Positions 1-64,000 of a stretch of 64,000 nt of DNA are shown here, one piece after another. Position numbers and translations under genes: made by a program. Position 1 is the stretch's first letter; each line of letters begins with the position of its first letter. The stretch comes from Psilocybe cubensis (taxonomy: Eukaryota): assembly GCA_017499595.2 (NCBI GenBank), contig CM039008.1:2232001-2296000 (forward strand). Direction: 5' to 3'. The notes under the pieces are model-generated. The model worked only from the letters and a program-made list of their open reading frames with translations. It ran no database searches and was not told where the DNA came from.

Positions 1-228
1 TATAATTACCAGGCTAAGATAAACGTAAACACTCCAACTCCACAATGTACCTGTCACTGCATGTAGAACACATGTAGAAACGACTACAGGAAGTGGGAGA
101 CCAAATCTGTGCTAACAGTGAGATTCAAACCGTTTTAAAAGTCATTTTCCATGTTTCTGAATCAAGTTAAATACTACTAATGACACTAATAGGTTTCAAG
201 AAAAGTGTCCTTGATATACTTTCCGTGT

Positions 229-2760
229 TCATTGCGCCGCTTTGATTAAATCTGCTGCCCTCTCAGCAAGTAGATATACAGGTCCTTGTGTATGACAGCT
301 CGGTGTAAATGGCTAGCAGTACCAAATAACCGAGAAACAATCAGCTATCCAAAACCAAAACCAAAAAAAAAAAAAAGGCAAACGACAACGTACAAACACA
401 GACGCATCTACAATGCGCACACTGCCCCCCGCTCCCTTCAGCGTCAAATCCGGGTTAACCACACCCCACGTCGCACCGACAGGCGCCATCGCCGCCGTGC
501 CAACCCCATGGAACGCGCTCAGAGCAACCGACCGGACGTATGCCTCGATAAGCGTGTCGTTTCCCGTCAGTGCAGCGGCGAACGTCTGCCCGAACGGAGC
601 ACTTATGTACCCCGCCCACGCGGGCGCAGCAAGAAAGCGCTGTACACCGTGCACAGACTCGATCGCGGCAAGCTTGTCAAATTCTGCGGAGATGTATTGG
701 GGGTCCACAAGTGGTGGTATAAGCGGGTTGGCACTTTGCAAAGCCACTGTTCCGCCTGTTTGGAGCGGGTGGATGGGATGGGTGAGCTGGTGATGAGTAC
801 GGATAGGCCAGAGCGGAGTTGGTTTATTTATTACGTACGGGACTTTGGTGCGACTATGATTGTGACGACTGTAAGGAAATTTCCGGTGGGCGGTACTTCG
901 ACGCCAGGCTGAAAAAATAAATTCTGATATTTACCATTCAATTGGATTCATTAATCACAAGTTTTAACATGCATGCATCAAACCACTCACGCTGAATATA
1001 ATCTCCCAGTGCGGAGAATTTGGGCCAGCCGCTGTATCAATTGCCATCTTGAAGATAGTAGAGTTATCCGGAATCTTGACAAACCCATAATTATTCGCAA
1101 CCGTATTCGCAAAGTCGCCCGTCTTATTCAACTTCCACTGGGCCATTGCGGCTGCCGCAGCACCACTTGTGTTTCTAAGTAGTGAGTCGAGGGTGTCGTT
1201 CGTGGTGACTTGGAAGATGTTTGGAATGAGGATGTGGTCGCTCAAGTTGGCCCCGACGGAGGGATTGTGGATGGTTGTGTCAATTTGGAGACGAGTTAGT
1301 GCGGTGCTGTCCCCGATCCCGGACAGCTGCAGGAGCTGGGATGTCCCAACTGTACCAGCTGATAAAATGATGCTTTTCATCGCAGTCACAGTATGCTTTG
1401 TGCCTAACCCACCAAACGCGAAAAAATTATAAGGGTTAATTTATCTCTATTAAACACTGGACGAATAAAAAATAATACAACACCGAGAGTAAGATTCCCG
1501 GGAGGCGGGGACTGGACAAACTGCAATTTTCCATATACCGGTTCGCCAGATGATGCGTTCATTCCAGTTTGGAGCAATACCACCGCGGTTGCATTGACGA
1601 GCACTACCAAATTCGGCCGGTCATTCGCACCGGCGAGATACGTACTCGACGAGCTGCTTCGAGTGCCGTCTCCTATACTGGACTGGATGAATCCGAGCCC
1701 AAGCATTGTGTGGTTCCCGCCGGCTGTGTCCTCGTTGAACGGGAATTCGGCCGATAATTGTTGTGTTGTGCTTAGAACGCGAGAGTCTATGGAGAGGTTA
1801 CTTCCTGGAAGGCTGATGGGTACTTCGCCGGCTGTTCCGTGGTCTGCAGTGACAATCTGGCCGGTGGTATCGTGGGCGTCTGCTGGTTGTACAATTTTAT
1901 CGTGCTATATTAATAGATTATGATATGATAACAGACCTATGACTCAGGAATGTCAAATAGACGATGGTGCACGGCTTACTTTGGCGATATATTGTCGGAT
2001 ATTGGTCCAGTTCCACCCTGGATCACCCACAACCGAAGCAAGTCTATTCCAGTCATCCATGGTCCCGTACTGGTGAAACATAAAATCTAAACATACGGCA
2101 GCTCTCGATGAGAATGCATTAAAGACCACAATGAAACGACGCACTAATGCTGCTAGACCCTCCGAGAACTCTGCCTCGATTGAACGGCACAGTTCTATTG
2201 TTCAACCCCGGCTGAACAACGGTTGTTGTATTCCAATCGAACTCCGTATCTTTTCAATTTCGATACATTAGAGAATCAGGAATCAGTGTACTTGAAGTGT
2301 ATTCATTGAAAAGTTGAAGCATACTCGGCGCCAAAATAGGCCCTAGAAACGGCACTTGAAGAGGAACATTCTTCTGGTCACTGACAGTAGGAACAAATAA
2401 TTCGATGAGATGGATTACAAAGTGACACTTCTGAATGCTGAAGTGAATGACATACTTGATTCCTGCCTCCAGTACTAGAACGGTTATCGAGGAGTTTTCA
2501 GTCAACCGATTCGCGATGACCAGCCCGGCTGTGCCCCCTTGTATATTCACAATATGATACGATAAGTCAAAGTCAAAGTCAATCGGGATGCGTTTAAATT
2601 ATTTCTCACCACCAACAATCACATAGTCGTACACAGACGTGTTGAACTGTAACGGAAGGGTGATGATGATCGCTCCAGTTGGCAGAAAAAAGCGATTCAA
2701 TAGGAGAAATAGAACGAAAAAGCAAGCATGAGATCGGAGCGTCCAGGGAGCAGGAGTCAT
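229..2760 (-). CDS. Secreted GMC oxidoreductase (CAZy AA3_2, aryl-alcohol oxidase-like), multi-exon
   Basis: Hydrophobic N-terminus, YDYVIVGG|GTAGLVIANRLTE FAD motif, RGRVLGGSS, IILSAGTVGTSQLLQLSGIG, VGANLSDH, AFHGVGTAAM, RIVDASVF, and a last exon PFTPSCHTQGPVYLLAERAADLIKAAQ-stop. His/His catalytic pair as in AAO-type enzymes. Confidence 0.93.
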
Positions 2761-3276
2761 TGCTTGCTCAGGAAGGGGAAGCATTCATTCATCTATTCAT
2801 TCTGCTAGTCCGAGTTTTGATCTGGATCTATTTTTTTTGCAGTGCATATGTGCCACACCGTCAGGTGTACCGTGTAAGATGATATAACTAAGAACACACA
2901 CAACTTCTCACATCCGTGTGTAGCACCGTCCAAGACATCAAGGTACCAAAATCAAGGAATATTTTACTGACGATTTACCTGTTTAACTAGGCGCAAGTTG
3001 GGAATGTTAACAGTATGTAGCGATAGGGATACCAAGTACAAAGTAACATTGTGATATAGTCATTCCTTATCTACGTGAACCGTTAGACCTCACATCAATC
3101 CGACAAAAATACTGCTCTGTAGGATGGACGGACATAGCCTAAATTTCTCTGGAGTCGATTCTTATTCGCATCGCATTGCACTGCTGCGCAAGAGAACTAT
3201 CGACAGTCGTCCAAATTCGCCCAGTGTTCCATATTTACCTCATATCCCCTTGGAATATGGCTTTTACCCCTCATAA

Positions 3277-5050
3277 TTATACATAATTACACCACACATT
3301 CCCCCACCGATCCTGCGCAACACGCGTAGCTCCCGCTCCCTCTTCCCCATCCTCACCATCGAGATATCCAACTCCATAGCTCGCCTTAGCGCCTACTGTG
3401 GTTGTTCCTATGATCATCGCACCAATATTAGTGTTAGGTACATCGAAATCCAAAAGAAAAGAAAACCCAAAGAAAACCACAAAACACAAAACCTCACTCA
3501 CCAAATTCAACAACCCCTGGACACCGAAACCCAACAAAAGGCGGACACGCGCGATCCGCAGCATAGCACTGCTCCACACACGGTAGCAGTGCTGTATACC
3601 CTGTCTGTAGCACGGGTAGGAACGGGTTGCGCGGGGTCGAAGAGGGTGGAATGGACTGGAGGGCCGGACGAGGCGGGGTGGGGATGGTGAGTGGTTTTTG
3701 TTGTTGGGATTGTCTTTTCTGAGGGCCCGAAGCTCCTTCCGCCAAAGACGCCCCCGATGCCGGCTCTTCCCCACACCTCACAAACGACACTGCACAAAGC
3801 CACGCCCTGTACGCACGCTCACAATCATCGCACCCCACCACGGGTGAGTACCAGTCACGCCCACACGCGTGCGTCGTCAGCACTGCCGTAAAGTTCGCAA
3901 AGTAGCTTAGCAGGGGGGTGGTTAAGGTTGATGGGAGCGTGGATGCCGCGTCGGTGTATGTGTCGCCGTTAGATGGAGGAGGGAGAGGCACGGCATACGA
4001 TATAGACGGGCAGTAGGGCAGAGAGTGCACCAGTGGGCACGTAAACGCCGCTAATGCAAATCGTCAGGGGAGAAACAAGAAAAACCAAACGACTTACCAG
4101 ACTTGGTAGCAAAATACACTGGCCCGCTGACCTTTGTCTCGTCCACCACGACATACGCCGTGTAATTCGTCGACGGCGTCAGGCCCTCCACGACCCACTG
4201 CATCCTCCACCCAAGAGCATCGCCGCGTGCCCATACAGTCTCGCTCGCGATCGTCCCGACGCTGTCTTCTCGGGTAAGGAGGGCGCAACCTGTCCTTAGT
4301 TCTACGTTGTTGGGATTGGTAACGGTGATGAGCAGGGTCATGTTCGGTGGTGAGACCCCAGCAGGAAGCGGTGGCTGGGACATGTTTGCAGCGGGCAGTG
4401 TGTAGTTTGGATATGTCGGTCTACGGTTGAGGTCAGTGTTGTCTGGCAGTGCGAGAAAGGGCGCGGAGAAAATGAGAGCTTGGTTCGACGTGGTGTCGCC
4501 GAGCAGGGGGAGTGCATCGAGAGTTTGGTGGATGGGGTCTGGAGAACAGTAAGACAGAAAATGAATATACAAAACATAACTCACCACCCTCAGCCACACC
4601 CACATCGAAATCCACACCGTCCTCATCACCCTCAACAGCCAGCACCCCACCGTTCGGAAACATCCCCCTCCAGCTGCCCACACCATCTTTGAGCTCAATC
4701 TCCCACGTATCCTGAAAGCCAGGACTCGATGGACCCGGATCGTCCTGTGTGTCCCAATTGCTCGCGTTTGTCACAAAGAATCTCAGATTCGTGTTCTTAT
4801 CCACATTTGCACTCGACTCACTGCTGCACAGAGCAACACTCACGCCGTACTCCCCGTCCGCATCTTGCTTTGGAATAGCAAAGGAACGCGAGGCGGGGGA
4901 GAGGCGGGAAGATGTGAACGAGGAGACGCGGTTGAGTGGGAGGAGAGGGCGCGATTGGGCGTGGGTGTAAGGGAGGAATGAGGTGAGGAAGAAGAAGAGG
5001 AGGAGGAGCGGGAGGTGGAGGAGAGACGTCGTCGTCGTCGTCGTCCTTAT
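3277..5050 (-). CDS. MID1: Mid1 regulatory subunit of the Cch1 Ca2+ channel; start codon non-canonical or unresolved
   Basis: Cys-rich C-terminus CGRDWYSPVVGCDDCERAYRAWLCAVSFVRC...LLPCVEQCYAADRACPPFVGFRCP and terminal AQDRWGNVWCN; GLTPSTNYTAY segment; signal-peptide-like LLHLPLLLLFFFLTSFLPYTHA. The 5' end is placed at the ATA codon 5050-5048. Confidence 0.9.
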
Positions 5051-5111
5051 GGTTGTTGTGGTTGTTGTTGATGTCGTCGTCGTTGTCGTCGTCGTCGTCG
5101 TAGTCGTTGTC
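5028..5111. repeat. Compound (GTC)n/(GTT)n trinucleotide microsatellite
   Basis: Directly visible; spans the MID1 5' leader and N-terminal poly-Thr. Confidence 0.9.
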
Positions 5112-6712
5112 GAAGTCGGAAAGTGCACGTAAGTGCTGACAGTCACGGGACTCAATGTAATTTCCCACGGACACGCCGCCCGAAAAGGGTAAGATCTAGG
5201 GGCCCTGGACGACCGGACGACGTCGTACCAAATTTAATTCTCTATCGTGTTAATTAGTATCCTAGGCGAATATGAAGTATAGTCAGCAATCGTATCACCC
5301 AGTGAATGCAATGATAATCAGTCCTCGAGACTCTTAGTGCCTGAGAATCAAGAGATTTCAGAACTAGTAGTAGAAGTGCTTGAAAGTGGTATGTCCTAGC
5401 GATACCACTCATTGCATGCTAATTGAAATTCTAGATATTAATCATTCCTGGCTGCCTTCTTGATCCGTAATTTTCTGCTTATCTACTTGGATATAATAGA
5501 CGCGCGCTTGTCTATACGATTAATTGTGTTACGCAGGGTACAGGACCTTGTCTCTATTCAAGTTGTCAGTATGGTGTGTTTCATTTTTATCACGACGTAT
5601 ACAGTTCTGAGGTTGGATCTGTGTACCTTTGCACAAATCATTCACATATATATCTCGTTTCTAATTAGTATGCTCGAAGGACGTTTTTTTTTTGCTTAGA
5701 GCGCTAAAAATTATATTGTGCTAAGGTAGTCCTGCTGCCGGGATGCCGGGGTGCCGCCTTAATAATTAAAATGTCATAATATGCCAGCTTCTGACCACCA
5801 ACGAGAGCAAGGTCGGTGAAAAACTGTACTTACTGCGTACGTATTCCAATTCGAACGTTGAATATAATTTTGAAACGTTGGACAACAAGATGTTCAAACC
5901 TGCCTCCATTCTGCGGACTGTCACTGACCGATCAAAGCGGGAGGTGTGGCCAATGACCTCTGTGTGTGACAAGTCACGCCCGACGTCGGTCCTTTGACGG
6001 GCTAGTGACGTCAAGCTCGTAATGATCTTTGTATTCTCGGGTCTTACAGAAAGATACACACAATTTGGAGCATGAGGGTCTTCCCAGAGGATGAGTTAGA
6101 AAGAGCGGAAATTATCTTTTAAATCGGATTATAATTATTGCATCTTCTGGGTTTGAAATCTTGCCTTTTGCCCCACATATATTGGTTTCGGCATCTCGCG
6201 GCTCAGTTTCCACGAATATTTGTTCAAGTCAGACGATTAAGCTTCAAAACTAATACATTCAAACTGACAAAAGACACAATACACGGTACCGTGGGGTAGT
6301 GAGTCAATAGTACAATGGAGTCATAAAGCAAAAGTATCCCATTACGGCCATATGGTAATCTTGTTAACATAAATTAACCTGAACACTGACGCAAAGACCA
6401 CGATTTAAATTAGTAAGGCAGGGGTGATACAAATCCGCCTCGTCCAATGCCAATCCAAAGCGCCATCAATTTTACATAGATACGTCTTCGGTTAGCTCTT
6501 TAAAACATTGGTCAAGTCACAATTCAGCGAAATGGGTGCTTTATCTTAGCCTACAGGCTCGGTTCCGACCTCGAGTTGACAAAGAGGACGTGACGCATAT
6601 GATCTTCAGAACGCGGTCCAAGCGATGTAGAGTCACAAACTCGTATGTATATAAGAACTAACGCAAGATACATCCAGTCCACAATATCCAACACAACTTT
6701 AAAGATCACACA

Positions 6713-7805
6713 ATGACAACACTGGCGAACAAAACTGTCGTCGTCGTAGGAGGCTCCTCCGGAATCGGATTCGCCGTTGCGCTTGGAGCACTCCAATCGC
6801 AAGCGAGCGTCGTGATCATTGCTTCGAGCGCGCAATCGCGCGTCGACGACGCCCTCGCGAGGCTTAGATCGTATAACCTGCCTGGGGAGGTCCGTGGCGA
6901 GGTTTTAGACGCCAAAGACTCGAACGCGGTCAAAGAATTCGCTATCTCACTCGGGACTGTTGACCATATCGTCTGGACCAGTGCTGATGTCCCCAAAGCT
7001 GAGCAGGGGACTGGCACATTTCCTTTTTCAAACGCGGACACTGTCGAGCAGGGGCAAGGTGAGAAGACACTACGGAGTCGAATTTGCCGTGTATCCATTG
7101 ACCCGTTGATGTGTTTAAAACAAATTAAGGAAGCTTCACTGTCAAATTCTGGGGGCCATTTATTCTCTCAAAGCATGCAAAGTTCCATCCAGGTGGATCG
7201 TTAACGCTCACATCTGGTCAATCAGGTTTTTAAGTGAATTGGAATAAGTCAAAACTGACATCTCGTGCTACATATAGGGCTGGCTGGTTTCAAGCCGTTC
7301 CCTGGAGGCTCGCTTGGGAGTGGCGTTTCGACTGCTCTCGAGGGATTGACCAGAGGTCTGGCTGTGGACCTCGCACCTGTTCGAGTGAATCTCATCTCCC
7401 CAGGCTTGGTAAGAACATTATCACCTTCCATTTTCCCATCATTCCATTCAAACTAAATTGCAATATGCTTGTCTAGATTCAAACAGAGGTTCGTGTCCAA
7501 TGTGCTCTTTGATTTACATTCCCAAATTACTCACACGTGCTATTTCCAAAATTCTATAGCTCGTTGAAAAGATCTTCGGACAACATAAAGATCAGGCAGT
7601 GTCTACTTTGAGCGAGAAAACTGTCTTAAAACGAGGTGGCTCTCCGAGCGAGGTACGTCCATTTTGCATATGTTCTCAGGTCAACGGGCGTTTATTTACA
7701 CGCTAAATATATCTTTAGTGCGCCGAGGCATATCTCTTCGTTATGAAGTGTGGGTATATTACCGGCCAAAACATTTGCGTAGAAGGAGGTTATTTACTCA
7801 CATAG
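6713..7805 (+). CDS. Atypical short-chain dehydrogenase/reductase lacking YxxxK, multi-exon
   Basis: VVVVGGSSGIGFAVA Rossmann motif, VDHIVWTS, GLTRGLAVDLAPVRVNLISPG, 12-nt exon IQTE, terminal YITGQNICVEGGYLLT-stop at 7803-7805. Confidence 0.9.
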
Positions 7806-8592
7806 TTGGCAATGCGGCCTGAGCCTGCCAACAATAATTGGTAAAAAAATAAAACAAATGTCCCGAACGATTGTACATCATTATTTATCAACGCCACAGT
7901 CATTTGTGTATCTCGAACGAAATATAACACTTTAATTGCAGAAGGAACGACCTCATACACACTACCCATTCCTACCCAGACTGATGGTTACGACTTCCTG
8001 ACTCCGCGAGCGACAACTCTATTTTATCACAATGACAGGGTCAAAGTCGCATCGGCCTCCTTCTCTGAATGAAGCTTTGCGATGAAGTGTATAGTAAATT
8101 AGCCTTGGGAGGCCCTCAGCCATGCAAATGTGAGCAGATCATGTGTGGGGTGTGGCGAGAACTCCTTCAGAGCTGGGGGATTAACGGGGGAATGCGGTGG
8201 AACTTTGATTTGGTCGCATCCAAATCCTAGGTTTTGGGGAAAACCTGTGCAAACCGATATAAAGCAGCACAGCCATCGACCTTTATCGGTAGTCGCTGTA
8301 GTCGTATCTTATGACTTTAATTGTTGATGTTGCCGCCTTATCTTCCGTGGATATGGGGCAGTACTTGATACTTCAAGCCCCAAGTACACGAGTACTGGTA
8401 GTATACTCATTCACAACCTTATCAACACATCCACCACCTTCTGCTAGCACACTTCCGACGCAATGAAGTCACTACCCGTGACTAAATTCGTGCCATCTAA
8501 GGACGAACTGGCGCTAGCCGAGCAGATGTTGCGCAACACCCACGCCAAAACGAGATGGACGCAGCCTTAGCTGCTAGTTGAAGCCTTCATAT

Positions 8593-8884
8593 CTGGCAGT
8601 TGCCAGGTGTATGGGAAGTATCTACGCTGGCAACTGCCAGGTGCCACATTTGAAGTCTTCAGCTGGGCGATGGTCAATACAGCCAAACAAATCCCAAACA
8701 CGGTGAGCGGGGCCCCGCCGGGCGCGAAAAATGGCGTAGCTCGTTGTTCGGGCGGCCGTTTGGGGCGGAAAAAAATGCGTCGGGGTCGGTTCGATGAGCA
8801 GACCACGTCGGCATTGTTTTCGCGACGTTATGGACAGCGGGCGGGGTGGATGGGGCGGGGCGACGTTGGATGACGCCCGCATTA
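8593..8884. repeat. Left inverted arm of the outer element, outer part (pairs with 14289-14580)
   Basis: Reverse complement of 14289-14580; identical by eye, and the ORF track shows identical peptides on opposite strands. Confidence 0.95.
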
Positions 8885-11800
8885 CTGTACCCGACCCTGA
8901 AACCGGCCAACCCCGGAAAATGGCCACTGAGCAATTTTGACGAGTTGTATAGCAGTTTCTTTCAATCTTTTTGTGTATTACTGCTCTTGTGGTACTTCTA
9001 CACCACATCAGAAACTTTTAGAGCAAGGCAGTAAGTATTGCTGCCACAATCTTGCCAATACACCGTGAGATTTCACCATCACCATTGATTTGCTAATCAT
9101 TCTCACGTCTAATCCATAATTATCGACTTGGTCAAACACAACAACTGCGCTGAGCAGACACAAAAACAGTATACGTCGGTCATATATAGCCCTGGCTACA
9201 ATATACATTCGATTCCAAGTAGATATCTCCAGAGAATATTCCGAGAATTGGAAATTAAGTGCATGACTTGACTGATTTGCCTATTTAAACATATGCATAT
9301 TGTATGCAGTATTCGGAGAAGATGAGGAAAAATTGCGGCAAACAATGACTTGATCTACAGTGATAACACTTCAAGGTACCACAATCTCGCTTCTCTTATT
9401 TTTTGCGATTTTTTTAGGCTTGAAATATGACAATCAGTAAAAAGTAGCTAATTTTGAACACCTTCAACATTGAAAGAAGTTCTTCAGAACGGCTAAAGAT
9501 CGGCAGAAATTGAAGGCGCGTTTGTGTTTTGCAATGTCCTATGACATTGAATACCAATTTTTGAATGATAGAACCACCATCTCACCAAGTTATAGCACTC
9601 GGAAAAGTGGAAGAATCATACAAAATGCCATAAAAAGTCCGAAGTATGTCCTCCTTTAATTCCACCCCTAGTATATAATAACTAAGTAGGATACACTGTC
9701 AGTAGCTACTAGAAATCAGCTGTACTCGCTTTTCTTCCTCAACTACTCACAGAATGTCTACAACCACTCCTGTTTCTCCACATGATTCTACCAATGATGA
9801 CATCCCAGATCTTATCAATAATACTGTAGAAAATCGGATTCAAGAAGCTATTCAGGCCATTATGTCCTCACCTTTAAAGTCTAATGGTCAGCACACACTG
9901 TCAATCCGGGAAGCCTGTCGCATTTACAGTGTCAAGCGTGGAATGTTGACTAATCGGCTAAATGGAGTCAAAACCAAACGTGATGCACATGCAGGCGAAC
10001 GTGCACTTTCAGATGCCGAAGAAAGTATTCTAGTTGATTGGGCAAAGACATTAGGACGACGGGGGTTTCCTGTAACTCAGGACATGCTTCGGGAATATGC
10101 TTCAGTAAGTGCTATTTTGTTATATTGTATGTGCTGTGATTGGTAATCTGTTACTTATACTGTACTATTTTTTAGGAAATATCACAACAGAAAATTGGTA
10201 TCAACTGGCCCCGGAAGTTTTTGGAACGACATACTGATCTTAAAATCAAAAAAACCTCTGCACTTGAGGAATGTCGGGCCCGCTCTTTGAATACGACAGT
10301 TGTTGGAGAGTTTTTTGTGATGATCAAAGATCTAATCGAGGCATGTAAAAATATCATCCCTAGATATGACATAATTCAAAGATCTCCTTGATTTAGGAAT
10401 ATGATATCATACCAAGCAACATCTATAACTCAGATGAAAAAGGAATACAACTTGGCGTTGGAAAAGCTGTTTCTGCAATTGTTGACAAAACACAGAAAAA
10501 TGTACAACAAGTTGAAAATGGGAACCGTGAAATGGTGACTATTATTGAAACCATTTGTGCTGATGGCACATCACTTTCGCCATCAGTTATCTATCAAGCA
10601 AAGCGGCGTATATTGGAATGGGGAAAGGATAATCCATCTAACGCTAGGTAGACTTTCTGTTATATTGTATATAATGCAAACTCAGATATTTTATACATTT
10701 AATACAGTTTATCTATTTCGGAAAATGGGTGGACTGATAAAGAGCTTGGAAGCATGTGGCTAGAGCGGGATTTTCATCCAAAATCAGAAGAGCGCAACAC
10801 ATCTGGAGGGTACCGGTTGCTTATACTTGATGGTCACAACTCACACTGCACTTTCAAGCTTTGCCGCTTTGCAGAACGGAACAAGATTGTCATTGTTTGC
10901 CTCCCTTCCCATACTACCCATGTGTTGCAGCCTTGTGATGTTGGTGCTTTCAGCCCGTTATCCAATAGCTGGAAATCACTGGTAAACCGGTTAACACGCG
11001 ACGGCATTCCTGTTACCAAGTTTAACTTTCTCCGACATTACCACACTGCACGAGAAAAGGCATTCAAAAGGTCTACAATTATTTCTGCATTTGCAAAAAC
11101 CGGCATCTGGCCTATCAATCCGGGAATTATTCCATTAGAAGCATACGAGCCATCCAAAAACACAACAACTCAGGCTGCTCTACCCGTTACATCTGATCTT
11201 ACTCCACTTCTCGAGATTGTGCCAGGTAAGTCAATGTATCATTTTTTTACATACAATTAATCAGACACTACATCAGATACAACACAGTCTACACCAAGTG
11301 AGCACAGTATAGGCACACAGTCTGAGGCGGCACCTACTATACTCTCGACTATGTCTTCAGCATCATCTGTTTCGAGTCGATATTGCTTAATTGGATTACC
11401 TCCTTCACTCTCTCATACGGCCGGACGCCCTGAACTATGATTACAAATATCACAACTGCGAAAACTACTCGATGATATGCAAATCCAAATCGAACGGGAC
11501 CATGCAACAAAAACAATTATGGTAAAGGAGAATGAGCGCCTCCGACAACTCTTATATTACCGGGATACTACTAGAAAGAAGACTTACTCATCATCAAATC
11601 CCCGCCATATGACTAGTACCGAGAACCTCAATGAACTTGCAGAGGCTGAGTGGCGACAGGGCTGGAAAGCAATGTTAAAAGAAGCAGGTAAAATACTAAA
11701 GGCAAGGCGGAAGGCAATTGATGATGCGGAGAAGGAGGCTGCACTAGAGGTTAGAATGGCAGAACAGGCTTCAAAGCGAGCAGAGCGAGAGGCAGAGAAG

Positions 11801-12630
11801 CAGAGGCGAGATACTGAAAAGGAAGTAGAGAAAGAAAAAAAGAAAAAGGAGCGAGAGGCAAAGGCTGCAGAAAAGGCTGCAGAAAAGGTAAAGCGGGCTG
11901 AAGAAATAGCTGCAGCAAAAGTCCGAGCACAAGTTCATATACGTGGAAGGGGAGGGGGCAGGAAAAGGGTGACCAGACGAGCTGTTACTGAGACTCACAT
12001 TGATGATGATGCTGATTCGGATCAGGGACTGGCAACAGTGGCTTTTGATGAAGAGTGGAAAAGGATAAGGATGATTGTATATATCGCACCTGAAGAACCT
12101 CAGCCTCCACCAGCCCATCATCAACCAAATCCAACATCCCTTCGCAACAACAACGATGCTCAAGCTGAGCCCCCAACGGTTGAGGCAGCTGACCCACCAC
12201 TTATCAACCTTGAAGATGTTGGTGCAAGACGGTATCCTAGACGTAAAACTCATAAATAGTGGCTATTTCATATGAAAAATGTACAAACAAAGTGTTACCT
12301 TTAGCCGATTGGTGTTAAATGGACGAGGGAGCAAGAACGTTGATGATGACTGCGTAGAAAAGGTGAGAATCCTTATCGCGAGCATCGACTGCGGTCAATA
12401 ATGCCAAGATTCCCACGCCTGGCTGGTTGCCGTGTAAAGCCACATTTTGGGGTTTCGGTAGAAAAATATTCATTGCCCTTCCTCAAAACACTCAAAAAAT
12501 CTGAAAATTTTATATGTTAAAGTTAAGATGTACGCCGACGTTTTTCAAAAAGAATTGTAGCAAACGGTTTGGCAAGGCGCTCGCAATTTGAAGAACATTC
12601 CGAAATGGCCATATTCAGGGTCGGGTACAG
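8885..12630 (+). mobile_element. Tc1/mariner superfamily pogo/Fot1-like transposon nested in the left arm of the outer element
   Basis: TA|CTGTACCCGACCCTGAA ... TTCAGGGTCGGGTACAG|TA: 17-bp perfect TIR, TA TSD at 8883-8884 and 12631-12632, internal transposase gene. Confidence 0.95.
9754..12259 (+). pseudogene. pogo-family DDE_1 transposase (HTH + CENP-B HTH + DDD), with a premature TGA at 11438-11440
   Basis: LSIREACRIYSV HTH, LSDAEESILVDW...RGFP, NSDEKG, NGWTD, ILDGHNSH, PSHTTHVLQPCDV. Four introns, one GC-AG (10341-10396). In-frame TGA in the last exon before the lysine/glutamate-rich tail. Confidence 0.92.
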
Positions 12631-12632
12631 TA

Positions 12633-12788
12633 TTTCTGGGTGATTTCCCGATTTGGGTTGCAGATCATTGATGTATTGATGTAATCAAATTGATCATCAC
12701 CATCAATCCCATCACGCCGCGGCCATCGATTCAGCCAGTGCATGCACCGTGCGCGCGCGCGTTGAAAACGCGCACTGCTCGTTGTCCC
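12633..12788. repeat. Left inverted arm of the outer element, inner part (pairs with 14129-14288)
   Basis: Continues the arm after the pogo TA duplication; about 5 transitions and a (GC)n length difference versus the right arm. Confidence 0.92.
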
Positions 12789-14128
12789 TTAGGTCTTTCG
12801 CGCAGAGACTTTACTATGAGACTTATAATATTGATAATAGAGTGATGTCCTGCGACGCCGTATGTTTACCAAATCAAACCAATGTGATATCTAAAGGATT
12901 ACAATGCATTATGCAACACAGCACCACCAGTATCTTTACATGTTTCGAGATAGTTGATGGACACGGCACATATTTTGAGTGACTATGGATTAGAAAACAT
13001 AGTAATAAGATGATCAATGCATGAGTAATTTGGTAATACTTGTCAAACACAGTTCATGTGATGGCTGTTGATGAATGTTGCTACTGTTATATCCACTGGC
13101 ACTTGTTGTGCCCTTCCTGTGCCACTCTGGATGCTATATGTGTTTGTATGTTGTTAAGAAAGTTTGACAATTATTGCTATATATGTAGATTCTTATGCAC
13201 GACTGTAAAGCATCGGAAAGCTTGCTCGAGAACACTTTATTATCTCAATGTCTAAAAATAGCCACATTTCCGGACGCTCTTTCCACGTCAATTCCAAAAG
13301 TAAATATTCAATTGGGAAATATCCTCATGTTGAAGTTGCAAAAAAAATTATTGCTAAAATAATGTAAAATCATTCTATATCTAAAAATGCCATGAAAAAA
13401 AAATATATGCCCCAAAAGGTGTGCTTCAAGCTCGGAAGGTCGACCTCAGAAACTACTAAATCCATAAATTCATCCAACAAGATCACCTTGTAGGAAATTA
13501 CAACACACGGTATAAAGTGTATATATTTCAATTCATTTTTAAACCAGCTACATGTTGGTATCTTTTTTTTGATGTAATCTTTAGAATTGCTTTCAGAATT
13601 GCAAAATTACATAGAAAATTTTGAATCCGAGATCACCAAATTAGATTCCGGCACTGTATATGTGCTAAATATTGAGTGAGATAGCAAATATAACACTGTT
13701 TTTGTCTATACTTCCAAGATGAATGCTCTGTAGAATAGGTTGGTTACTCATATGCCCTTTTATTTGATCTCGAGTTCATCAGAATGTGAAAGTAATCAGT
13801 GACCCCTTCTTTTTGCATCATTGATACTGTCAAAGTAGCAGCAATCCCATTTTACATTATATATTCTTACTATATATTGCTATATATGATCACATAAACA
13901 AGATACAGGCCTCTAGTGACATTAGTAGCCTATAGGTTGTGCTAAATAAGTTGTCTACTCTGTGCTTCTGCCAATCAAGGTATCATACCACTGTTTGCCC
14001 GAGCCTACTCAAGGTAATTACCACAGCAGACTGACTGAACTCTACAAATGTGGGTCAATATTACCACTCACCACTGTCGCATGCCTGTATAGGTAACCTC
14101 TATGCTTTATCTGCGCTGCAAGAGCGCC

Positions 14129-14580
14129 GGGATAACGAGCAGTGCGCGTTTTCAACGCGCGCGCGCGCGCACGGTGTATGCGCTGGCTGAATCGATGGTC
14201 GCGGCGTGATGGGATTGATGGTGATGATCAATTTGATTACATCAATACATCAATGATCTGCAACCCGAATCGGGAAATCACCCAGAAATAATGCGGGCGT
14301 CATCCAACGTCGCCCCGCCCCATCCACCCCGCCCGCTGTCCATAACGTCGCGAAAACAATGCCGACGTGGTCTGCTCATCGAACCGACCCCGACGCATTT
14401 TTTTCCGCCCCAAACGGCCGCCCGAACAACGAGCTACGCCATTTTTCGCGCCCGGCGGGGCCCCGCTCACCGTGTTTGGGATTTGTTTGGCTGTATTGAC
14501 CATCGCCCAGCTGAAGACTTCAAATGTGGCACCTGGCAGTTGCCAGCGTAGATACTTCCCATACACCTGGCAACTGCCAG
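14129..14580. repeat. Right inverted arm of the outer element (uninterrupted, ~452 bp)
   Basis: Reverse complement of 8593-8884 joined to 12633-12788. Confidence 0.95.
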
Positions 14581-17121
14581 GGTACGAAGACTTCAGGGCG
14601 CGACTACAGGTGATGGACGAACGCTTCGATCTTCTTGAGCGCCGAGTCAGCACTCCCTATGCTGAGCCAGAGTGGGCTCTCGTACAAGCAAATCCGCGAG
14701 ATATGGGCATGTGCAGACCGCGACGGACGTGGTCAGGTGGCGCAGATGGAGCTGGCTGCCATCTTGCGCCTGGCGGGGTGGGTCCAGGCTGGAAGGGATG
14801 TCCGAGAGAGTCTGTTGGGGAAAGGTAGGTGGTTTATTTAGATCATTTTGTTTCTCGAACTCTAAGCTTTACGGGAAAGAAGGACCGCTTCCAACAATTA
14901 AGGGTATTTCTGATAAGTATCCACCAATTCCAAAGCCTGTTACGATTGTGTTGCCTCCTGTTACAGCCGATGTGTTAGAAGGTTTGAAGGAATATTTTCT
15001 GGAATGTGTCCCAGTTAGTGGAGCTCTTGAAAGTACGTCTGTCCATTAAATTTAATACCACTTTTTTGTCCCTCATGTCATACAGAAAGAGAGGTAATGG
15101 CTGTGTACATGCAGTGTAAACCGGATCTCTCTCTGGAAGCGCTCTACAGGGTGATGTCAGTCACTGCACTTGGTTAACACTGTTTTTATTTGATAGATAA
15201 CTAATATATGAACCCATACCCTTCAACTTGAAAACACACATCCAGGCAGCTAGTTGATCCTAAGAATGACATGTGCGATTTCAGGGGTTTTGCCACAGGC
15301 CTCCATGTCGTGCAAAATCTTGACAATGCAACACTATGCTCATCCGATCTGCCTGACCTGGTCAAAAGTTGCAAAGGCCTCGCGCACATCTCAGACACCA
15401 CCGAAATATATCAATCTTCTACCACTGGAAATTCTGAATCTAGGAAAGCTCCTACTGCAGCCGTGTTGAATACACCATCACCCCGGAGTATGAGCGGCGC
15501 GGGGCCCAATGCAAACATCCCACATCCTCGGGCATCAAATGAGCCACTTGTCGATGTCAAACTTCGTCCCAGTGTAGATTTGCTCCAGCAGATTCGTGAG
15601 GACCTAAGCCTCGTGACGTCCCAACTACAAACAGCGGTTCGTGGTCAGGCACAGCACATCAGCGAGGTCGACAAAACGGTCCTCTCTCTGACCCAAGAAA
15701 ATGCGCAATTGAAGCAGGAGTGCTATATGCTGCGCGCACAACTGGCGAACAAAGACACGGAGTATTTAAATATGGTAAAGTTCCTCAATGAACATATGAC
15801 AACGCTTCAGTCGACGGTTGACGCAATCATGGGCTCCCAAGAAGCAACGTACGAGTCTGAAGGACCAACCAGGCGAGATGTGAATGACGTCCCCTTTGTC
15901 ACAGAATATTCACCTACCAATCAGCCTTTCAAAAACGACAGAAAGGGCCCCGCTAATCAGGATTCGCGAATATCAATCGTAGCCTTGACCGACGAGACAC
16001 AACTTGGGAAAATCAAGAATTCCAGATATTGGCCCCCAGTTACGGACCCAGACATAGAAACAGCCAATCCACAGATATACATGCCCCACCAACCCAATAA
16101 ACCCCCACCCAGCCTCCCATTGCTTCTCGACGGGAACGCTCCTACCCGGCCAAGATTCGGCCCGAGATTGAAATCAAATACAACCAGCCCCCAGCTTCAT
16201 TTACACGGCTTGGACAGGTTGAATCACTCAAAGACTCCCGAAAAAGACGAAGACAATGAAGGTCCAAGTCAGATAGCTATGGTATCCCTAGGGTCCAACG
16301 GACACACTCAAAGCACACAGCCTAATGCAGCAGTACTTCCAGCGCTTAATTCCCTATCAAACCCTGACTATGTAACGAAGAAGTTTATGACCTCTCCTCT
16401 GGATCCTTCCCTCCCATATATTCCACAGTCAGACAAAGATATGGAAAGTATCAGGCTACATGTCCAACATAAAGGAAACATTGATCTCTACGGAATCGAA
16501 ATGTCAGAGCGTTGTTCTTCGAAAAACGGCCTCGACGTCAGCGTACAATCGCCTATGGACTCCTCATTCTTTCAACAACATGTTTCCACTTCTTTGGAAT
16601 CCACAAGTCATTCTGTTCCTGATAATCATCCACCCGTTTCATCGGACATCCCCGTCTCATCGGGAGTATCTACACCTCCAATCTCTGAATTTGTGTCTAT
16701 ATCTGCTACGTCCAGGTCTCCAGCTGGCATGGTAAAGAGGCTCTCAGGTTCTTCGTTTTCGTCCTACGCAAGTTCCGAGGACTCGATTTCCCATTTTCAC
16801 CGCCGTCGCCGATATCTGATCGTTGTATTCAGTCGTGTAATAGTCCTGTGCTCGTCGTTCCCTAGCTTCACGAGCCAGGCCTTCTGTGAGTCTCGTCGTC
16901 TCTTGATAAGGCAGTTTTCAAGCTGCACCGAATGATATGTTTGTACAGCTAACCTTTTCGATGCTGAGGAAATCCTCGTTGACAAATTACCACCTATATT
17001 CATTGCTATATTTACGGTCTGAAGCTATTTCGCGTCGCCTGTCGTCTATTATCTAGCCGCATGCTTTTGAAATTGCCTATAATGACGATTATTCATTAAT
17101 GTGAATCAATGAAATATCAAA

Positions 17122-19505
17122 TCAAACATCAACCTCGTCCAGGTCAAAACCAAACTTCTCTAAAAATGCCTCAAAGTCCCGACGACTCCTACCCTTGACA
17201 TATCTCCCCCAAGCTCCCCTTACTTTCCTCCTCAACTCCTCCATATTCCTCCTTTTTTCCTCCCCCTCTGGCCCGCGACACGCATCCAGCACCGCACGCA
17301 TCTCAGCACCAACAGCCGCGCGTGTGCCCTTCGGAGCGCGGCCGCCCAGAGAGAGGATAGGTTTCAGCCCAGCCTCACCCGTGCGTACTTCCACTAGCTC
17401 GAATGCGGCGTTGAGGTTTTGTGTGAGGTGTGCGGATGCGAGTGGCTGGTCAAATTCGAATGGCCAACATATCCTAAATAACAAAAAAAAGGCGAAAAAA
17501 TAACGTTTTTCAATACCCAAGGCTTTGGATGGGACCTAGTAGGAATGTCACGTACATAGGCACCCCGCTATCGAGTGACTCATGCACACCACTCTGCCCA
17601 GCATGAGAAATGAACCACCCAGTTGCCTTTCATGAAGGATAGTTAGGAAAAAGGCGCAGTTTATAAACACAACATAAAGCTTGGTTTTGAAACTTACCGG
17701 ATGATCCAGCACGAACTTCTGTGGCACCCACTTCGACACAAGTCCGCATTTAGACGCTGTAATCTTCTCAAGCACCTCCGCTGCAATATGTGCAAACGGG
17801 GATGCACATGAGAGGATCTGTACGCAAATCCGATTTATTAGTGATACCGATACGCACACGAGCCACCGTTGATATAGCGTCGAGTCAGCTAGAGTATAAA
17901 ACTTACGAATGGGAACTTCTTCTCAATAAGAGCTTCGAGAACTTCATCGATGTACTCATTGACCGTCGGCCAGAAAATAGATCCAAAAGATATCTTACGA
18001 AGGCAAGTAAGTTAACGAAAATAGGTCAGCTCAGTGCATAGAATGATCAAATGCAAAGCTCACCAATACAACCGAATTCTTTCCATACTCTTGCATCGCA
18101 TTGTCGAGGAAACGCTGCACCTCCGGCGATTCTGTTGAGCTAACATCCGCACCTAGAGCGGATGTACCATCGGTGACGCCAAATCTAGTGGGTTTAGACG
18201 CGAGCAGCGGGCCAACAACATACAACTCCTTCTTCCAATCATCGACAAACCAAGATCTAAGCGTGTCTACCGATTCCGGCTCGAAGTCGTATGGCGTCAA
18301 GGAAAAGCCGGCAGTGCAATCCTTTATACCCCTGGGAGAAGGTGGAAAGCATGGATGTCAGAAGGTTAGGATAAGCTTGGTTACACAAATCGACGCACTG
18401 CACGGCCAATTTAATGAGGTCAGAGATGATGGCCGTGGAACCAGATGTGACAAGCTGGGGAACATTAATCAATGAATATGAATACAATGGACATTTTTTT
18501 GCGCAGGTGAAACGTTTGAACTCACAACTTGTGGAAAATGCTCCCAATCATACATCGCAGGCAACCCAGGGATCTTATTGATCCTGCCTTCAGTTCGGTA
18601 ATAAACCTGCAAAAATACGAACATGCCATCAACTTGATCAAAAATTCCAAGAACCCCTAACAATTGGAGTTCAACGTACGGTGTCCCCAATCTCGCGCGA
18701 CGTCACACCTAGCCTTCTGGCCTCATCTTCAATCATAACTCCGAGATCGCCAAGGCCGCCCATATGCGCCGGGAGGCATATGTGCAGGGCGTACGACGCA
18801 TGCACGGGAATGAAACCGATGATAGGGACGCTGAGACCAGTGACAGTACGAGTTATAGCCATGAGAGGGCTTGCGAAGACCTATCGCAGGCCCCACATAT
18901 GCATTAGCTGACCGGGAAACGCGCACAAACGTTATCAATCAATAAGGACGACGTACATCCAGAAACACGATATCAGGGGCGCCGACGCCTTCAAACACGC
19001 GCCCGGTACTCGCACATGTTACAGGTTCACCGTCGACGAGCGTTTTGTACGTAGCAGGATAGGCTTCGAACATCGAGGTCATTTGTTCCATGAGATCCAT
19101 CGAAGAGGATTTGTATAACACGACAATTCTGTATTTTGAGTTCAAGGTGTCGGTATGCGCGAAATGAGGATTCAATAGACGTGGCTTTGTGACTTACCTA
19201 ACGCGTCGCCGGAGGTCCTGAAGTACTTCTTTGACTTCATCTCCATAGCTCAGTTCCGCTAACACCTCGGCCTCTGCTTGCTTGATGAACGTAGGAGGGA
19301 GGAAAAGTGTCACAGTTAGATTTCTGTGTTCTTTAGCCATACGCGCCGCGAGGACGCAGCATGATCTAGTGTGACCTGTAATATATCCAAGAAGAATAAA
19401 ATAAGAAGACAATGAAAAAAATTGTGTTAAAATGTGTGTCCAAAGAAACTCACCCCAGAGAGGCAAATATGTGAAGAGGAAATGATAATTTTTCTTGTCA
19501 GGCAT
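17122..19505 (-). CDS. UDP-glycosyltransferase (GT1 family), copy 1
   Basis: PLWG|HTR N-terminal catalytic His, IPGLPAMYDWE, YVVGPLL, ISFGS, PSPG-like WVPQKFVLDHP..TGWFISHAGQSGVHES..WPFEFDQP. Confidence 0.93.
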
Positions 19506-21672
19506 CGATGTGTTCCCGTTTCAGTGAGGCTTAACAACAATCTGTACCGGGGTGGAGGGTCGATAGTGGAAGTTAGATCAACGTTCTTATATTATGCTGC
19601 CCGAAAAGCGCTCCGCTCACCAATGACAGCCGAGAGCGTAAGACAAAACACCAAAGGCTGGGGTAAAACGTTAATGTTAACGCAATAAAGGTGAAACGAA
19701 AGCGCATATCGCACACTTGGTATTTCTTACCATTTTCGTCGGGTGTTACGGGACGACGCAGAACAGTCTGCGGCTCTGACAGAAAACGTCGACTCCTGCA
19801 AATACTTCAACGCCTAAGATGTCAAGTTCTTTTAACACCTTACCATCAAAGGCAATCATTTCATAAATACCATGACTCAAACAAGGCCAACCCTCGGAAG
19901 GAGGTCACCATCTAACCGACAGCCAACCAGCGCAACAACCGTGTGGCTCGGCCACGATTTTGTCCATAGCATCTGTGTCCACGATACCTAGCCAAGGAGT
20001 CATGAGTCTCCTGCCGCGTTCTATCGTCTTCTATCGTACTCTGTTTCACGAATTGGCATGCCGAGGAATATGAAGATTGATATCAGAGGGCGATGGTTGT
20101 TCTTGGACATTGTGATACAGATTCACCGGTACGCCGACCAATATGCAGGAAAACACTCGGATAAGATTAGATACGTCGATAAAATAGCAGTGAGTATAGC
20201 TGAGGGAAGACTCTGGGAGACTGCTGGAGGCTGGCTGAGAGTCGAGACCATGTCGAGAAGGTGGAACAAGGATCTAACTAGTCACATGATGGTGTCTGTC
20301 CCCAGCCGACCGGCAACGGCTATGAGACCATATTTGAATTATGTTTCTCACGCCCCTTAACGCGGATATATCGTTGACGACAAGCATAACACGGTTAACG
20401 CAAGTTTTGTAGAGGAAAATGGAAACATAATAGAAAGGTAAGAAATATGGTATATTATAATGCAAGAAGGTATTCATATGAGTGGATATACAGCACTGAC
20501 CGAGCTAGCTAAAGTTGAGGATTTTCCAAGCGAGTGGCGGTGGTAGTCGTCTGTATTCGTACGACTGATTCCAACACTGCGGCAGTCGTTAACCACCATC
20601 TTCTGCCATTTATGCATACATTTCTGCTGCCGTGTTGGTGTCTAAACATTAGGGGTCCGAGATAACTATGGTCCAAATGGACGATCTAAGTATATAATGC
20701 CAATTCTGAGTCCTCAAGGTTGTCAACCCCTTGATATTGTAGTATACTCGCAGTGTGTCTCCGACCACTTCGCGTGTCAAATGTAACAGTGCAAGTGGCG
20801 TCAGGCCCTGCGGCAGGTATCCTACCCATATACACACATATTGAGAAATTTTTTAGACACGAAGCCATCTAAATATCTCGAAGTACAGAATGACCTCAGG
20901 ATGAAAAACATGTCCGAATCAGAAGTGAATTTGCGAGAAATGTCTGGTTGAGTAAAGAAGTAGAAGAATACTCATATCTCACCCAGGACCTTCTTTTAGC
21001 TTACAGTCTGTCGCCCTGCTACCCGAAGTTTTAGGATGAACATCTGTGCACCAACGGCTAACTGCGCATGAAATGCCCACTCGCTTGGTCCCTTTCCCAC
21101 ATTCCATCGCATGATTTTAATACAACAAAGTTTGGCTGTTGATCATGACAGATATATAATTGTGTATTCCATTGGCTGATCTACTGACAAAGGAAAATGC
21201 CGCGTTGAGGGATAAATATAAATTTGCACATGATGAATGTAGCTCTAAAAACCTCCGATCGTTGTCCACAGATATAACCATAGCGCTGGGCATCTGGTCC
21301 TTTTTTTTGGTTCGTAGAGAATGCTTCCACGCTGTCAAAAATAACTTTACTTTCAAGCCGCCGAATGGTTCGGCATTGGAAACACCATGTTTGCGTCCTG
21401 ATTATAGTCCTGTCAGCAGTGCTGTGGGACCATTCAGTGAACCTAGGAACAGCACCTAATCCCACAAAGTATCCTGACAATGTAGTGCTGACTTCTAGCT
21501 ATCCGATACCAGAGTAACATTCAACGTAAGTGATGCACTCCATGAGCGCTTAATGTATTGAATCTTCATATGCAGATATGTACATAAATCTTCCGAAATG
21601 AAATGTCAGATAAATACGGAACATTCCCCATTCGACTTTGTTGCGTCAAACAGAGTTGGCGCTACTACCGAT

Positions 21673-23202
21673 TCAAACCAAGAAACCTTTTGCACCTCCA
21701 TGGTCGAGTTCTTCATTCCTTGTATCGCTTGCTCTGTCAGGGTCGGGGAACACAAGCTCTTCACGAGTGACCTTTATACCATCTGCTGCCTTGGACATTT
21801 CGTAGGCCTCTTCCAATCCGGGATGAGATACTACGCCATTACGGTAACGCACAGCCGTTGCAGAGCTTGTCCCAGCATTTCCTGAAGGTGATGCCAGTGT
21901 GGTACCATCCGTCAGTTCATCCACGCGCATTCTGCCATTGAGAACGGCCATCATGGAGTTGGAATAAACTTTTCCAAGTGTCAGCGAAGAGGCGAGGAAG
22001 TAAGATGGCTTTGACGGGAGGACCGAGAGTACAAGGTTAACAATGGCGACCATTGCTAGCGGTTCAATGCCAAAAATTAATACCATTCTCTCTGTAAGGT
22101 GATTTACAGGGGTTACAGACCTGTAATTGTCCCTGTTTCAATCACCAAGGCTGTTATTCGCTTTAGAATCATTTTTGTAGGCGTCATAGCCTCAGTCCCG
22201 CGTCTAGACAACTGTGAATATGGAAAATGTCTTTGAGTCAGAGGAGAAGATGCGCTGTATAGGTTTGAAGAATAACTCACATAATATGTCATGGAAGACG
22301 CTATGATCACGTCGCAAAGTGCGCTTGTACCATTCCATATCTGTGCAACGCTTCTGTCAAAGGCTTCAAAAAAAAATTCAAGTTGTAACCAGACTCACAC
22401 CTGCAGAAATCGAGTAGTTGTGTCCCAAAAGCAGGGTGATCAGTCCAGTATGTTTCTGAACTACAGCTGTGGAAATTGCCCCTCCCAGTTGAACCAAAGC
22501 CAGCTATAATGCGTCAGATCATGTATAGCAATAGAGAGTATAGGCACCGACAAATGCAGTGATTCCAGCAACAATGTAGGACCTGGAGAGAACCCGGATT
22601 CTGTAAGCATAAAAAGATTGGGCAATAAATGCAACTGTACAAATATAAAATGTCGGTAAGCCAGTGTAACTGAAGTAATACAAATAATACACAAACCTAT
22701 TCCAGTCAAAAGAGGTGCAGAAAACCATGTAAATCTAATTTGCTCGAAGTCGGCAAAATCTCCGTAGCCGGATGCGAAAATGTAAAAGGCAGATTGAGTG
22801 AAAAAGACGGTCTGCGCCAGTTCAATTACAAAAACCGTATAAACCAGCGCTTTATTTTGTATCGGATCCTTTTGAAATGCCAGATGATATATGTCTAATA
22901 AAGCAATGTTTATTTATTAGCTGGAACACCGGTAGGTGTATATGTAAACTTACAAATTTGCACGCAAAGGGCGCCGAATAAACCCCAGTGGAACATAAAC
23001 CCCAGGAGCTATGCGCACCAGTGTGAGTTGTTACGAGGCTCTAAAATTTGGTTATGTTCTTACTCGCGGGCCTGTCCTGTAATCAAAATCAGTTATTTTC
23101 TCAACGAATGCATATCGGCGTGAGTGCCAAAGCACCAAGCACCTACCTCGCCGCTACGTCAGCTGGGATTTCAGGGTATGTAGAATTTGCAATCGTGGCC
23201 AT
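21673..23202 (-). CDS. DUF6534-type fungal multi-pass (7TM-like) membrane protein
   Basis: Multiple hydrophobic exons (HWGLFGALCVQ, FQKDPIQNKALVYTVF, AFIAQSFYAYRIRVL, CDVIIASSMTYYL, LVIETGTIT) and the C-terminal signature LGKVYSNSMMAVLNGR. Confidence 0.85.
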
Positions 23203-24613
23203 TTTGGCTTGAGAAAACTCACATCATTCTTGCATTCCTTGCTTTTTCTACTCAAATCCAATGAAAGGGTGACAGAAACCGATACGGGCGCTTTGACTGA
23301 TGCGTTGCCTAAAGAAGAAATCATCTATTTAGAGACAAATTTGGCCAGTCACTTCACATTACACGGATCCGAAATTAAGCATTGTGGGAACCTTGGCTTA
23401 TATTTTTGACGCTCTAATCTCCACCGTTGATGGGTTGAGGTCATTCACTGAACTTAAAGCCATGATGGATAGATCTGTTTCATCATGCACCGCTGCTTTT
23501 GACTTTGTTCCATGAACGACCCTGTCGTGTGACACAAGCTAGATGGAAACTTCCGCTGCATGGTAAAGTAGGGTGCTTAAAAATGAGTATTATTAGACTC
23601 TTAAAGAAGATATCACCTTGAAGGAGATAAAAAGCTAACTGCGATTGCTTCTTAGTGATGATACTTCCAGTAAGAATATTCACGAACAATGCTGGAGGAA
23701 TTATTCTCATCAGGCAGCGCTGACACCACCTCTCTGGCATGGATTCAACTAAAATAAGACACCAATAGGTATAGGGATATGATCCAATCTACATCGCTCT
23801 ATATGGCGTGTTTAATATTCAGCCGCGTAACCTTCAATGGGAATTAATCAGTATCCCTCTGCAGGGGTTGGAGCACAGCACTAGGCTGATGGATGGGTTA
23901 TACATTTTTGTAGAAGAGCAATGATCATCTTTCTTCTAATCTACCAACTGAATACTAGCCAACTAATTTGAGAATAGTCCTGAGCTCGTTGTGAAAGCTA
24001 TCAGTTGATATTTCCCGTGGTCCCCGCTGCCATAAAAATAATTGGAAATCTGCCTTGCTGTTCTAGCTGCCACAAGTGACATAATTGACAGATCAATGAA
24101 CCCATTGCGCTTCATTAGGCGTGTCTTTTGCTTTGAGGCAATAGTGCTCTCTGCTACTGGATTAGAGGAAGAAACATAATTTGCAGAAATATTCTATGCC
24201 TGGCCTGAATAACGTATGTATAGGTACAAAGACTTGACTGTGTGACTGACGTACTGTTTTGGATACAATTTTCCGCGGCGATCTCTTCTTCCCTGATTCA
24301 TGCCTTTGTGGCATTTAAGAACAGTGGTTTATGATTAGTCCCATATCTCCATGGGGTTCGGTGTCAAAATTTCTCAAAAGCCATGGGAATCAATGCATTG
24401 CTAAATGTAACAGTGGGACGACCTTCCAGCTTCCGCCACCGTGCTGATGAGCCATGTGCATGGGTGGGAAAATGTGATACGAAGTATTTTTGTAGTGCAA
24501 AAATAGTACCTATCATCACTAGAGGAGTATATCAGGATACACAGAAGGAATGAGATAGTAAGAGTGTACTAGACTCCCAAATATCTATTGCCCACCTCTG
24601 CGCTGTCCAATCG

Positions 24614-26943
24614 ATGCTGCCATACTTTTTACGTAGCCTCGTCCCTAGGAAAGAACATCGGCAGCAGTCAAAGCCGCTGCGAATGGTCTTAAGTGAAATA
24701 ACGGCCATCCAATGGGCACATTTTCTATCAGGGTGAGACGTTGATTTATAGTACCTAATTGTCGGGGTGTTAACTAGAAATTAACAACATTCAAACTTCA
24801 CAATTGAATATTAGGTTACTGGCTTGGACTTGCGACTCCGTAGATTTCTTCTCAGTGTCTGTCAGCGTTACAAACCTTCAAACTCAATTCAATAGATCCA
24901 CGCACGACATTGTAAATCCTTCTTTCTTCTTGCTTTGAAACTTACGCCTTATGTATGGCACATAGACGACGGCAATTACACTAACGTTACTTTTCCGATC
25001 CGTTGGTGCGGTACGTGTCAGCATGGTAAAAAATGCACGACCTACTAAAAGTATCATTCACTGTCATAGGCCATTTTTGGGATGCTTTCTGATCGTTATG
25101 GAAGAAAATGGCCGCTCGTATTCAACCTTATACTTGTTTCCGTACTGGAACTAGGCGCAGGATTCACACAAACATTCCATCAGTTCCTGGCAGTTCGCTC
25201 TCTGTTTGGAATTGGAATGGGTGGTGTGTGGGGACTTGCAACAGCCACTGCCTTGGAGAATCTTCCCGTTGAAGCTCGTGGAATTGCAAGCGGAATTTTG
25301 CAAGAAGGATATGCCATTGGGTATCTCATTGCGGCTGTAATAAATTTGTGGCTGGTCCCAGAGGTCAGCGCTGGATGGCGCAGCCTTTTCTGGACCGCGT
25401 CCGGGATTTCTCTGTTTGCTGCCTTCGTTCGAGTACTTCTTCCCGAAAGCGAGGTTTTCTTACGAGCCAAGAACTCTGATGGAAATAAGGAGAAGACAGC
25501 TGCAGCAAAGACAAAGATCTTTATCCGAGAGACAAACACGATGCTAAAGAAACATTGGATGCTTTGCATATACGCTGTGGTGCTCATGACTGGTACGTAT
25601 CTCATACACACTTTCATGTTTCTCCCTCATTAATATAAAATACAGGATTCAATTTTCTGTCTCACGGAACGCAGGTATGACCATAAAACTTTGATCTTTT
25701 TAAATCTTCAATAACATTTCCCTGTAAAACACAGGACCTTTACCCGACTTATCTAACCGCTACAAAAGGCTTTTCCTCTCATAGCGCTACAGTTGCGACC
25801 ATCATCGGAAACTGTGTATGTACAATTCAGCCTTTGCATCGACCAAATTACTTAAACCATTTTGATAAATCAGGGTGCAATTGCGTACGTTCAGCCTCAA
25901 GCATGGATTTAGTTTTTTACACTCAAACTAACTTGATTCACAACCAAGCGGGGGAGTATTTGGAGGGTGGCTGAGTCAACACATAGGCAGGAGATTGACT
26001 ATGATGTGCGTACAACGTCAACATCTTACTGAATAGTTCATGTTTGGTTGCTAATGTACATTTCAGTATACATGTCTTTGTGATTGCAGGTAGCCTATCG
26101 GATATTCATAAAGTTTCAGTTACAATTTAAATGATTTTCTCGATGATTGTAGCATTTATTCCCCTGTGGATTCTTCCGTCCACTTTTGGACCTTTGTCCG
26201 CGGGGGCATTCTTCCTTCAGTTTGGAGTTCAAGGAGCCTGGGGTGTGGTGAGCACTTTATACATATCTTTTGTATCCTTTGGTAATGTTCTGTAAGATTC
26301 CTATCCATTTGGCAGAGATGTCTCCACCTGCGTTCCGTGCAACTTTTCCAGGGCTTGCTTACCAGCTTGGAAACGTATGTCCTTCATTCTTTTCTCGTGT
26401 GATTTTATGCCAATTAGGAGTCGTGGATACAATCATGTAGATGGCCTCGTCGGCTTCTGCCCAGATTGAAGCTAGTAAGTCATTGAACTGACGCAACCTT
26501 TGTAATACATACCCTAATATCATCATACCCAGCCGGCGGCGAACATCTTCGAACAACAATTGTACAGAAAGGAAAATCTGTCAATGTTCCAGATTATGCA
26601 TCTGTAAGCATCGACTCCTTTTATGTTCACCTTCGTAATTTACTTACTTTTTATCTCATTTTACAAGGTTCAGGGAATTTTTATAGGAGCCGTGGCTGCA
26701 TTTGTCATTCTTATGATTTTAATAGGGCCGGAGTACGTGTTTTTAGTTTTTCCTGATGGACTATGTAGTAAAATTTGCACTGGTAGACATCTTGGCTCTC
26801 ATTTCGAGAAACACAAAACGGCTTTCGAGGAAGGACAAGAGTCGGAGATCAATGACAACGATCCCCATGTTGCTACACTGAAGAGGGACAACAGTCAAAG
26901 AAGCTCAGAGGTCGATGAGAAAAAAAGTGAAGAGCAGGTTTAA
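24614..26943 (+). CDS. JEN1: MFS carboxylate/H+ symporter, Jen1 family; many short exons including an 11-nt exon
   Basis: LSDRYGRKWPL, GIGMGGVWG, ALENLPVEARG, Jen1 signature FNFLSHGTQDLYPT across introns, EMSPPAFRATFPGLAYQLGN. Confidence 0.92.
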
Positions 26944-27211
26944 TTCTCAAAACTCCTGCATACTTTACTTTTCACTCCGCATTTTTCGTTGAAGTAGACA
27001 CTGGGTTTTGTAATCGGCGATTAAAAGCTTTAAATTGATCTTCAAATTTTGTGCATGCCGCAGCTCAGCCGCAGTTTGGCCGCAGTTCAACCGAAGCATT
27101 TTTGACTACATACTTTGACCATATTCATCCCGCGCAGTCCATACTCACCTGGCGCAGTGAGTATATGAAGTTGTAATTTCAAAGCGTTCACCCATACACT
27201 CAAAAATTCCA

Positions 27212-28317
27212 ATGGATGATTCCGGCCTCATATTTCCTGAAACGCCCAATGTCGAATGGGATCATGTTGTAGGCTTGGACGACGCTAAAACAGCAATACA
27301 CGAAACCATTGTTTTACCATTCAAATTCCCATCCCTTTTTGCTGGTTCAAGGCTCAGTGGACCCTCCAATATTCTTTTGTATGGTCCACCAGGAACGGGA
27401 ACCACTCACATTGTTCGCGCTGCATCAACCTTGACGAACAGCACTCTCTTTCGGGTGTGCTGTACCACCTTGATCATGAACAAGACCCCACAAAGGTTAG
27501 TGGATCTACCAATGACTGGATACTTCGTAGAGAACTTTGCTTACTAGACAGTACCGATCAAGCATTCTAAAGCATGTTTTTAAATTGGCGCAGGAGTCGA
27601 CACGTGCAATTATCTTTCTCGACAAAATAGACGCCTTGTGTATAGGTTCTCAAGAAACGGATGTCAATGAGGCCTGGATAGAAAAACAGAGGAATACCAT
27701 AATGGAACTTCTTGTGTTGATGGGAAACCCTGCATTTTATAACAGATCCTCCGATAAGCAGATGGCAGTGATAGGAGCTACTAATGCTCCATGGCTCATT
27801 TCAAGACCAATTCTTCGTCGGTTTGTACAGGCAGGATTTTAAACTGCACATGCCCTGATAAAACAATCCCAGTTTTTTGAACAGGAGATATTGTCCGCTA
27901 CCGAGCGTTGACGCTCGAAAAAGAATATTGGAGATTGGTCTTGGAGACAAGGTGCCTTCAGATCTGTCCCCAGTGGATTATGACACACTTGCCCTAATGA
28001 CCAACGGACATACGGGTGCCACGATTTCACGTTTGATTAAACAAGCGCTTGCTCAGGCTTCCGAAAGGCATGCATCCTCGATTCATTTCAAAACAACCAA
28101 CGTCTCCGCAGAAGACAGCGACTTAGTGGAATGCATGCCGTGCTTTCCCGACAATTCTGGGGTTTCGGGAGTATCTGGTCCACAGATTCGACAACTTGAC
28201 GCCGTCGTTCTCCCTCCTGTCACACTCACAGATTTCTTGATTGTTTTGAACGATGCTGATGTGGGTGAAAAGATTCCCGAGTTTGACACAGAGAAATACG
28301 AACAATGGAAGGTATAG
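27212..28317 (+). CDS. Vps4-like AAA+ protein without MIT domain, with degenerate Walker motifs (pseudo-ATPase)
   Basis: PNVEWDHVVGLDDAK..ETIVLPFKFPSLF, ILLYGPPGTGTT, IIFLDKIDAL, VIGATNAPW, Vps4_C-like SIHFK...PC and EKYEQW. Two introns; the frame is intact. Confidence 0.85.
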
Positions 28318-28566
28318 GTGGGTACTTGGTTTTCTTTCAAATAACAGATTGTCGTGAATGGCTAATCGGTGTTGCTATGGTCATACAGAAAAGTTGTATA
28401 TACAGCAGTACACCCAATAAACTCATTTCCACAGCATATGGAATGTTCAATATACGGACAGACAGGTCATTTGAGAGGATATTAGCTTTGTTTTTGAAGT
28501 ATTGAATACAGTATGTCCGAGTATGTGTACGTAGCTAGTGGCAAAGATATGCTGATCTAATTCGGC

Positions 28567-30080
28567 CTAATTTACGCACTGATGATAGTAGTCTAGTTTT
28601 TGGATTATAGATTAGCGTTCATTAGTGTGAGGAATTCGATTCACACGCACCGTTGAGTACTTTGCACGTTCCCTGTGCACAAGAAGTGGCGCCACTGAAG
28701 AAAACGGGGTCAGCAAATTGGTCAGGTGAGGTTTACAGTCAGTCAGAAAAACGTACGTCCATCCGATCTATCACGCCAAACAACAATATATTAGCAATAC
28801 GTAATGAAAGAGTTCGGTGATATACTCACCCCTCCGCACTGGCCCCAGAGAGGAGACCCTCCAGGTGTTGAGGTGGGGGTGACCGTGGGCGTCGTGAAAC
28901 TTGTTGAAACACTTGTGGGACCGCCCTGGCCGGTGGATACCGTTGTTGCAGGGCTTCCGGGAACAACAGTCGGCACGGTCTTTGGTTGGTTCGCAGTGTT
29001 CCAAGTTGCAGTTGTCGGATATGGAGTAGAAGCAACGGGAGGGATGGTAGTTCCATAAGGCGTCGGGCCAGGCACTATAAAATACGATTAACTTATTAAA
29101 TCGGGAGGAACGACAAGTAAAGCTTACCAATATAGGTGCTGAGACTTTGGTGGATGTTCACCAGGATGCCAGGGTCGTTCGCACTATATGCACCGGGGAA
29201 TTTGACAGTAGGAGGCTTAGCAGATCCTGAACCTGAGACGTTGATTTGGTAGCACGATACGTAGAATTGTGCACCTCCGGGCTGGCTGGCAACATGAAGC
29301 GCTGGGAAGCCCAGTATTAAAAAATGAAAAATGATCACGGACACATAGAACCTCACCAATGACTTCGGCGCGGACGAGATAATTTCCAGGGGCGATGTCT
29401 CTGGGAACAGTGAAAGTGAAATGACCGCAGTTGTCCTAACAAATAAGAAAATTCAAAATCTGGTCTACCAATCAGAATATCAGTAGCAGTACTCACATTG
29501 AGGACTTGTGTTCCAAAGTAATTAGGGCTTCTTGACACCATTCCAAGGCCTGCAACCTTGAACCAGTTCTGACTCGAGCCGACGGCAGTAGTCGCGTCAG
29601 AAACAGCGGCCATATACACCTAGCACAATTCACTATGCTTAGAGAAGACTGTTTAGTAGAAAAAGAGAATGGCTTACTTGTACGGGTCCGAAATGGTCTC
29701 CACCAATAGCTTCGCTGTTGCACGAACGATCTCCGGGTTGTTGGTGCATTTCGACAGTCAATTGATCACCAGCTGTGGTGGAATCTTAGTACGCGCCATT
29801 CACATACCCAAAATCATACAAACGTACCGTTGACCGGGCATACGCCTCTGCTTGATCCAGCTACATTGCAAGCGATGTCCTAGGATTTTTTAGAATAATT
29901 TCACGGCTAAAGAATTAAAGAAATACGTACGCTACCAGTAACACTCGTGATGGGGCTGTTGCTGTTGGGAAGGCGGACACATGAGGAACCAGCGTCAACG
30001 TTGTTGATCCACAGCTGCTGGAATGTGGCATGCGCAGCTGCACTTGCAATAAAAGCAGCAGTTGTTAAGGCGTAGCGCAT
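28567..30080 (-). CDS. AA9 lytic polysaccharide monooxygenase with C-terminal CBM1
   Basis: Signal [16 protein letters not shown] then His1 (HATFQQLW), [31 protein letters not shown], Thr/Pro linker, CBM1 [32 protein letters not shown]-stop. Confidence 0.95.
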
Positions 30081-30543
30081 TTCGAAAGGAAGGATGAAGG
30101 CAAAAACGGCTGAAGATTAAAGGGGCTGCAACCTGGCTTTTATATGCCTCAAAAAATAATCGTTCTCTTCGGAAGATGGAGAGCAATATCGGAGAAAGTG
30201 GGCAATTGGTGAGGGATTTCATTTGCCAAGACAATGTGTAGAAATCCCCCAGGCATCCCAATTCCTCAAACGTCTCATCCAAGGTCCGTCGCGACCAGGA
30301 ATGCCGAGAATAAGCTACAGAAGCCAGAATGACGTTTGCCGTGTGCAAATGGACCTCCAGTGACAATTTTTGGCGGTGTGGACTTGCATCAATTCGGGAA
30401 AATACAATGGCTCTTGTGACCAATGGTTGAGATAGGTCAATAACAAATCTCGGAAAAAAGCCTCGCTAATACTCCCATCGGATGGACCTTATGCAACTTT
30501 ATGGCCTCGTATGGTGGTCGATACGAAAGGTCGTAATGTTATA

Positions 30544-31274
30544 CAGTTGAACCCCTCTTAACCCATACCTCTCAAAACCCATAACCCCTGGTAACCCATA
30601 GCATCAGCTGTCCACCAACTTGGTTCGCAGGGAATTGCACACCATAACCCATAAGTCCGCAATAACCCATAACCCATAACCCTTCGCTCTCAAAACCCAT
30701 AGGTTTTACCTACCATATATAGGCTGGGACCTTTACTTTTGTGTCAAAATTTAGTACGCCGGTGGCTTATTTGGGTAATGTACCACTGAAACCTCCTCGT
30801 AGCTACAAAAAATGAAAGAAATTCGCCGGTGGCTCAACTAGTGTTGCCGCCAGAGCGCAGTCACTCTGCAGTGACTGTGACTGCACTCTGTTTTTTCATT
30901 CTCCGACACACTTCACAGCGCAACAAAGTCGCAGTGAAGTACTCTGTTCTTACCAAATACATCAGCGACATGGACAATCGTACTGTCCGTACAATTGAAA
31001 CACTTTTGGACTCATTAAATAGAAAACTGCACCTTGAAGAGCCAGAACAATGAAAGATACTGTAGTAACTGATTATTTTAGATCATAGCTAGTAGTACCT
31101 TAAATGTATCTAATTGGTATCCGTCTTATCATCGAGGAATTTTTTGTGTATTTTTAACGATTTTTTCGCGAATTTTCAGGCCTGTTTTTAGCATACCTCC
31201 TGAAACCCATAACCCCTGATAACCCATACCCTGAGCCGTCCACCGAGAGGTATGGGTTAAGAGGGGTTCAACTG
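30544..31274. mobile_element. pogo/Tigger-type MITE (internally deleted Tc1/mariner element), 731 bp
   Basis: 30-bp perfect TIR CAGTTGAACCCCTCTTAACCCATACCTCTC, TA TSD (30542-30543, 31275-31276), repeated AACCCATA subterminal motifs, residual C-terminal peptide ...KDTVVTDYFRS-stop. Confidence 0.92.
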
Positions 31275-32216
31275 TAGTGTGACTTCACCCAACCAGCCAG
31301 TACCATCGGATGTAATTCAGACTCGCCAAGAGATTGTCCCCCGCGGTAGAATTATCTTGTGGGGGTGGGGTAGAACCTGGTAAAACCTGTCAAGAAATAC
31401 AGTTAGTCAGTCGGCTCTTCATCCAAGTAAATACAGCGGTACTGCAAAACAATGGTACGCGCAACAGTTTTGGCTTAACGGTATAAACGAAATGATACGA
31501 TTGTACGCCCACCCGCTGTCTTAACGTTGAAATGTCCCAATGTTCATAGCCGACGTCGAATCATAACGCGTGGAGCGTAATAAAATCATGACTTCTATTC
31601 GAAAAGTCCAATCCTAGAAGTATACCGATATTAAGCGCCCGTGTGGTTGAGGTTTCTGTTAGACTAGCGTGTGAGTTAAATTGGGGAGCCGTGGCATCTA
31701 CAGGGGAAACTGATTTGTGAGTCTGTGACATTCAAAAATCTTGAACGGTTTTGCTTCGTATTTGAAAAATCGTCTAAACAGAGAATAGATTAAAGAAGTT
31801 TCATGCTTTTATTTTCAGCAGAATGCCAAAATGGCATAAAACCCACCAATATAAAACAAGTAAGGAACTCAGGAGCGATTCGGAGAGGTTCGGAAAAACT
31901 CAACCGTGTCGGTGAGTCGATGGTAGCCCAAACGTTTGGCAGTGTTTGTCATAGCCTTCCAAGTCATGTGACCAGTAGGACAACCCAACGAAAAGACGCC
32001 GCTAACAGCTGCCATCTCACCGCCGTCCCGCACAATGAGCAGCAGGTATATGCTACTGCTCGCTCCTGTTAACTCTGCCAATATGCTCGACGTCACCCAC
32101 GATTTTACATCTTCCGCGCCACGCGAAGAGCCCTGGTCATCCCGTCGTCTCCGTTGCTCTCTATAAAGAACGCATGCTCTCGTCCCCACCGCGTCCACCA
32201 CCACACACGAAGAACG

Positions 32217-32383
32217 ATGAACGTGAACGGATGCGCTATCGGAATAGGTGAGTTAGTGTTTAGTTCGTCTTCGGCGGGTGTTAACTCACCACGGGCGGAG
32301 CAGTGTTGGTGCTGCTCCTTGTTTTGATTCTTGCTGCCGTCTCCCTCGCACTGCAGCCTCTGCATCCCTTTCCATTGATATAG
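32217..32383 (+). CDS. Candidate 36-aa single-pass membrane microprotein, MNVNGCAIGIVLVLLLVLILAAVSLALQPLHPFPLI
   Basis: TATAAA at 32162, ATG at 32217, 56-nt GTGAGT...CAG intron (32248-32303), spliced frame giving a ~20-residue hydrophobic helix, TAG at 32381-32383. No homology known to me. Confidence 0.55.
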
Positions 32384-32734
32384 GATGAACAGTGCCTCCG
32401 CTTCCGACTCTGCACCCGATGGATTAGCAGCTCTATCTTCTGTTTGTCTCATCTGCCACCCCATATGTCTTGTTGCGTTTCTTTTCACCATCGTTGTCCA
32501 CGAGCATCATTCGCTCGCCATCAACACCATATTTGCTCTGTTCAAATCTCTGCCACTACTTGCTGGCGAGGGCGACTTCGAAATCTGCTTACAAGAGATT
32601 ATACAGCGATGGCAATGAATTGTGATGGATCGATCGATGTCTTTTCCAAAGTTTTTCAAAGAAGTAATTACTGTTAATCAATCCCTGCCCTATTTCCTAA
32701 GTATTGTTACAAACTCTATTTGCGGCATTGACTC

Positions 32735-34864
32735 CTACAGAAGCTGAAGATTATAAGCAGAAGCAAACTTTCGGAACTCATTTATGGCGTCCCCCCCTTC
32801 CTCCCAAGTTTTGGCGAATGCTTCCTTTACTTTAAGGGCATTTTCCCTGAGCAACGCCCCCTTTTCACCTCGACATGAATCTATGACCTCTCTTATTTCC
32901 TCACCAACTGCTTCCCTTGTTCCCTTTGGGCCATGTCCGAGTCTTAGAAGAGGTTTGAAGCCTTTTTCACCAGTTCTTACTTCTATGAGCTCAATTGCCA
33001 CTTGTAAGTTCTTTGACAATACAGCGGCAGATGCTGGCTGATCAGCCTCAAACGGCCAGCATATCCTGTGCACTCGAATGAGTATAAAATACCTCTAACA
33101 GCGAATTGCGTACAGTGGTATGCCGCATCCCAAGCTTTCCATGACGCTGTTCTGCCCACCATGGGTAATGAACCACCCGGTAGCCTAATACAGTGATTAG
33201 AGACGAAAAAAGCACCTGAAAACACTCACTTTGTGGCTCAAGATATATTGTTGTGGGATCCACCGCGAGATAAGTCCGAGGTCAGAGTCTTTGATCTTCT
33301 GGAGTATATTGTCTGACATTGAAGCAAACATGGACGCGTAGCAAATGATCTATGGTAGAAAAATGTGTCAGAGTTCTGCAACGGACGTCCAGGATGTATA
33401 CTAACAAATGGAGCTTTCTTTTCAATGAACGCTTCAAGGACTTCTTCAATGTAGTCCTGTTCTTTCGGCCAGAATACGGTGCCGAAGGATATCTTAGTGG
33501 TGTTTAGACAGTAATAAATCGAAGACAACAAATAAACGCTCACCAAGGTCACTGATTTTTCGCCATGCTCCACTAGTGCTTTGTCGAGGAACTCGCTGAC
33601 CTCGGATGATCCCCTGTCGCTTTGTCGCATGGTCCCGTATCCCGTTGGTAAGAGAGGACCAATGACATAAACCTCTTTGTTCCACTCCTTGTACCACGAC
33701 CTCGCTGCATCCAACGTAATCGGCTCAAGACTGTACGTGGAGGTCAGGAAAATACTATCGGCTTCCTTCATCCCTCTTTTCTAGGTGAGTTAGACTAACG
33801 GAGACAGGTCACTACGCATCACTCACGCTTGTCCCCATTTTATAACCTCTGCAAATGGAAGATCGAACGCAAGCTGAACCGTGAGTAACAATCAGTTTCA
33901 ATCAAGATTAAGAGTTATCGACGTCGTTGGGCGCTTACCGCTTGCGGGAAGAACTCCCAGTCATACATGTCAGGCACTCCTGGTATGCTGACCACCTTGC
34001 CTATCGATATTTTCGCAAAACTATAAAGCTAGTTCATGATGCAGCGTATTAGTATTTCCTGAGGGAAGGGGAATAAATACCACTTTACCCTTTCCTCTAC
34101 TTCGTGTACTGGAGCGCCCGTACGGGCTACCTCTTCTTGGACCTTTTTGGCAATATCACCACCTCCGCCAAACCTCTCTGGCCCCCAAAATCTTATAAGA
34201 GTGCCCATATGTCCGGAAATCCATGCAACAATTGGAACGGAGGGCCCGGTGATGGATCGTGTCACCAGCATCAGCGGGTGAGCAAAGAACTACCCAAATA
34301 AAAATTTAATCAACAGATTTATGAAAAAGTGAACACTCACGTCAATGACGCTGAGCTTTGGCGGCGGGACTGCTTCGAATGATTTGCCTGTTGTAGCGCA
34401 AGAAACAGGTTTACCGTCTACAACAGCTTGGTAAACCCGTCCGTAGTTTTCGGTAATCAAAGGCATAAGGTCAAATGGGTTCTCTGTATCAGATTTGAAA
34501 GGGGCTAATACCCTGCAGCAGAAACGTGAGCCGATAAATAGACCCAGACTTTACTATTTTAAGTATAAAGACATACCTGAGTCGCGAGCGCGCACTTTCA
34601 CTGGCGGTATCGCGGAACTCTGCAGAGATTTCTGCGTGGGCCTTCTTCAAGAAAGGTGGGACAAGTATCATGGTCACCACAACGTTCTCGTTTGCCTGAA
34701 CGAGGCGAGCTGCAAGTATGCAGAATGGCCTGACGTGACCTAGATTGGTGGAAGAATGAGTATGAGTGACTGGCTTGTGCACAGTTGAACCAAAGTTACT
34801 CACCCCAAGCAGCGAACGCAGTGAAGACAATGTGTGTTGCTTCAGTGATGTTTGATATAGCCAT
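32735..34864 (-). CDS. UDP-glycosyltransferase (GT1 family), copy 2
   Basis: FAAWG|HVRPFC, IPGVPDMYDWE, YVIGPLLP, ISFGTVFWP, THGGQNSVMES, WPFEADQP. Confidence 0.93.
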
Positions 34865-35638
34865 GATAATCAGGCGAGTGCAAGTGAGGTTCCCCGCTTC
34901 CAATTCTCAATCCAATTTATACCATCGTAGAGCAATGCTGCACGTCCCTTATTCATGTTGATCCCATCGTATAAGCATCATTTGTCTGCGACATCACGGT
35001 GAGAAATAGATTGATAAACAGTTGTCTATTTACGGAGAAACGTCATCTTAATTGCTTGATGTACGAAGGTAGCCTGCGTGTGCTTGTGCCAGTGGTGGTT
35101 GTTAGATCTATGCTTCTGTTGTCATTCTATCGACATTGGCTTCGAAAGGGCATTTAAGGATGCGCATGAAAAAGGGTTAGTAAAGGAGGCGTGTTGGATG
35201 CAAGATGCGACGTTTATGTTAAGCATAGAAGATCTCTTCAATATCAATCGAAGGCTGTGGATGATGAATGAAAAAATAATGAAGCGGGCCGAGGCTGTAG
35301 TTACCAACTTGAGGATTATTATCACACCTATCGTAATTTCTTTGAGTCAGCTAAACGACCATGCATGTGGATTGCGAGGTTGGTGCAATTTTGGAGATAT
35401 ATCTGGGCGCTCGTAATTAATGGATTGCTTGCTTCTCGACATTTGATAAGTTCAGATTACATGTTTTTCATCCTTACACGATATTCTAAAATACATATTG
35501 GGGTGTTTTCAATGATTCATGGTGTAAAGAACTATATAATGAGCGGTGTGAAAATAAAAAGAAAGCTAATGGCATAAATAGTAGAACACGACTATGGCAC
35601 AAAATAGGTCTGTAGGCTCACTTGCACTGATACCCCTC

Positions 35639-37237
35639 CTAAAGGATGGCCCCACTTGTAATCGGATTGCTAGAGGTATTCTTCGAGGCCCTTCCACCAT
35701 CTGATACCGCAGCCTTTACGTTTTGGGCATAATCAATGTTGAAGGCATCGTTTGGGCTCCCAAGTCCAGCAGCTTTGTCTCCGAAAAAATATGTTGAATT
35801 GCTTTTACTTTCAGCGATGGCCCGCAGTTGTTCCAACCGCTTGAGTTCAACGAGCGTAGCGAGCGCCAGTTTTCGGTGTTCGCTTGTCACCTCGTCGGGG
35901 TTGGAATTAGGCGCCAGCGAGCGAGCAATGTTTTCGACTTGTTGAGAAAGTGCTGACGCTTCCATCAAGGCTTGCTGTTGTCTGTTGAAGGTTTCGTTGG
36001 TACTCCGCTATGCAAAATAACAAATAGAGTGCCATACCTCGCCTCTGCCTCTCTAAAAACTGTCTTGTACTTTGCATCCGCTTCATTCGATTTCGCTTCA
36101 AGCTGAAGGCAAGCATTAGCTATTGAAAATCAATAAGACTTAGAAACATTACGCACGTGTCCTTCACTCTCCAAAATGACCCGTTGTTTCTGCCCTTCTG
36201 CAATGTTTATTTGGGCTTGAGTATCTAGAAGCTGTTTGCGACGGTTACGTTCTGCTTCCATTTGTAACTCGAGTTGTCGCTGCAAGTAATCAAAGTGAGG
36301 CCCCGTCAATGTCTGCAAATTTGACAATATATAAGACAGTGAGTCACTTACCTCTACTTCGCGATTTGCGGGTTGGAATGACTGCACTTCAAATCTGGTG
36401 CATTCTACGCCCCAGTTCTGCACAGTTCTGCAATTAAATTAATGTTGAAATGAGAAATGGTATATCTCACCGAAATTGAGTTGCCTATCGTCACATTGAG
36501 CTTCCTGTTCAGCTCGTTTCTGTCCGCGATCACTTGGTCATATGTAAATGAGCCTAGAACACTTCTCATGGCTGATGTCCCGATGTTTTGTACATTCTTC
36601 TCGACCTCAGAGACTTCAAAGCAAGCCTGTTGGGTTGAGGGATGGCAGGACGCCAGTCAGGTTCACCTTGTCATGTGACCGAGCCCTCGTATAGGGGCTA
36701 TGAAAAAAATGCAACTCACCTTATAACTGTCGTTGATGCGATAGAAGAGGGAGCCGGAACACAATACAGGAACCTATTATCGAGAAATGTAAGTACATTT
36801 ATCCCTAGCGTCCCCAAATTGGCTCACATTGTCGGCTGTATACCCAGGAAGCTGGGATGTTAACCTTGAGTGAGTATTTCCCTTGCACAGTAAACAAGTG
36901 AGTACGTGATATACTCACATTCGGGATGTTGACAGACGATTCACGTATATCCAACACGGTCAATGTGTGATATAACGGTATCTTAATGTTCAACCCTGGC
37001 GTCAGCTTAACTGGATCCCTACCAAGGCTATTGTGATGATGGGTAAGTCTGTTGAACTAGAAACAAGCTGAATACCAACCTCAAACGCCAGCCCTCGTGT
37101 CCTTGCTGAATAACTGTCAAGAACCCCCTTCTTGTTAGCTGCCTTGACGGTATCCGTATTTTCTCCAAGTTGCTACCCACTGGACGGCATACAAGTCGTG
37201 CGGTCGTAAAGGTCCGTGAGATAGTTGAGATTGTCAT
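35639..37237 (-). CDS. SPFH/band-7 stomatin-like protein, probably mitochondrial (SLP-2-like)
   Basis: Arg-rich, acid-poor presequence; VIQQGHEGWRL; YTADNV; TSAMRSVLG; NWGVECTRFEVQ; LQMEAERNRRKQLLDTQAQINIAEGQKQRVILESEG. Confidence 0.9.
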
Positions 37238-38007
37238 GAAGGAAGGAGTTTCAAGTGGTTGTGGTATGTGGGTGAGTGCAGAATTGCCGCATATCTGTCA
37301 AACTTATACGTCCATAAAACGTTGTCAGGCCGGCCGAAGAGACGCGTCGACAAACGCCACTTCACCCGGCCCGGTCATACCGTAAGGTTGAATCAATAAC
37401 GTGCGGACAAACGCGACTGACGCCGGAGCTCAGGCAGCCATGGCTTGGATCCAAAGCAAGGGTTTAACTCTTTTCCTGCTCGTACTTACTGTATAATGAT
37501 ACCATCAAATCAAACAAGTTAGTGCTTTACAATCTCATTGCAATGATCTCCCTTTCACTCTACAGTCACTCTTCGTCTTGCAGAAAGAAAGTAACTTCGT
37601 TTCCTGGGCCTCAGCATGAAGAATCATGACAGCATTTAGAATAATGATATCAGGAAAGTGCGGAGAATTTATCCAAATGGGTTTGTTTTCTTTTTTTATC
37701 AGCCGGGTGCGAATGGGCGCTAATTGATTCGAATACCCAAGCTGCAACTACAAGCCTCCGGTTTACGTTTCCGAAGATCATTTAACTGGTGCATAAGACA
37801 TTTTGGCATGGAAGGAGTAGGCGCCATACGATCCTTGTCCCTGACTACTCGGCTAACAATCTGATTATCCGTTAACATCTCTAGTACGTTAATTTTCACA
37901 CAAGATCACTACTTTGGTACAAAAAATGAATCTGCTGATTAATCGTATAGAAGACCTGCATATAAACTGGCTTTCAATCTTCTTCAGTTGGTCAAAGAAC
38001 AGGAAAC

Positions 38008-40178
38008 ATGGCCTCGCCTACAGACTTCTCTTCTTCTCATATCTTATTCTCTGCAGCTCCAGCATGGGGTACGACGTCTGTCACCTGATCTGTATTGCGA
38101 GTGGACACTAATCAGTTACATAATCATGCTTTACTAGGTCATGTCAGGCCATTTTGCGTTCTCGCTGCGCGTCTTGTTAAAGAGAATAACACTGTGGTTA
38201 CAACTTTGCTACTCTCCCCGAATTTGTTAAAGAACGCGAAAGCAGAGATTGATTCCGAGTTTCGGGGGCAAGAGACTCAAAGTAGCCGCCAACGCGTCAG
38301 GTAAGGTCTTGATATGATCATCTCTGTCAGGAGATATCTCAAGTTTTATTCTCAGAGTGCTCTCAGCTTATGCGTCGGATGCCGAGGACCCATTCAGTCT
38401 CATTGCTCCTCTCATACAAACATATCCGGCAGTCTATCAATCCCTCGTTGAGAGCAAGTCTGTATCCTGCTCTGTCACAGGAACAGTGTTTAATCCGGTA
38501 TCTCCTCCTAATGCGGTCGTACTTGATGTGCATAAGTATTACGTTTTATAGATTTTATATGACACTCATATGTCACATATTGCGTATTCAGTTTTTTTGC
38601 CATCCACAAATGCTGGCGACGCGAGCTATCACTGGGAATTCTGTCCCGATAATCTCATGGTTTACCGGCCACGTAGCGACAGGAATTCGATTCTGGGGTC
38701 CGAAGACTCTTGGAGGATATGGCGATATTGAGAAGCAGGTGGACGAAGAGGCAGCTCGTACAGGAAGGTCACCCAAAGAAATATCCGACGAAGTAAGTCT
38801 CTTTTAACATAAATTGATATTTTTGGCCAACTACGCCTGAACCAGCTTTATAACTTCCCCAAACGAGCAAACGGAGAGATCGTTAGAGTACCAGGTGTAC
38901 CTGAGATGTACGACTGGGAATATTTCCCTCAGAATGTACGAATCAAAACATCTAAACTAGTATATCTTATACATCTAATATCACATAAAACAGCTTCCGT
39001 TCGAGATGCCATTCGGAGAATTTATGAAAATCGCGGTCAAGTAAGCAATTCATCGATTTGCATCTCTCCTTTTGTGTGCGACTCATCAAAACCACTTTGA
39101 TACAACAGCGGACTTAGGGAAGCTGATGCATGCTTTGTGACATCTTCATACCTATTTGAAGCCGACTCAATCAACGCGCTGAAGACTTATTTTTCGGAAC
39201 TTAAGCAAGATGTATTCGTTATTGGGCCTTTACTACCCTCTGGGTATGGAATAGTATCCGAAAGTGCTCGAGGATCTAGAGAAACGCAGGAATTCCTTGA
39301 TAAAACACAGCTGCGGTTCGGTGAACGATCTGTAACTCTTGTAAGTCAAACAATGTTTGAATCTCGTCTATTTCTTAGTAGAGACACGCAGATTTCATTT
39401 GGAACCGTCTTCTGGCCCACCGTACAAGGTTACATCGAGGAGGTCATTGAAGCATTTATCGAAAAAAATGCACCCTTTGTAAGCTCCAGCTGCATTGTCG
39501 ATGTAATGTTCACCAATCTTACATAAATTTAACTTTAGATTCTATGCTATGCTTCACCCTTTGCTAACATATCAGAGAATTTGAAACAAAGGATAGCTCG
39601 GTGCGGTCTAGGCTTGATTTCGAAATGGTTGCCCCAGCAATACATACTAAATCATCCGGTCAGTCGTATGCATGTGTGCAAAAAAGGTCACTAGCTAACA
39701 CAGCTCTGGAATTACAGGCGACTGGATGGTTTATGACCCACGGCGGACACAACAGTGTCTTGGAAAGCTTAGGGAGTGGCATCCCCATGTACGTATACAT
39801 TTCAGCATTCCGAATGCCATTCCGTACGGCTAATCGCTTATTGCAAGGATTTGTTGGCCTTTTGAAGCCGACCAGCCAGCCGGAGCTGCCCATATGTCCA
39901 TCAATCTCAAGGTCGCCTTCGAGTTGATTGAAGTTAGGACAGGTCCCAATGGTATGAAACCCCTATTGAGATCAGGCCACAAAGCCAGTGGAACTCGGGA
40001 AGCTGTCGGTGTGGAGATCAGACGGGTTATAGATTTGTGCCGTGGGGATCAAGGGAAGGAGCTACGACAAAACGCTATGGAACTAAAGACAGAACTATCG
40101 AAGTCATGGGACGAAAATGGAATCAGCAAAAAAGAAATGAAAAGGTTCGCGGAGACGTATAACCTACATTTATTCTAG
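38008..40178 (+). CDS. UDP-glycosyltransferase (GT1 family), copy 3
   Basis: AAPAWG|HVRPFC, VPGVPEMYDWE, FVIGPLLP, ISFGTVFWP, WLPQQYILNHP, THGGHNSVLES, WPFEADQP. Confidence 0.93.
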
Positions 40179-40507
40179 ACTCGAAGGCACGCTTGGTGTT
40201 TGACTATGCTCAATTTACACTTGAGGATTGAAATTTGAAGCACAACTTGTATCATTAAATGATAGTGTTTTTGGCGTACAAAGTTACATAGTAAAGAATC
40301 AGGGAGAACTTGCAGATTCAAAACGAGACACGGATAGGACAATTGAGCTACGAAGAAAACGCAGACCGGACCATAAGGAAGAAACAAAAAAATTCTACCT
40401 GAGTATGTCAATCACGACCATCCTCAGAAAAAAGCGAGTAAACATTTTTGTGGTTTCTGAGTCCACATGCGTCAAACAAGAGGTCAAACTGGACTGATGG
40501 TACGGAA

Positions 40508-43479
40508 TTATGAGGAATTGCATACTGCCCGGGTTGATTGAACACTCGAGTTGACCGTCGACAGTATACTAGTAATGCTAGCGATGCCTGACGAAGTAAT
40601 ACTCTTAGGAATTGATATATTGCGGCGGCTGAATGAGGATGATGGGTCCGGTGGGTTGTAGAATTGAGCGTGCGACGGTTGGCTCGTGGTAGAGGAATTC
40701 TGCTGGTTGCGCCGAGCAGCATTCGATAACATGGTTTCAGGCATAGCTTGTACAGGAGAAGCTGGTCGTTTTGGAGTAGTAGGTAGCGGCGTAACACTCA
40801 AATTAGGGTCTCGCGCCCCTATCACGGCCTGTCTAATCAAGTCCACTGCTTGATTGATTCGTTTAACACTGGCATCTAAACCTACAAATCTCCTATAAAG
40901 AGGCCATTAGTAAGCACACATAGGTAATTTTACAGTGGGCGTTTCACACACCCAATCTCATCCAAAGAATGTACGTCTATATCGTAATTAGATATAAACC
41001 GCTCGACCATTTCAATGCCAATGTATCCTTTGCGTTGAATATGCAGCCTAAAGAGGAATAAATCATTTTCCAGTTGAGATATATCCTGCGGCATATTGTC
41101 GACTTTGACTGATATGGGTGTTGTCGTGCCACTACATGAGCGTACTAAACTGGAAGCAGCTGAGATCTTTCGGAATAATTGGAAAGGTGATACATTCGAT
41201 GCACTCATGCAGGCCAGACTACTAGGACGAGTGGAGTATCTCGATGAAGTTGGGCTTTTAGGAGAGATCGAGGGTGGAACTGAAGGCATCTCATAGTCGT
41301 GCTCTTTCGATAGGATTTTGGAATGTTGGGATGAAGCTTCAGAAAGCTTCACGCAAGAAGATTCCGGTTTGACAACACTGTTCAAAGGCGCCGATGGCTG
41401 CACAAGCGTTTCTTCATCTTCAACTGTGCCAGGAGAGGGTCTTGTCGTCATGATGTGTTCCAGAAGACGCTGCATATTTTCCACTTGTAGTTTGAGATCT
41501 TCTTGATCCTCACGCAGCAATTGTATAGCGGTGGGTGAATCAGCAGGCGCTTGCTGAGTATGGTTGACGTTCAAGCTTCTCCGGAGTTTGACGATCTCTT
41601 CATCACGAGCCTTAATGATTTCACGTAAGGCCACCGCTTCTTCAACGGCCTTGGTGGCTGCTGCTTCTGACTCACGAGCTGTGGCCCTGAGAAAGCGAAG
41701 ACGGAGGTCGGATGAATCAGGCTTGACGTTGAGCTCAGTTATTGTGGTTTTCATGTCGGCAACGAGTTCCAATAGGGTTGTGATCTGCCTGCTCTGAGTC
41801 TCAATAATATTCCACAATCTCCCCGCTTCGTTGTGAGCATTGATCGCCTCTTCTTCGTGTTCCTTGGATAGCACCTGCTGTTCGAGAAGATCCAGCTTGA
41901 TCGAGTTGATGACCTTTTCTGCTTTCCGACCACTTTCATCCTTTGACGCTAATCGATATTCCAACACTTTCTGCTGCTGCTTCAGGTGTAGATTTTCGCG
42001 TCCAAGGGCGTCAAAGTTCTTCTGAAGTTCTGCATGCGCCCACTTCCGGTCGGTTGCAATTGTCTCAAAGTGGGATGCGAGTTGCCCAATGTCGTCTTTA
42101 AATGTTTGGATAATATTCTCGTGTGGGGTAGTAAAAAAAGCGTACGATGGAGGGTTTTGCGATGCTTGATCAGGAGACGTGGGAATGGGGTCTATATTCG
42201 CAGCTCTATTTACTGAACTGCTGCTGGAATCAGAAGGTCTTTGAATAGTTTCCACGGTAACAGACTGGTCGACAGGACAAGGAAACCGAGAAGAGTCTCG
42301 TCTTGAGAGAGCAGGTGATTCAGGTGTCGGAATTTGTTTGGCTACCCGCTTTCGAAGGAGTTTTTCGAAGCATGCCATCCTAGCGGTAGAGAGTTCTGGT
42401 CCAGATTCGACATTGGATTGGTGCCTTTAGAATGTCTTAGGTGATTTCCTTCCATCGTAACCGAAGCATATACAAGACACGTACCATAGTTGTGACAGTT
42501 CAGTAGGATGTACATTGTACTTCAATCTGAAGTCAAGGGCCATTTTTCCGCTGATATGTCGGCAAGATTGGATGTCTTCAATAAAATTACGTATATCCGA
42601 GTCGGCTTGAGGTGAAAGGTCGAAACCCTCTTCAGTATGGTCAGAGACCCCTTCTCTGTCCCAAGTCTCGAAAATCTGTTCCATGCTTTCCAAATCCTCC
42701 GAGGATATTGACGAGGGTACCGAAGATATCAAGGCCTTGTTGAGGCTTCGCACAGTATGCAAACCGACAGCAAAACTTTTGAAGTCATAAAACCCAGTTT
42801 TGGTGTCGATGAGTTTCCTAGATATGCATTAAATAAATTCCTGGAAATGACTATGGAGGAAAATATCTGATGGCCTACATGACTCGATACAGTAACTCGA
42901 ACGAAAGGTCAGGATCCGAAGCCATATAGAGTGACATTACGCTACGCTCTGAAAAACGTAGCGGTGAGAATATTATAACAGCATTAGGGTTTAGAACATA
43001 CTAGGAAGAAGCCCATCAACAGGACTTCTGGAAAAAAAGGCTTCCTTGAACTCAGCCACGTCGGCGGAGGTTACAGGAGGCAACGTTTGCTCAATGGATG
43101 GTGCTTTAGCATCTGAAATGCCTTTGATTTTAGGTAGAGGGCCCTCTGCAAAAAAGTATGCTATAGTGCAAGCAAGGAACAGAGAATGACATAACTCACC
43201 CGTTTTCAATAGCTTCTCATCCAATATCTCTCCTGCCTGAACCCACCCTGCTAATCGGATGACGACTGCGAGCTCTGGTTTTGTCAATTTCCCAGTTCCA
43301 TCTTTGTCTGCAATTGACCATATGTCCCGAATTTGTTTGAAAGATAGACCACTCTGCTTGAAGAGACCAATTGCCGTTTCTACGCCCAAATATTCTGAAG
43401 GATTCCAACTGCCCGTGTTCATTTCCAACAGTCTACTGGCGAGAGCCATTTCTTTGGCGGATGGTATAAAGCATTCCAT
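40508..43479 (-). CDS. Divergent Ede1/Eps15-like protein: three EH-like repeats plus long coiled coil
   Basis: FIPSAKEMALA...LFKQSGLSFKQIRDIWSIADKDGTGKL...RLAGWVQAG...EGPLPKIKG, second and third EH-like repeats, coiled-coil exon 40930-42378. The 3' end is approximate. Confidence 0.8.
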
Positions 43480-43867
43480 GCTCCTCGTTAGGTCTAAGAC
43501 CGAGTAGTTGGGGGTCTTCTGAGTCAAGAGGATTCATAGGTGTGCCATGGGAGCTGGTTCATATTGGATTGTCGTATGCACAGGATCGAAGGATCCTCGA
43601 TAATGCGATGCCTGTCTTACGCATTGATCAGAAAATTTTAGCTTGATAAAGGTTTCTAAGTGATATAGAGAAAAATCTTACCCAGTATAGGTGGGTCATA
43701 TTTTGGACGTGTTGATGGTTAAAGAAAAGCATAGTCGGGACATTGTTCCGCGGAATGAGAAATCTTGGCCCGGTGGCTGTGTCTTCCCCAGACCCTACCA
43801 CAACGAATACCTGCTCGGTGCGACTTGGGTGCCGTGCAACCCTCTGATTCCCTCCCACCCACCCACA

Positions 43868-46531
43868 ATGTTCGAAAATTCTCAGAATCTTTTGATAACC
43901 GGAGGGACATTCACTGCACAGACAATCTTTCCTTCTCGAAATGAGGGACACGAAGGTGCGCAAACTCCGCATACTCGGTATGCCTTCATGTAATAACTGT
44001 TTCGAGCAGGACTTACATCCATACAAGACAAAATTGCTGTGGGAGCCTTTCACAACTCAGCGGAGCGCTATGACCCACCTAAATGCCACCCGAATACGCG
44101 CGAGATTGTTCTCAAGAAAATCATGGACTGGGTGAGAGACGCCAACAACTTCTTCATGTGGTTGTATGGTCCTGCTGGCGCCGGCAAATCTGCAATTGCG
44201 CAGACCATTGCCGATATGTGCTACACTGAGGGACTGTTAGTCGCGAGTTTCTTTTTCTCTAGAAATTCAGTGAACCGGAAAGACGAAACACTGTTGATTA
44301 CAACTATTGCGTATCAGCTCTCCATCGCCATTCCAGAGACCCGCGAACGAATCGGAAAGGCCGTCGAGCTTGATCCTATGATACTGTCAAAGTCTCTAGA
44401 AGCTCAGATACAGTCACTTATTGTGGAACCTTTGAATGAAGCAGCCCTAGAGGACCGATCAACAACATCACGACCAAGGCTTATCATCATAGACGGCCTG
44501 GACGAGTGCGGCGTGCCCAAAGTACAACGCTACATTCTTGATACTTTGCTCTCTGCTTCCCAAAAGCTCTGTCTTCCTCTACTTTTTCTCATAGCAAGTC
44601 GGCCAGATCCTCATATTCGTGATGCTTTCAATCAGGACCTGTTAAACTCACTGACGACCCGCATAGTTCTTGATGATTCCTACCAACCCGACGATGATAT
44701 CAGAGTATTCCTTCTCTCCAGATTCAATGATGTCAAGAGGAAACACCCGACTCTTATGCATCGTCGCCCTCCCTGGCCTGCGCCAATGGATGTTGAGCTT
44801 CTCGTACAAAAATCATCCGGTCAATTCATCTATGCTTCAACAGTCATGAAATATGTTGATTCACACCATCACTGGCCTCCTGACCGACTAGATATTGCAT
44901 TCGGGCTATCTATGACAGACGATAATACACCTCTTGCCGAGCTAGATAGGTTCTACCATCACATTCTTTCCTCTGTGGCGGACATCGGCAGAGTGATAGA
45001 TTTCTTCATGTTTCTCTTGCTTGTTCAATTCTGGACCAAAACAAGGAACATCGTAGAAGATTTCTTGTTCCTCAGACGGGGTGAACTGGACATTGTCCTT
45101 TGTGATCTCCATTCCCTTGTTTCGATACCCGAGCCAGAAGATGAATCCACTGAGCTGAGGGTCTTCCATGCATCCTTTCCTGACTTTCTGCTCGATCGCT
45201 CTCGCTCTGGAAAATTCCACCTCAATGCCGCCAGTGCGTCTGCCAGGATCGTGAGGTACTGCATACGCCACTTCAAAGATCCCAACGTCATGTGCCAAGG
45301 TATGAAGTACCACAACATTCTCGTCTCTAGAAAATAAAATAATGAATCGATTTGCTCACAACTCTCAGACGGGATCAACCACCATAACATCCGTTCACTG
45401 TTCATGCTTCAAATTTTGACAGCAGAAATAACCACCCAACTCTTGGACGATGTGTGTGACGTCGACATGGGTATGCAGTTATCATTTTGGACATCCGACG
45501 ACAATGTTATTGGGGTGTACGAGCACGATAACAAGCGACTCATTTCCTTTCTGATGTGGCTGGCATCGCAGGTCCGTTAACCTATGCGATTACTTTGATA
45601 CCATCATAGTCTCACATACATCAGCATCATCGTGGAATGTCGTTACTGCGTTTTTTCAATGGCCCAGTGGACCAATGGATTCTCAGCAGAATTCGGGATT
45701 ATCCCCACCAATATCTATTTAACCTGCTTCTTACAGCAGGAACTTTAACCAATTTTACCACTACAGATATATTCACCATTCTGGGACCCGAGTCTGTGGC
45801 GACCATGGATATCAATTCCAGCATCCAAAAACCCCGACGTTTCGATCCTCTTCAAATTTATTCCCCAAAGGACGAATACAAACCTTTCTATAGCATATTA
45901 ACCGAGTTTCTGAGAGACGCTAGTCGGTCAAAGGATTTTTACGTTGGTGAAAACCATTATGCAACACTCTCTATTTATGTTGCTGTGTTTCTCATCCACA
46001 ACATGTAAGTCCGTGCTTGCTACAATCAATTCACCGCTCAGCGGTTATGGCAGAATGAGGCCACCACCGGTTAATACCAATCCTCAGACGATGTATGTGT
46101 TCCAACCTCATCATATATATTAGTTGATTATCTCATTTACCTTGTAGACACCCGAGAGCTAGTCAGGAGGCCCAAAAGCTAGGTTGTTACCTGCTTACAG
46201 AGAGCCTACTTAAGTCACCGAATTCGCCAGACCTTGCCAGAGTATTGCAAAATTACAACCCAAGGATAGAATCCATTGCACCACTCAACGAGGATATTGA
46301 AAAATCCGTTGGTGCAGCTTTTGAGTATTTAAGGGTATGCTGCTCTCTCCAAATTGATCATATCTGTTAACAGTCGACCTACAGAGATTCCAAAACAGAG
46401 GCAATCCGGACACGCTCCTCTACATTGCTTACCAGAACATGAAAAGAGAAATCCCAAGTCCTAATGGGTATATTACTTGGAGACCACCATCGCTACTCGT
46501 CGGGTTGTTGGATTATGATGTGACATTTTAG
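43868..46531 (+). CDS. Fungal NLR-like NACHT NTPase (NWD2-like) with short N-terminal motif and non-repeat C-terminus
   Basis: GAFHNSAERYDPPKCHPNTR, Walker A GPAGAGKS, ASFFFSR, Walker B IIIDGLDEC, IASRP, SSGQFIYASTV, FHASFPDFLLDRSRS. The 3' exons were reconstructed by eye. Confidence 0.9.
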
Positions 46532-46636
46532 CATCCACATATTCAATATTTAGTCTCCAACTACGACAACAAGCGGTACGTGGATAATTTCGGATAGTGA
46601 TCAGGCAAAGTGAATGCTAAGTCTTCCTAAAGTCTC

Positions 46637-47600
46637 TCAATCGTAGAAAACGAGGGCTCTTAACTCGATCGATTCTCTCAGAGGCGTTCCCTCGGGTGTG
46701 TTTGGATCACTGAAACCCGTATGAGGAGTGAAAATGGCAACGCTGCCATCTTGCACCGAATCGAAGCTAGAAGACGAGATCAATTACGTGCACTCAACCT
46801 TAGAAGACGTCAGCACGCACCATTTTATAAGAACAATCTCTTCCGGAGTCATTCCATGCAAATACTTCCACTTGTGGTTTGGGTTGTATTTCACACCGAG
46901 CGTCTCCCCCTCGCGATCATCATACACAAGAGCCACGGGCACGGTGTCGTTTGGTTCAACACTTCGATAATCGCACAGAGCTAATGGCCAATCAATGGCA
47001 GGGTGTCCAATTGGCCTCCATAGGTTGATAATTTGGAAACGTTTCTCGAGAAGTTTAGGTGCATCTGAGGCCGGCAGGTGTCGGTGTACCCGAGCGATGG
47101 ACGATCTTGTCGTTTGGTCTACATGGACTTGGGCTACAGGCTGGCGGCGGTCAGGGTGGTCGTCAACCTGCCCAGGACGTCTGCGACGGATGGCTATACG
47201 AGTAAATGGAACAATGAATTACTTATTTCAATTTGAGTGAGAAGCCGCGGGGCGTACTATGATCAAACAACTCGACCCGGCTAGCCCCTGTCAATTTTTT
47301 GATGAGTTCGATACTCTCTGGGTAGTATTGCGAGTAGATTTCTTCATCGTTGGCGAAGGATGTATGTTTCGACGTGTGTCTAAAGTATTGGAATCCGGTG
47401 GTATCCAAAGAGACGGTATCCTCCTTGCCACGAAGATTCTCTATGACCATCTCCTTTTCCTCGCGTGTGAAATTCTTCTTACGCTCCCCAGTTGCAGAAT
47501 CGGCGTTGATATGCTGGAAAGCTCGCACTCCGCCCTCAGGTTCGACGAAATAGAGAAGCTTTGCGGTGGTAAACGCGGGGGTGTCGTTTGCAGCTGACAT
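46637..47600 (-). CDS. AsaB/CmcJ-like (7alpha-cephem-methoxylase P8 family) non-heme iron oxidoreductase
   Basis: SLDTTGFQY, YYPESIELIKKLTGASRVELFDH, VHVDQT, FQIINLWRPI..DWPLALCDYRSV, TPHTGF, RESIELRALVFYD-stop. Confidence 0.88.
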
Positions 47601-48008
47601 TGCCTTGTTCAAACTTCAGATCGAAGGTGAGAGGATGTGGGTAGAATATTAACTGTGAGATCCATGCCTTTCACAGCTTTATATAGTCAGATGTTCCGAT
47701 TATTAAACGTGTATAGCCAACTTCCAGACGTAATGGATGAGAAAGACTGTGTCAAAACAATCCGTGTGAGTTCATCTCCTACACTTCTTGCGTGCTTGAG
47801 TTGAGACCAAGATAGGGGCAGCTGACTTAGCCTCTTACATAACCAACCACCCGCTTACAAACTACCTTATGCCGAGCCTAAGCCGAGCCACGGGAAGTGA
47901 CGGCTGCTGCAAATCGCATTAGATGCGGGCCCTATTACTAAACCAAAAGTGCCAGCAAAATGCCATTGCGAGTTCTTTTTTTCAATTTAGCTTCAGCTTG
48001 AGACTATC

Positions 48009-49394
48009 ATGTCTGCATCCGTTATTCCAACGGCGTTGGAACCTCGGGAGGTATTCTGGCGCGACAACCAACCATGGCTTCTCTCATGCGGATACCAGCT
48101 TCGCCCTCGTTTCCAACCAGACTGGATACCGTCCTGGATCACGAATCCAAATTCTAAAAAGTCTCTGCTAGACACGGAGGATTATATTCGTAGAGCGGTG
48201 TGTCTGTTTTCAATTGACCCAGACATAATATCTCATTGATTATCGTTCAGCATACACCAGTCATGGACGCCATTAGGCTGACTGACAAAAAAGGTGTAAT
48301 GATGAAAAAAGTGAAAAAGCAAGATAACAAATGGGATACAGAGCTTGCTATCGCCCAATATGTATCTTCACCCGAGCTTCTAAGTCACCCAGATAACCAT
48401 TGCGTACCAATCTATGAGGTTTTAGACATTCCGAGTGATAACGACCACGTTATCATCGTGATGCCGCTCCTATACCCATTCCATCTTACGCGTTTCGATA
48501 CTATCGGGGAATGTTTAGATTTCTTCCATCAAATATTCAAGGTATACTTCACAATTGTGCTTTCAAACTATTAACGATTATCTAACAAGCCTTTAGGGAT
48601 TGCAATTTCTACATCATCACCACATAGCGCACCGGTAAGCTAAGCCTATAGAATCCATTTAAGCGTAAGTTCCACTATTTCAGAGATTGTACAGAGAACA
48701 ATGTCATGATGGACCCAACAGAGATGTACCCGGAAGGATTCCATCCTGTCGAATACCAGTCAAATCGAGACCTCACTGGTAGAGCTTATCAGAAGTACAC
48801 AAGAACTGAGAGGCCCCCAAAGTACTATTGGATCGACTTTGGACTATCAGTTCGATTTGACAAGTCCGATAAGTTTCCACAGGCGATTACCCTTCGAGGA
48901 GGTGATAAATCTGCCCCTGAATTCCGAGATTTGGCAAACGTGTATACAAAGCGAGATCCTTTCCCAACGGATATCTACTACCTGGGAAATCTTATCAGAA
49001 TGTTCTTCACAGAGGTATCGTCGTCATACATGTCTTCACTTCTCATGCTGCTTCATTACTAAACACATATTGTCCCTCTCAGGGCCACCCCCTCATTATC
49101 TACGGTTTCAAACCAGGCTTGCATTTCATGAAACCTCTTGTTGCAGCAATGGTACAAGAAAATATGAGCAAGCGACCGACAATCGACCAATGTGTAACGC
49201 ACCTTGAGGAGATTATTCGCTCTCAAAGCGCCTGTACTCTTCGATCCCAGGTTTGGCACAGTAACGACGATGTTTTTGAATATCTCATACGTTTCTTCCC
49301 TCACTGGGCGCGCCGCCTGAAATTTATGATTACGCGGACACCTCCAGTGCCATCGTGGAATCGGAGACCGAGGTCTACCCGGAAAGAGACTTAG
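48009..49394 (+). CDS. Agaricomycete-specific AgaK1-type protein kinase, copy 1
   Basis: FWRDNQPWLLSCGYQLRPRFQPDWIPSW, HPDNHCVP, IAHR|DCTENNVMMD, YWIDFGLS, GGDKSAPE, DPFPTDIYYLGN. Confidence 0.9.
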
Positions 49395-49961
49395 AGTATG
49401 TTGGTGACATCATGTCGAATGTTTACCGTTCTTGTTCATGCTTGAGCTTCATGTACTATCTGCTTTTTTCTCTGTCAATCTATGTCAGCTTCATCTTATT
49501 ACTATTGAAAACGCTTATATGTTGATACATACACTTCTAGACCATATAAATGACAAGAAGTTTCCCGGAATACTAACGGAAACGGCGCAACCTGCTCCGC
49601 GGGATCTATAAATAACCTAGTTAAGGAGGCATTTTTGCGGCTACCCTTTGGTTCGAATCCGATGATTTAACTGCGTTATATTTGCAGGTGCAATGAGCAG
49701 GCTGTGAAGGCTATTCTACATATACAGAAAATGCAAGTAATGGTACAATATTACGCGATTGCGATATTAAACATGACTATGGAGAATTAAAATTGGAGTG
49801 GTACTAAATAAACAGTGCAGGAAAAGGCAAATTGGGATGCTGTACATGAAACAATGAGCAAAATGAAACAATGAGCAAATTGAAAGCTGGGTAAAAACTG
49901 AGCGACTAATGTACATCAGCGGGTTATACAGAGATATGGAAAAAGAAGTTGAACGTGAATC

Positions 49962-52814
49962 CTATGAACGATTGATAGTGACACTGAGGTCGGACAAGTA
50001 GACACAGATATCTTGCTTAATCCGTTCAGCCAAAGACAAGTGGCAGTCGGGTATTTGAAGCATTAGTCGTTGAAGCCGCCATGAAGCGAGAACCTCTTGG
50101 TTCTGAAGCAAGATATGAGAGATTTCGGACTAGGAATATGTTATCACAATGGTCTTTTTATATCACAGTTAGAGACTTACTTCACCGCGATCCGCTGATA
50201 TTCTCATACAGTCTATCTTGAGAGTCTTCAAACTAGGCAATAGAAACGCGAAGTCGACAATGAGCTGGACAGAGAATGTGTATAGTCTCATGTTTAAGTC
50301 AGTGATGCTAGATTGTTGGAGACTGGCGGTGATGCTGGAAGAGCGAAGAACATCCCAAACTTCACTGTAAGATAATACACGGTCTGTCAACGTCAACGAA
50401 TCGAGCGTCGAGCTGTGCATATCGATGAACCTAATGAAAGTATCCAATGGAGCACGTAAGGGACGGAGCGACATTCCAATGCGGCGAAGTTGAGGGAAAG
50501 GGGTGTGGATAGAATTTAAAATCCTTTGAATCCAGTTGATGAGATCGGGGTCTCCTGCTTTGGTGCGAGGAGTGCATCGGCTGGAGAACAAATCAAGTTC
50601 GTTCAGCGTTGCACGGTGTCTCTTCAAGAAGTGAACAAACGTGTTGGGGTCGGAAAGATGGCCCCCGTCAAACGGAATGGAGAGGCAGACTTTTTTTAGC
50701 AACGGAAATCGCCCCATTTTCCGAAATACGCGGCTGACGTCCAATTCCTGGGAGGAATGGGTGGAGAGAAAAGTGAGGGAAGATAACGAGTCCTTCAGAT
50801 TATTGAGAAAGACAACAAAGCCATCGTAAAGACCGTTGATTTCTCTGAACGAAAGGGATCCCGTGCTGAAATGAAATGCAAAAGTGTCCAATTTGGGAAG
50901 GCGTACTCGGGCGAGCGAGTTGAGCATGGAGGGAGGGACCTTGAGAGTGAGCTTTACCAAATGGCTTGACCAGGATTCCAGAACTGGGGCCAAAAATGCG
51001 GTATAGAGCTCAGGATGATATCCAAGAGAGTCATCCCAATCAATCGCGTATTCTGCTACCTGCGTCATTTGTTTGAATGCGGCATTAATCCTGATGAGGT
51101 CCTTGTTCAGTCGCTTCTGGAGACGTTGGTCGGCTTTCTTCTTCGTATAATATGGATCTAGGAGTTCAAGGAATTGGACGATAAAGTTTTCTGTGCGACT
51201 GCGAGGCGATTTGGTACGAGGTTGTACCAACCACGGATGAATTTCCACCTTCTTGACGTGGATCGCGACATGCGGATCGCTACAAGGTGTTACATCTATG
51301 TTAAAAGGTTTCGCTGAAGTAAACGCAAAGAACATACCAAAGATGTGATAATAACCTTTTCATCTCCTTGTCTCGCTTCACTATCTCCAGTGTGGCGTAG
51401 CGCGATTTCATCCATGCTTCGTATAGGACGGGGTGGCAGCTATTGATCATCAGCAAAAGTGCTCGGATCCCCAAATGCCTTGACAAGGCATTTGGAGGCG
51501 TCCAAAGGCCCTAATGCCCGAAAGGCATTGTGCGGTTCGTAACGAGAGACTCCGAAGACTGAAAGGCTTCGAATTATTTATTCCAAGGAAATGATTTAGG
51601 TAGTACTAAATATAGCCAAATCATTTGGTTAAAATTTGAGAGTGTCCGTAACATTTAGGCAACATTTGGGAGTCCCAAAAACATTTGGCAAACATTTGCC
51701 AGTGTTTAAATGTTTTACACTGTTCACATGGTTCCTTATTTAGTGGATCCCTCAGATTATCATAGCAAGTAAAAAGAACTTGTTGCATTAAGAAAACTTA
51801 TACTACAACATGACTCCAAAAGGTACAGAGAAGCGAGAAAGTGGTTAAATAACAAAATGATGCTGAGATGATGTCATCAATAGATGGTACCCATGAATTA
51901 TAGGAGCTACTTTGGTTGCACGATGTAAGCAAGGTGTGTGTGCAGAAGTGCGCATATACTCACCTAAAAGTTTGGGACCTAGTGAATGATTATATACCAA
52001 GCCGGATATCCAGTAGATCTAAGGCAGAAGGAGAACGGTCTACGGAAAGGCAGATACATGGTCAGTTGAGGATGATCTAATCAGAAAGGAAGTGGCAGAA
52101 TTACCTGTGAGTTAGATTCAGCTATGATATACGAAGACTTAGAGTTGAAAAGTCCAAGCCCAAGTCCCACCAAGCGTCGCCGGAGTAGTGAACATGAGAG
52201 TATGTGGAAAGAAAGAAACAGGGGTTGAAAGAGATTATTATGCACAAACAAACAAATATTTGATCTCCGATTCACTCCGATTCACGCTGATCGCATTGTG
52301 ACTTCGTTGACAGTCGAGAAATTGTACAGACCGGGTGACCAACTGTACAGAATTCTAATTAGAACTAATGTGGCTGTATAGCCAGTAAATTTTGGTGTGG
52401 ATGAATTATTTCATCAGCATTTGAAAGTCCTGTAAACATTTCTCATAACCGAAGTGTAAAACCAAATGTTTTGTGACCTCTTTTAATTTTGTTAAATGAT
52501 TCCTTCAAGGTTGCACAGTGTACGAATTTTTTTTTGTAAATTGTAGTTACTAGAAATTATTTGGTGCTTGTTTTGTGCTTCAAAAATGTTTGTGGGGCCT
52601 CCAAATGACCACCAAATGATTTGAGTGTTCCCAAATGTTGCCCAAATGTTTTGCGTGACATTATTGTGTCACGTAAAACATTGGCATGCCTTATAAGGCT
52701 CCCAAGGCATTTGGGGGTCTGGTCACTTTTGCTGATGATCCGTTCCAAGTCTTCGGTAGTGATGAATTGGAGAACGTGGTGCCAAATGTCCTCGTTCAGC
52801 ACACACTTGGCCAT
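49962..52814 (-). pseudogene. F-box-like / LRR-like protein gene disrupted by a 1.29-kb insertion inside the F-box-like motif
   Basis: Removing the insert restores MAKCVLNEDIWHHVLQFITTEDLERI|NSCHPVLYEAWMKSRY; downstream LxxLxL repeats (LVKLTL, LPKLDTF, LSSLTF, LNELDL, LDSLTL, LKTLKI). Confidence 0.8.
51448..52737. mobile_element. Non-autonomous TIR element, CACTA/CMC-like architecture
   Basis: Termini CATCAGCAAAAGTG...CACTTTTGCTGATG with ~35-bp imperfect TIR. Flanks parse as AT (2-bp) or GATC (4-bp) TSD. Many AACATTTGG / CCAAATG subterminal repeats, oppositely oriented at the two ends. Confidence 0.88.
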
Positions 52815-53737
52815 GATGCTAAGAGGTAACTCCTGAAGAAGACGTGGAAAGGTTGCATGGGCTTGTGTCTATATGAGTCATTTTAGCCACGAGGCAGTCC
52901 GGGACCCGTTTCAAGCTTCGATGTGGAATTAGGGTGGGGAACTATCACGTGTAGAACGTAGACACTGGTATTTGGCGTGAATATGCCTACTCGAAGATTT
53001 CTGCAGCGTTGAGTGCATTATCCTGCAGAAAAACTGGGCGGTTAGTTTCAGTTAGCGCAGCATAGTTACAACACATACCGTCAAGCCTGCGAAGATCTGA
53101 CATCATTGACATCCTTCCCCATATTCGATTGACTGAATCTGCTGCCTAAAATAATTAACGAATTCAATCTTAACGCCGCATGAAGTGTTGGGAGACGTAG
53201 TTACCATGTCCTTCTGTAAAGCGTCTTCAACCATGCGTTCAGGCGGCTGTAATGTCAGCGAAAGCAACAAAAGAGTGTCTTTCTGCAATTCAAAATTTCC
53301 TGTGGATGCCCTGATGGCGCGCGTCTATGGATGGGTAAGCACTATAAGCGAGTAAAAAAGCGAATAGAGGGATATCAGAGTGGAAAGGGGGAGAATCATG
53401 AGTGATAGTGGGCTGTGTGAAGGAAATGTTGTCAACATATTTTCAACGCCTGACATGACTGACTGTAATTACATCGCCGCTTAAATTTTTGTTTTGGTGT
53501 AGTCTGGCTTGGCACAGTACCGTAGACCAAGTGCAGACTACGTATTGAAAACTTGAGAACAGTCGACAACAATGATGTTTCGTACAATATATTAATTCGT
53601 GACCGTGTACAATGCGCCATACCGTGCCATACCGTACATACCGTACTAATTATCTCAGACTTCAACTGCCAGCACGCTGCACGCAGGCGCCATGAAAACA
53701 TTAAAATCAAACATTTCGGGTCTTCAACAGGGTCGCT

Positions 53738-55099
53738 TCACCGAGTCACTCGAGAGGATGGAGGTGCTGAAATTGACCTGCGGCTCCATGAGGGAACAGC
53801 TGGTGTTTGCGTAACAATATACCATATACGGCGTGGCCAGTGAGGAAGTAATCGGTAGATAAAACCAATTGGGTTATCTGTATTATGCCATACCTGCGAG
53901 CGAAGTGTTGAAGGATTGCGAGAGCAAATGATTTCTTCGAGATGGATAACACATTGATCGATGGTCGGGCGCTTACTTGGGTCTTCTTGTACCATGGCAT
54001 CGACGAGGGGTTTCATGAAACCGAGGCCATAGATATACCCGTCGATATTATCAGGGTGACCCTACCGGCAATAATGAAGTCAATAACAATAACAATATAG
54101 AGGGTTTAGAGATACCTCAGTAAAGTATATTCGAATCAAATTTCCCAAATAGTAGATATCGGTCGGGAATGGGTCACGGGCAGTGTGTAAGTGTTTGATG
54201 TCCTGAAATTCTGGCGCTGACTTGTCTCCTCCTCGCAATGTAACAGCACGAGGAAACTTGTAAGACTCTTCAAAATGGACCGATAATCCGTAATCGATCC
54301 AGTAATATTTAGGAGGGCATTGCGTCCTTGTACACTTGGGACTTGCAGGGCCAGTGTAATCTCGGTTCATGCGATATTTCACAGGGTGGAACCCTTCAGG
54401 ATAGATTTCAGATGGATCCATCATTACATTATTTGCTGTACAGTCCCTGAGAATTGCATTGGTTAACGTCCTGGGACAAAACATTGAACTCACCGATGTG
54501 CGATATGATGACGATGGAGGAATTGTATACCCTTGAAAATAGGTTAGACGCCGTATTATGGACGAGATTCAACAAACACACTTTAAAAATTTGATAGAAA
54601 AAGTCCAAACATTCCCCGATGGTATCGAACCGAGTAATATGAAAAGGATACAGCAAAGGCATCACGATTATGGAATGTTCAGGGTCATTCGGGATATCCA
54701 AGACCTCATAAACAGGCACACAGTGGTTATCCGAGTCCTTCATCAGCTCTGGAGAAGAAACATATTGCGATATGGCGAGTTCCCAATCATATTCATTGCC
54801 TGCCTTACGCACTTTCTTGAGCATAACAGGTTTGTCATCTCTAGCACGAACCGCATCCATCACTGGTATTTGCTTAGAGATAATGAATATAGGTTTAGAG
54901 AGAGGACGTCAAAAATTTAAAGACATACACCTCGTCGAACGTTATCCTCTCTCTGTCGGACCTCATATCTTTCAGCAGGCGGGTTTGTTACCCAAGATGG
55001 GATCCAGTCTGGTTGATACCGTGCACGAAGTTGATATCCGCGAGAGAAGAGCCAAGGCTGTAGATCGCGCCAGAAAGTTTCCTCGCTATCCAGCTCCAT
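53738..55099 (-). CDS. AgaK1-type protein kinase, copy 2
   Basis: FWRDLQPWLFSRGYQLRARYQPDWIPSW, IAHR|DCTANNVMMD, YWIDYGLS, GGDKSAPE, DPFPTDIYYLGN; same intron positions as copy 1. Confidence 0.9.
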
Positions 55100-55502
55100 T
55101 CCGATTCAAGCCAGGAGTATAGCTGCTATTGAAACTCGAGTGAGTGTATGACGACGTAAATAGCTCGCAGATGCAGAAGCAACCAGAATATGAATAGGGA
55201 CTAAAAGGTGTTGGATTCAGAATACATTTCTCACGGATGTCAAACCATGTCCCTTGGGTCAGATGAACTACTTTTTTTAAGGAACAATAGGAACTGACAA
55301 TGATGATAGAACCTGGTTGAATACTGTACAACATGACACGCAAATGATACACAAAATAGCAGAAGTAGGATAAAAATACGAGTTACAGTCCATCAGTCGA
55401 GTTGTAGTTTGTAATTTCAAGGTTTGATGTTGCAGGCTCGCAGCTACCGTCCAATGCCACAAGATTACATTTGTCCATCTTAGCTGAGAGGTGCAGAGGC
55501 TT

Positions 55503-57682
55503 TCAACGGTTTTGCCCCACGGACGGACTTTCTGGGATCCCAGAAGAAAACTTATTTTTCTTCCCCGCTGTGGGGCTGTTGTCCACTTCTTCCGTCCGCC
55601 GTTTGCGAGCAGTTCCAGGAGTACGGGGAGTAGCTGGCGTATGAAATGGGGTATCTTGAGACTGCAAGGAGTGAGGTGGGGTAATTGGTTCCGGTTTCAA
55701 AATGGATGGCGAAGCTTTCACGACTGGGTCGGTTTCTTCAGGCTCGAGAGCAGCGATGGCATCATCAACAAACCCCAAGAAGGTGTCGTATTCAGCATCC
55801 GATGGCGCAAGAAGATCCATAAGCGGCACCTTAGGTGCCTTTGACCTGCATTCCTTCTCCTTCCGGGTTGCATGTTTGATGAGGAAGTTTCCAAGAGAGG
55901 TCAGCAAGGCGGAAAAGCACTCAAAATATGGTGTAAGCTCCGTCGTAGGATCGTAGAGAAAGGCTGTTTTCATTCCGATGGCAACGACAACATCCTCTTG
56001 CCATGCCACAAGCGCTCTAGGTTCCGATTCCAGGCGCTCATGTGGTCCTGTATACGTGCTACATATCCAGGCAAACACGTAGAAAAAGGATTCCAAGTCA
56101 TCGAGATAGTCGTGTGGCCGAGCATGCTCTCCGTTTTTTTCGCTTCTAAGAACGGTAATTGATTGGAATGCCCGTGTGCCCTAGAAAAACATTAAGTATT
56201 CGAAAGCAAAGGTAAGTTATGGGATTCAAGGCTTACCGTTCGAAAGGTGCCTGTGAGTGGAGCTTGTCGTGTCAGGCAAATAGCCATGTCGAGATCGATT
56301 AGGACTCCCCGTGAACCTTCCACGGAGCCCTCCTTTCCATGAAGGATATTGTTTATACTGACATCACGATGCAGGATGTGCTTGTCGCGCCAGAGATTTC
56401 TATGGCCTGTATAGTAAAATTATTAAAAGACAACTCGTAACATCGGAAATGCATAGTGCTCACCGTTGACAGCGTCCCGAAAGGCGAACAGTAAGTGACG
56501 GCGATTGTTAAAGTAATCCAAAGGCTTTCCATACGCTTCTAGGACGATACGGCTGAATATGCGATTATGCGAGAGGGACTCCGTAAGGTCACAATTGGGA
56601 ACATCTCGAAACTGTGCCACATCATCCTGTCCATTGTCCTGATAGGTGACCATTTGCCCAACTCCTGCTACCCCAGCAACTTCAGCAAGGAGCTTGCACT
56701 CCGGTTCACGCCCAGCAGATCTCCATGAATCTTTAATTAGAAATGGTGTACCATCGCAATCCACCACATTCCAACAGACCGTTCCTCGACCGCGCATTGT
56801 GTTACGAGAGAAGGCGATTGCTGACGATCCTTCAGCAACTCGATACTCTCGCATACCAAGACCCTTCACTTCCCAGTGATTATGCAACGTAATATAACGT
56901 GAATTATTTCGCCAGAAGATATTAGTATCAAAGCCAATTTTTTGATTGTTGGTAGAGCAGAAACCGAGTACAATTCTGACAAAGTTGCCGGGTTGTTCGT
57001 GGATATTGAATCGTTGACTTTGAATGGCGCCGGATCGATCAAATAAGAATAAACGCGCTTTTTTCTCGGTGAGAATGATGGAGTAGACAAATCTTCGATG
57101 ATGCTGCTCTATGAAGCATTGTCTACATTGAATAGTTATAAAGGGCCGAGAGTCTCAATCGAGAGGGACAAAAGCTTACCTTGCATAGACGGCAACTTGA
57201 TCTGTGTTCATCATGTCCTTTTGGTTCCTCTCTGTCTTGATTTCTCCTGGGGAGGCACATAGTGCATACGATGCTCGGATTTCGTTGTTGTTCTCTTCAG
57301 TGTTAAGGTTGGCGCCACTACCTAGGATCATAAAGTCGGGCGAAGTCCTACATCTCGAGCTGTCGTCAGCTGACCCATGACGGTTGAGGTCTTTATGGGG
57401 AATGTCGATGTTGTGTGTGTCGACCAATTTCCTCCCACGTCCGTTATACTTAAAGTAAGCCAAAATGTGGCCCAATAGTTCGATGAACGGCGTGTATAGT
57501 GCTTTCTCGTCATTTGGTTTCTTGGGTATGGTATGCCAGCGGCCTTGATCGTAGTATGGAGTTCGAGAGATGAAGTCTTCAATACATCTATCGGCGACTG
57601 AAGATTTGAAAATCTTGTTATGGTAGGTTGAGCCCATGGACACGATGCCACCTGCAAGCTCTACGTGAAGCGCATCGGACAT
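55503..57682 (-). CDS. FunK1 fungal protein kinase (Pkinase_fungal); N-terminus unresolved
   Basis: VYAR|QCF..RRFVYS..FDRSG, RGRGTVCW, LIKDSWR, ILHRDVSINNIL, VLIDLDMA, T|GTRAFQS, HDYLDDLESFFYV. The 5' end is set at the first in-frame ATG. Confidence 0.88.
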
Positions 57683-58306
57683 GTCTTTCACCGTCTGAGG
57701 GGGACATGCTGTTCGATTTGTCCCAACCTTGAACGGAGTGTCTTCTGTGGTCTTGGTAGATGTATAGGTGCTCGTGTTCTTATCGCAGTGCGGCGAAGGC
57801 TGTCAGATGGTGGTGGTTGGCGTGGGGGAGTTTATAATGACTCTGACTCTGAGCGCTGGAAGGCATCTTGCGTAAGTAATTCTACTAAACTGAAAGTGAT
57901 TCATACCTTGTGAGTATTTATACTACCAACTACCTAATTCCATAATCATCCAACAAAGGACTTTCCGAATGTGTTGAATTAAGTGGCACCGATGAAGATG
58001 GTGGTTGAAAAGAAAGCGTGACTGCCGTATTGGGCCCGTCCGCCCCTCGTCATTGTTTGTCGCGCTCGGTAATTACTTCACGTGATCGTGTCTGATCGCC
58101 GTTGGGGTGGCCAACCAATGGCCAACACCAAGCCAACACCAGTTGAGAACCGACAAAAAGAAAAGTTTACTATATTACTTTCCTGTATTGAACACAATAT
58201 ATGAAGCGCAGTAGTACAAAGCATATTAATAAACGATAACTTTCGTGGATGTAATCAATTCCAGCGGCTGAGAAGCGATGGCCCGAGATAGTAATGGTCA
58301 GATATG

Positions 58307-59688
58307 CTACGGAATGCTGTGGTTGTGTCTGCGTCGCTCAGGTGTAAGGTGTGGTATAGCTGGTGTTTGTGTGAGGATGTAGGTAATGCGACGAGCCCAG
58401 TGAGGAAAAAAGCGGTACAGGAAGCCAAATATACTGTCAGTACTATGCCACACCTGTGCCCGAAGTGTGCAAGTGCTTTGAGCTTGGATTATGTCTTCAA
58501 GGTGAACAACACATTGATCAATAGTTGGACGTTTGCTCATGTCTTCGTGAACCATAGCGGCGACAAGGGGTTTCATGAAAGAAAGTCCGAATTTGAATCC
58601 CTCGATGTCATTACCGCGTCCCTGTCATAGCGAAAATGCGCATTTAGAAACAAGCAAAGGGAGTACAGGAGAACAGGAGAAATAAACCTCGGTAAAGTGT
58701 ATTCTGATCAAATTTCCCAGATAGTAGATGTCCGTTGGGAAGGGATTCCGCCTAGTGTGCAGCTGTGCCATATCTCGAAACTCCGGGGGCGATTTGTCAC
58801 CTCCGCGTATTGACATTGCTTGAGGGAATTTGTCCGACTCCTTGAATTGCACCGATAGACCAAAATCTATCCAGTAATATTTCGGAGGTCGCTGTGTTCT
58901 CGTATATTTCTGAAATGCCGGGCCAGCAAGATCGCGGCTCATGTTATACTTGACGGGGTGAAATCCATCTGGGTAAATCTCAGATGGATCCATCATGACA
59001 TTATTTTGCGTACAATTGCTTATAAAAGTTCAAATAATGCATATACGCAAGTTATTAAACCTAACTCACCGATGAGCTATATGGTGTTTATGCAAAAATT
59101 GAAGACCCTGTTTGTGGGCTTTGAGCAAAGGTTTCCGCGGAATTATAGGTTCGCACCTTGAATATTTGATGAAAAAAATCCAGACACTCTCCAATGGTGT
59201 CAAATCGTGTGGCGTTGAAGGGGTGTAGTAATGGCATGACAATAATTACATATTCACTATCGCCTGGAATATCCAACACTTCGTAGATGGGTATACAGTG
59301 ATTATCGGGATCTTTCAGAAGGTCCGGGGAAGACACGTATTGCGAAATGGCAAGCTCTTGGTCAAACCCATTGTTATGTTTGTATACCTGCTTCAGCATA
59401 ACAGGTTTTTTATCTTTTAGCCTAATGGCATCCATGACAAGCGAAGGCTGGAGAGTGATAAGCGTATGCTATGATTTAGAGCTTGACCAGGACACTCACT
59501 CCTCGACAAATGCGATCTTCCCTCTTTCGCATTTCAAACACATCGGCTGGAGGATTTGTCACCCACGATGGAACCCAACCTGGCTGAAAGCGTGGACGAA
59601 GTTCGTATCCACAAGACAGCAGCCATGGCTGTTTCTCAACCCAAATCATTTCTTGAGGTTCCAACGCCATGCAAGGTCGAGAGGCCAA
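58307..59688 (-). CDS. AgaK1-type kinase, copy 3, with HRD changed to HRN (probable pseudokinase)
   Basis: Intact frame and same introns as copies 1 and 2; catalytic loop spliced as CAT CG|C AAT TGT = H R N C. Confidence 0.87.
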
Positions 59689-60766
59689 CCGTTTTGGTCA
59701 GCTAGAAGTTGCTTGTCTGTTTGCAGATTAGCTCAGTGAGCAATGTAAAGTTATTGTAAGCCCTGTCGTGCGTAGTGGTAAGTCATCATGCTTGGAAACC
59801 CGCTTATTTTTTAGAACAACAATTCCAGCGTTGCTATTTCACATGCCCTTCAACCTATGATGAACAATGCCCTCAGCGTCGGAAATAGTTTGTGGCTATA
59901 TTTAAATTAGCCCACAGCGTGGTACGATATTCGGACATAATTAGGTGAACCTACACATCGTCGTGCGATGTTTGCGACACATTGTTTGATATTGGTGAAA
60001 CCAATTAAGCAAGGCGCAATCGTTAGCTGCCACTAGACCGGTAGACTTCGTTACTGCTAGTAAGTTTGGTGTGTGCGATGTGGGGTCCATAGATAGCTAA
60101 TTTCACCAAGCCGAAGTTATTGAATTTCCTTAAATCCTGAAGACATTATTATACCATGATATTCCACAGTGGTCGACTCTCGAGACATCATTTGAAAGTC
60201 TCTATGCATTGTTCATGCCAATGACTAGCTTCAGCAACAGATCCACCGTCACCTCCTTGTAATTGCTGTCTTAAGTGGATCAAAGGATGTTATCACTACT
60301 TTGGAATTTTACTGCATGCCGCATTCCTATTTTGTCATTGACTAGATTGAACTTGGCTTGAGCTACCATCATTGTAGCCTGTTTGGTTACACTGGCATGC
60401 CCACAAGAAAGAACTATTACTGATATGACACGCAACCCATAAATGACATGAGAAATTCCGTATAACGAAACGAAAGAAAATAAAGGCATTGTCAAGGGAG
60501 TTCTTCTATTGTTTATGCCGTACACCTGCTAATGCTTGATGTTGGTTGGATGTGGACGGACGTCACAGTATATTTAGGTTGTCCGAGTCACTAAGCTGTT
60601 ATCCTGTAGATAGTTATTGTTGTCTTTAGAGAAATGACATACCTACATTGACCAACTATACCAAAAAGAGGTGTATTAAAAGGCTACAGGAAAGTGAGAA
60701 GATACATTCGTCCTTACCCACCTCTTCACTTACATCGCATCCTACCAGATTCTCGCTCAAATCAAC

Positions 60767-61649
60767 ATGCCTGAGTTTACCTTTGATGATGCAGTAACGG
60801 TAGCTAAACTCATATGCGAAGTATCTGTGGCGAGGCCCTTTTCTGGACAGAAGTACACACAAGCCGGTGGTCAATTACTGGACCAAACCAAAATCTTACT
60901 ATTAGAAAAAAATCAACGAATAACACCGAGTTTCTGATACCGCCAAAGGAACGCCTTAACCTTCATAACCAACACCAAAGGTATGATATACGCTTACATC
61001 TATACAACATGCGGTGATTGAGTAAAGCTTTCTAGCCTAGCTTCAGAGCGAGAAAAGCTCGAAAAACAAACACAGAGTTACATAGGATCTCTCACCCATT
61101 ATGGCGTAGCAAAATAGTTTCATAACGATGCTTACGCGCTAAATCGACAGGCCCAGGTCAGCCCACAAAGACTTTTTCGGTATTCTTCCTGAGTAAAACA
61201 TGATTCCTTCCATCCACAATTCATGAAAGCAGGATGTATCAGATACTGCGATGAATGAATTAGGGAAACAAGAAGCACACGCTGAACTTGCTGAAGCCAC
61301 CAGAAGACACAGGGGAGCAGATCACAATCACTGTGGCTCCGAGGAAATGAATGAGAATGATGACACTGCCAGCATTTACTATATGGCGGAAGAAGCAAGG
61401 TTAAGCATGCTTGATCTTGCTCGGGATGGCGATCGTGCTGTATATCATCATAATTCTGGGCCAACACAACCAGGACAGAGTAATCAAAGACCACAGCAGT
61501 ATACTCGAGGGTTGGTTATTCCAAAGTCAGACTCTCATGGAAGGAGTAATGGACTCGGATTTGATGGAAGTCCGATTGACCTATTGCAGCCACACGTCTC
61601 AGGGCCAGACGTGCCCCTCAAAGCCGTTGTTAAACCCAGAAGACACTGA
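60767..61649 (+). pseudogene. Spliced pseudogene of an unknown helical protein
   Basis: ATG at 60767, frameshift near the A7 run at ~60906-60912, introns 60981-61035 and 61157-61232, in-frame TAG at 61115-61117, then continues in frame into ORF 61251-61649. Confidence 0.6.
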
Positions 61650-61762
61650 GGTTGATAAACATGTAAAGAAATAGTTAAAATGTCGTCGAATGAATTGTTA
61701 GTCCAATCACACACACACACTTATCTATATTACTTGGGTAATGCAGAGGCTTAGTGGTATTC

Positions 61763-62810
61763 CTATCTATTAGACGAACTTGCAGGGAGCGCAGGTAAAA
61801 CCTTGTTTCTTTTACCCGCTGTGAGTCTGTCTTTGATCTCCCCCTCCTGTTGTTTGCAAGTCAAACTAGGTGTTATAGTGCAACGGGTATCTAGACATAG
61901 AAAGCTGCATCCTAAGAGTGGTGAGGAGGGGTAATTGGTTTGGGCTGGGGAGACGACACAGAAAGGTCGAAATCTTCGAGCTCGCAATTATCAATAGCTT
62001 TCTCAATAAATCCTATGAAAGTGTTGTAATCCGCGTTCGAAGCCTCCAAAAGACTGAGGAAGGGCTTCCTTGGCTCTTTGCTTATAGATTCATCTTCCTT
62101 CTGGATGGCGTGTTTGAAGAGGAACATAGCCATGTCTTTGATCATTCCCAAGAGAGTGTGGAAATATGGTGCAATGTTAACCGTCGGATACATCAAGAAC
62201 TTTGTCTTCACGCTGGCGGCAATGATAGGGTCTGGGGAGTCCCAGTAAACAAGTACACCTGGTCCATCTTTAATGGATTGATTAGGGCGGTGGTACATGT
62301 TGCAGATCCATAAAATCATATAAAAGAATGATTCAAAATCGTCTAGGTAATCGTGTGGGCGAGCATGCTCTCCATATCGTTCCTTTTGGATGACATTGAT
62401 GGATTGGAATAAATGAGTTCCCTGTTATTGAAACATATCAATATTAAAACTATGCAGGCCAGTGCAGAACTTGCCGTCTGGAATGTGACAAAATGAGACG
62501 GTTCACGCTGTGAGTAAATTGACGTGCCCGGGCCAGAGTCAATCAAAACCCGTCTATTTTGCACTCCATCAACCTGCCAGTGGCCTTCTTGATAGTGTGG
62601 AGTTTGTTGGATAAAGGCATCAATGTTCTTTTCTCTAATTACAGTCTTGAGGAGTTTCTGGAGTTTTTTATAATTGTCATCCACGATACCACCCTCGATC
62701 TTCTGCTGACGTGCATTTGACATTGCTATCTCCATAGGAGGGATTTCTCGCGGACCTACGCAGACCAATCTTGATAGGCGCCTTCTGTACTCGTTGTAGT
62801 AGTAGAGCAA
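61763..62810 (-). pseudogene. FunK1 kinase pseudogene with a large internal deletion
   Basis: N-terminal IEGGIV...IDAFIQQTPHYQEGHW fused directly to a degenerate RVLID segment, then GTHLFQS...HDYLDDFESFFYM and a C-terminus homologous to 55503-56096, with a premature TAG at 61912-61914. Confidence 0.8.
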
Positions 62811-62936
62811 GTCCTAGATGAATCTCGAACAAGATTGCCGGATGTTGCGGGTAAGGGATTGTAGCGACTCTGACTCGAAGCTTAGAATTTAAACACGTCC
62901 AAAACCCATTGTTGAACAATTGAAGAGGTTTACCGA

Positions 62937-63571
62937 TCATAGGTGTGGGTATGTTATCTGCCATGTTATCTGCCCGGCAGAATCCGAGCTTACTCTTTTC
63001 ACACTTTTCACCATAAAACCTTGGGTAAACTGCAATAAAAAAAATGTATTCAAGTATGTACAGGATGTGTATACACATAAGTGCCTTTAAAATTTGAGTA
63101 AGTGCTGTCGAATCAGTAGAATACGTATGGATGTTATCTGCCACCCCCAATGTTATCTGCCAGCCGAGGTGCCGCAACACAGCCACATTTGCGCACTTCC
63201 GTATTCAATTCACGCTCAACGGGCATCCTGGTTTGATTTTTTGAGGCTCTTTGAGTGATATTCTAGATCACATATAAAGTAAATAATGCCCAGGTAGAAA
63301 ATATCAGACAAATTTAGAGTACAGACAAAGTAAAAGGTACATGTTTACATGGTCCATTTCTCGGACGCGCGTCAGCGCAAAATCTTTGAAAATTTGCTTC
63401 TCGTTTCACACGGTATTTTACAAAATTTATGTTTGTGACAATCCGTACATATTCTCGAGTACTTTCAAGTAATTTCTCTTCAAAATTTTGACAAAAATAA
63501 AGCATCGTGAGTCTCTCTCTTTTTCTCTCCATTTTTTGGTCATTTCCCGTTTGGGACACCCACTCCTATGA
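62937..63571. mobile_element. Possible degenerate MITE (hAT-like ends), no TSD found
   Basis: TCATAGGTGTGGGT (62937-62950) versus ACCCACTCCTATGA (63558-63571), 13/14 inverted match; four ATGTTATCTGCC subterminal copies. Confidence 0.35.
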
Positions 63572-63603
63572 ACGGAAAACCATTGACACGGCGGGCAAAA
63601 GTG

Positions 63604-63675
63604 CTGACTAGTCAGCCTGGGAGTTGGTCTGACCAGTCACCTGACCAGTGTGCTGACTAGTCACCTGACTAGTCA
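63604..63675. repeat. Array of CTGACYAGTCA near-palindromic motifs (5 copies, the last four at 12-bp period)
   Basis: Copies at 63604, 63629, 63641, 63653 and 63665. Confidence 0.75.
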
Positions 63676-64000
63676 TGTAGCTGTCACGCATTTACTGTCA
63701 CGCTGCTAAATTTCTGTAATTCCGCTCATTGATTGTAGAACAGAGGATTTCTTTTCTATGCCCCAGACTTACACAGGGCGGGCGTCGTGTACCTTCTAAA
63801 CAACGTCGGGTGACCGTGCACAAGTACTCTGAAAGCGTGATTAGTTATCCATTTGTTTGAATAATGACCGAATTTCAACCAAATACAAGAAATATCCAAT
63901 TCCGAGTCATTCATTACTTTTCCTCAGTGACAGTGCTTCGGAAGACAATGGTTTATTCCCATTTAATCTTATGTTACTGAACTCATTTACCAATACTAAC

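What the first reader, a model, noticed from the sequence alone, without database searches (positions are those of the whole stretch)
40508..62810. Candidate fungal immune/allorecognition locus: NLR head-to-head with a degenerate Ede1 copy, next to a kinase/pseudokinase block
Seen: the NACHT ATG (43868) and the divergent Ede1-like ATG (43479) face apart across ~390 bp. Downstream lie three AgaK1 kinases (one HRN), FunK1 plus a dead copy, an F-box/LRR gene and a helical pseudogene. Upstream in the window are a second Ede1-like paralog and a dead Vps4 paralog. Established: some fungal NLR-like proteins survey host trafficking/lipid proteins (HET-E/HET-D with HET-C in Podospora; PLP-1 with the SNARE SEC-9 in Neurospora), and plant NLRs guard kinase/pseudokinase decoys. 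Inference: fast-evolving, catalytically degraded copies of endocytic/ESCRT proteins and kinases here may be decoys or guardees for this repeat-less NLR. The gene birth/death and TE load fit an accessory immune island.
Basis: partly seen in the sequence, partly recalled or inferred. Interest (0 to 1): 0.75.

Follow-up and report, generated by a model that had tools for sequence, protein, structure and literature searches.

The report
Mushroom NLR paired with variable EH gene
In the mushroom Psilocybe cubensis an immune-receptor-like gene sits back to back with a fast-evolving copy of an endocytosis adaptor gene, which occurs as two very different alleles, so the pair is a testable candidate for a self/non-self recognition locus in mushrooms.

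Summary
The core observation holds. The window is Psilocybe cubensis. A NACHT/NPHP3_N STAND ATPase with no Pfam repeat domain (ATG 43868, +) and an EH-domain/coiled-coil gene (ATG 43479, -) diverge across 388 bp. Downstream lie three paralogous kinase-like genes (one HRN), an intact FunK1 and a truncated FunK1 copy.

Corrections:
- The EH gene is not a copy of canonical Ede1. It belongs to a fast-evolving, EH-degenerate clade inside an ~800-aa EHx3/coiled-coil family that lacks UBA.
- An NvfI-like dioxygenase gene lies between the NACHT gene and the first kinase.
- F-box/LRR identity is unproven. The "helical pseudogene" was not found.

New evidence:
- Orthologues of the NACHT gene and of the fast-clade EH gene are linked in 5 of 6 taxa examined. 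In one metagenome contig they are the only genes shared with the window.
- In P. cubensis the EH gene plus the shared promoter forms a ~3.5-kb island of 6-14% divergence between two haplotypes. The flanks differ by 0.6% or less, and all 7 listed indels that fall in coding sequence are in frame.
- The kinase block shows no such polymorphism and is absent from the metagenome contig.

Reading: an NLR plus a variable target or decoy, analogous to plp-1/sec-9. Binding and cell death are untested. The kinase and Vps4 "decoy" part is unsupported.

The parts
40508..43479 (-). EH-domain/coiled-coil gene of the fast clade of an ~800-aa Eps15/Ede1-like family without UBA. The annotated protein P0121 (884 aa) starts at 43449. 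Exons are 43449-43200, 43145-43002, 42948-42879, 42817-42485, 42424-40952 and 40892-40511, followed by the stop codon.
   Evidence: Pfam EH. P0121 threads exactly onto these exons. Spliced contigs confirm three of the introns. The P. cyanescens orthologue is 50% identical over 801 aa.
43480..43867 (.). 388-bp divergent intergenic region, the presumed shared promoter. It could not be aligned in the alternative haplotype between about 43551 and 43834.
   Evidence: Sequence. Loose ends at 43551 and 43834 in X10 and X11.
43868..46531 (+). NACHT/NPHP3_N STAND ATPase gene of 777 aa (= P0278). It has 7 exons, a short N-terminal motif of the form MFxxxxNxx[IV]xGGTF, and an all-helical C-terminal domain with no Pfam repeat family.
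   Evidence: Pfam. GT..AG joints in spliced contigs. The spliced translation equals P0278. The AF2 model and its STAND-type fold hits.
40537..44021 (.). Island of 6-14% nucleotide divergence between two P. cubensis haplotypes. It covers the EH gene, the promoter and NACHT exon 1 with intron 1.
   Evidence: X9 has two half-depth contigs (0 against 81 differences over 42813-43551) that merge to the left of about 40537 and to the right of about 44021. X10 and X11 carry only the alternative allele.
46640..47690 (-). NvfI-like 2-oxoglutarate dioxygenase gene, convergent with the NACHT gene. Coordinates are approximate.
   Evidence: CT..AC joints 46766/46821 and 47193/47260. PDB sequence hits to NvfI at 3.7e-17.
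47991..49391 (+). Kinase-like gene K1, with catalytic loop FRD and DFG kept.
50130..52868 (-). Spliced gene with possible LRR-like beta/alpha units; F-box not shown. In this strain it is interrupted by a 1292-bp transposon-like insertion (51444-52735) with inverted-repeat ends.
   Evidence: The joints 50129/50181 and 51279/51338 are seen in X10 and X11. The 51443/52736 joint is seen in X10, X11 and X9, and X9 depth over the insert is 1093-1728 against about 77 in the flanks. 38-nt terminal inverted repeats. Low-confidence model.
53777..55105 (-). Kinase-like gene K2, with LRD and DYG. The small exon before the catalytic loop looks disturbed.
55503..57802 (-). FunK1-type kinase gene with HRD and DLD present.
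   Evidence: PF17667. Sequence.
58352..59667 (-). Kinase-like gene K3 with HRN in place of HRD; a likely pseudokinase.
61915..62741 (-). Truncated FunK1 copy. [quoted passage not shown]
14620..16932 (+). Second fast-clade EH paralogue (P0124, 660 aa), with EH domains further degraded (23 bits).
27161..28314 (+). AAA ATPase gene with changed Walker A lysine and Walker B glutamate. It is Vps4-like or Cdc48-like; which of the two was not decided.

Best explanation
The real unit is a two-gene module, not the whole 22-kb block.

**Gene 1** is a STAND/NLR-type ATPase. It has:
- a very short N-terminal strand motif (MFxxxxNxx[IV]xGGTF);
- a NACHT/NPHP3_N nucleotide-binding domain;
- an all-helical C-terminal domain in which Pfam finds no repeat family.

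**Gene 2**, on the other side of a 388-bp divergent promoter, is a duplicated and degraded copy of an Eps15/Ede1-like endocytic adaptor (EH domains plus coiled coil).

**Shown**
- The pair has been inherited together in Psilocybe, Galerina, Agrocybe and an uncultured relative, while neighbouring genes changed.
- Spliced contigs of both genes, joined at GT..AG introns, occur in two runs guessed to be RNA.
- In P. cubensis the EH gene plus the promoter exists as two deeply diverged alleles that both keep the reading frame.

**Inferred**
- The EH paralogue is the variable partner that the NLR's C-terminal helical domain senses. It would act as a guardee or decoy for a trafficking target of pathogens, or as an allorecognition ligand.
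- A mismatched or modified partner lets the NACHT domain oligomerise.
- The N-terminal motif then passes the signal to a cell-death effector encoded elsewhere.

This would work like plp-1/sec-9 or het-e/het-c. It is not a member of those families.
For: **Identity**
- The NACHT exon is 99% identical to P. cubensis JR316_0011810.
- The EH protein is P0121.

**Fast, degraded EH clade**
- In the tree, P0121 groups with P. cyanescens P0122, P. cubensis P0124, Agrocybe P0125, Galerina P0126 and Flammula P0123 (SH-aLRT 99, stem 0.6, end branches 0.35-1.67).
- This clade is sister to a slower one that includes a third P. cubensis copy, P0127.
- Pfam EH scores are 23-66 bits in the fast clade. They are 123-142 bits in the slow ~800-aa family and 166-175 bits plus UBA in canonical Ede1-type proteins.

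**Linkage**
- P. cubensis: KAH9476238 and KAH9476239, adjacent in the window.
- Galerina: NACHT KDR70136 and EH KDR70137, on the same scaffold.
- Agrocybe: D9613_010461 and D9613_010463, on the same contig.
- P. cyanescens: CVT25_012531 and CVT25_012537, both on one 25,935-bp contig.
- Metagenome contig L001: two tandem EH genes at 5771-11598, and a NACHT gene at 15779-17976 that is 62% identical to the window's.
- On L001 no other ORF of 70 aa or more matches the 64-kb window.
- Of the five best non-self NACHT hits (ranks 2-6), four are these EH-linked genes.

**Polymorphism**
- DNA run X9 holds two contigs over 42813-43551. One has 0 differences (depth 40.5). The other has 81 differences and 8 gaps (depth 43.4). 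Flank depth is 77-93.
- Spliced contigs of X10 and X11 differ from the window by 31 of 492, 64 of 484 and 105 of 878 letters across the EH exons.
- The same two runs show 0 differences over 44207-45297 (X11) and 44386-44970 (X10), inside the NACHT gene.
- X9 differs by 3 letters in 44021-45331, 24 in 45387-49727 and 28 in 49946-60399.
- The 7 listed indels that fall in coding sequence sum to multiples of three: 5 in the EH gene and 2 in the last coding exon of the NACHT gene.
- The alternative allele occurs in 2 of the 3 studies laid.

**Selection**
- Among the 39 listed coding differences in 40508-41124, 25 are nonsynonymous and 14 synonymous (pN/pS 0.56, pS 0.105).
- The ratio is 4:6 inside the 59-codon conserved C-terminal block and 21:8 outside it.

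**NLR nature**
- Fold hits are SAMD9, Avs3, Apaf-1, Avs5, NLRP2 and CED-4.
- The model has a strand at residues 6-11 and a helical C-terminal domain with pLDDT 80-94 in its helices.

**Precedent**
- NLR-guardee pairs in fungi: passages of PMC10197012.
- Short N-terminal amyloid-like motifs in Agaricomycete NLRs: passages of PMC9815663.
Against: - No interaction, cell-death or co-regulation data exist.
- The nucleotide-binding part of the NLR is nearly monomorphic in the runs seen. In plp-1/sec-9 both partners are polymorphic. Only the C-terminal exons show some change in X10 and X11: 9 of 383 letters at 45622-46004, plus in-frame insertions.
- Only two allele classes were seen, in contigs of three runs from two studies.
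- Only 40 of 472 difference rows and 32 of 219 contig pieces were shown to me.
- Trans-species polymorphism was not tested.
- pN/pS of 0.56 fits relaxed constraint as well as diversifying selection.
- The head-to-head orientation is not conserved. The genes lie on the same strand 4.2 kb apart on L001, one gene lies between them in Agrocybe, and five accession numbers lie between them in P. cyanescens.
- In Flammula alnicola the EH relative (contig of 381,414 bp) and the two NACHT hits listed (contigs of 266,262 and 84,350 bp) are on different contigs.
- Outside the window and L001, adjacency rests on accession and locus-tag order, not on DNA.
- None of 7 NACHT orthologues has an NPF motif, the classical EH ligand.
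- No partner carrying the N-terminal motif lies in the window.
Confidence: 0.38

Rival explanations
1. The pair is inherited synteny without functional coupling. The EH gene is a redundant duplicate drifting under relaxed constraint. Its two haplotypes are an old neutral polymorphism or an introgressed segment that happens to end at the gene borders.
For: - pN/pS is 0.56, and most changes lie in disordered tails.
- An intact paralogue, P0127, exists on another contig, so the linked copy may be dispensable.
- The orientation and spacing of the pair vary among taxa.
- The pair is not linked in Flammula.
- The NACHT family is very large: 3761 of the 8000 candidates scored reached E<=1e-5. Proximity to some NACHT gene is therefore not rare.
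Against: - The linked NACHT genes are each other's closest relatives (ranks 2, 4, 5 and 6), not arbitrary family members.
- On L001 every other neighbour has been replaced while the pair stayed together.
- Both alleles keep the frame through 5 listed indels and a 111-to-114-nt replaced segment. The conserved C-terminal block shows mainly synonymous change.
- The divergent island is 3.5 kb long inside flanks that differ by 0.6% or less. This is the narrow footprint described for validated het genes (abstract of PMC11138114).
Confidence: 0.34
2. The whole block (NACHT, kinases and the LRR-like gene) is a split NLR-like allorecognition locus of the somA type recently mapped in Coprinopsis cinerea. 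The EH gene would be a bystander.
For: - The domain set is the same as at somA: NACHT genes that carry no repeat domain of their own, kinase genes and a neighbouring LRR gene on separate genes (abstract, Results and Discussion of bioRxiv 10.64898/2026.06.24.733965).
- Here the NACHT gene is followed by three kinase-like genes, FunK1 and a gene with possible beta/alpha repeat units.
Against: - At somA the NACHT and kinase genes are the hyper-divergent parts, and each NACHT is tail-to-tail with a kinase.
- Here the NACHT and kinase region differs by only 52 letters in about 13.5 kb in X9.
- A dioxygenase gene separates the NACHT gene from K1, and the two are on the same strand.
- No kinase or LRR-like homologue accompanies the pair on L001.
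- The preprint found the architecture only in close relatives of Coprinopsis.
- Homology to the somA genes could not be tested here.
Confidence: 0.1
3. The pair has a non-immune housekeeping role. An example would be a STAND ATPase that regulates a specialised endocytic adaptor, both driven from one bidirectional promoter.
For: - Both genes yield spliced contigs in the same two runs.
- The module is conserved across genera.
Against: - A housekeeping role does not explain degraded EH domains, long branches, repeated duplication or 6-14% allelic divergence.
- The closest fold relatives of the ATPase are immune or cell-death STAND proteins.
Confidence: 0.1
4. The polymorphism is an artefact. On this view the divergent contigs come from a paralogue or a contaminant, not from an allele.
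For: - All the evidence comes from assembled contigs, not reads.
- P. cubensis has at least three family members.
Against: - In X9 the two forms each have half the flank depth (40.5 and 43.4 against 77-93), and they merge into single contigs on both sides.
- X10 and X11 lack the window's form altogether.
- The known paralogues are only 32-43% identical in protein, far below the 86-94% nucleotide identity seen here.
Confidence: 0.05

Closest known systems
PLP-1 / SEC-9 (Neurospora crassa; het-z in Podospora, vic2 in Cryphonectria)
   Same: An NLR-type protein is encoded next to a membrane-trafficking protein that it surveys. The trafficking partner is allelic and highly polymorphic. The pairing has arisen or been kept in several fungi (passages of PMC10197012).
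   Different: - Here the partner is a degraded duplicate of an EH/coiled-coil adaptor, not the essential SNARE itself.
- The NLR has no patatin domain and no TPR repeats.
- Its nucleotide-binding part is nearly monomorphic in the runs seen.
- The lineage is Basidiomycota.
- No genetics have been done.
HET-E, HET-D / HET-C (Podospora anserina)
   Same: A NACHT NLR responds to allelic variants of a small lipid-trafficking protein, and this is read as a guard-guardee pair.
   Different: - Those genes are unlinked.
- Specificity there lies in WD40 repeats, which are absent here.
somA locus of Coprinopsis cinerea (bioRxiv 10.64898/2026.06.24.733965)
   Same: It is a mushroom-forming fungus. The NACHT genes carry no repeat domain of their own and are clustered with kinase genes and an LRR gene. 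Alleles are deeply divergent, consistent with balancing selection.
   Different: - There the NACHT and kinase genes are the divergent parts and the LRR gene is conserved.
- Here the divergent part is the EH gene, and the kinase block is nearly invariant in the runs seen.
- There is no EH gene at somA according to the sections read.
- Homology was not tested.
Ede1 / Eps15 endocytic adaptors
   Same: N-terminal EH domains are followed by a long coiled coil. Canonical Ede1-type proteins match residues 24-193 at about 30% identity. The Atlas structure search lists Eps15 and Eps15L1, at TM 0.3 or less.
   Different: - It is 884 aa long, against about 1200-1400 aa.
- It has no UBA domain.
- Only two weak EH matches are found (50.8 bits against 166-175).
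- It has its own conserved C-terminal block.
Agaricomycete NLRs with short N-termini carrying amyloid-like motifs (NLR05/08/22/29/44 of PMC9815663)
   Same: It is a NACHT protein of an agaric with a conserved motif at the very N-terminus, predicted as a strand. The paper places such motifs at the very terminus, finds dozens per strain, and finds no partner motif in neighbouring genes.
   Different: I could not score the motif against the paper's profiles. Its logos and supplements were not available to me.

Membership tests
NLR / STAND NTPase of the NACHT type | NACHT-type P-loop nucleotide-binding domain | tested here: met
   - PF24883 NPHP3_N at 2.2e-25 and PF05729 NACHT at 2.9e-8 on P0001.
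- GPAGAGKS and DGLDEC are invariant in 9 sequences.
- Fold hits are Apaf-1, Avs3, Avs5, NLRP2 and CED-4.
NLR / STAND NTPase of the NACHT type | C-terminal repeat sensor domain (WD40, ANK, TPR or LRR) | tested here: not met
   - No repeat family was found by Pfam at E<=0.01 on 4 full-length orthologues.
- The model shows an all-helical domain from about residue 436 to 700. Whether that domain is a cryptic solenoid was not resolved.
NLR / STAND NTPase of the NACHT type | N-terminal effector or signalling module | tested here: inconclusive
   - Only about 60 residues precede the NOD.
- A conserved motif at residues 1-17 is present in 16 of the 120 best hits. Of these, 14 have the GG core starting at residue 10.
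- A strand is predicted at residues 6-11, but at low pLDDT.
Ede1/Eps15 family | Three canonical EH domains | tested here: not met
   Two EH stretches total 50.8 bits, and the third is not detected. Canonical proteins have 3 stretches at 166-175 bits.
Ede1/Eps15 family | C-terminal ubiquitin-binding domain (UBA or UIM) | tested here: not met
   No UBA is found in P0121, P0122 or any of 7 members of the ~800-aa family. UBA is found in 3 of 3 canonical proteins.
Ede1/Eps15 family | Central coiled coil | tested here: inconclusive
   No coiled-coil predictor was run. The heptad-rich 380-600 region is conserved with P. cyanescens. Weak coiled-coil family hits occur on relatives.
Linked NLR/target allorecognition pair (plp-1/sec-9 type) | Tight linkage of the NLR gene and the target gene | tested here: met
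   They are 388 bp apart in the window and linked in 5 of 6 taxa examined.
Linked NLR/target allorecognition pair (plp-1/sec-9 type) | Deeply divergent allele classes at the target | tested here: met
   Two classes differ by 6-14% over the EH gene. They are seen in 2 studies and keep the reading frame.
Linked NLR/target allorecognition pair (plp-1/sec-9 type) | Matching divergent allele classes at the NLR | tested here: not met
   - X11 has 0 differences over 44207-45297 and X10 has 0 over 44386-44970.
- X9 has 3 differences over 44021-45331.
- Only the C-terminal exons vary modestly.
Linked NLR/target allorecognition pair (plp-1/sec-9 type) | Trans-species polymorphism; cell death when non-self alleles meet | not testable with these tools
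   This needs population and sister-species assemblies, plus crosses or co-expression.
somA-type split NLR locus (C. cinerea) | NACHT tail-to-tail with a kinase, and hyper-divergent NACHT and kinase alleles | tested here: not met
   A dioxygenase gene lies between the NACHT gene and K1, and both are on the + strand. The region 45387-60399 is nearly invariant in X9.
somA-type split NLR locus (C. cinerea) | Sequence homology to CC1G_06673-06676 and the flanking LRR gene | not testable with these tools
FunK1 kinases | Match to the fungal kinase profile PF17667 with the catalytic loop present | tested here: met
   3.9e-45 and 1.2e-8 on two exons. HRDVSINN and DLD are present.
AgaK1 kinases | Membership of the Coprinopsis-defined AgaK1 group | not tested
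   No AgaK1 reference or profile was available. The family name appears in one figure legend of bioRxiv 10.1101/349894. K1-K3 are kinase-like by motifs and by an Atlas score of 0.93.

The most novel reading that the evidence does not exclude
This is a somatic-incompatibility or immune locus of a mushroom-forming fungus. An NLR with no Pfam-detectable repeat domain monitors a dedicated, duplicated decoy of the endocytic adaptor machinery. The decoy's allele classes are kept by balancing selection. When hyphae carrying different EH alleles fuse, or when a pathogen effector modifies the decoy, the NLR fires through its N-terminal amyloid-like motif. It would be the first target/decoy-type NLR pair described in Basidiomycota and the first to use an EH adaptor.
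Probability: 0.2. Interest if true: 0.85.

Novelty: new variant of a known kind. Interest (0 to 1): 0.68.

Why it matters
What fungal NLRs recognise is largely unknown. In mushroom-forming fungi the first allorecognition locus was mapped only in a 2026 preprint.

This pair offers a concrete candidate that can be tested directly:
- the receptor, its likely partner and two natural partner alleles are all in hand;
- the species can be crossed and grown.

If it holds, it would extend the guard/decoy logic of plant NLRs and the plp-1/sec-9 principle of ascomycetes to Basidiomycota. It would also show gene duplication creating a dedicated decoy of the endocytic machinery.

If it fails, the case still documents a narrow island of extreme allelic divergence that needs another explanation.

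Tried and rejected
- **Complex prediction** (EH residues 1-300 and 690-800 against NACHT residues 440-751): verdict 'no answer', score 0.00, alignments not used. This is no evidence either way.
- **The look-up of sequencing runs**: no RNA holder listed. X10 and X11 are only guessed to be RNA. I treat them as transcripts because their contigs are joined at GT..AG or CT..AC introns, and those joints are absent from the DNA run X9.
- **Parts of the kinase genes without contig cover in X10 and X11**: not interpreted.
- **Whole genome:** none is held for this window. I could not search for the canonical EDE1 or VPS4 of this strain. Only a third EH-family copy, P0127, on another contig was found.
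- **Word-indexed homology searches of the EH gene:** they found 3 proteins and 4 proteins. Family size therefore rests on the exhaustive search.
- **Partner for the N-terminal NLR motif:** none in the window's six frames.
- **NPF motif in NACHT orthologues:** 0 of 7 have one.
- **Atlas search of P0121:** the best feature score was 0.84, so it is a lead only.
- **Single-sequence model of the LRR-like exon:** pLDDT 45, so no fold search was made.
- **Earlier findings of this scan:** nothing was returned.
- **Literature searches for an EH/NACHT link in fungi:** 'EH domain'+NACHT+fungi+incompatibility returned 0 papers. In the Ede1+NLR+guardee search, none of the 8 papers listed contained 'Ede1'.
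- **Supplementary tables I could not see:** PMC9815663 (neighbourhoods of short-N-terminus NLRs) and the somA preprint may bear on whether such pairs were already noticed.
- **MAT linkage as a cause of the divergence:** rejected. The island is 3.5 kb long with near-identical flanks, and the left neighbour is a glycosyltransferase-like gene.

Full report
**1. What the window is**

The large NACHT exon (44012-45334, +) is 99% identical to the Psilocybe cubensis protein JR316_0011810 (P0001). The spliced translation of seven exons (43868-46531) equals, letter for letter, the 777-aa model P0278 from another P. cubensis record. No whole genome is held for this window. Questions about the rest of the genome therefore had to be approached through protein databases.

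**2. Check of the observation**

*The divergent pair*
ATG 43868 is on the + strand. A minus-strand ATG is at 43479. They lie 388 bp apart.
- The public annotation of the EH gene (P0121, 884 aa) begins at the next ATG, 43449. The P. cyanescens orthologue extends further and resembles the longer start.
- Pfam confirms NPHP3_N plus NACHT on the + gene and EH on the - gene. No repeat family is found on four full-length NACHT orthologues.

*Downstream genes*
- Three paralogous kinase-like genes are present: K1 47991-49391 (+), K2 55105-53777 (-) and K3 59667-58352 (-). Exon-wise identity is 56-74%.
- Their catalytic loops read FRD (K1), LRD (K2) and HRN (K3). The DFG position is kept as DFG, DYG and DFG.
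- They are too divergent for Pfam (Pkinase E=0.09 on one exon) and for PDB sequence search. The Atlas places one exon with basidiomycete kinase clusters at 0.93.
- The label 'AgaK1' was not tested.
- FunK1 (57802-55503, -) matches PF17667 and keeps HRD and DLD.
- A copy at 62741-61915 retains only its ends.

*The F-box/LRR gene*
- The gene is real. Spliced contigs join 50129/50181 and 51279/51338.
- It has no Pfam F-box or LRR match.
- A low-confidence single-sequence model shows regular strand/helix units.
- In this strain it carries a 1292-bp insertion (51444-52735) with 38-nt inverted ends. The insertion is absent from three other runs. In X9, depth over the insert is 1093-1728, against about 77 in the flanks.

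*Other points*
- I could not find the 'helical pseudogene'.
- Upstream, the second EH paralogue (14620-16932, P0124) is real. So is an AAA gene with changed Walker A and Walker B residues.
It is convergent with the NACHT gene, and spliced contigs of it occur in X10 and X11.
- The window also holds GMC oxidoreductase, Mid1, SDR, a pogo-type transposase and an MFS transporter. It is not purely an accessory island.

**3. What the EH gene is**

An exhaustive HMMER search with P0121 found 394 relatives at E<=1e-3. They fall into three layers.

| Layer | Length | Pfam EH | UBA | Relation to P0121 |
|---|---|---|---|---|
| Canonical Ede1-type | 1188-1367 aa | 3 domains, 166-175 bits | present | match only residues 24-193, about 30% identity |
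| ~800-aa family | about 780-860 aa | 3 domains, 123-142 bits | absent | Hypsizygus, Crucibulum, Panaeolus, and P. cubensis P0127 on another contig |
| Fast clade inside that family | 518-916 aa | 23-66 bits | absent | P0121 itself and its closest relatives |

- The fast clade has SH-aLRT 99, a stem of 0.6 and end branches of 0.35-1.67.
- It holds P0121, its P. cyanescens orthologue P0122, the upstream window paralogue P0124, Agrocybe pediades P0125, Galerina marginata P0126 and a Flammula protein, P0123.
- The P. cubensis and P. cyanescens orthologues are collinear over 801 residues at 50% identity. They share conserved blocks at the first EH domain, the core of the coiled coil and a C-terminal block of about 60 residues.
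- By comparison, the NACHT orthologues of the same two species are 73-78% identical.
- So 'degenerate Ede1 copy' is right in spirit. The parent, however, is the short family without UBA, and the gene is maintained rather than decaying.

**4. Linkage in relatives**

Database records give contig lengths, locus tags and accession numbers. In P. cubensis the two proteins have consecutive accessions (KAH9476238 and KAH9476239). This matches their adjacency in the window and validates the approach.

| Taxon | NACHT | EH | Arrangement |
|---|---|---|---|
| P. cubensis | KAH9476239 | KAH9476238 | adjacent, head to head, 388 bp |
| Galerina marginata | KDR70136 | KDR70137 | consecutive accessions, same 593,681-bp scaffold |
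| Agrocybe pediades | D9613_010461 | D9613_010463 | one tag between, same contig |
| P. cyanescens | CVT25_012531 | CVT25_012537 | same 25,935-bp contig |
| Metagenome contig L001 | 15779-17976 (+), 62% to the window's | two tandem genes, 5771-8286 and 8859-11598 (+) | same strand, 4.2 kb apart |
| Flammula alnicola | contigs of 266,262 and 84,350 bp | contig of 381,414 bp | not on the same contig |

- L001 was read directly as DNA. A beta-lactamase-like gene lies between its EH genes and its NACHT gene.
- No other ORF of 70 aa or more on L001 has a match anywhere in the 64-kb window. No kinase, FunK1, LRR-like, dioxygenase or glycosyltransferase exon of the window matches L001.
- An ENA contig of 36,778 bp holds the same NACHT protein and EH pieces. 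It is probably the same organism, so I do not count it separately.
- The pair is therefore linked within 26 kb or less in 5 of 6 taxa.
- Four of the five best non-self NACHT hits (ranks 2, 4, 5 and 6) are exactly the EH-linked genes. The two genes have travelled together as orthologous partners.
- The head-to-head orientation itself is seen only in P. cubensis.
- Outside the window and L001, adjacency is inferred from record order, not from DNA.

**5. Polymorphism within P. cubensis**

I laid contigs of four public runs on 40400-60399.

*Heterozygosity in run X9 (DNA)*
- X9 has two contigs over the 5' part of the EH gene. One is identical to the window (42813-44050, depth 40.5). The other has 81 differences and 8 gaps over 42813-43551 (depth 43.4).
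- Further alternative pieces differ by 60 of 413 and 24 of 189 letters.
- The flanks are single contigs of depth 77-93.
- The two forms merge to the left of about 40537 and to the right of about 44021.

*Runs X10 and X11 (another study)*
- Their contigs are spliced at GT..AG introns and carry only the alternative form.
- Across the EH exons they differ from the window by 31 of 492, 64 of 484 and 105 of 878 letters. One 111-nt stretch is replaced by 114 unalignable letters.
- Their NACHT contigs have 0 differences over 44207-45297 (X11) and 44386-44970 (X10).

*Flanks*
- X9 differs by 3 letters in 44021-45331, 24 in 45387-49727 and 28 in 49946-60399.

*Reading frame*
- The five listed indels inside EH coding sequence sum to multiples of three: -2 and -1; +1 and +2; +3.
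- An AC insertion listed at 42431 (X9 only) lies in the 42425-42484 intron of the exon model.

*Selection*
- I classed the 39 coding differences listed between 40508 and 41124. The table is cut there.
- 25 are nonsynonymous and 14 synonymous (pN 0.059, pS 0.105, ratio 0.56).
- The ratio is 4:6 inside the conserved C-terminal block and 21:8 outside it.

*Interpretation*
- Two alleles that both keep the reading frame differ 10- to 40-fold more than their surroundings.
- The boundaries fall at the 3' end of the EH coding sequence and in the first intron of the NACHT gene.
- Half-depth in X9 argues against a stray paralogue. So does the absence of the window's form from X10 and X11.
- Such a narrow footprint is what was reported for validated het genes in Aspergillus fumigatus (abstract of PMC11138114).

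*Limits*
- The data are contigs, not reads.
- Three informative runs come from two studies.
- Only 40 of 472 difference rows and 32 of 219 pieces were shown.
- No sister-species comparison was made.
- pN/pS of 0.56 is also compatible with relaxed constraint.

**6. The NLR**

- The AlphaFold model (9-sequence alignment, mean pLDDT 68) shows a disordered N-terminus with one short strand at residues 6-11. A NOD module follows, then an all-helical C-terminal domain with pLDDT 80-94 in its helices.
- Foldseek's best matches are STAND proteins: SAMD9, Avs3, Apaf-1, Avs5, NLRP2 and CED-4.
- The N-terminal motif (MFxxxxNxx[IV]xGGTF) is present in 16 of the 120 best hits.
- Most of the other 104 hits are gene calls of 444-520 aa. 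I infer, without having checked, that they start after the first intron.
- PMC9815663 (passages read) describes basidiomycete-specific amyloid-like motifs at the very N-terminus of short-N-terminus NLRs. It finds dozens per strain and no partner motif in neighbouring genes, and proposes signalling to MLKL/HeLo-like effectors in trans.
- That fits, but I could not score this motif against their profiles. No second copy of the motif lies in the window.

**7. How it most likely works**

*Shown*
- A co-inherited NACHT-EH pair.
- Spliced contigs of both genes in the two runs guessed to be RNA.
- Degraded EH domains and fast evolution.
- Two deep alleles of the EH gene and promoter.

*Inferred*
- The EH paralogue is the variable partner read by the NLR's helical C-terminal domain. 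It would be a decoy or guardee standing in for the endocytic adaptor family, or an allorecognition ligand.
- Mismatch or modification triggers NACHT oligomerisation and signalling through the N-terminal motif.

I put this at about 0.38.

*Rivals*
- Linkage by descent with a drifting duplicate: 0.34.
- A somA-type split NLR locus in which the kinases and the LRR-like gene matter and the EH gene does not: 0.10. The domain set matches the Coprinopsis preprint. Against it, the kinases here are nearly invariant, are arranged differently, and are absent from L001.
- A non-immune role: 0.10.
- Artefact: 0.05.

**8. Comparison with what is known, and novelty**

- The pair works most like plp-1/sec-9 and het-e/het-c. 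It fails membership of those systems: it has no patatin, TPR or WD40 domain, its NOD is monomorphic, and the target family is different.
- I found no paper linking an EH protein to a fungal NLR. Supplements that could hold such neighbourhood tables were closed.
- I class it as a new variant of a known kind.
That claim is that the kinases, pseudokinases and the dead AAA gene are further decoys.

Noticed in passing
window 51444-52735: A 1292-bp element with 38-nt terminal inverted repeats sits inside the LRR-like gene of this strain. It is absent from three other runs, where a joint with 5 shared letters marks the site. In run X9 its depth is about 14-22 times that of the flanks. It looks like a recently active non-autonomous DNA transposon.
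   Followed up: partly
window 46335-46531: The public model P0001 uses a 39-nt intron (46335-46373) and ends early. Spliced contigs instead join 46333/46384. That gives the 777-aa model P0278, ending at 46531. A further GT..AG joint at 46574/46632 lies in the 3' UTR.
   Followed up: yes
window 46640-47690 (-): An NvfI-like 2-oxoglutarate dioxygenase gene, with spliced contigs in X10 and X11, is convergent with the NACHT gene. The two transcripts abut at about 46.6-46.8 kb.
   Followed up: partly
window 27161-28314 (+): An AAA ATPase gene has Walker A GPPGTGTT and Walker B DKID, so it is probably catalytically dead. VCP-like ATPase and Vps4 are its best PDB sequence hits. Its conservation and expression were not examined.
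   Followed up: partly
L001 5771-11598: The metagenome relative carries two tandem fast-clade EH genes. The large exon of the first is closest to the Agrocybe pediades gene (38% over 601 aa). Repeated duplication of this gene near the NACHT gene seems to be a theme.
   Followed up: partly
window 10703-12256 (+): A pogo-type DDE_1 transposase ORF (PF03184, 2.4e-19) lies between the SDR gene and the upstream EH paralogue.
   Followed up: no
window 44148 and 46071-46462: There are in-frame insertions in the NACHT gene relative to the window: +CTT at 44148 in X9, and +TAC at 46071 and +6 nt at 46461-46462 in X10 and X11. Together with 9 differences in 45622-46004, these suggest that the NLR's C-terminal tail varies more than its NOD.
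   Followed up: no
window 54083-54568 (-): K2 lacks a recognisable counterpart of the small exon that in K3 reads GLQFLHKHHIAH just before the catalytic loop. K2 may be a pseudogene or may be spliced differently.
   Followed up: no
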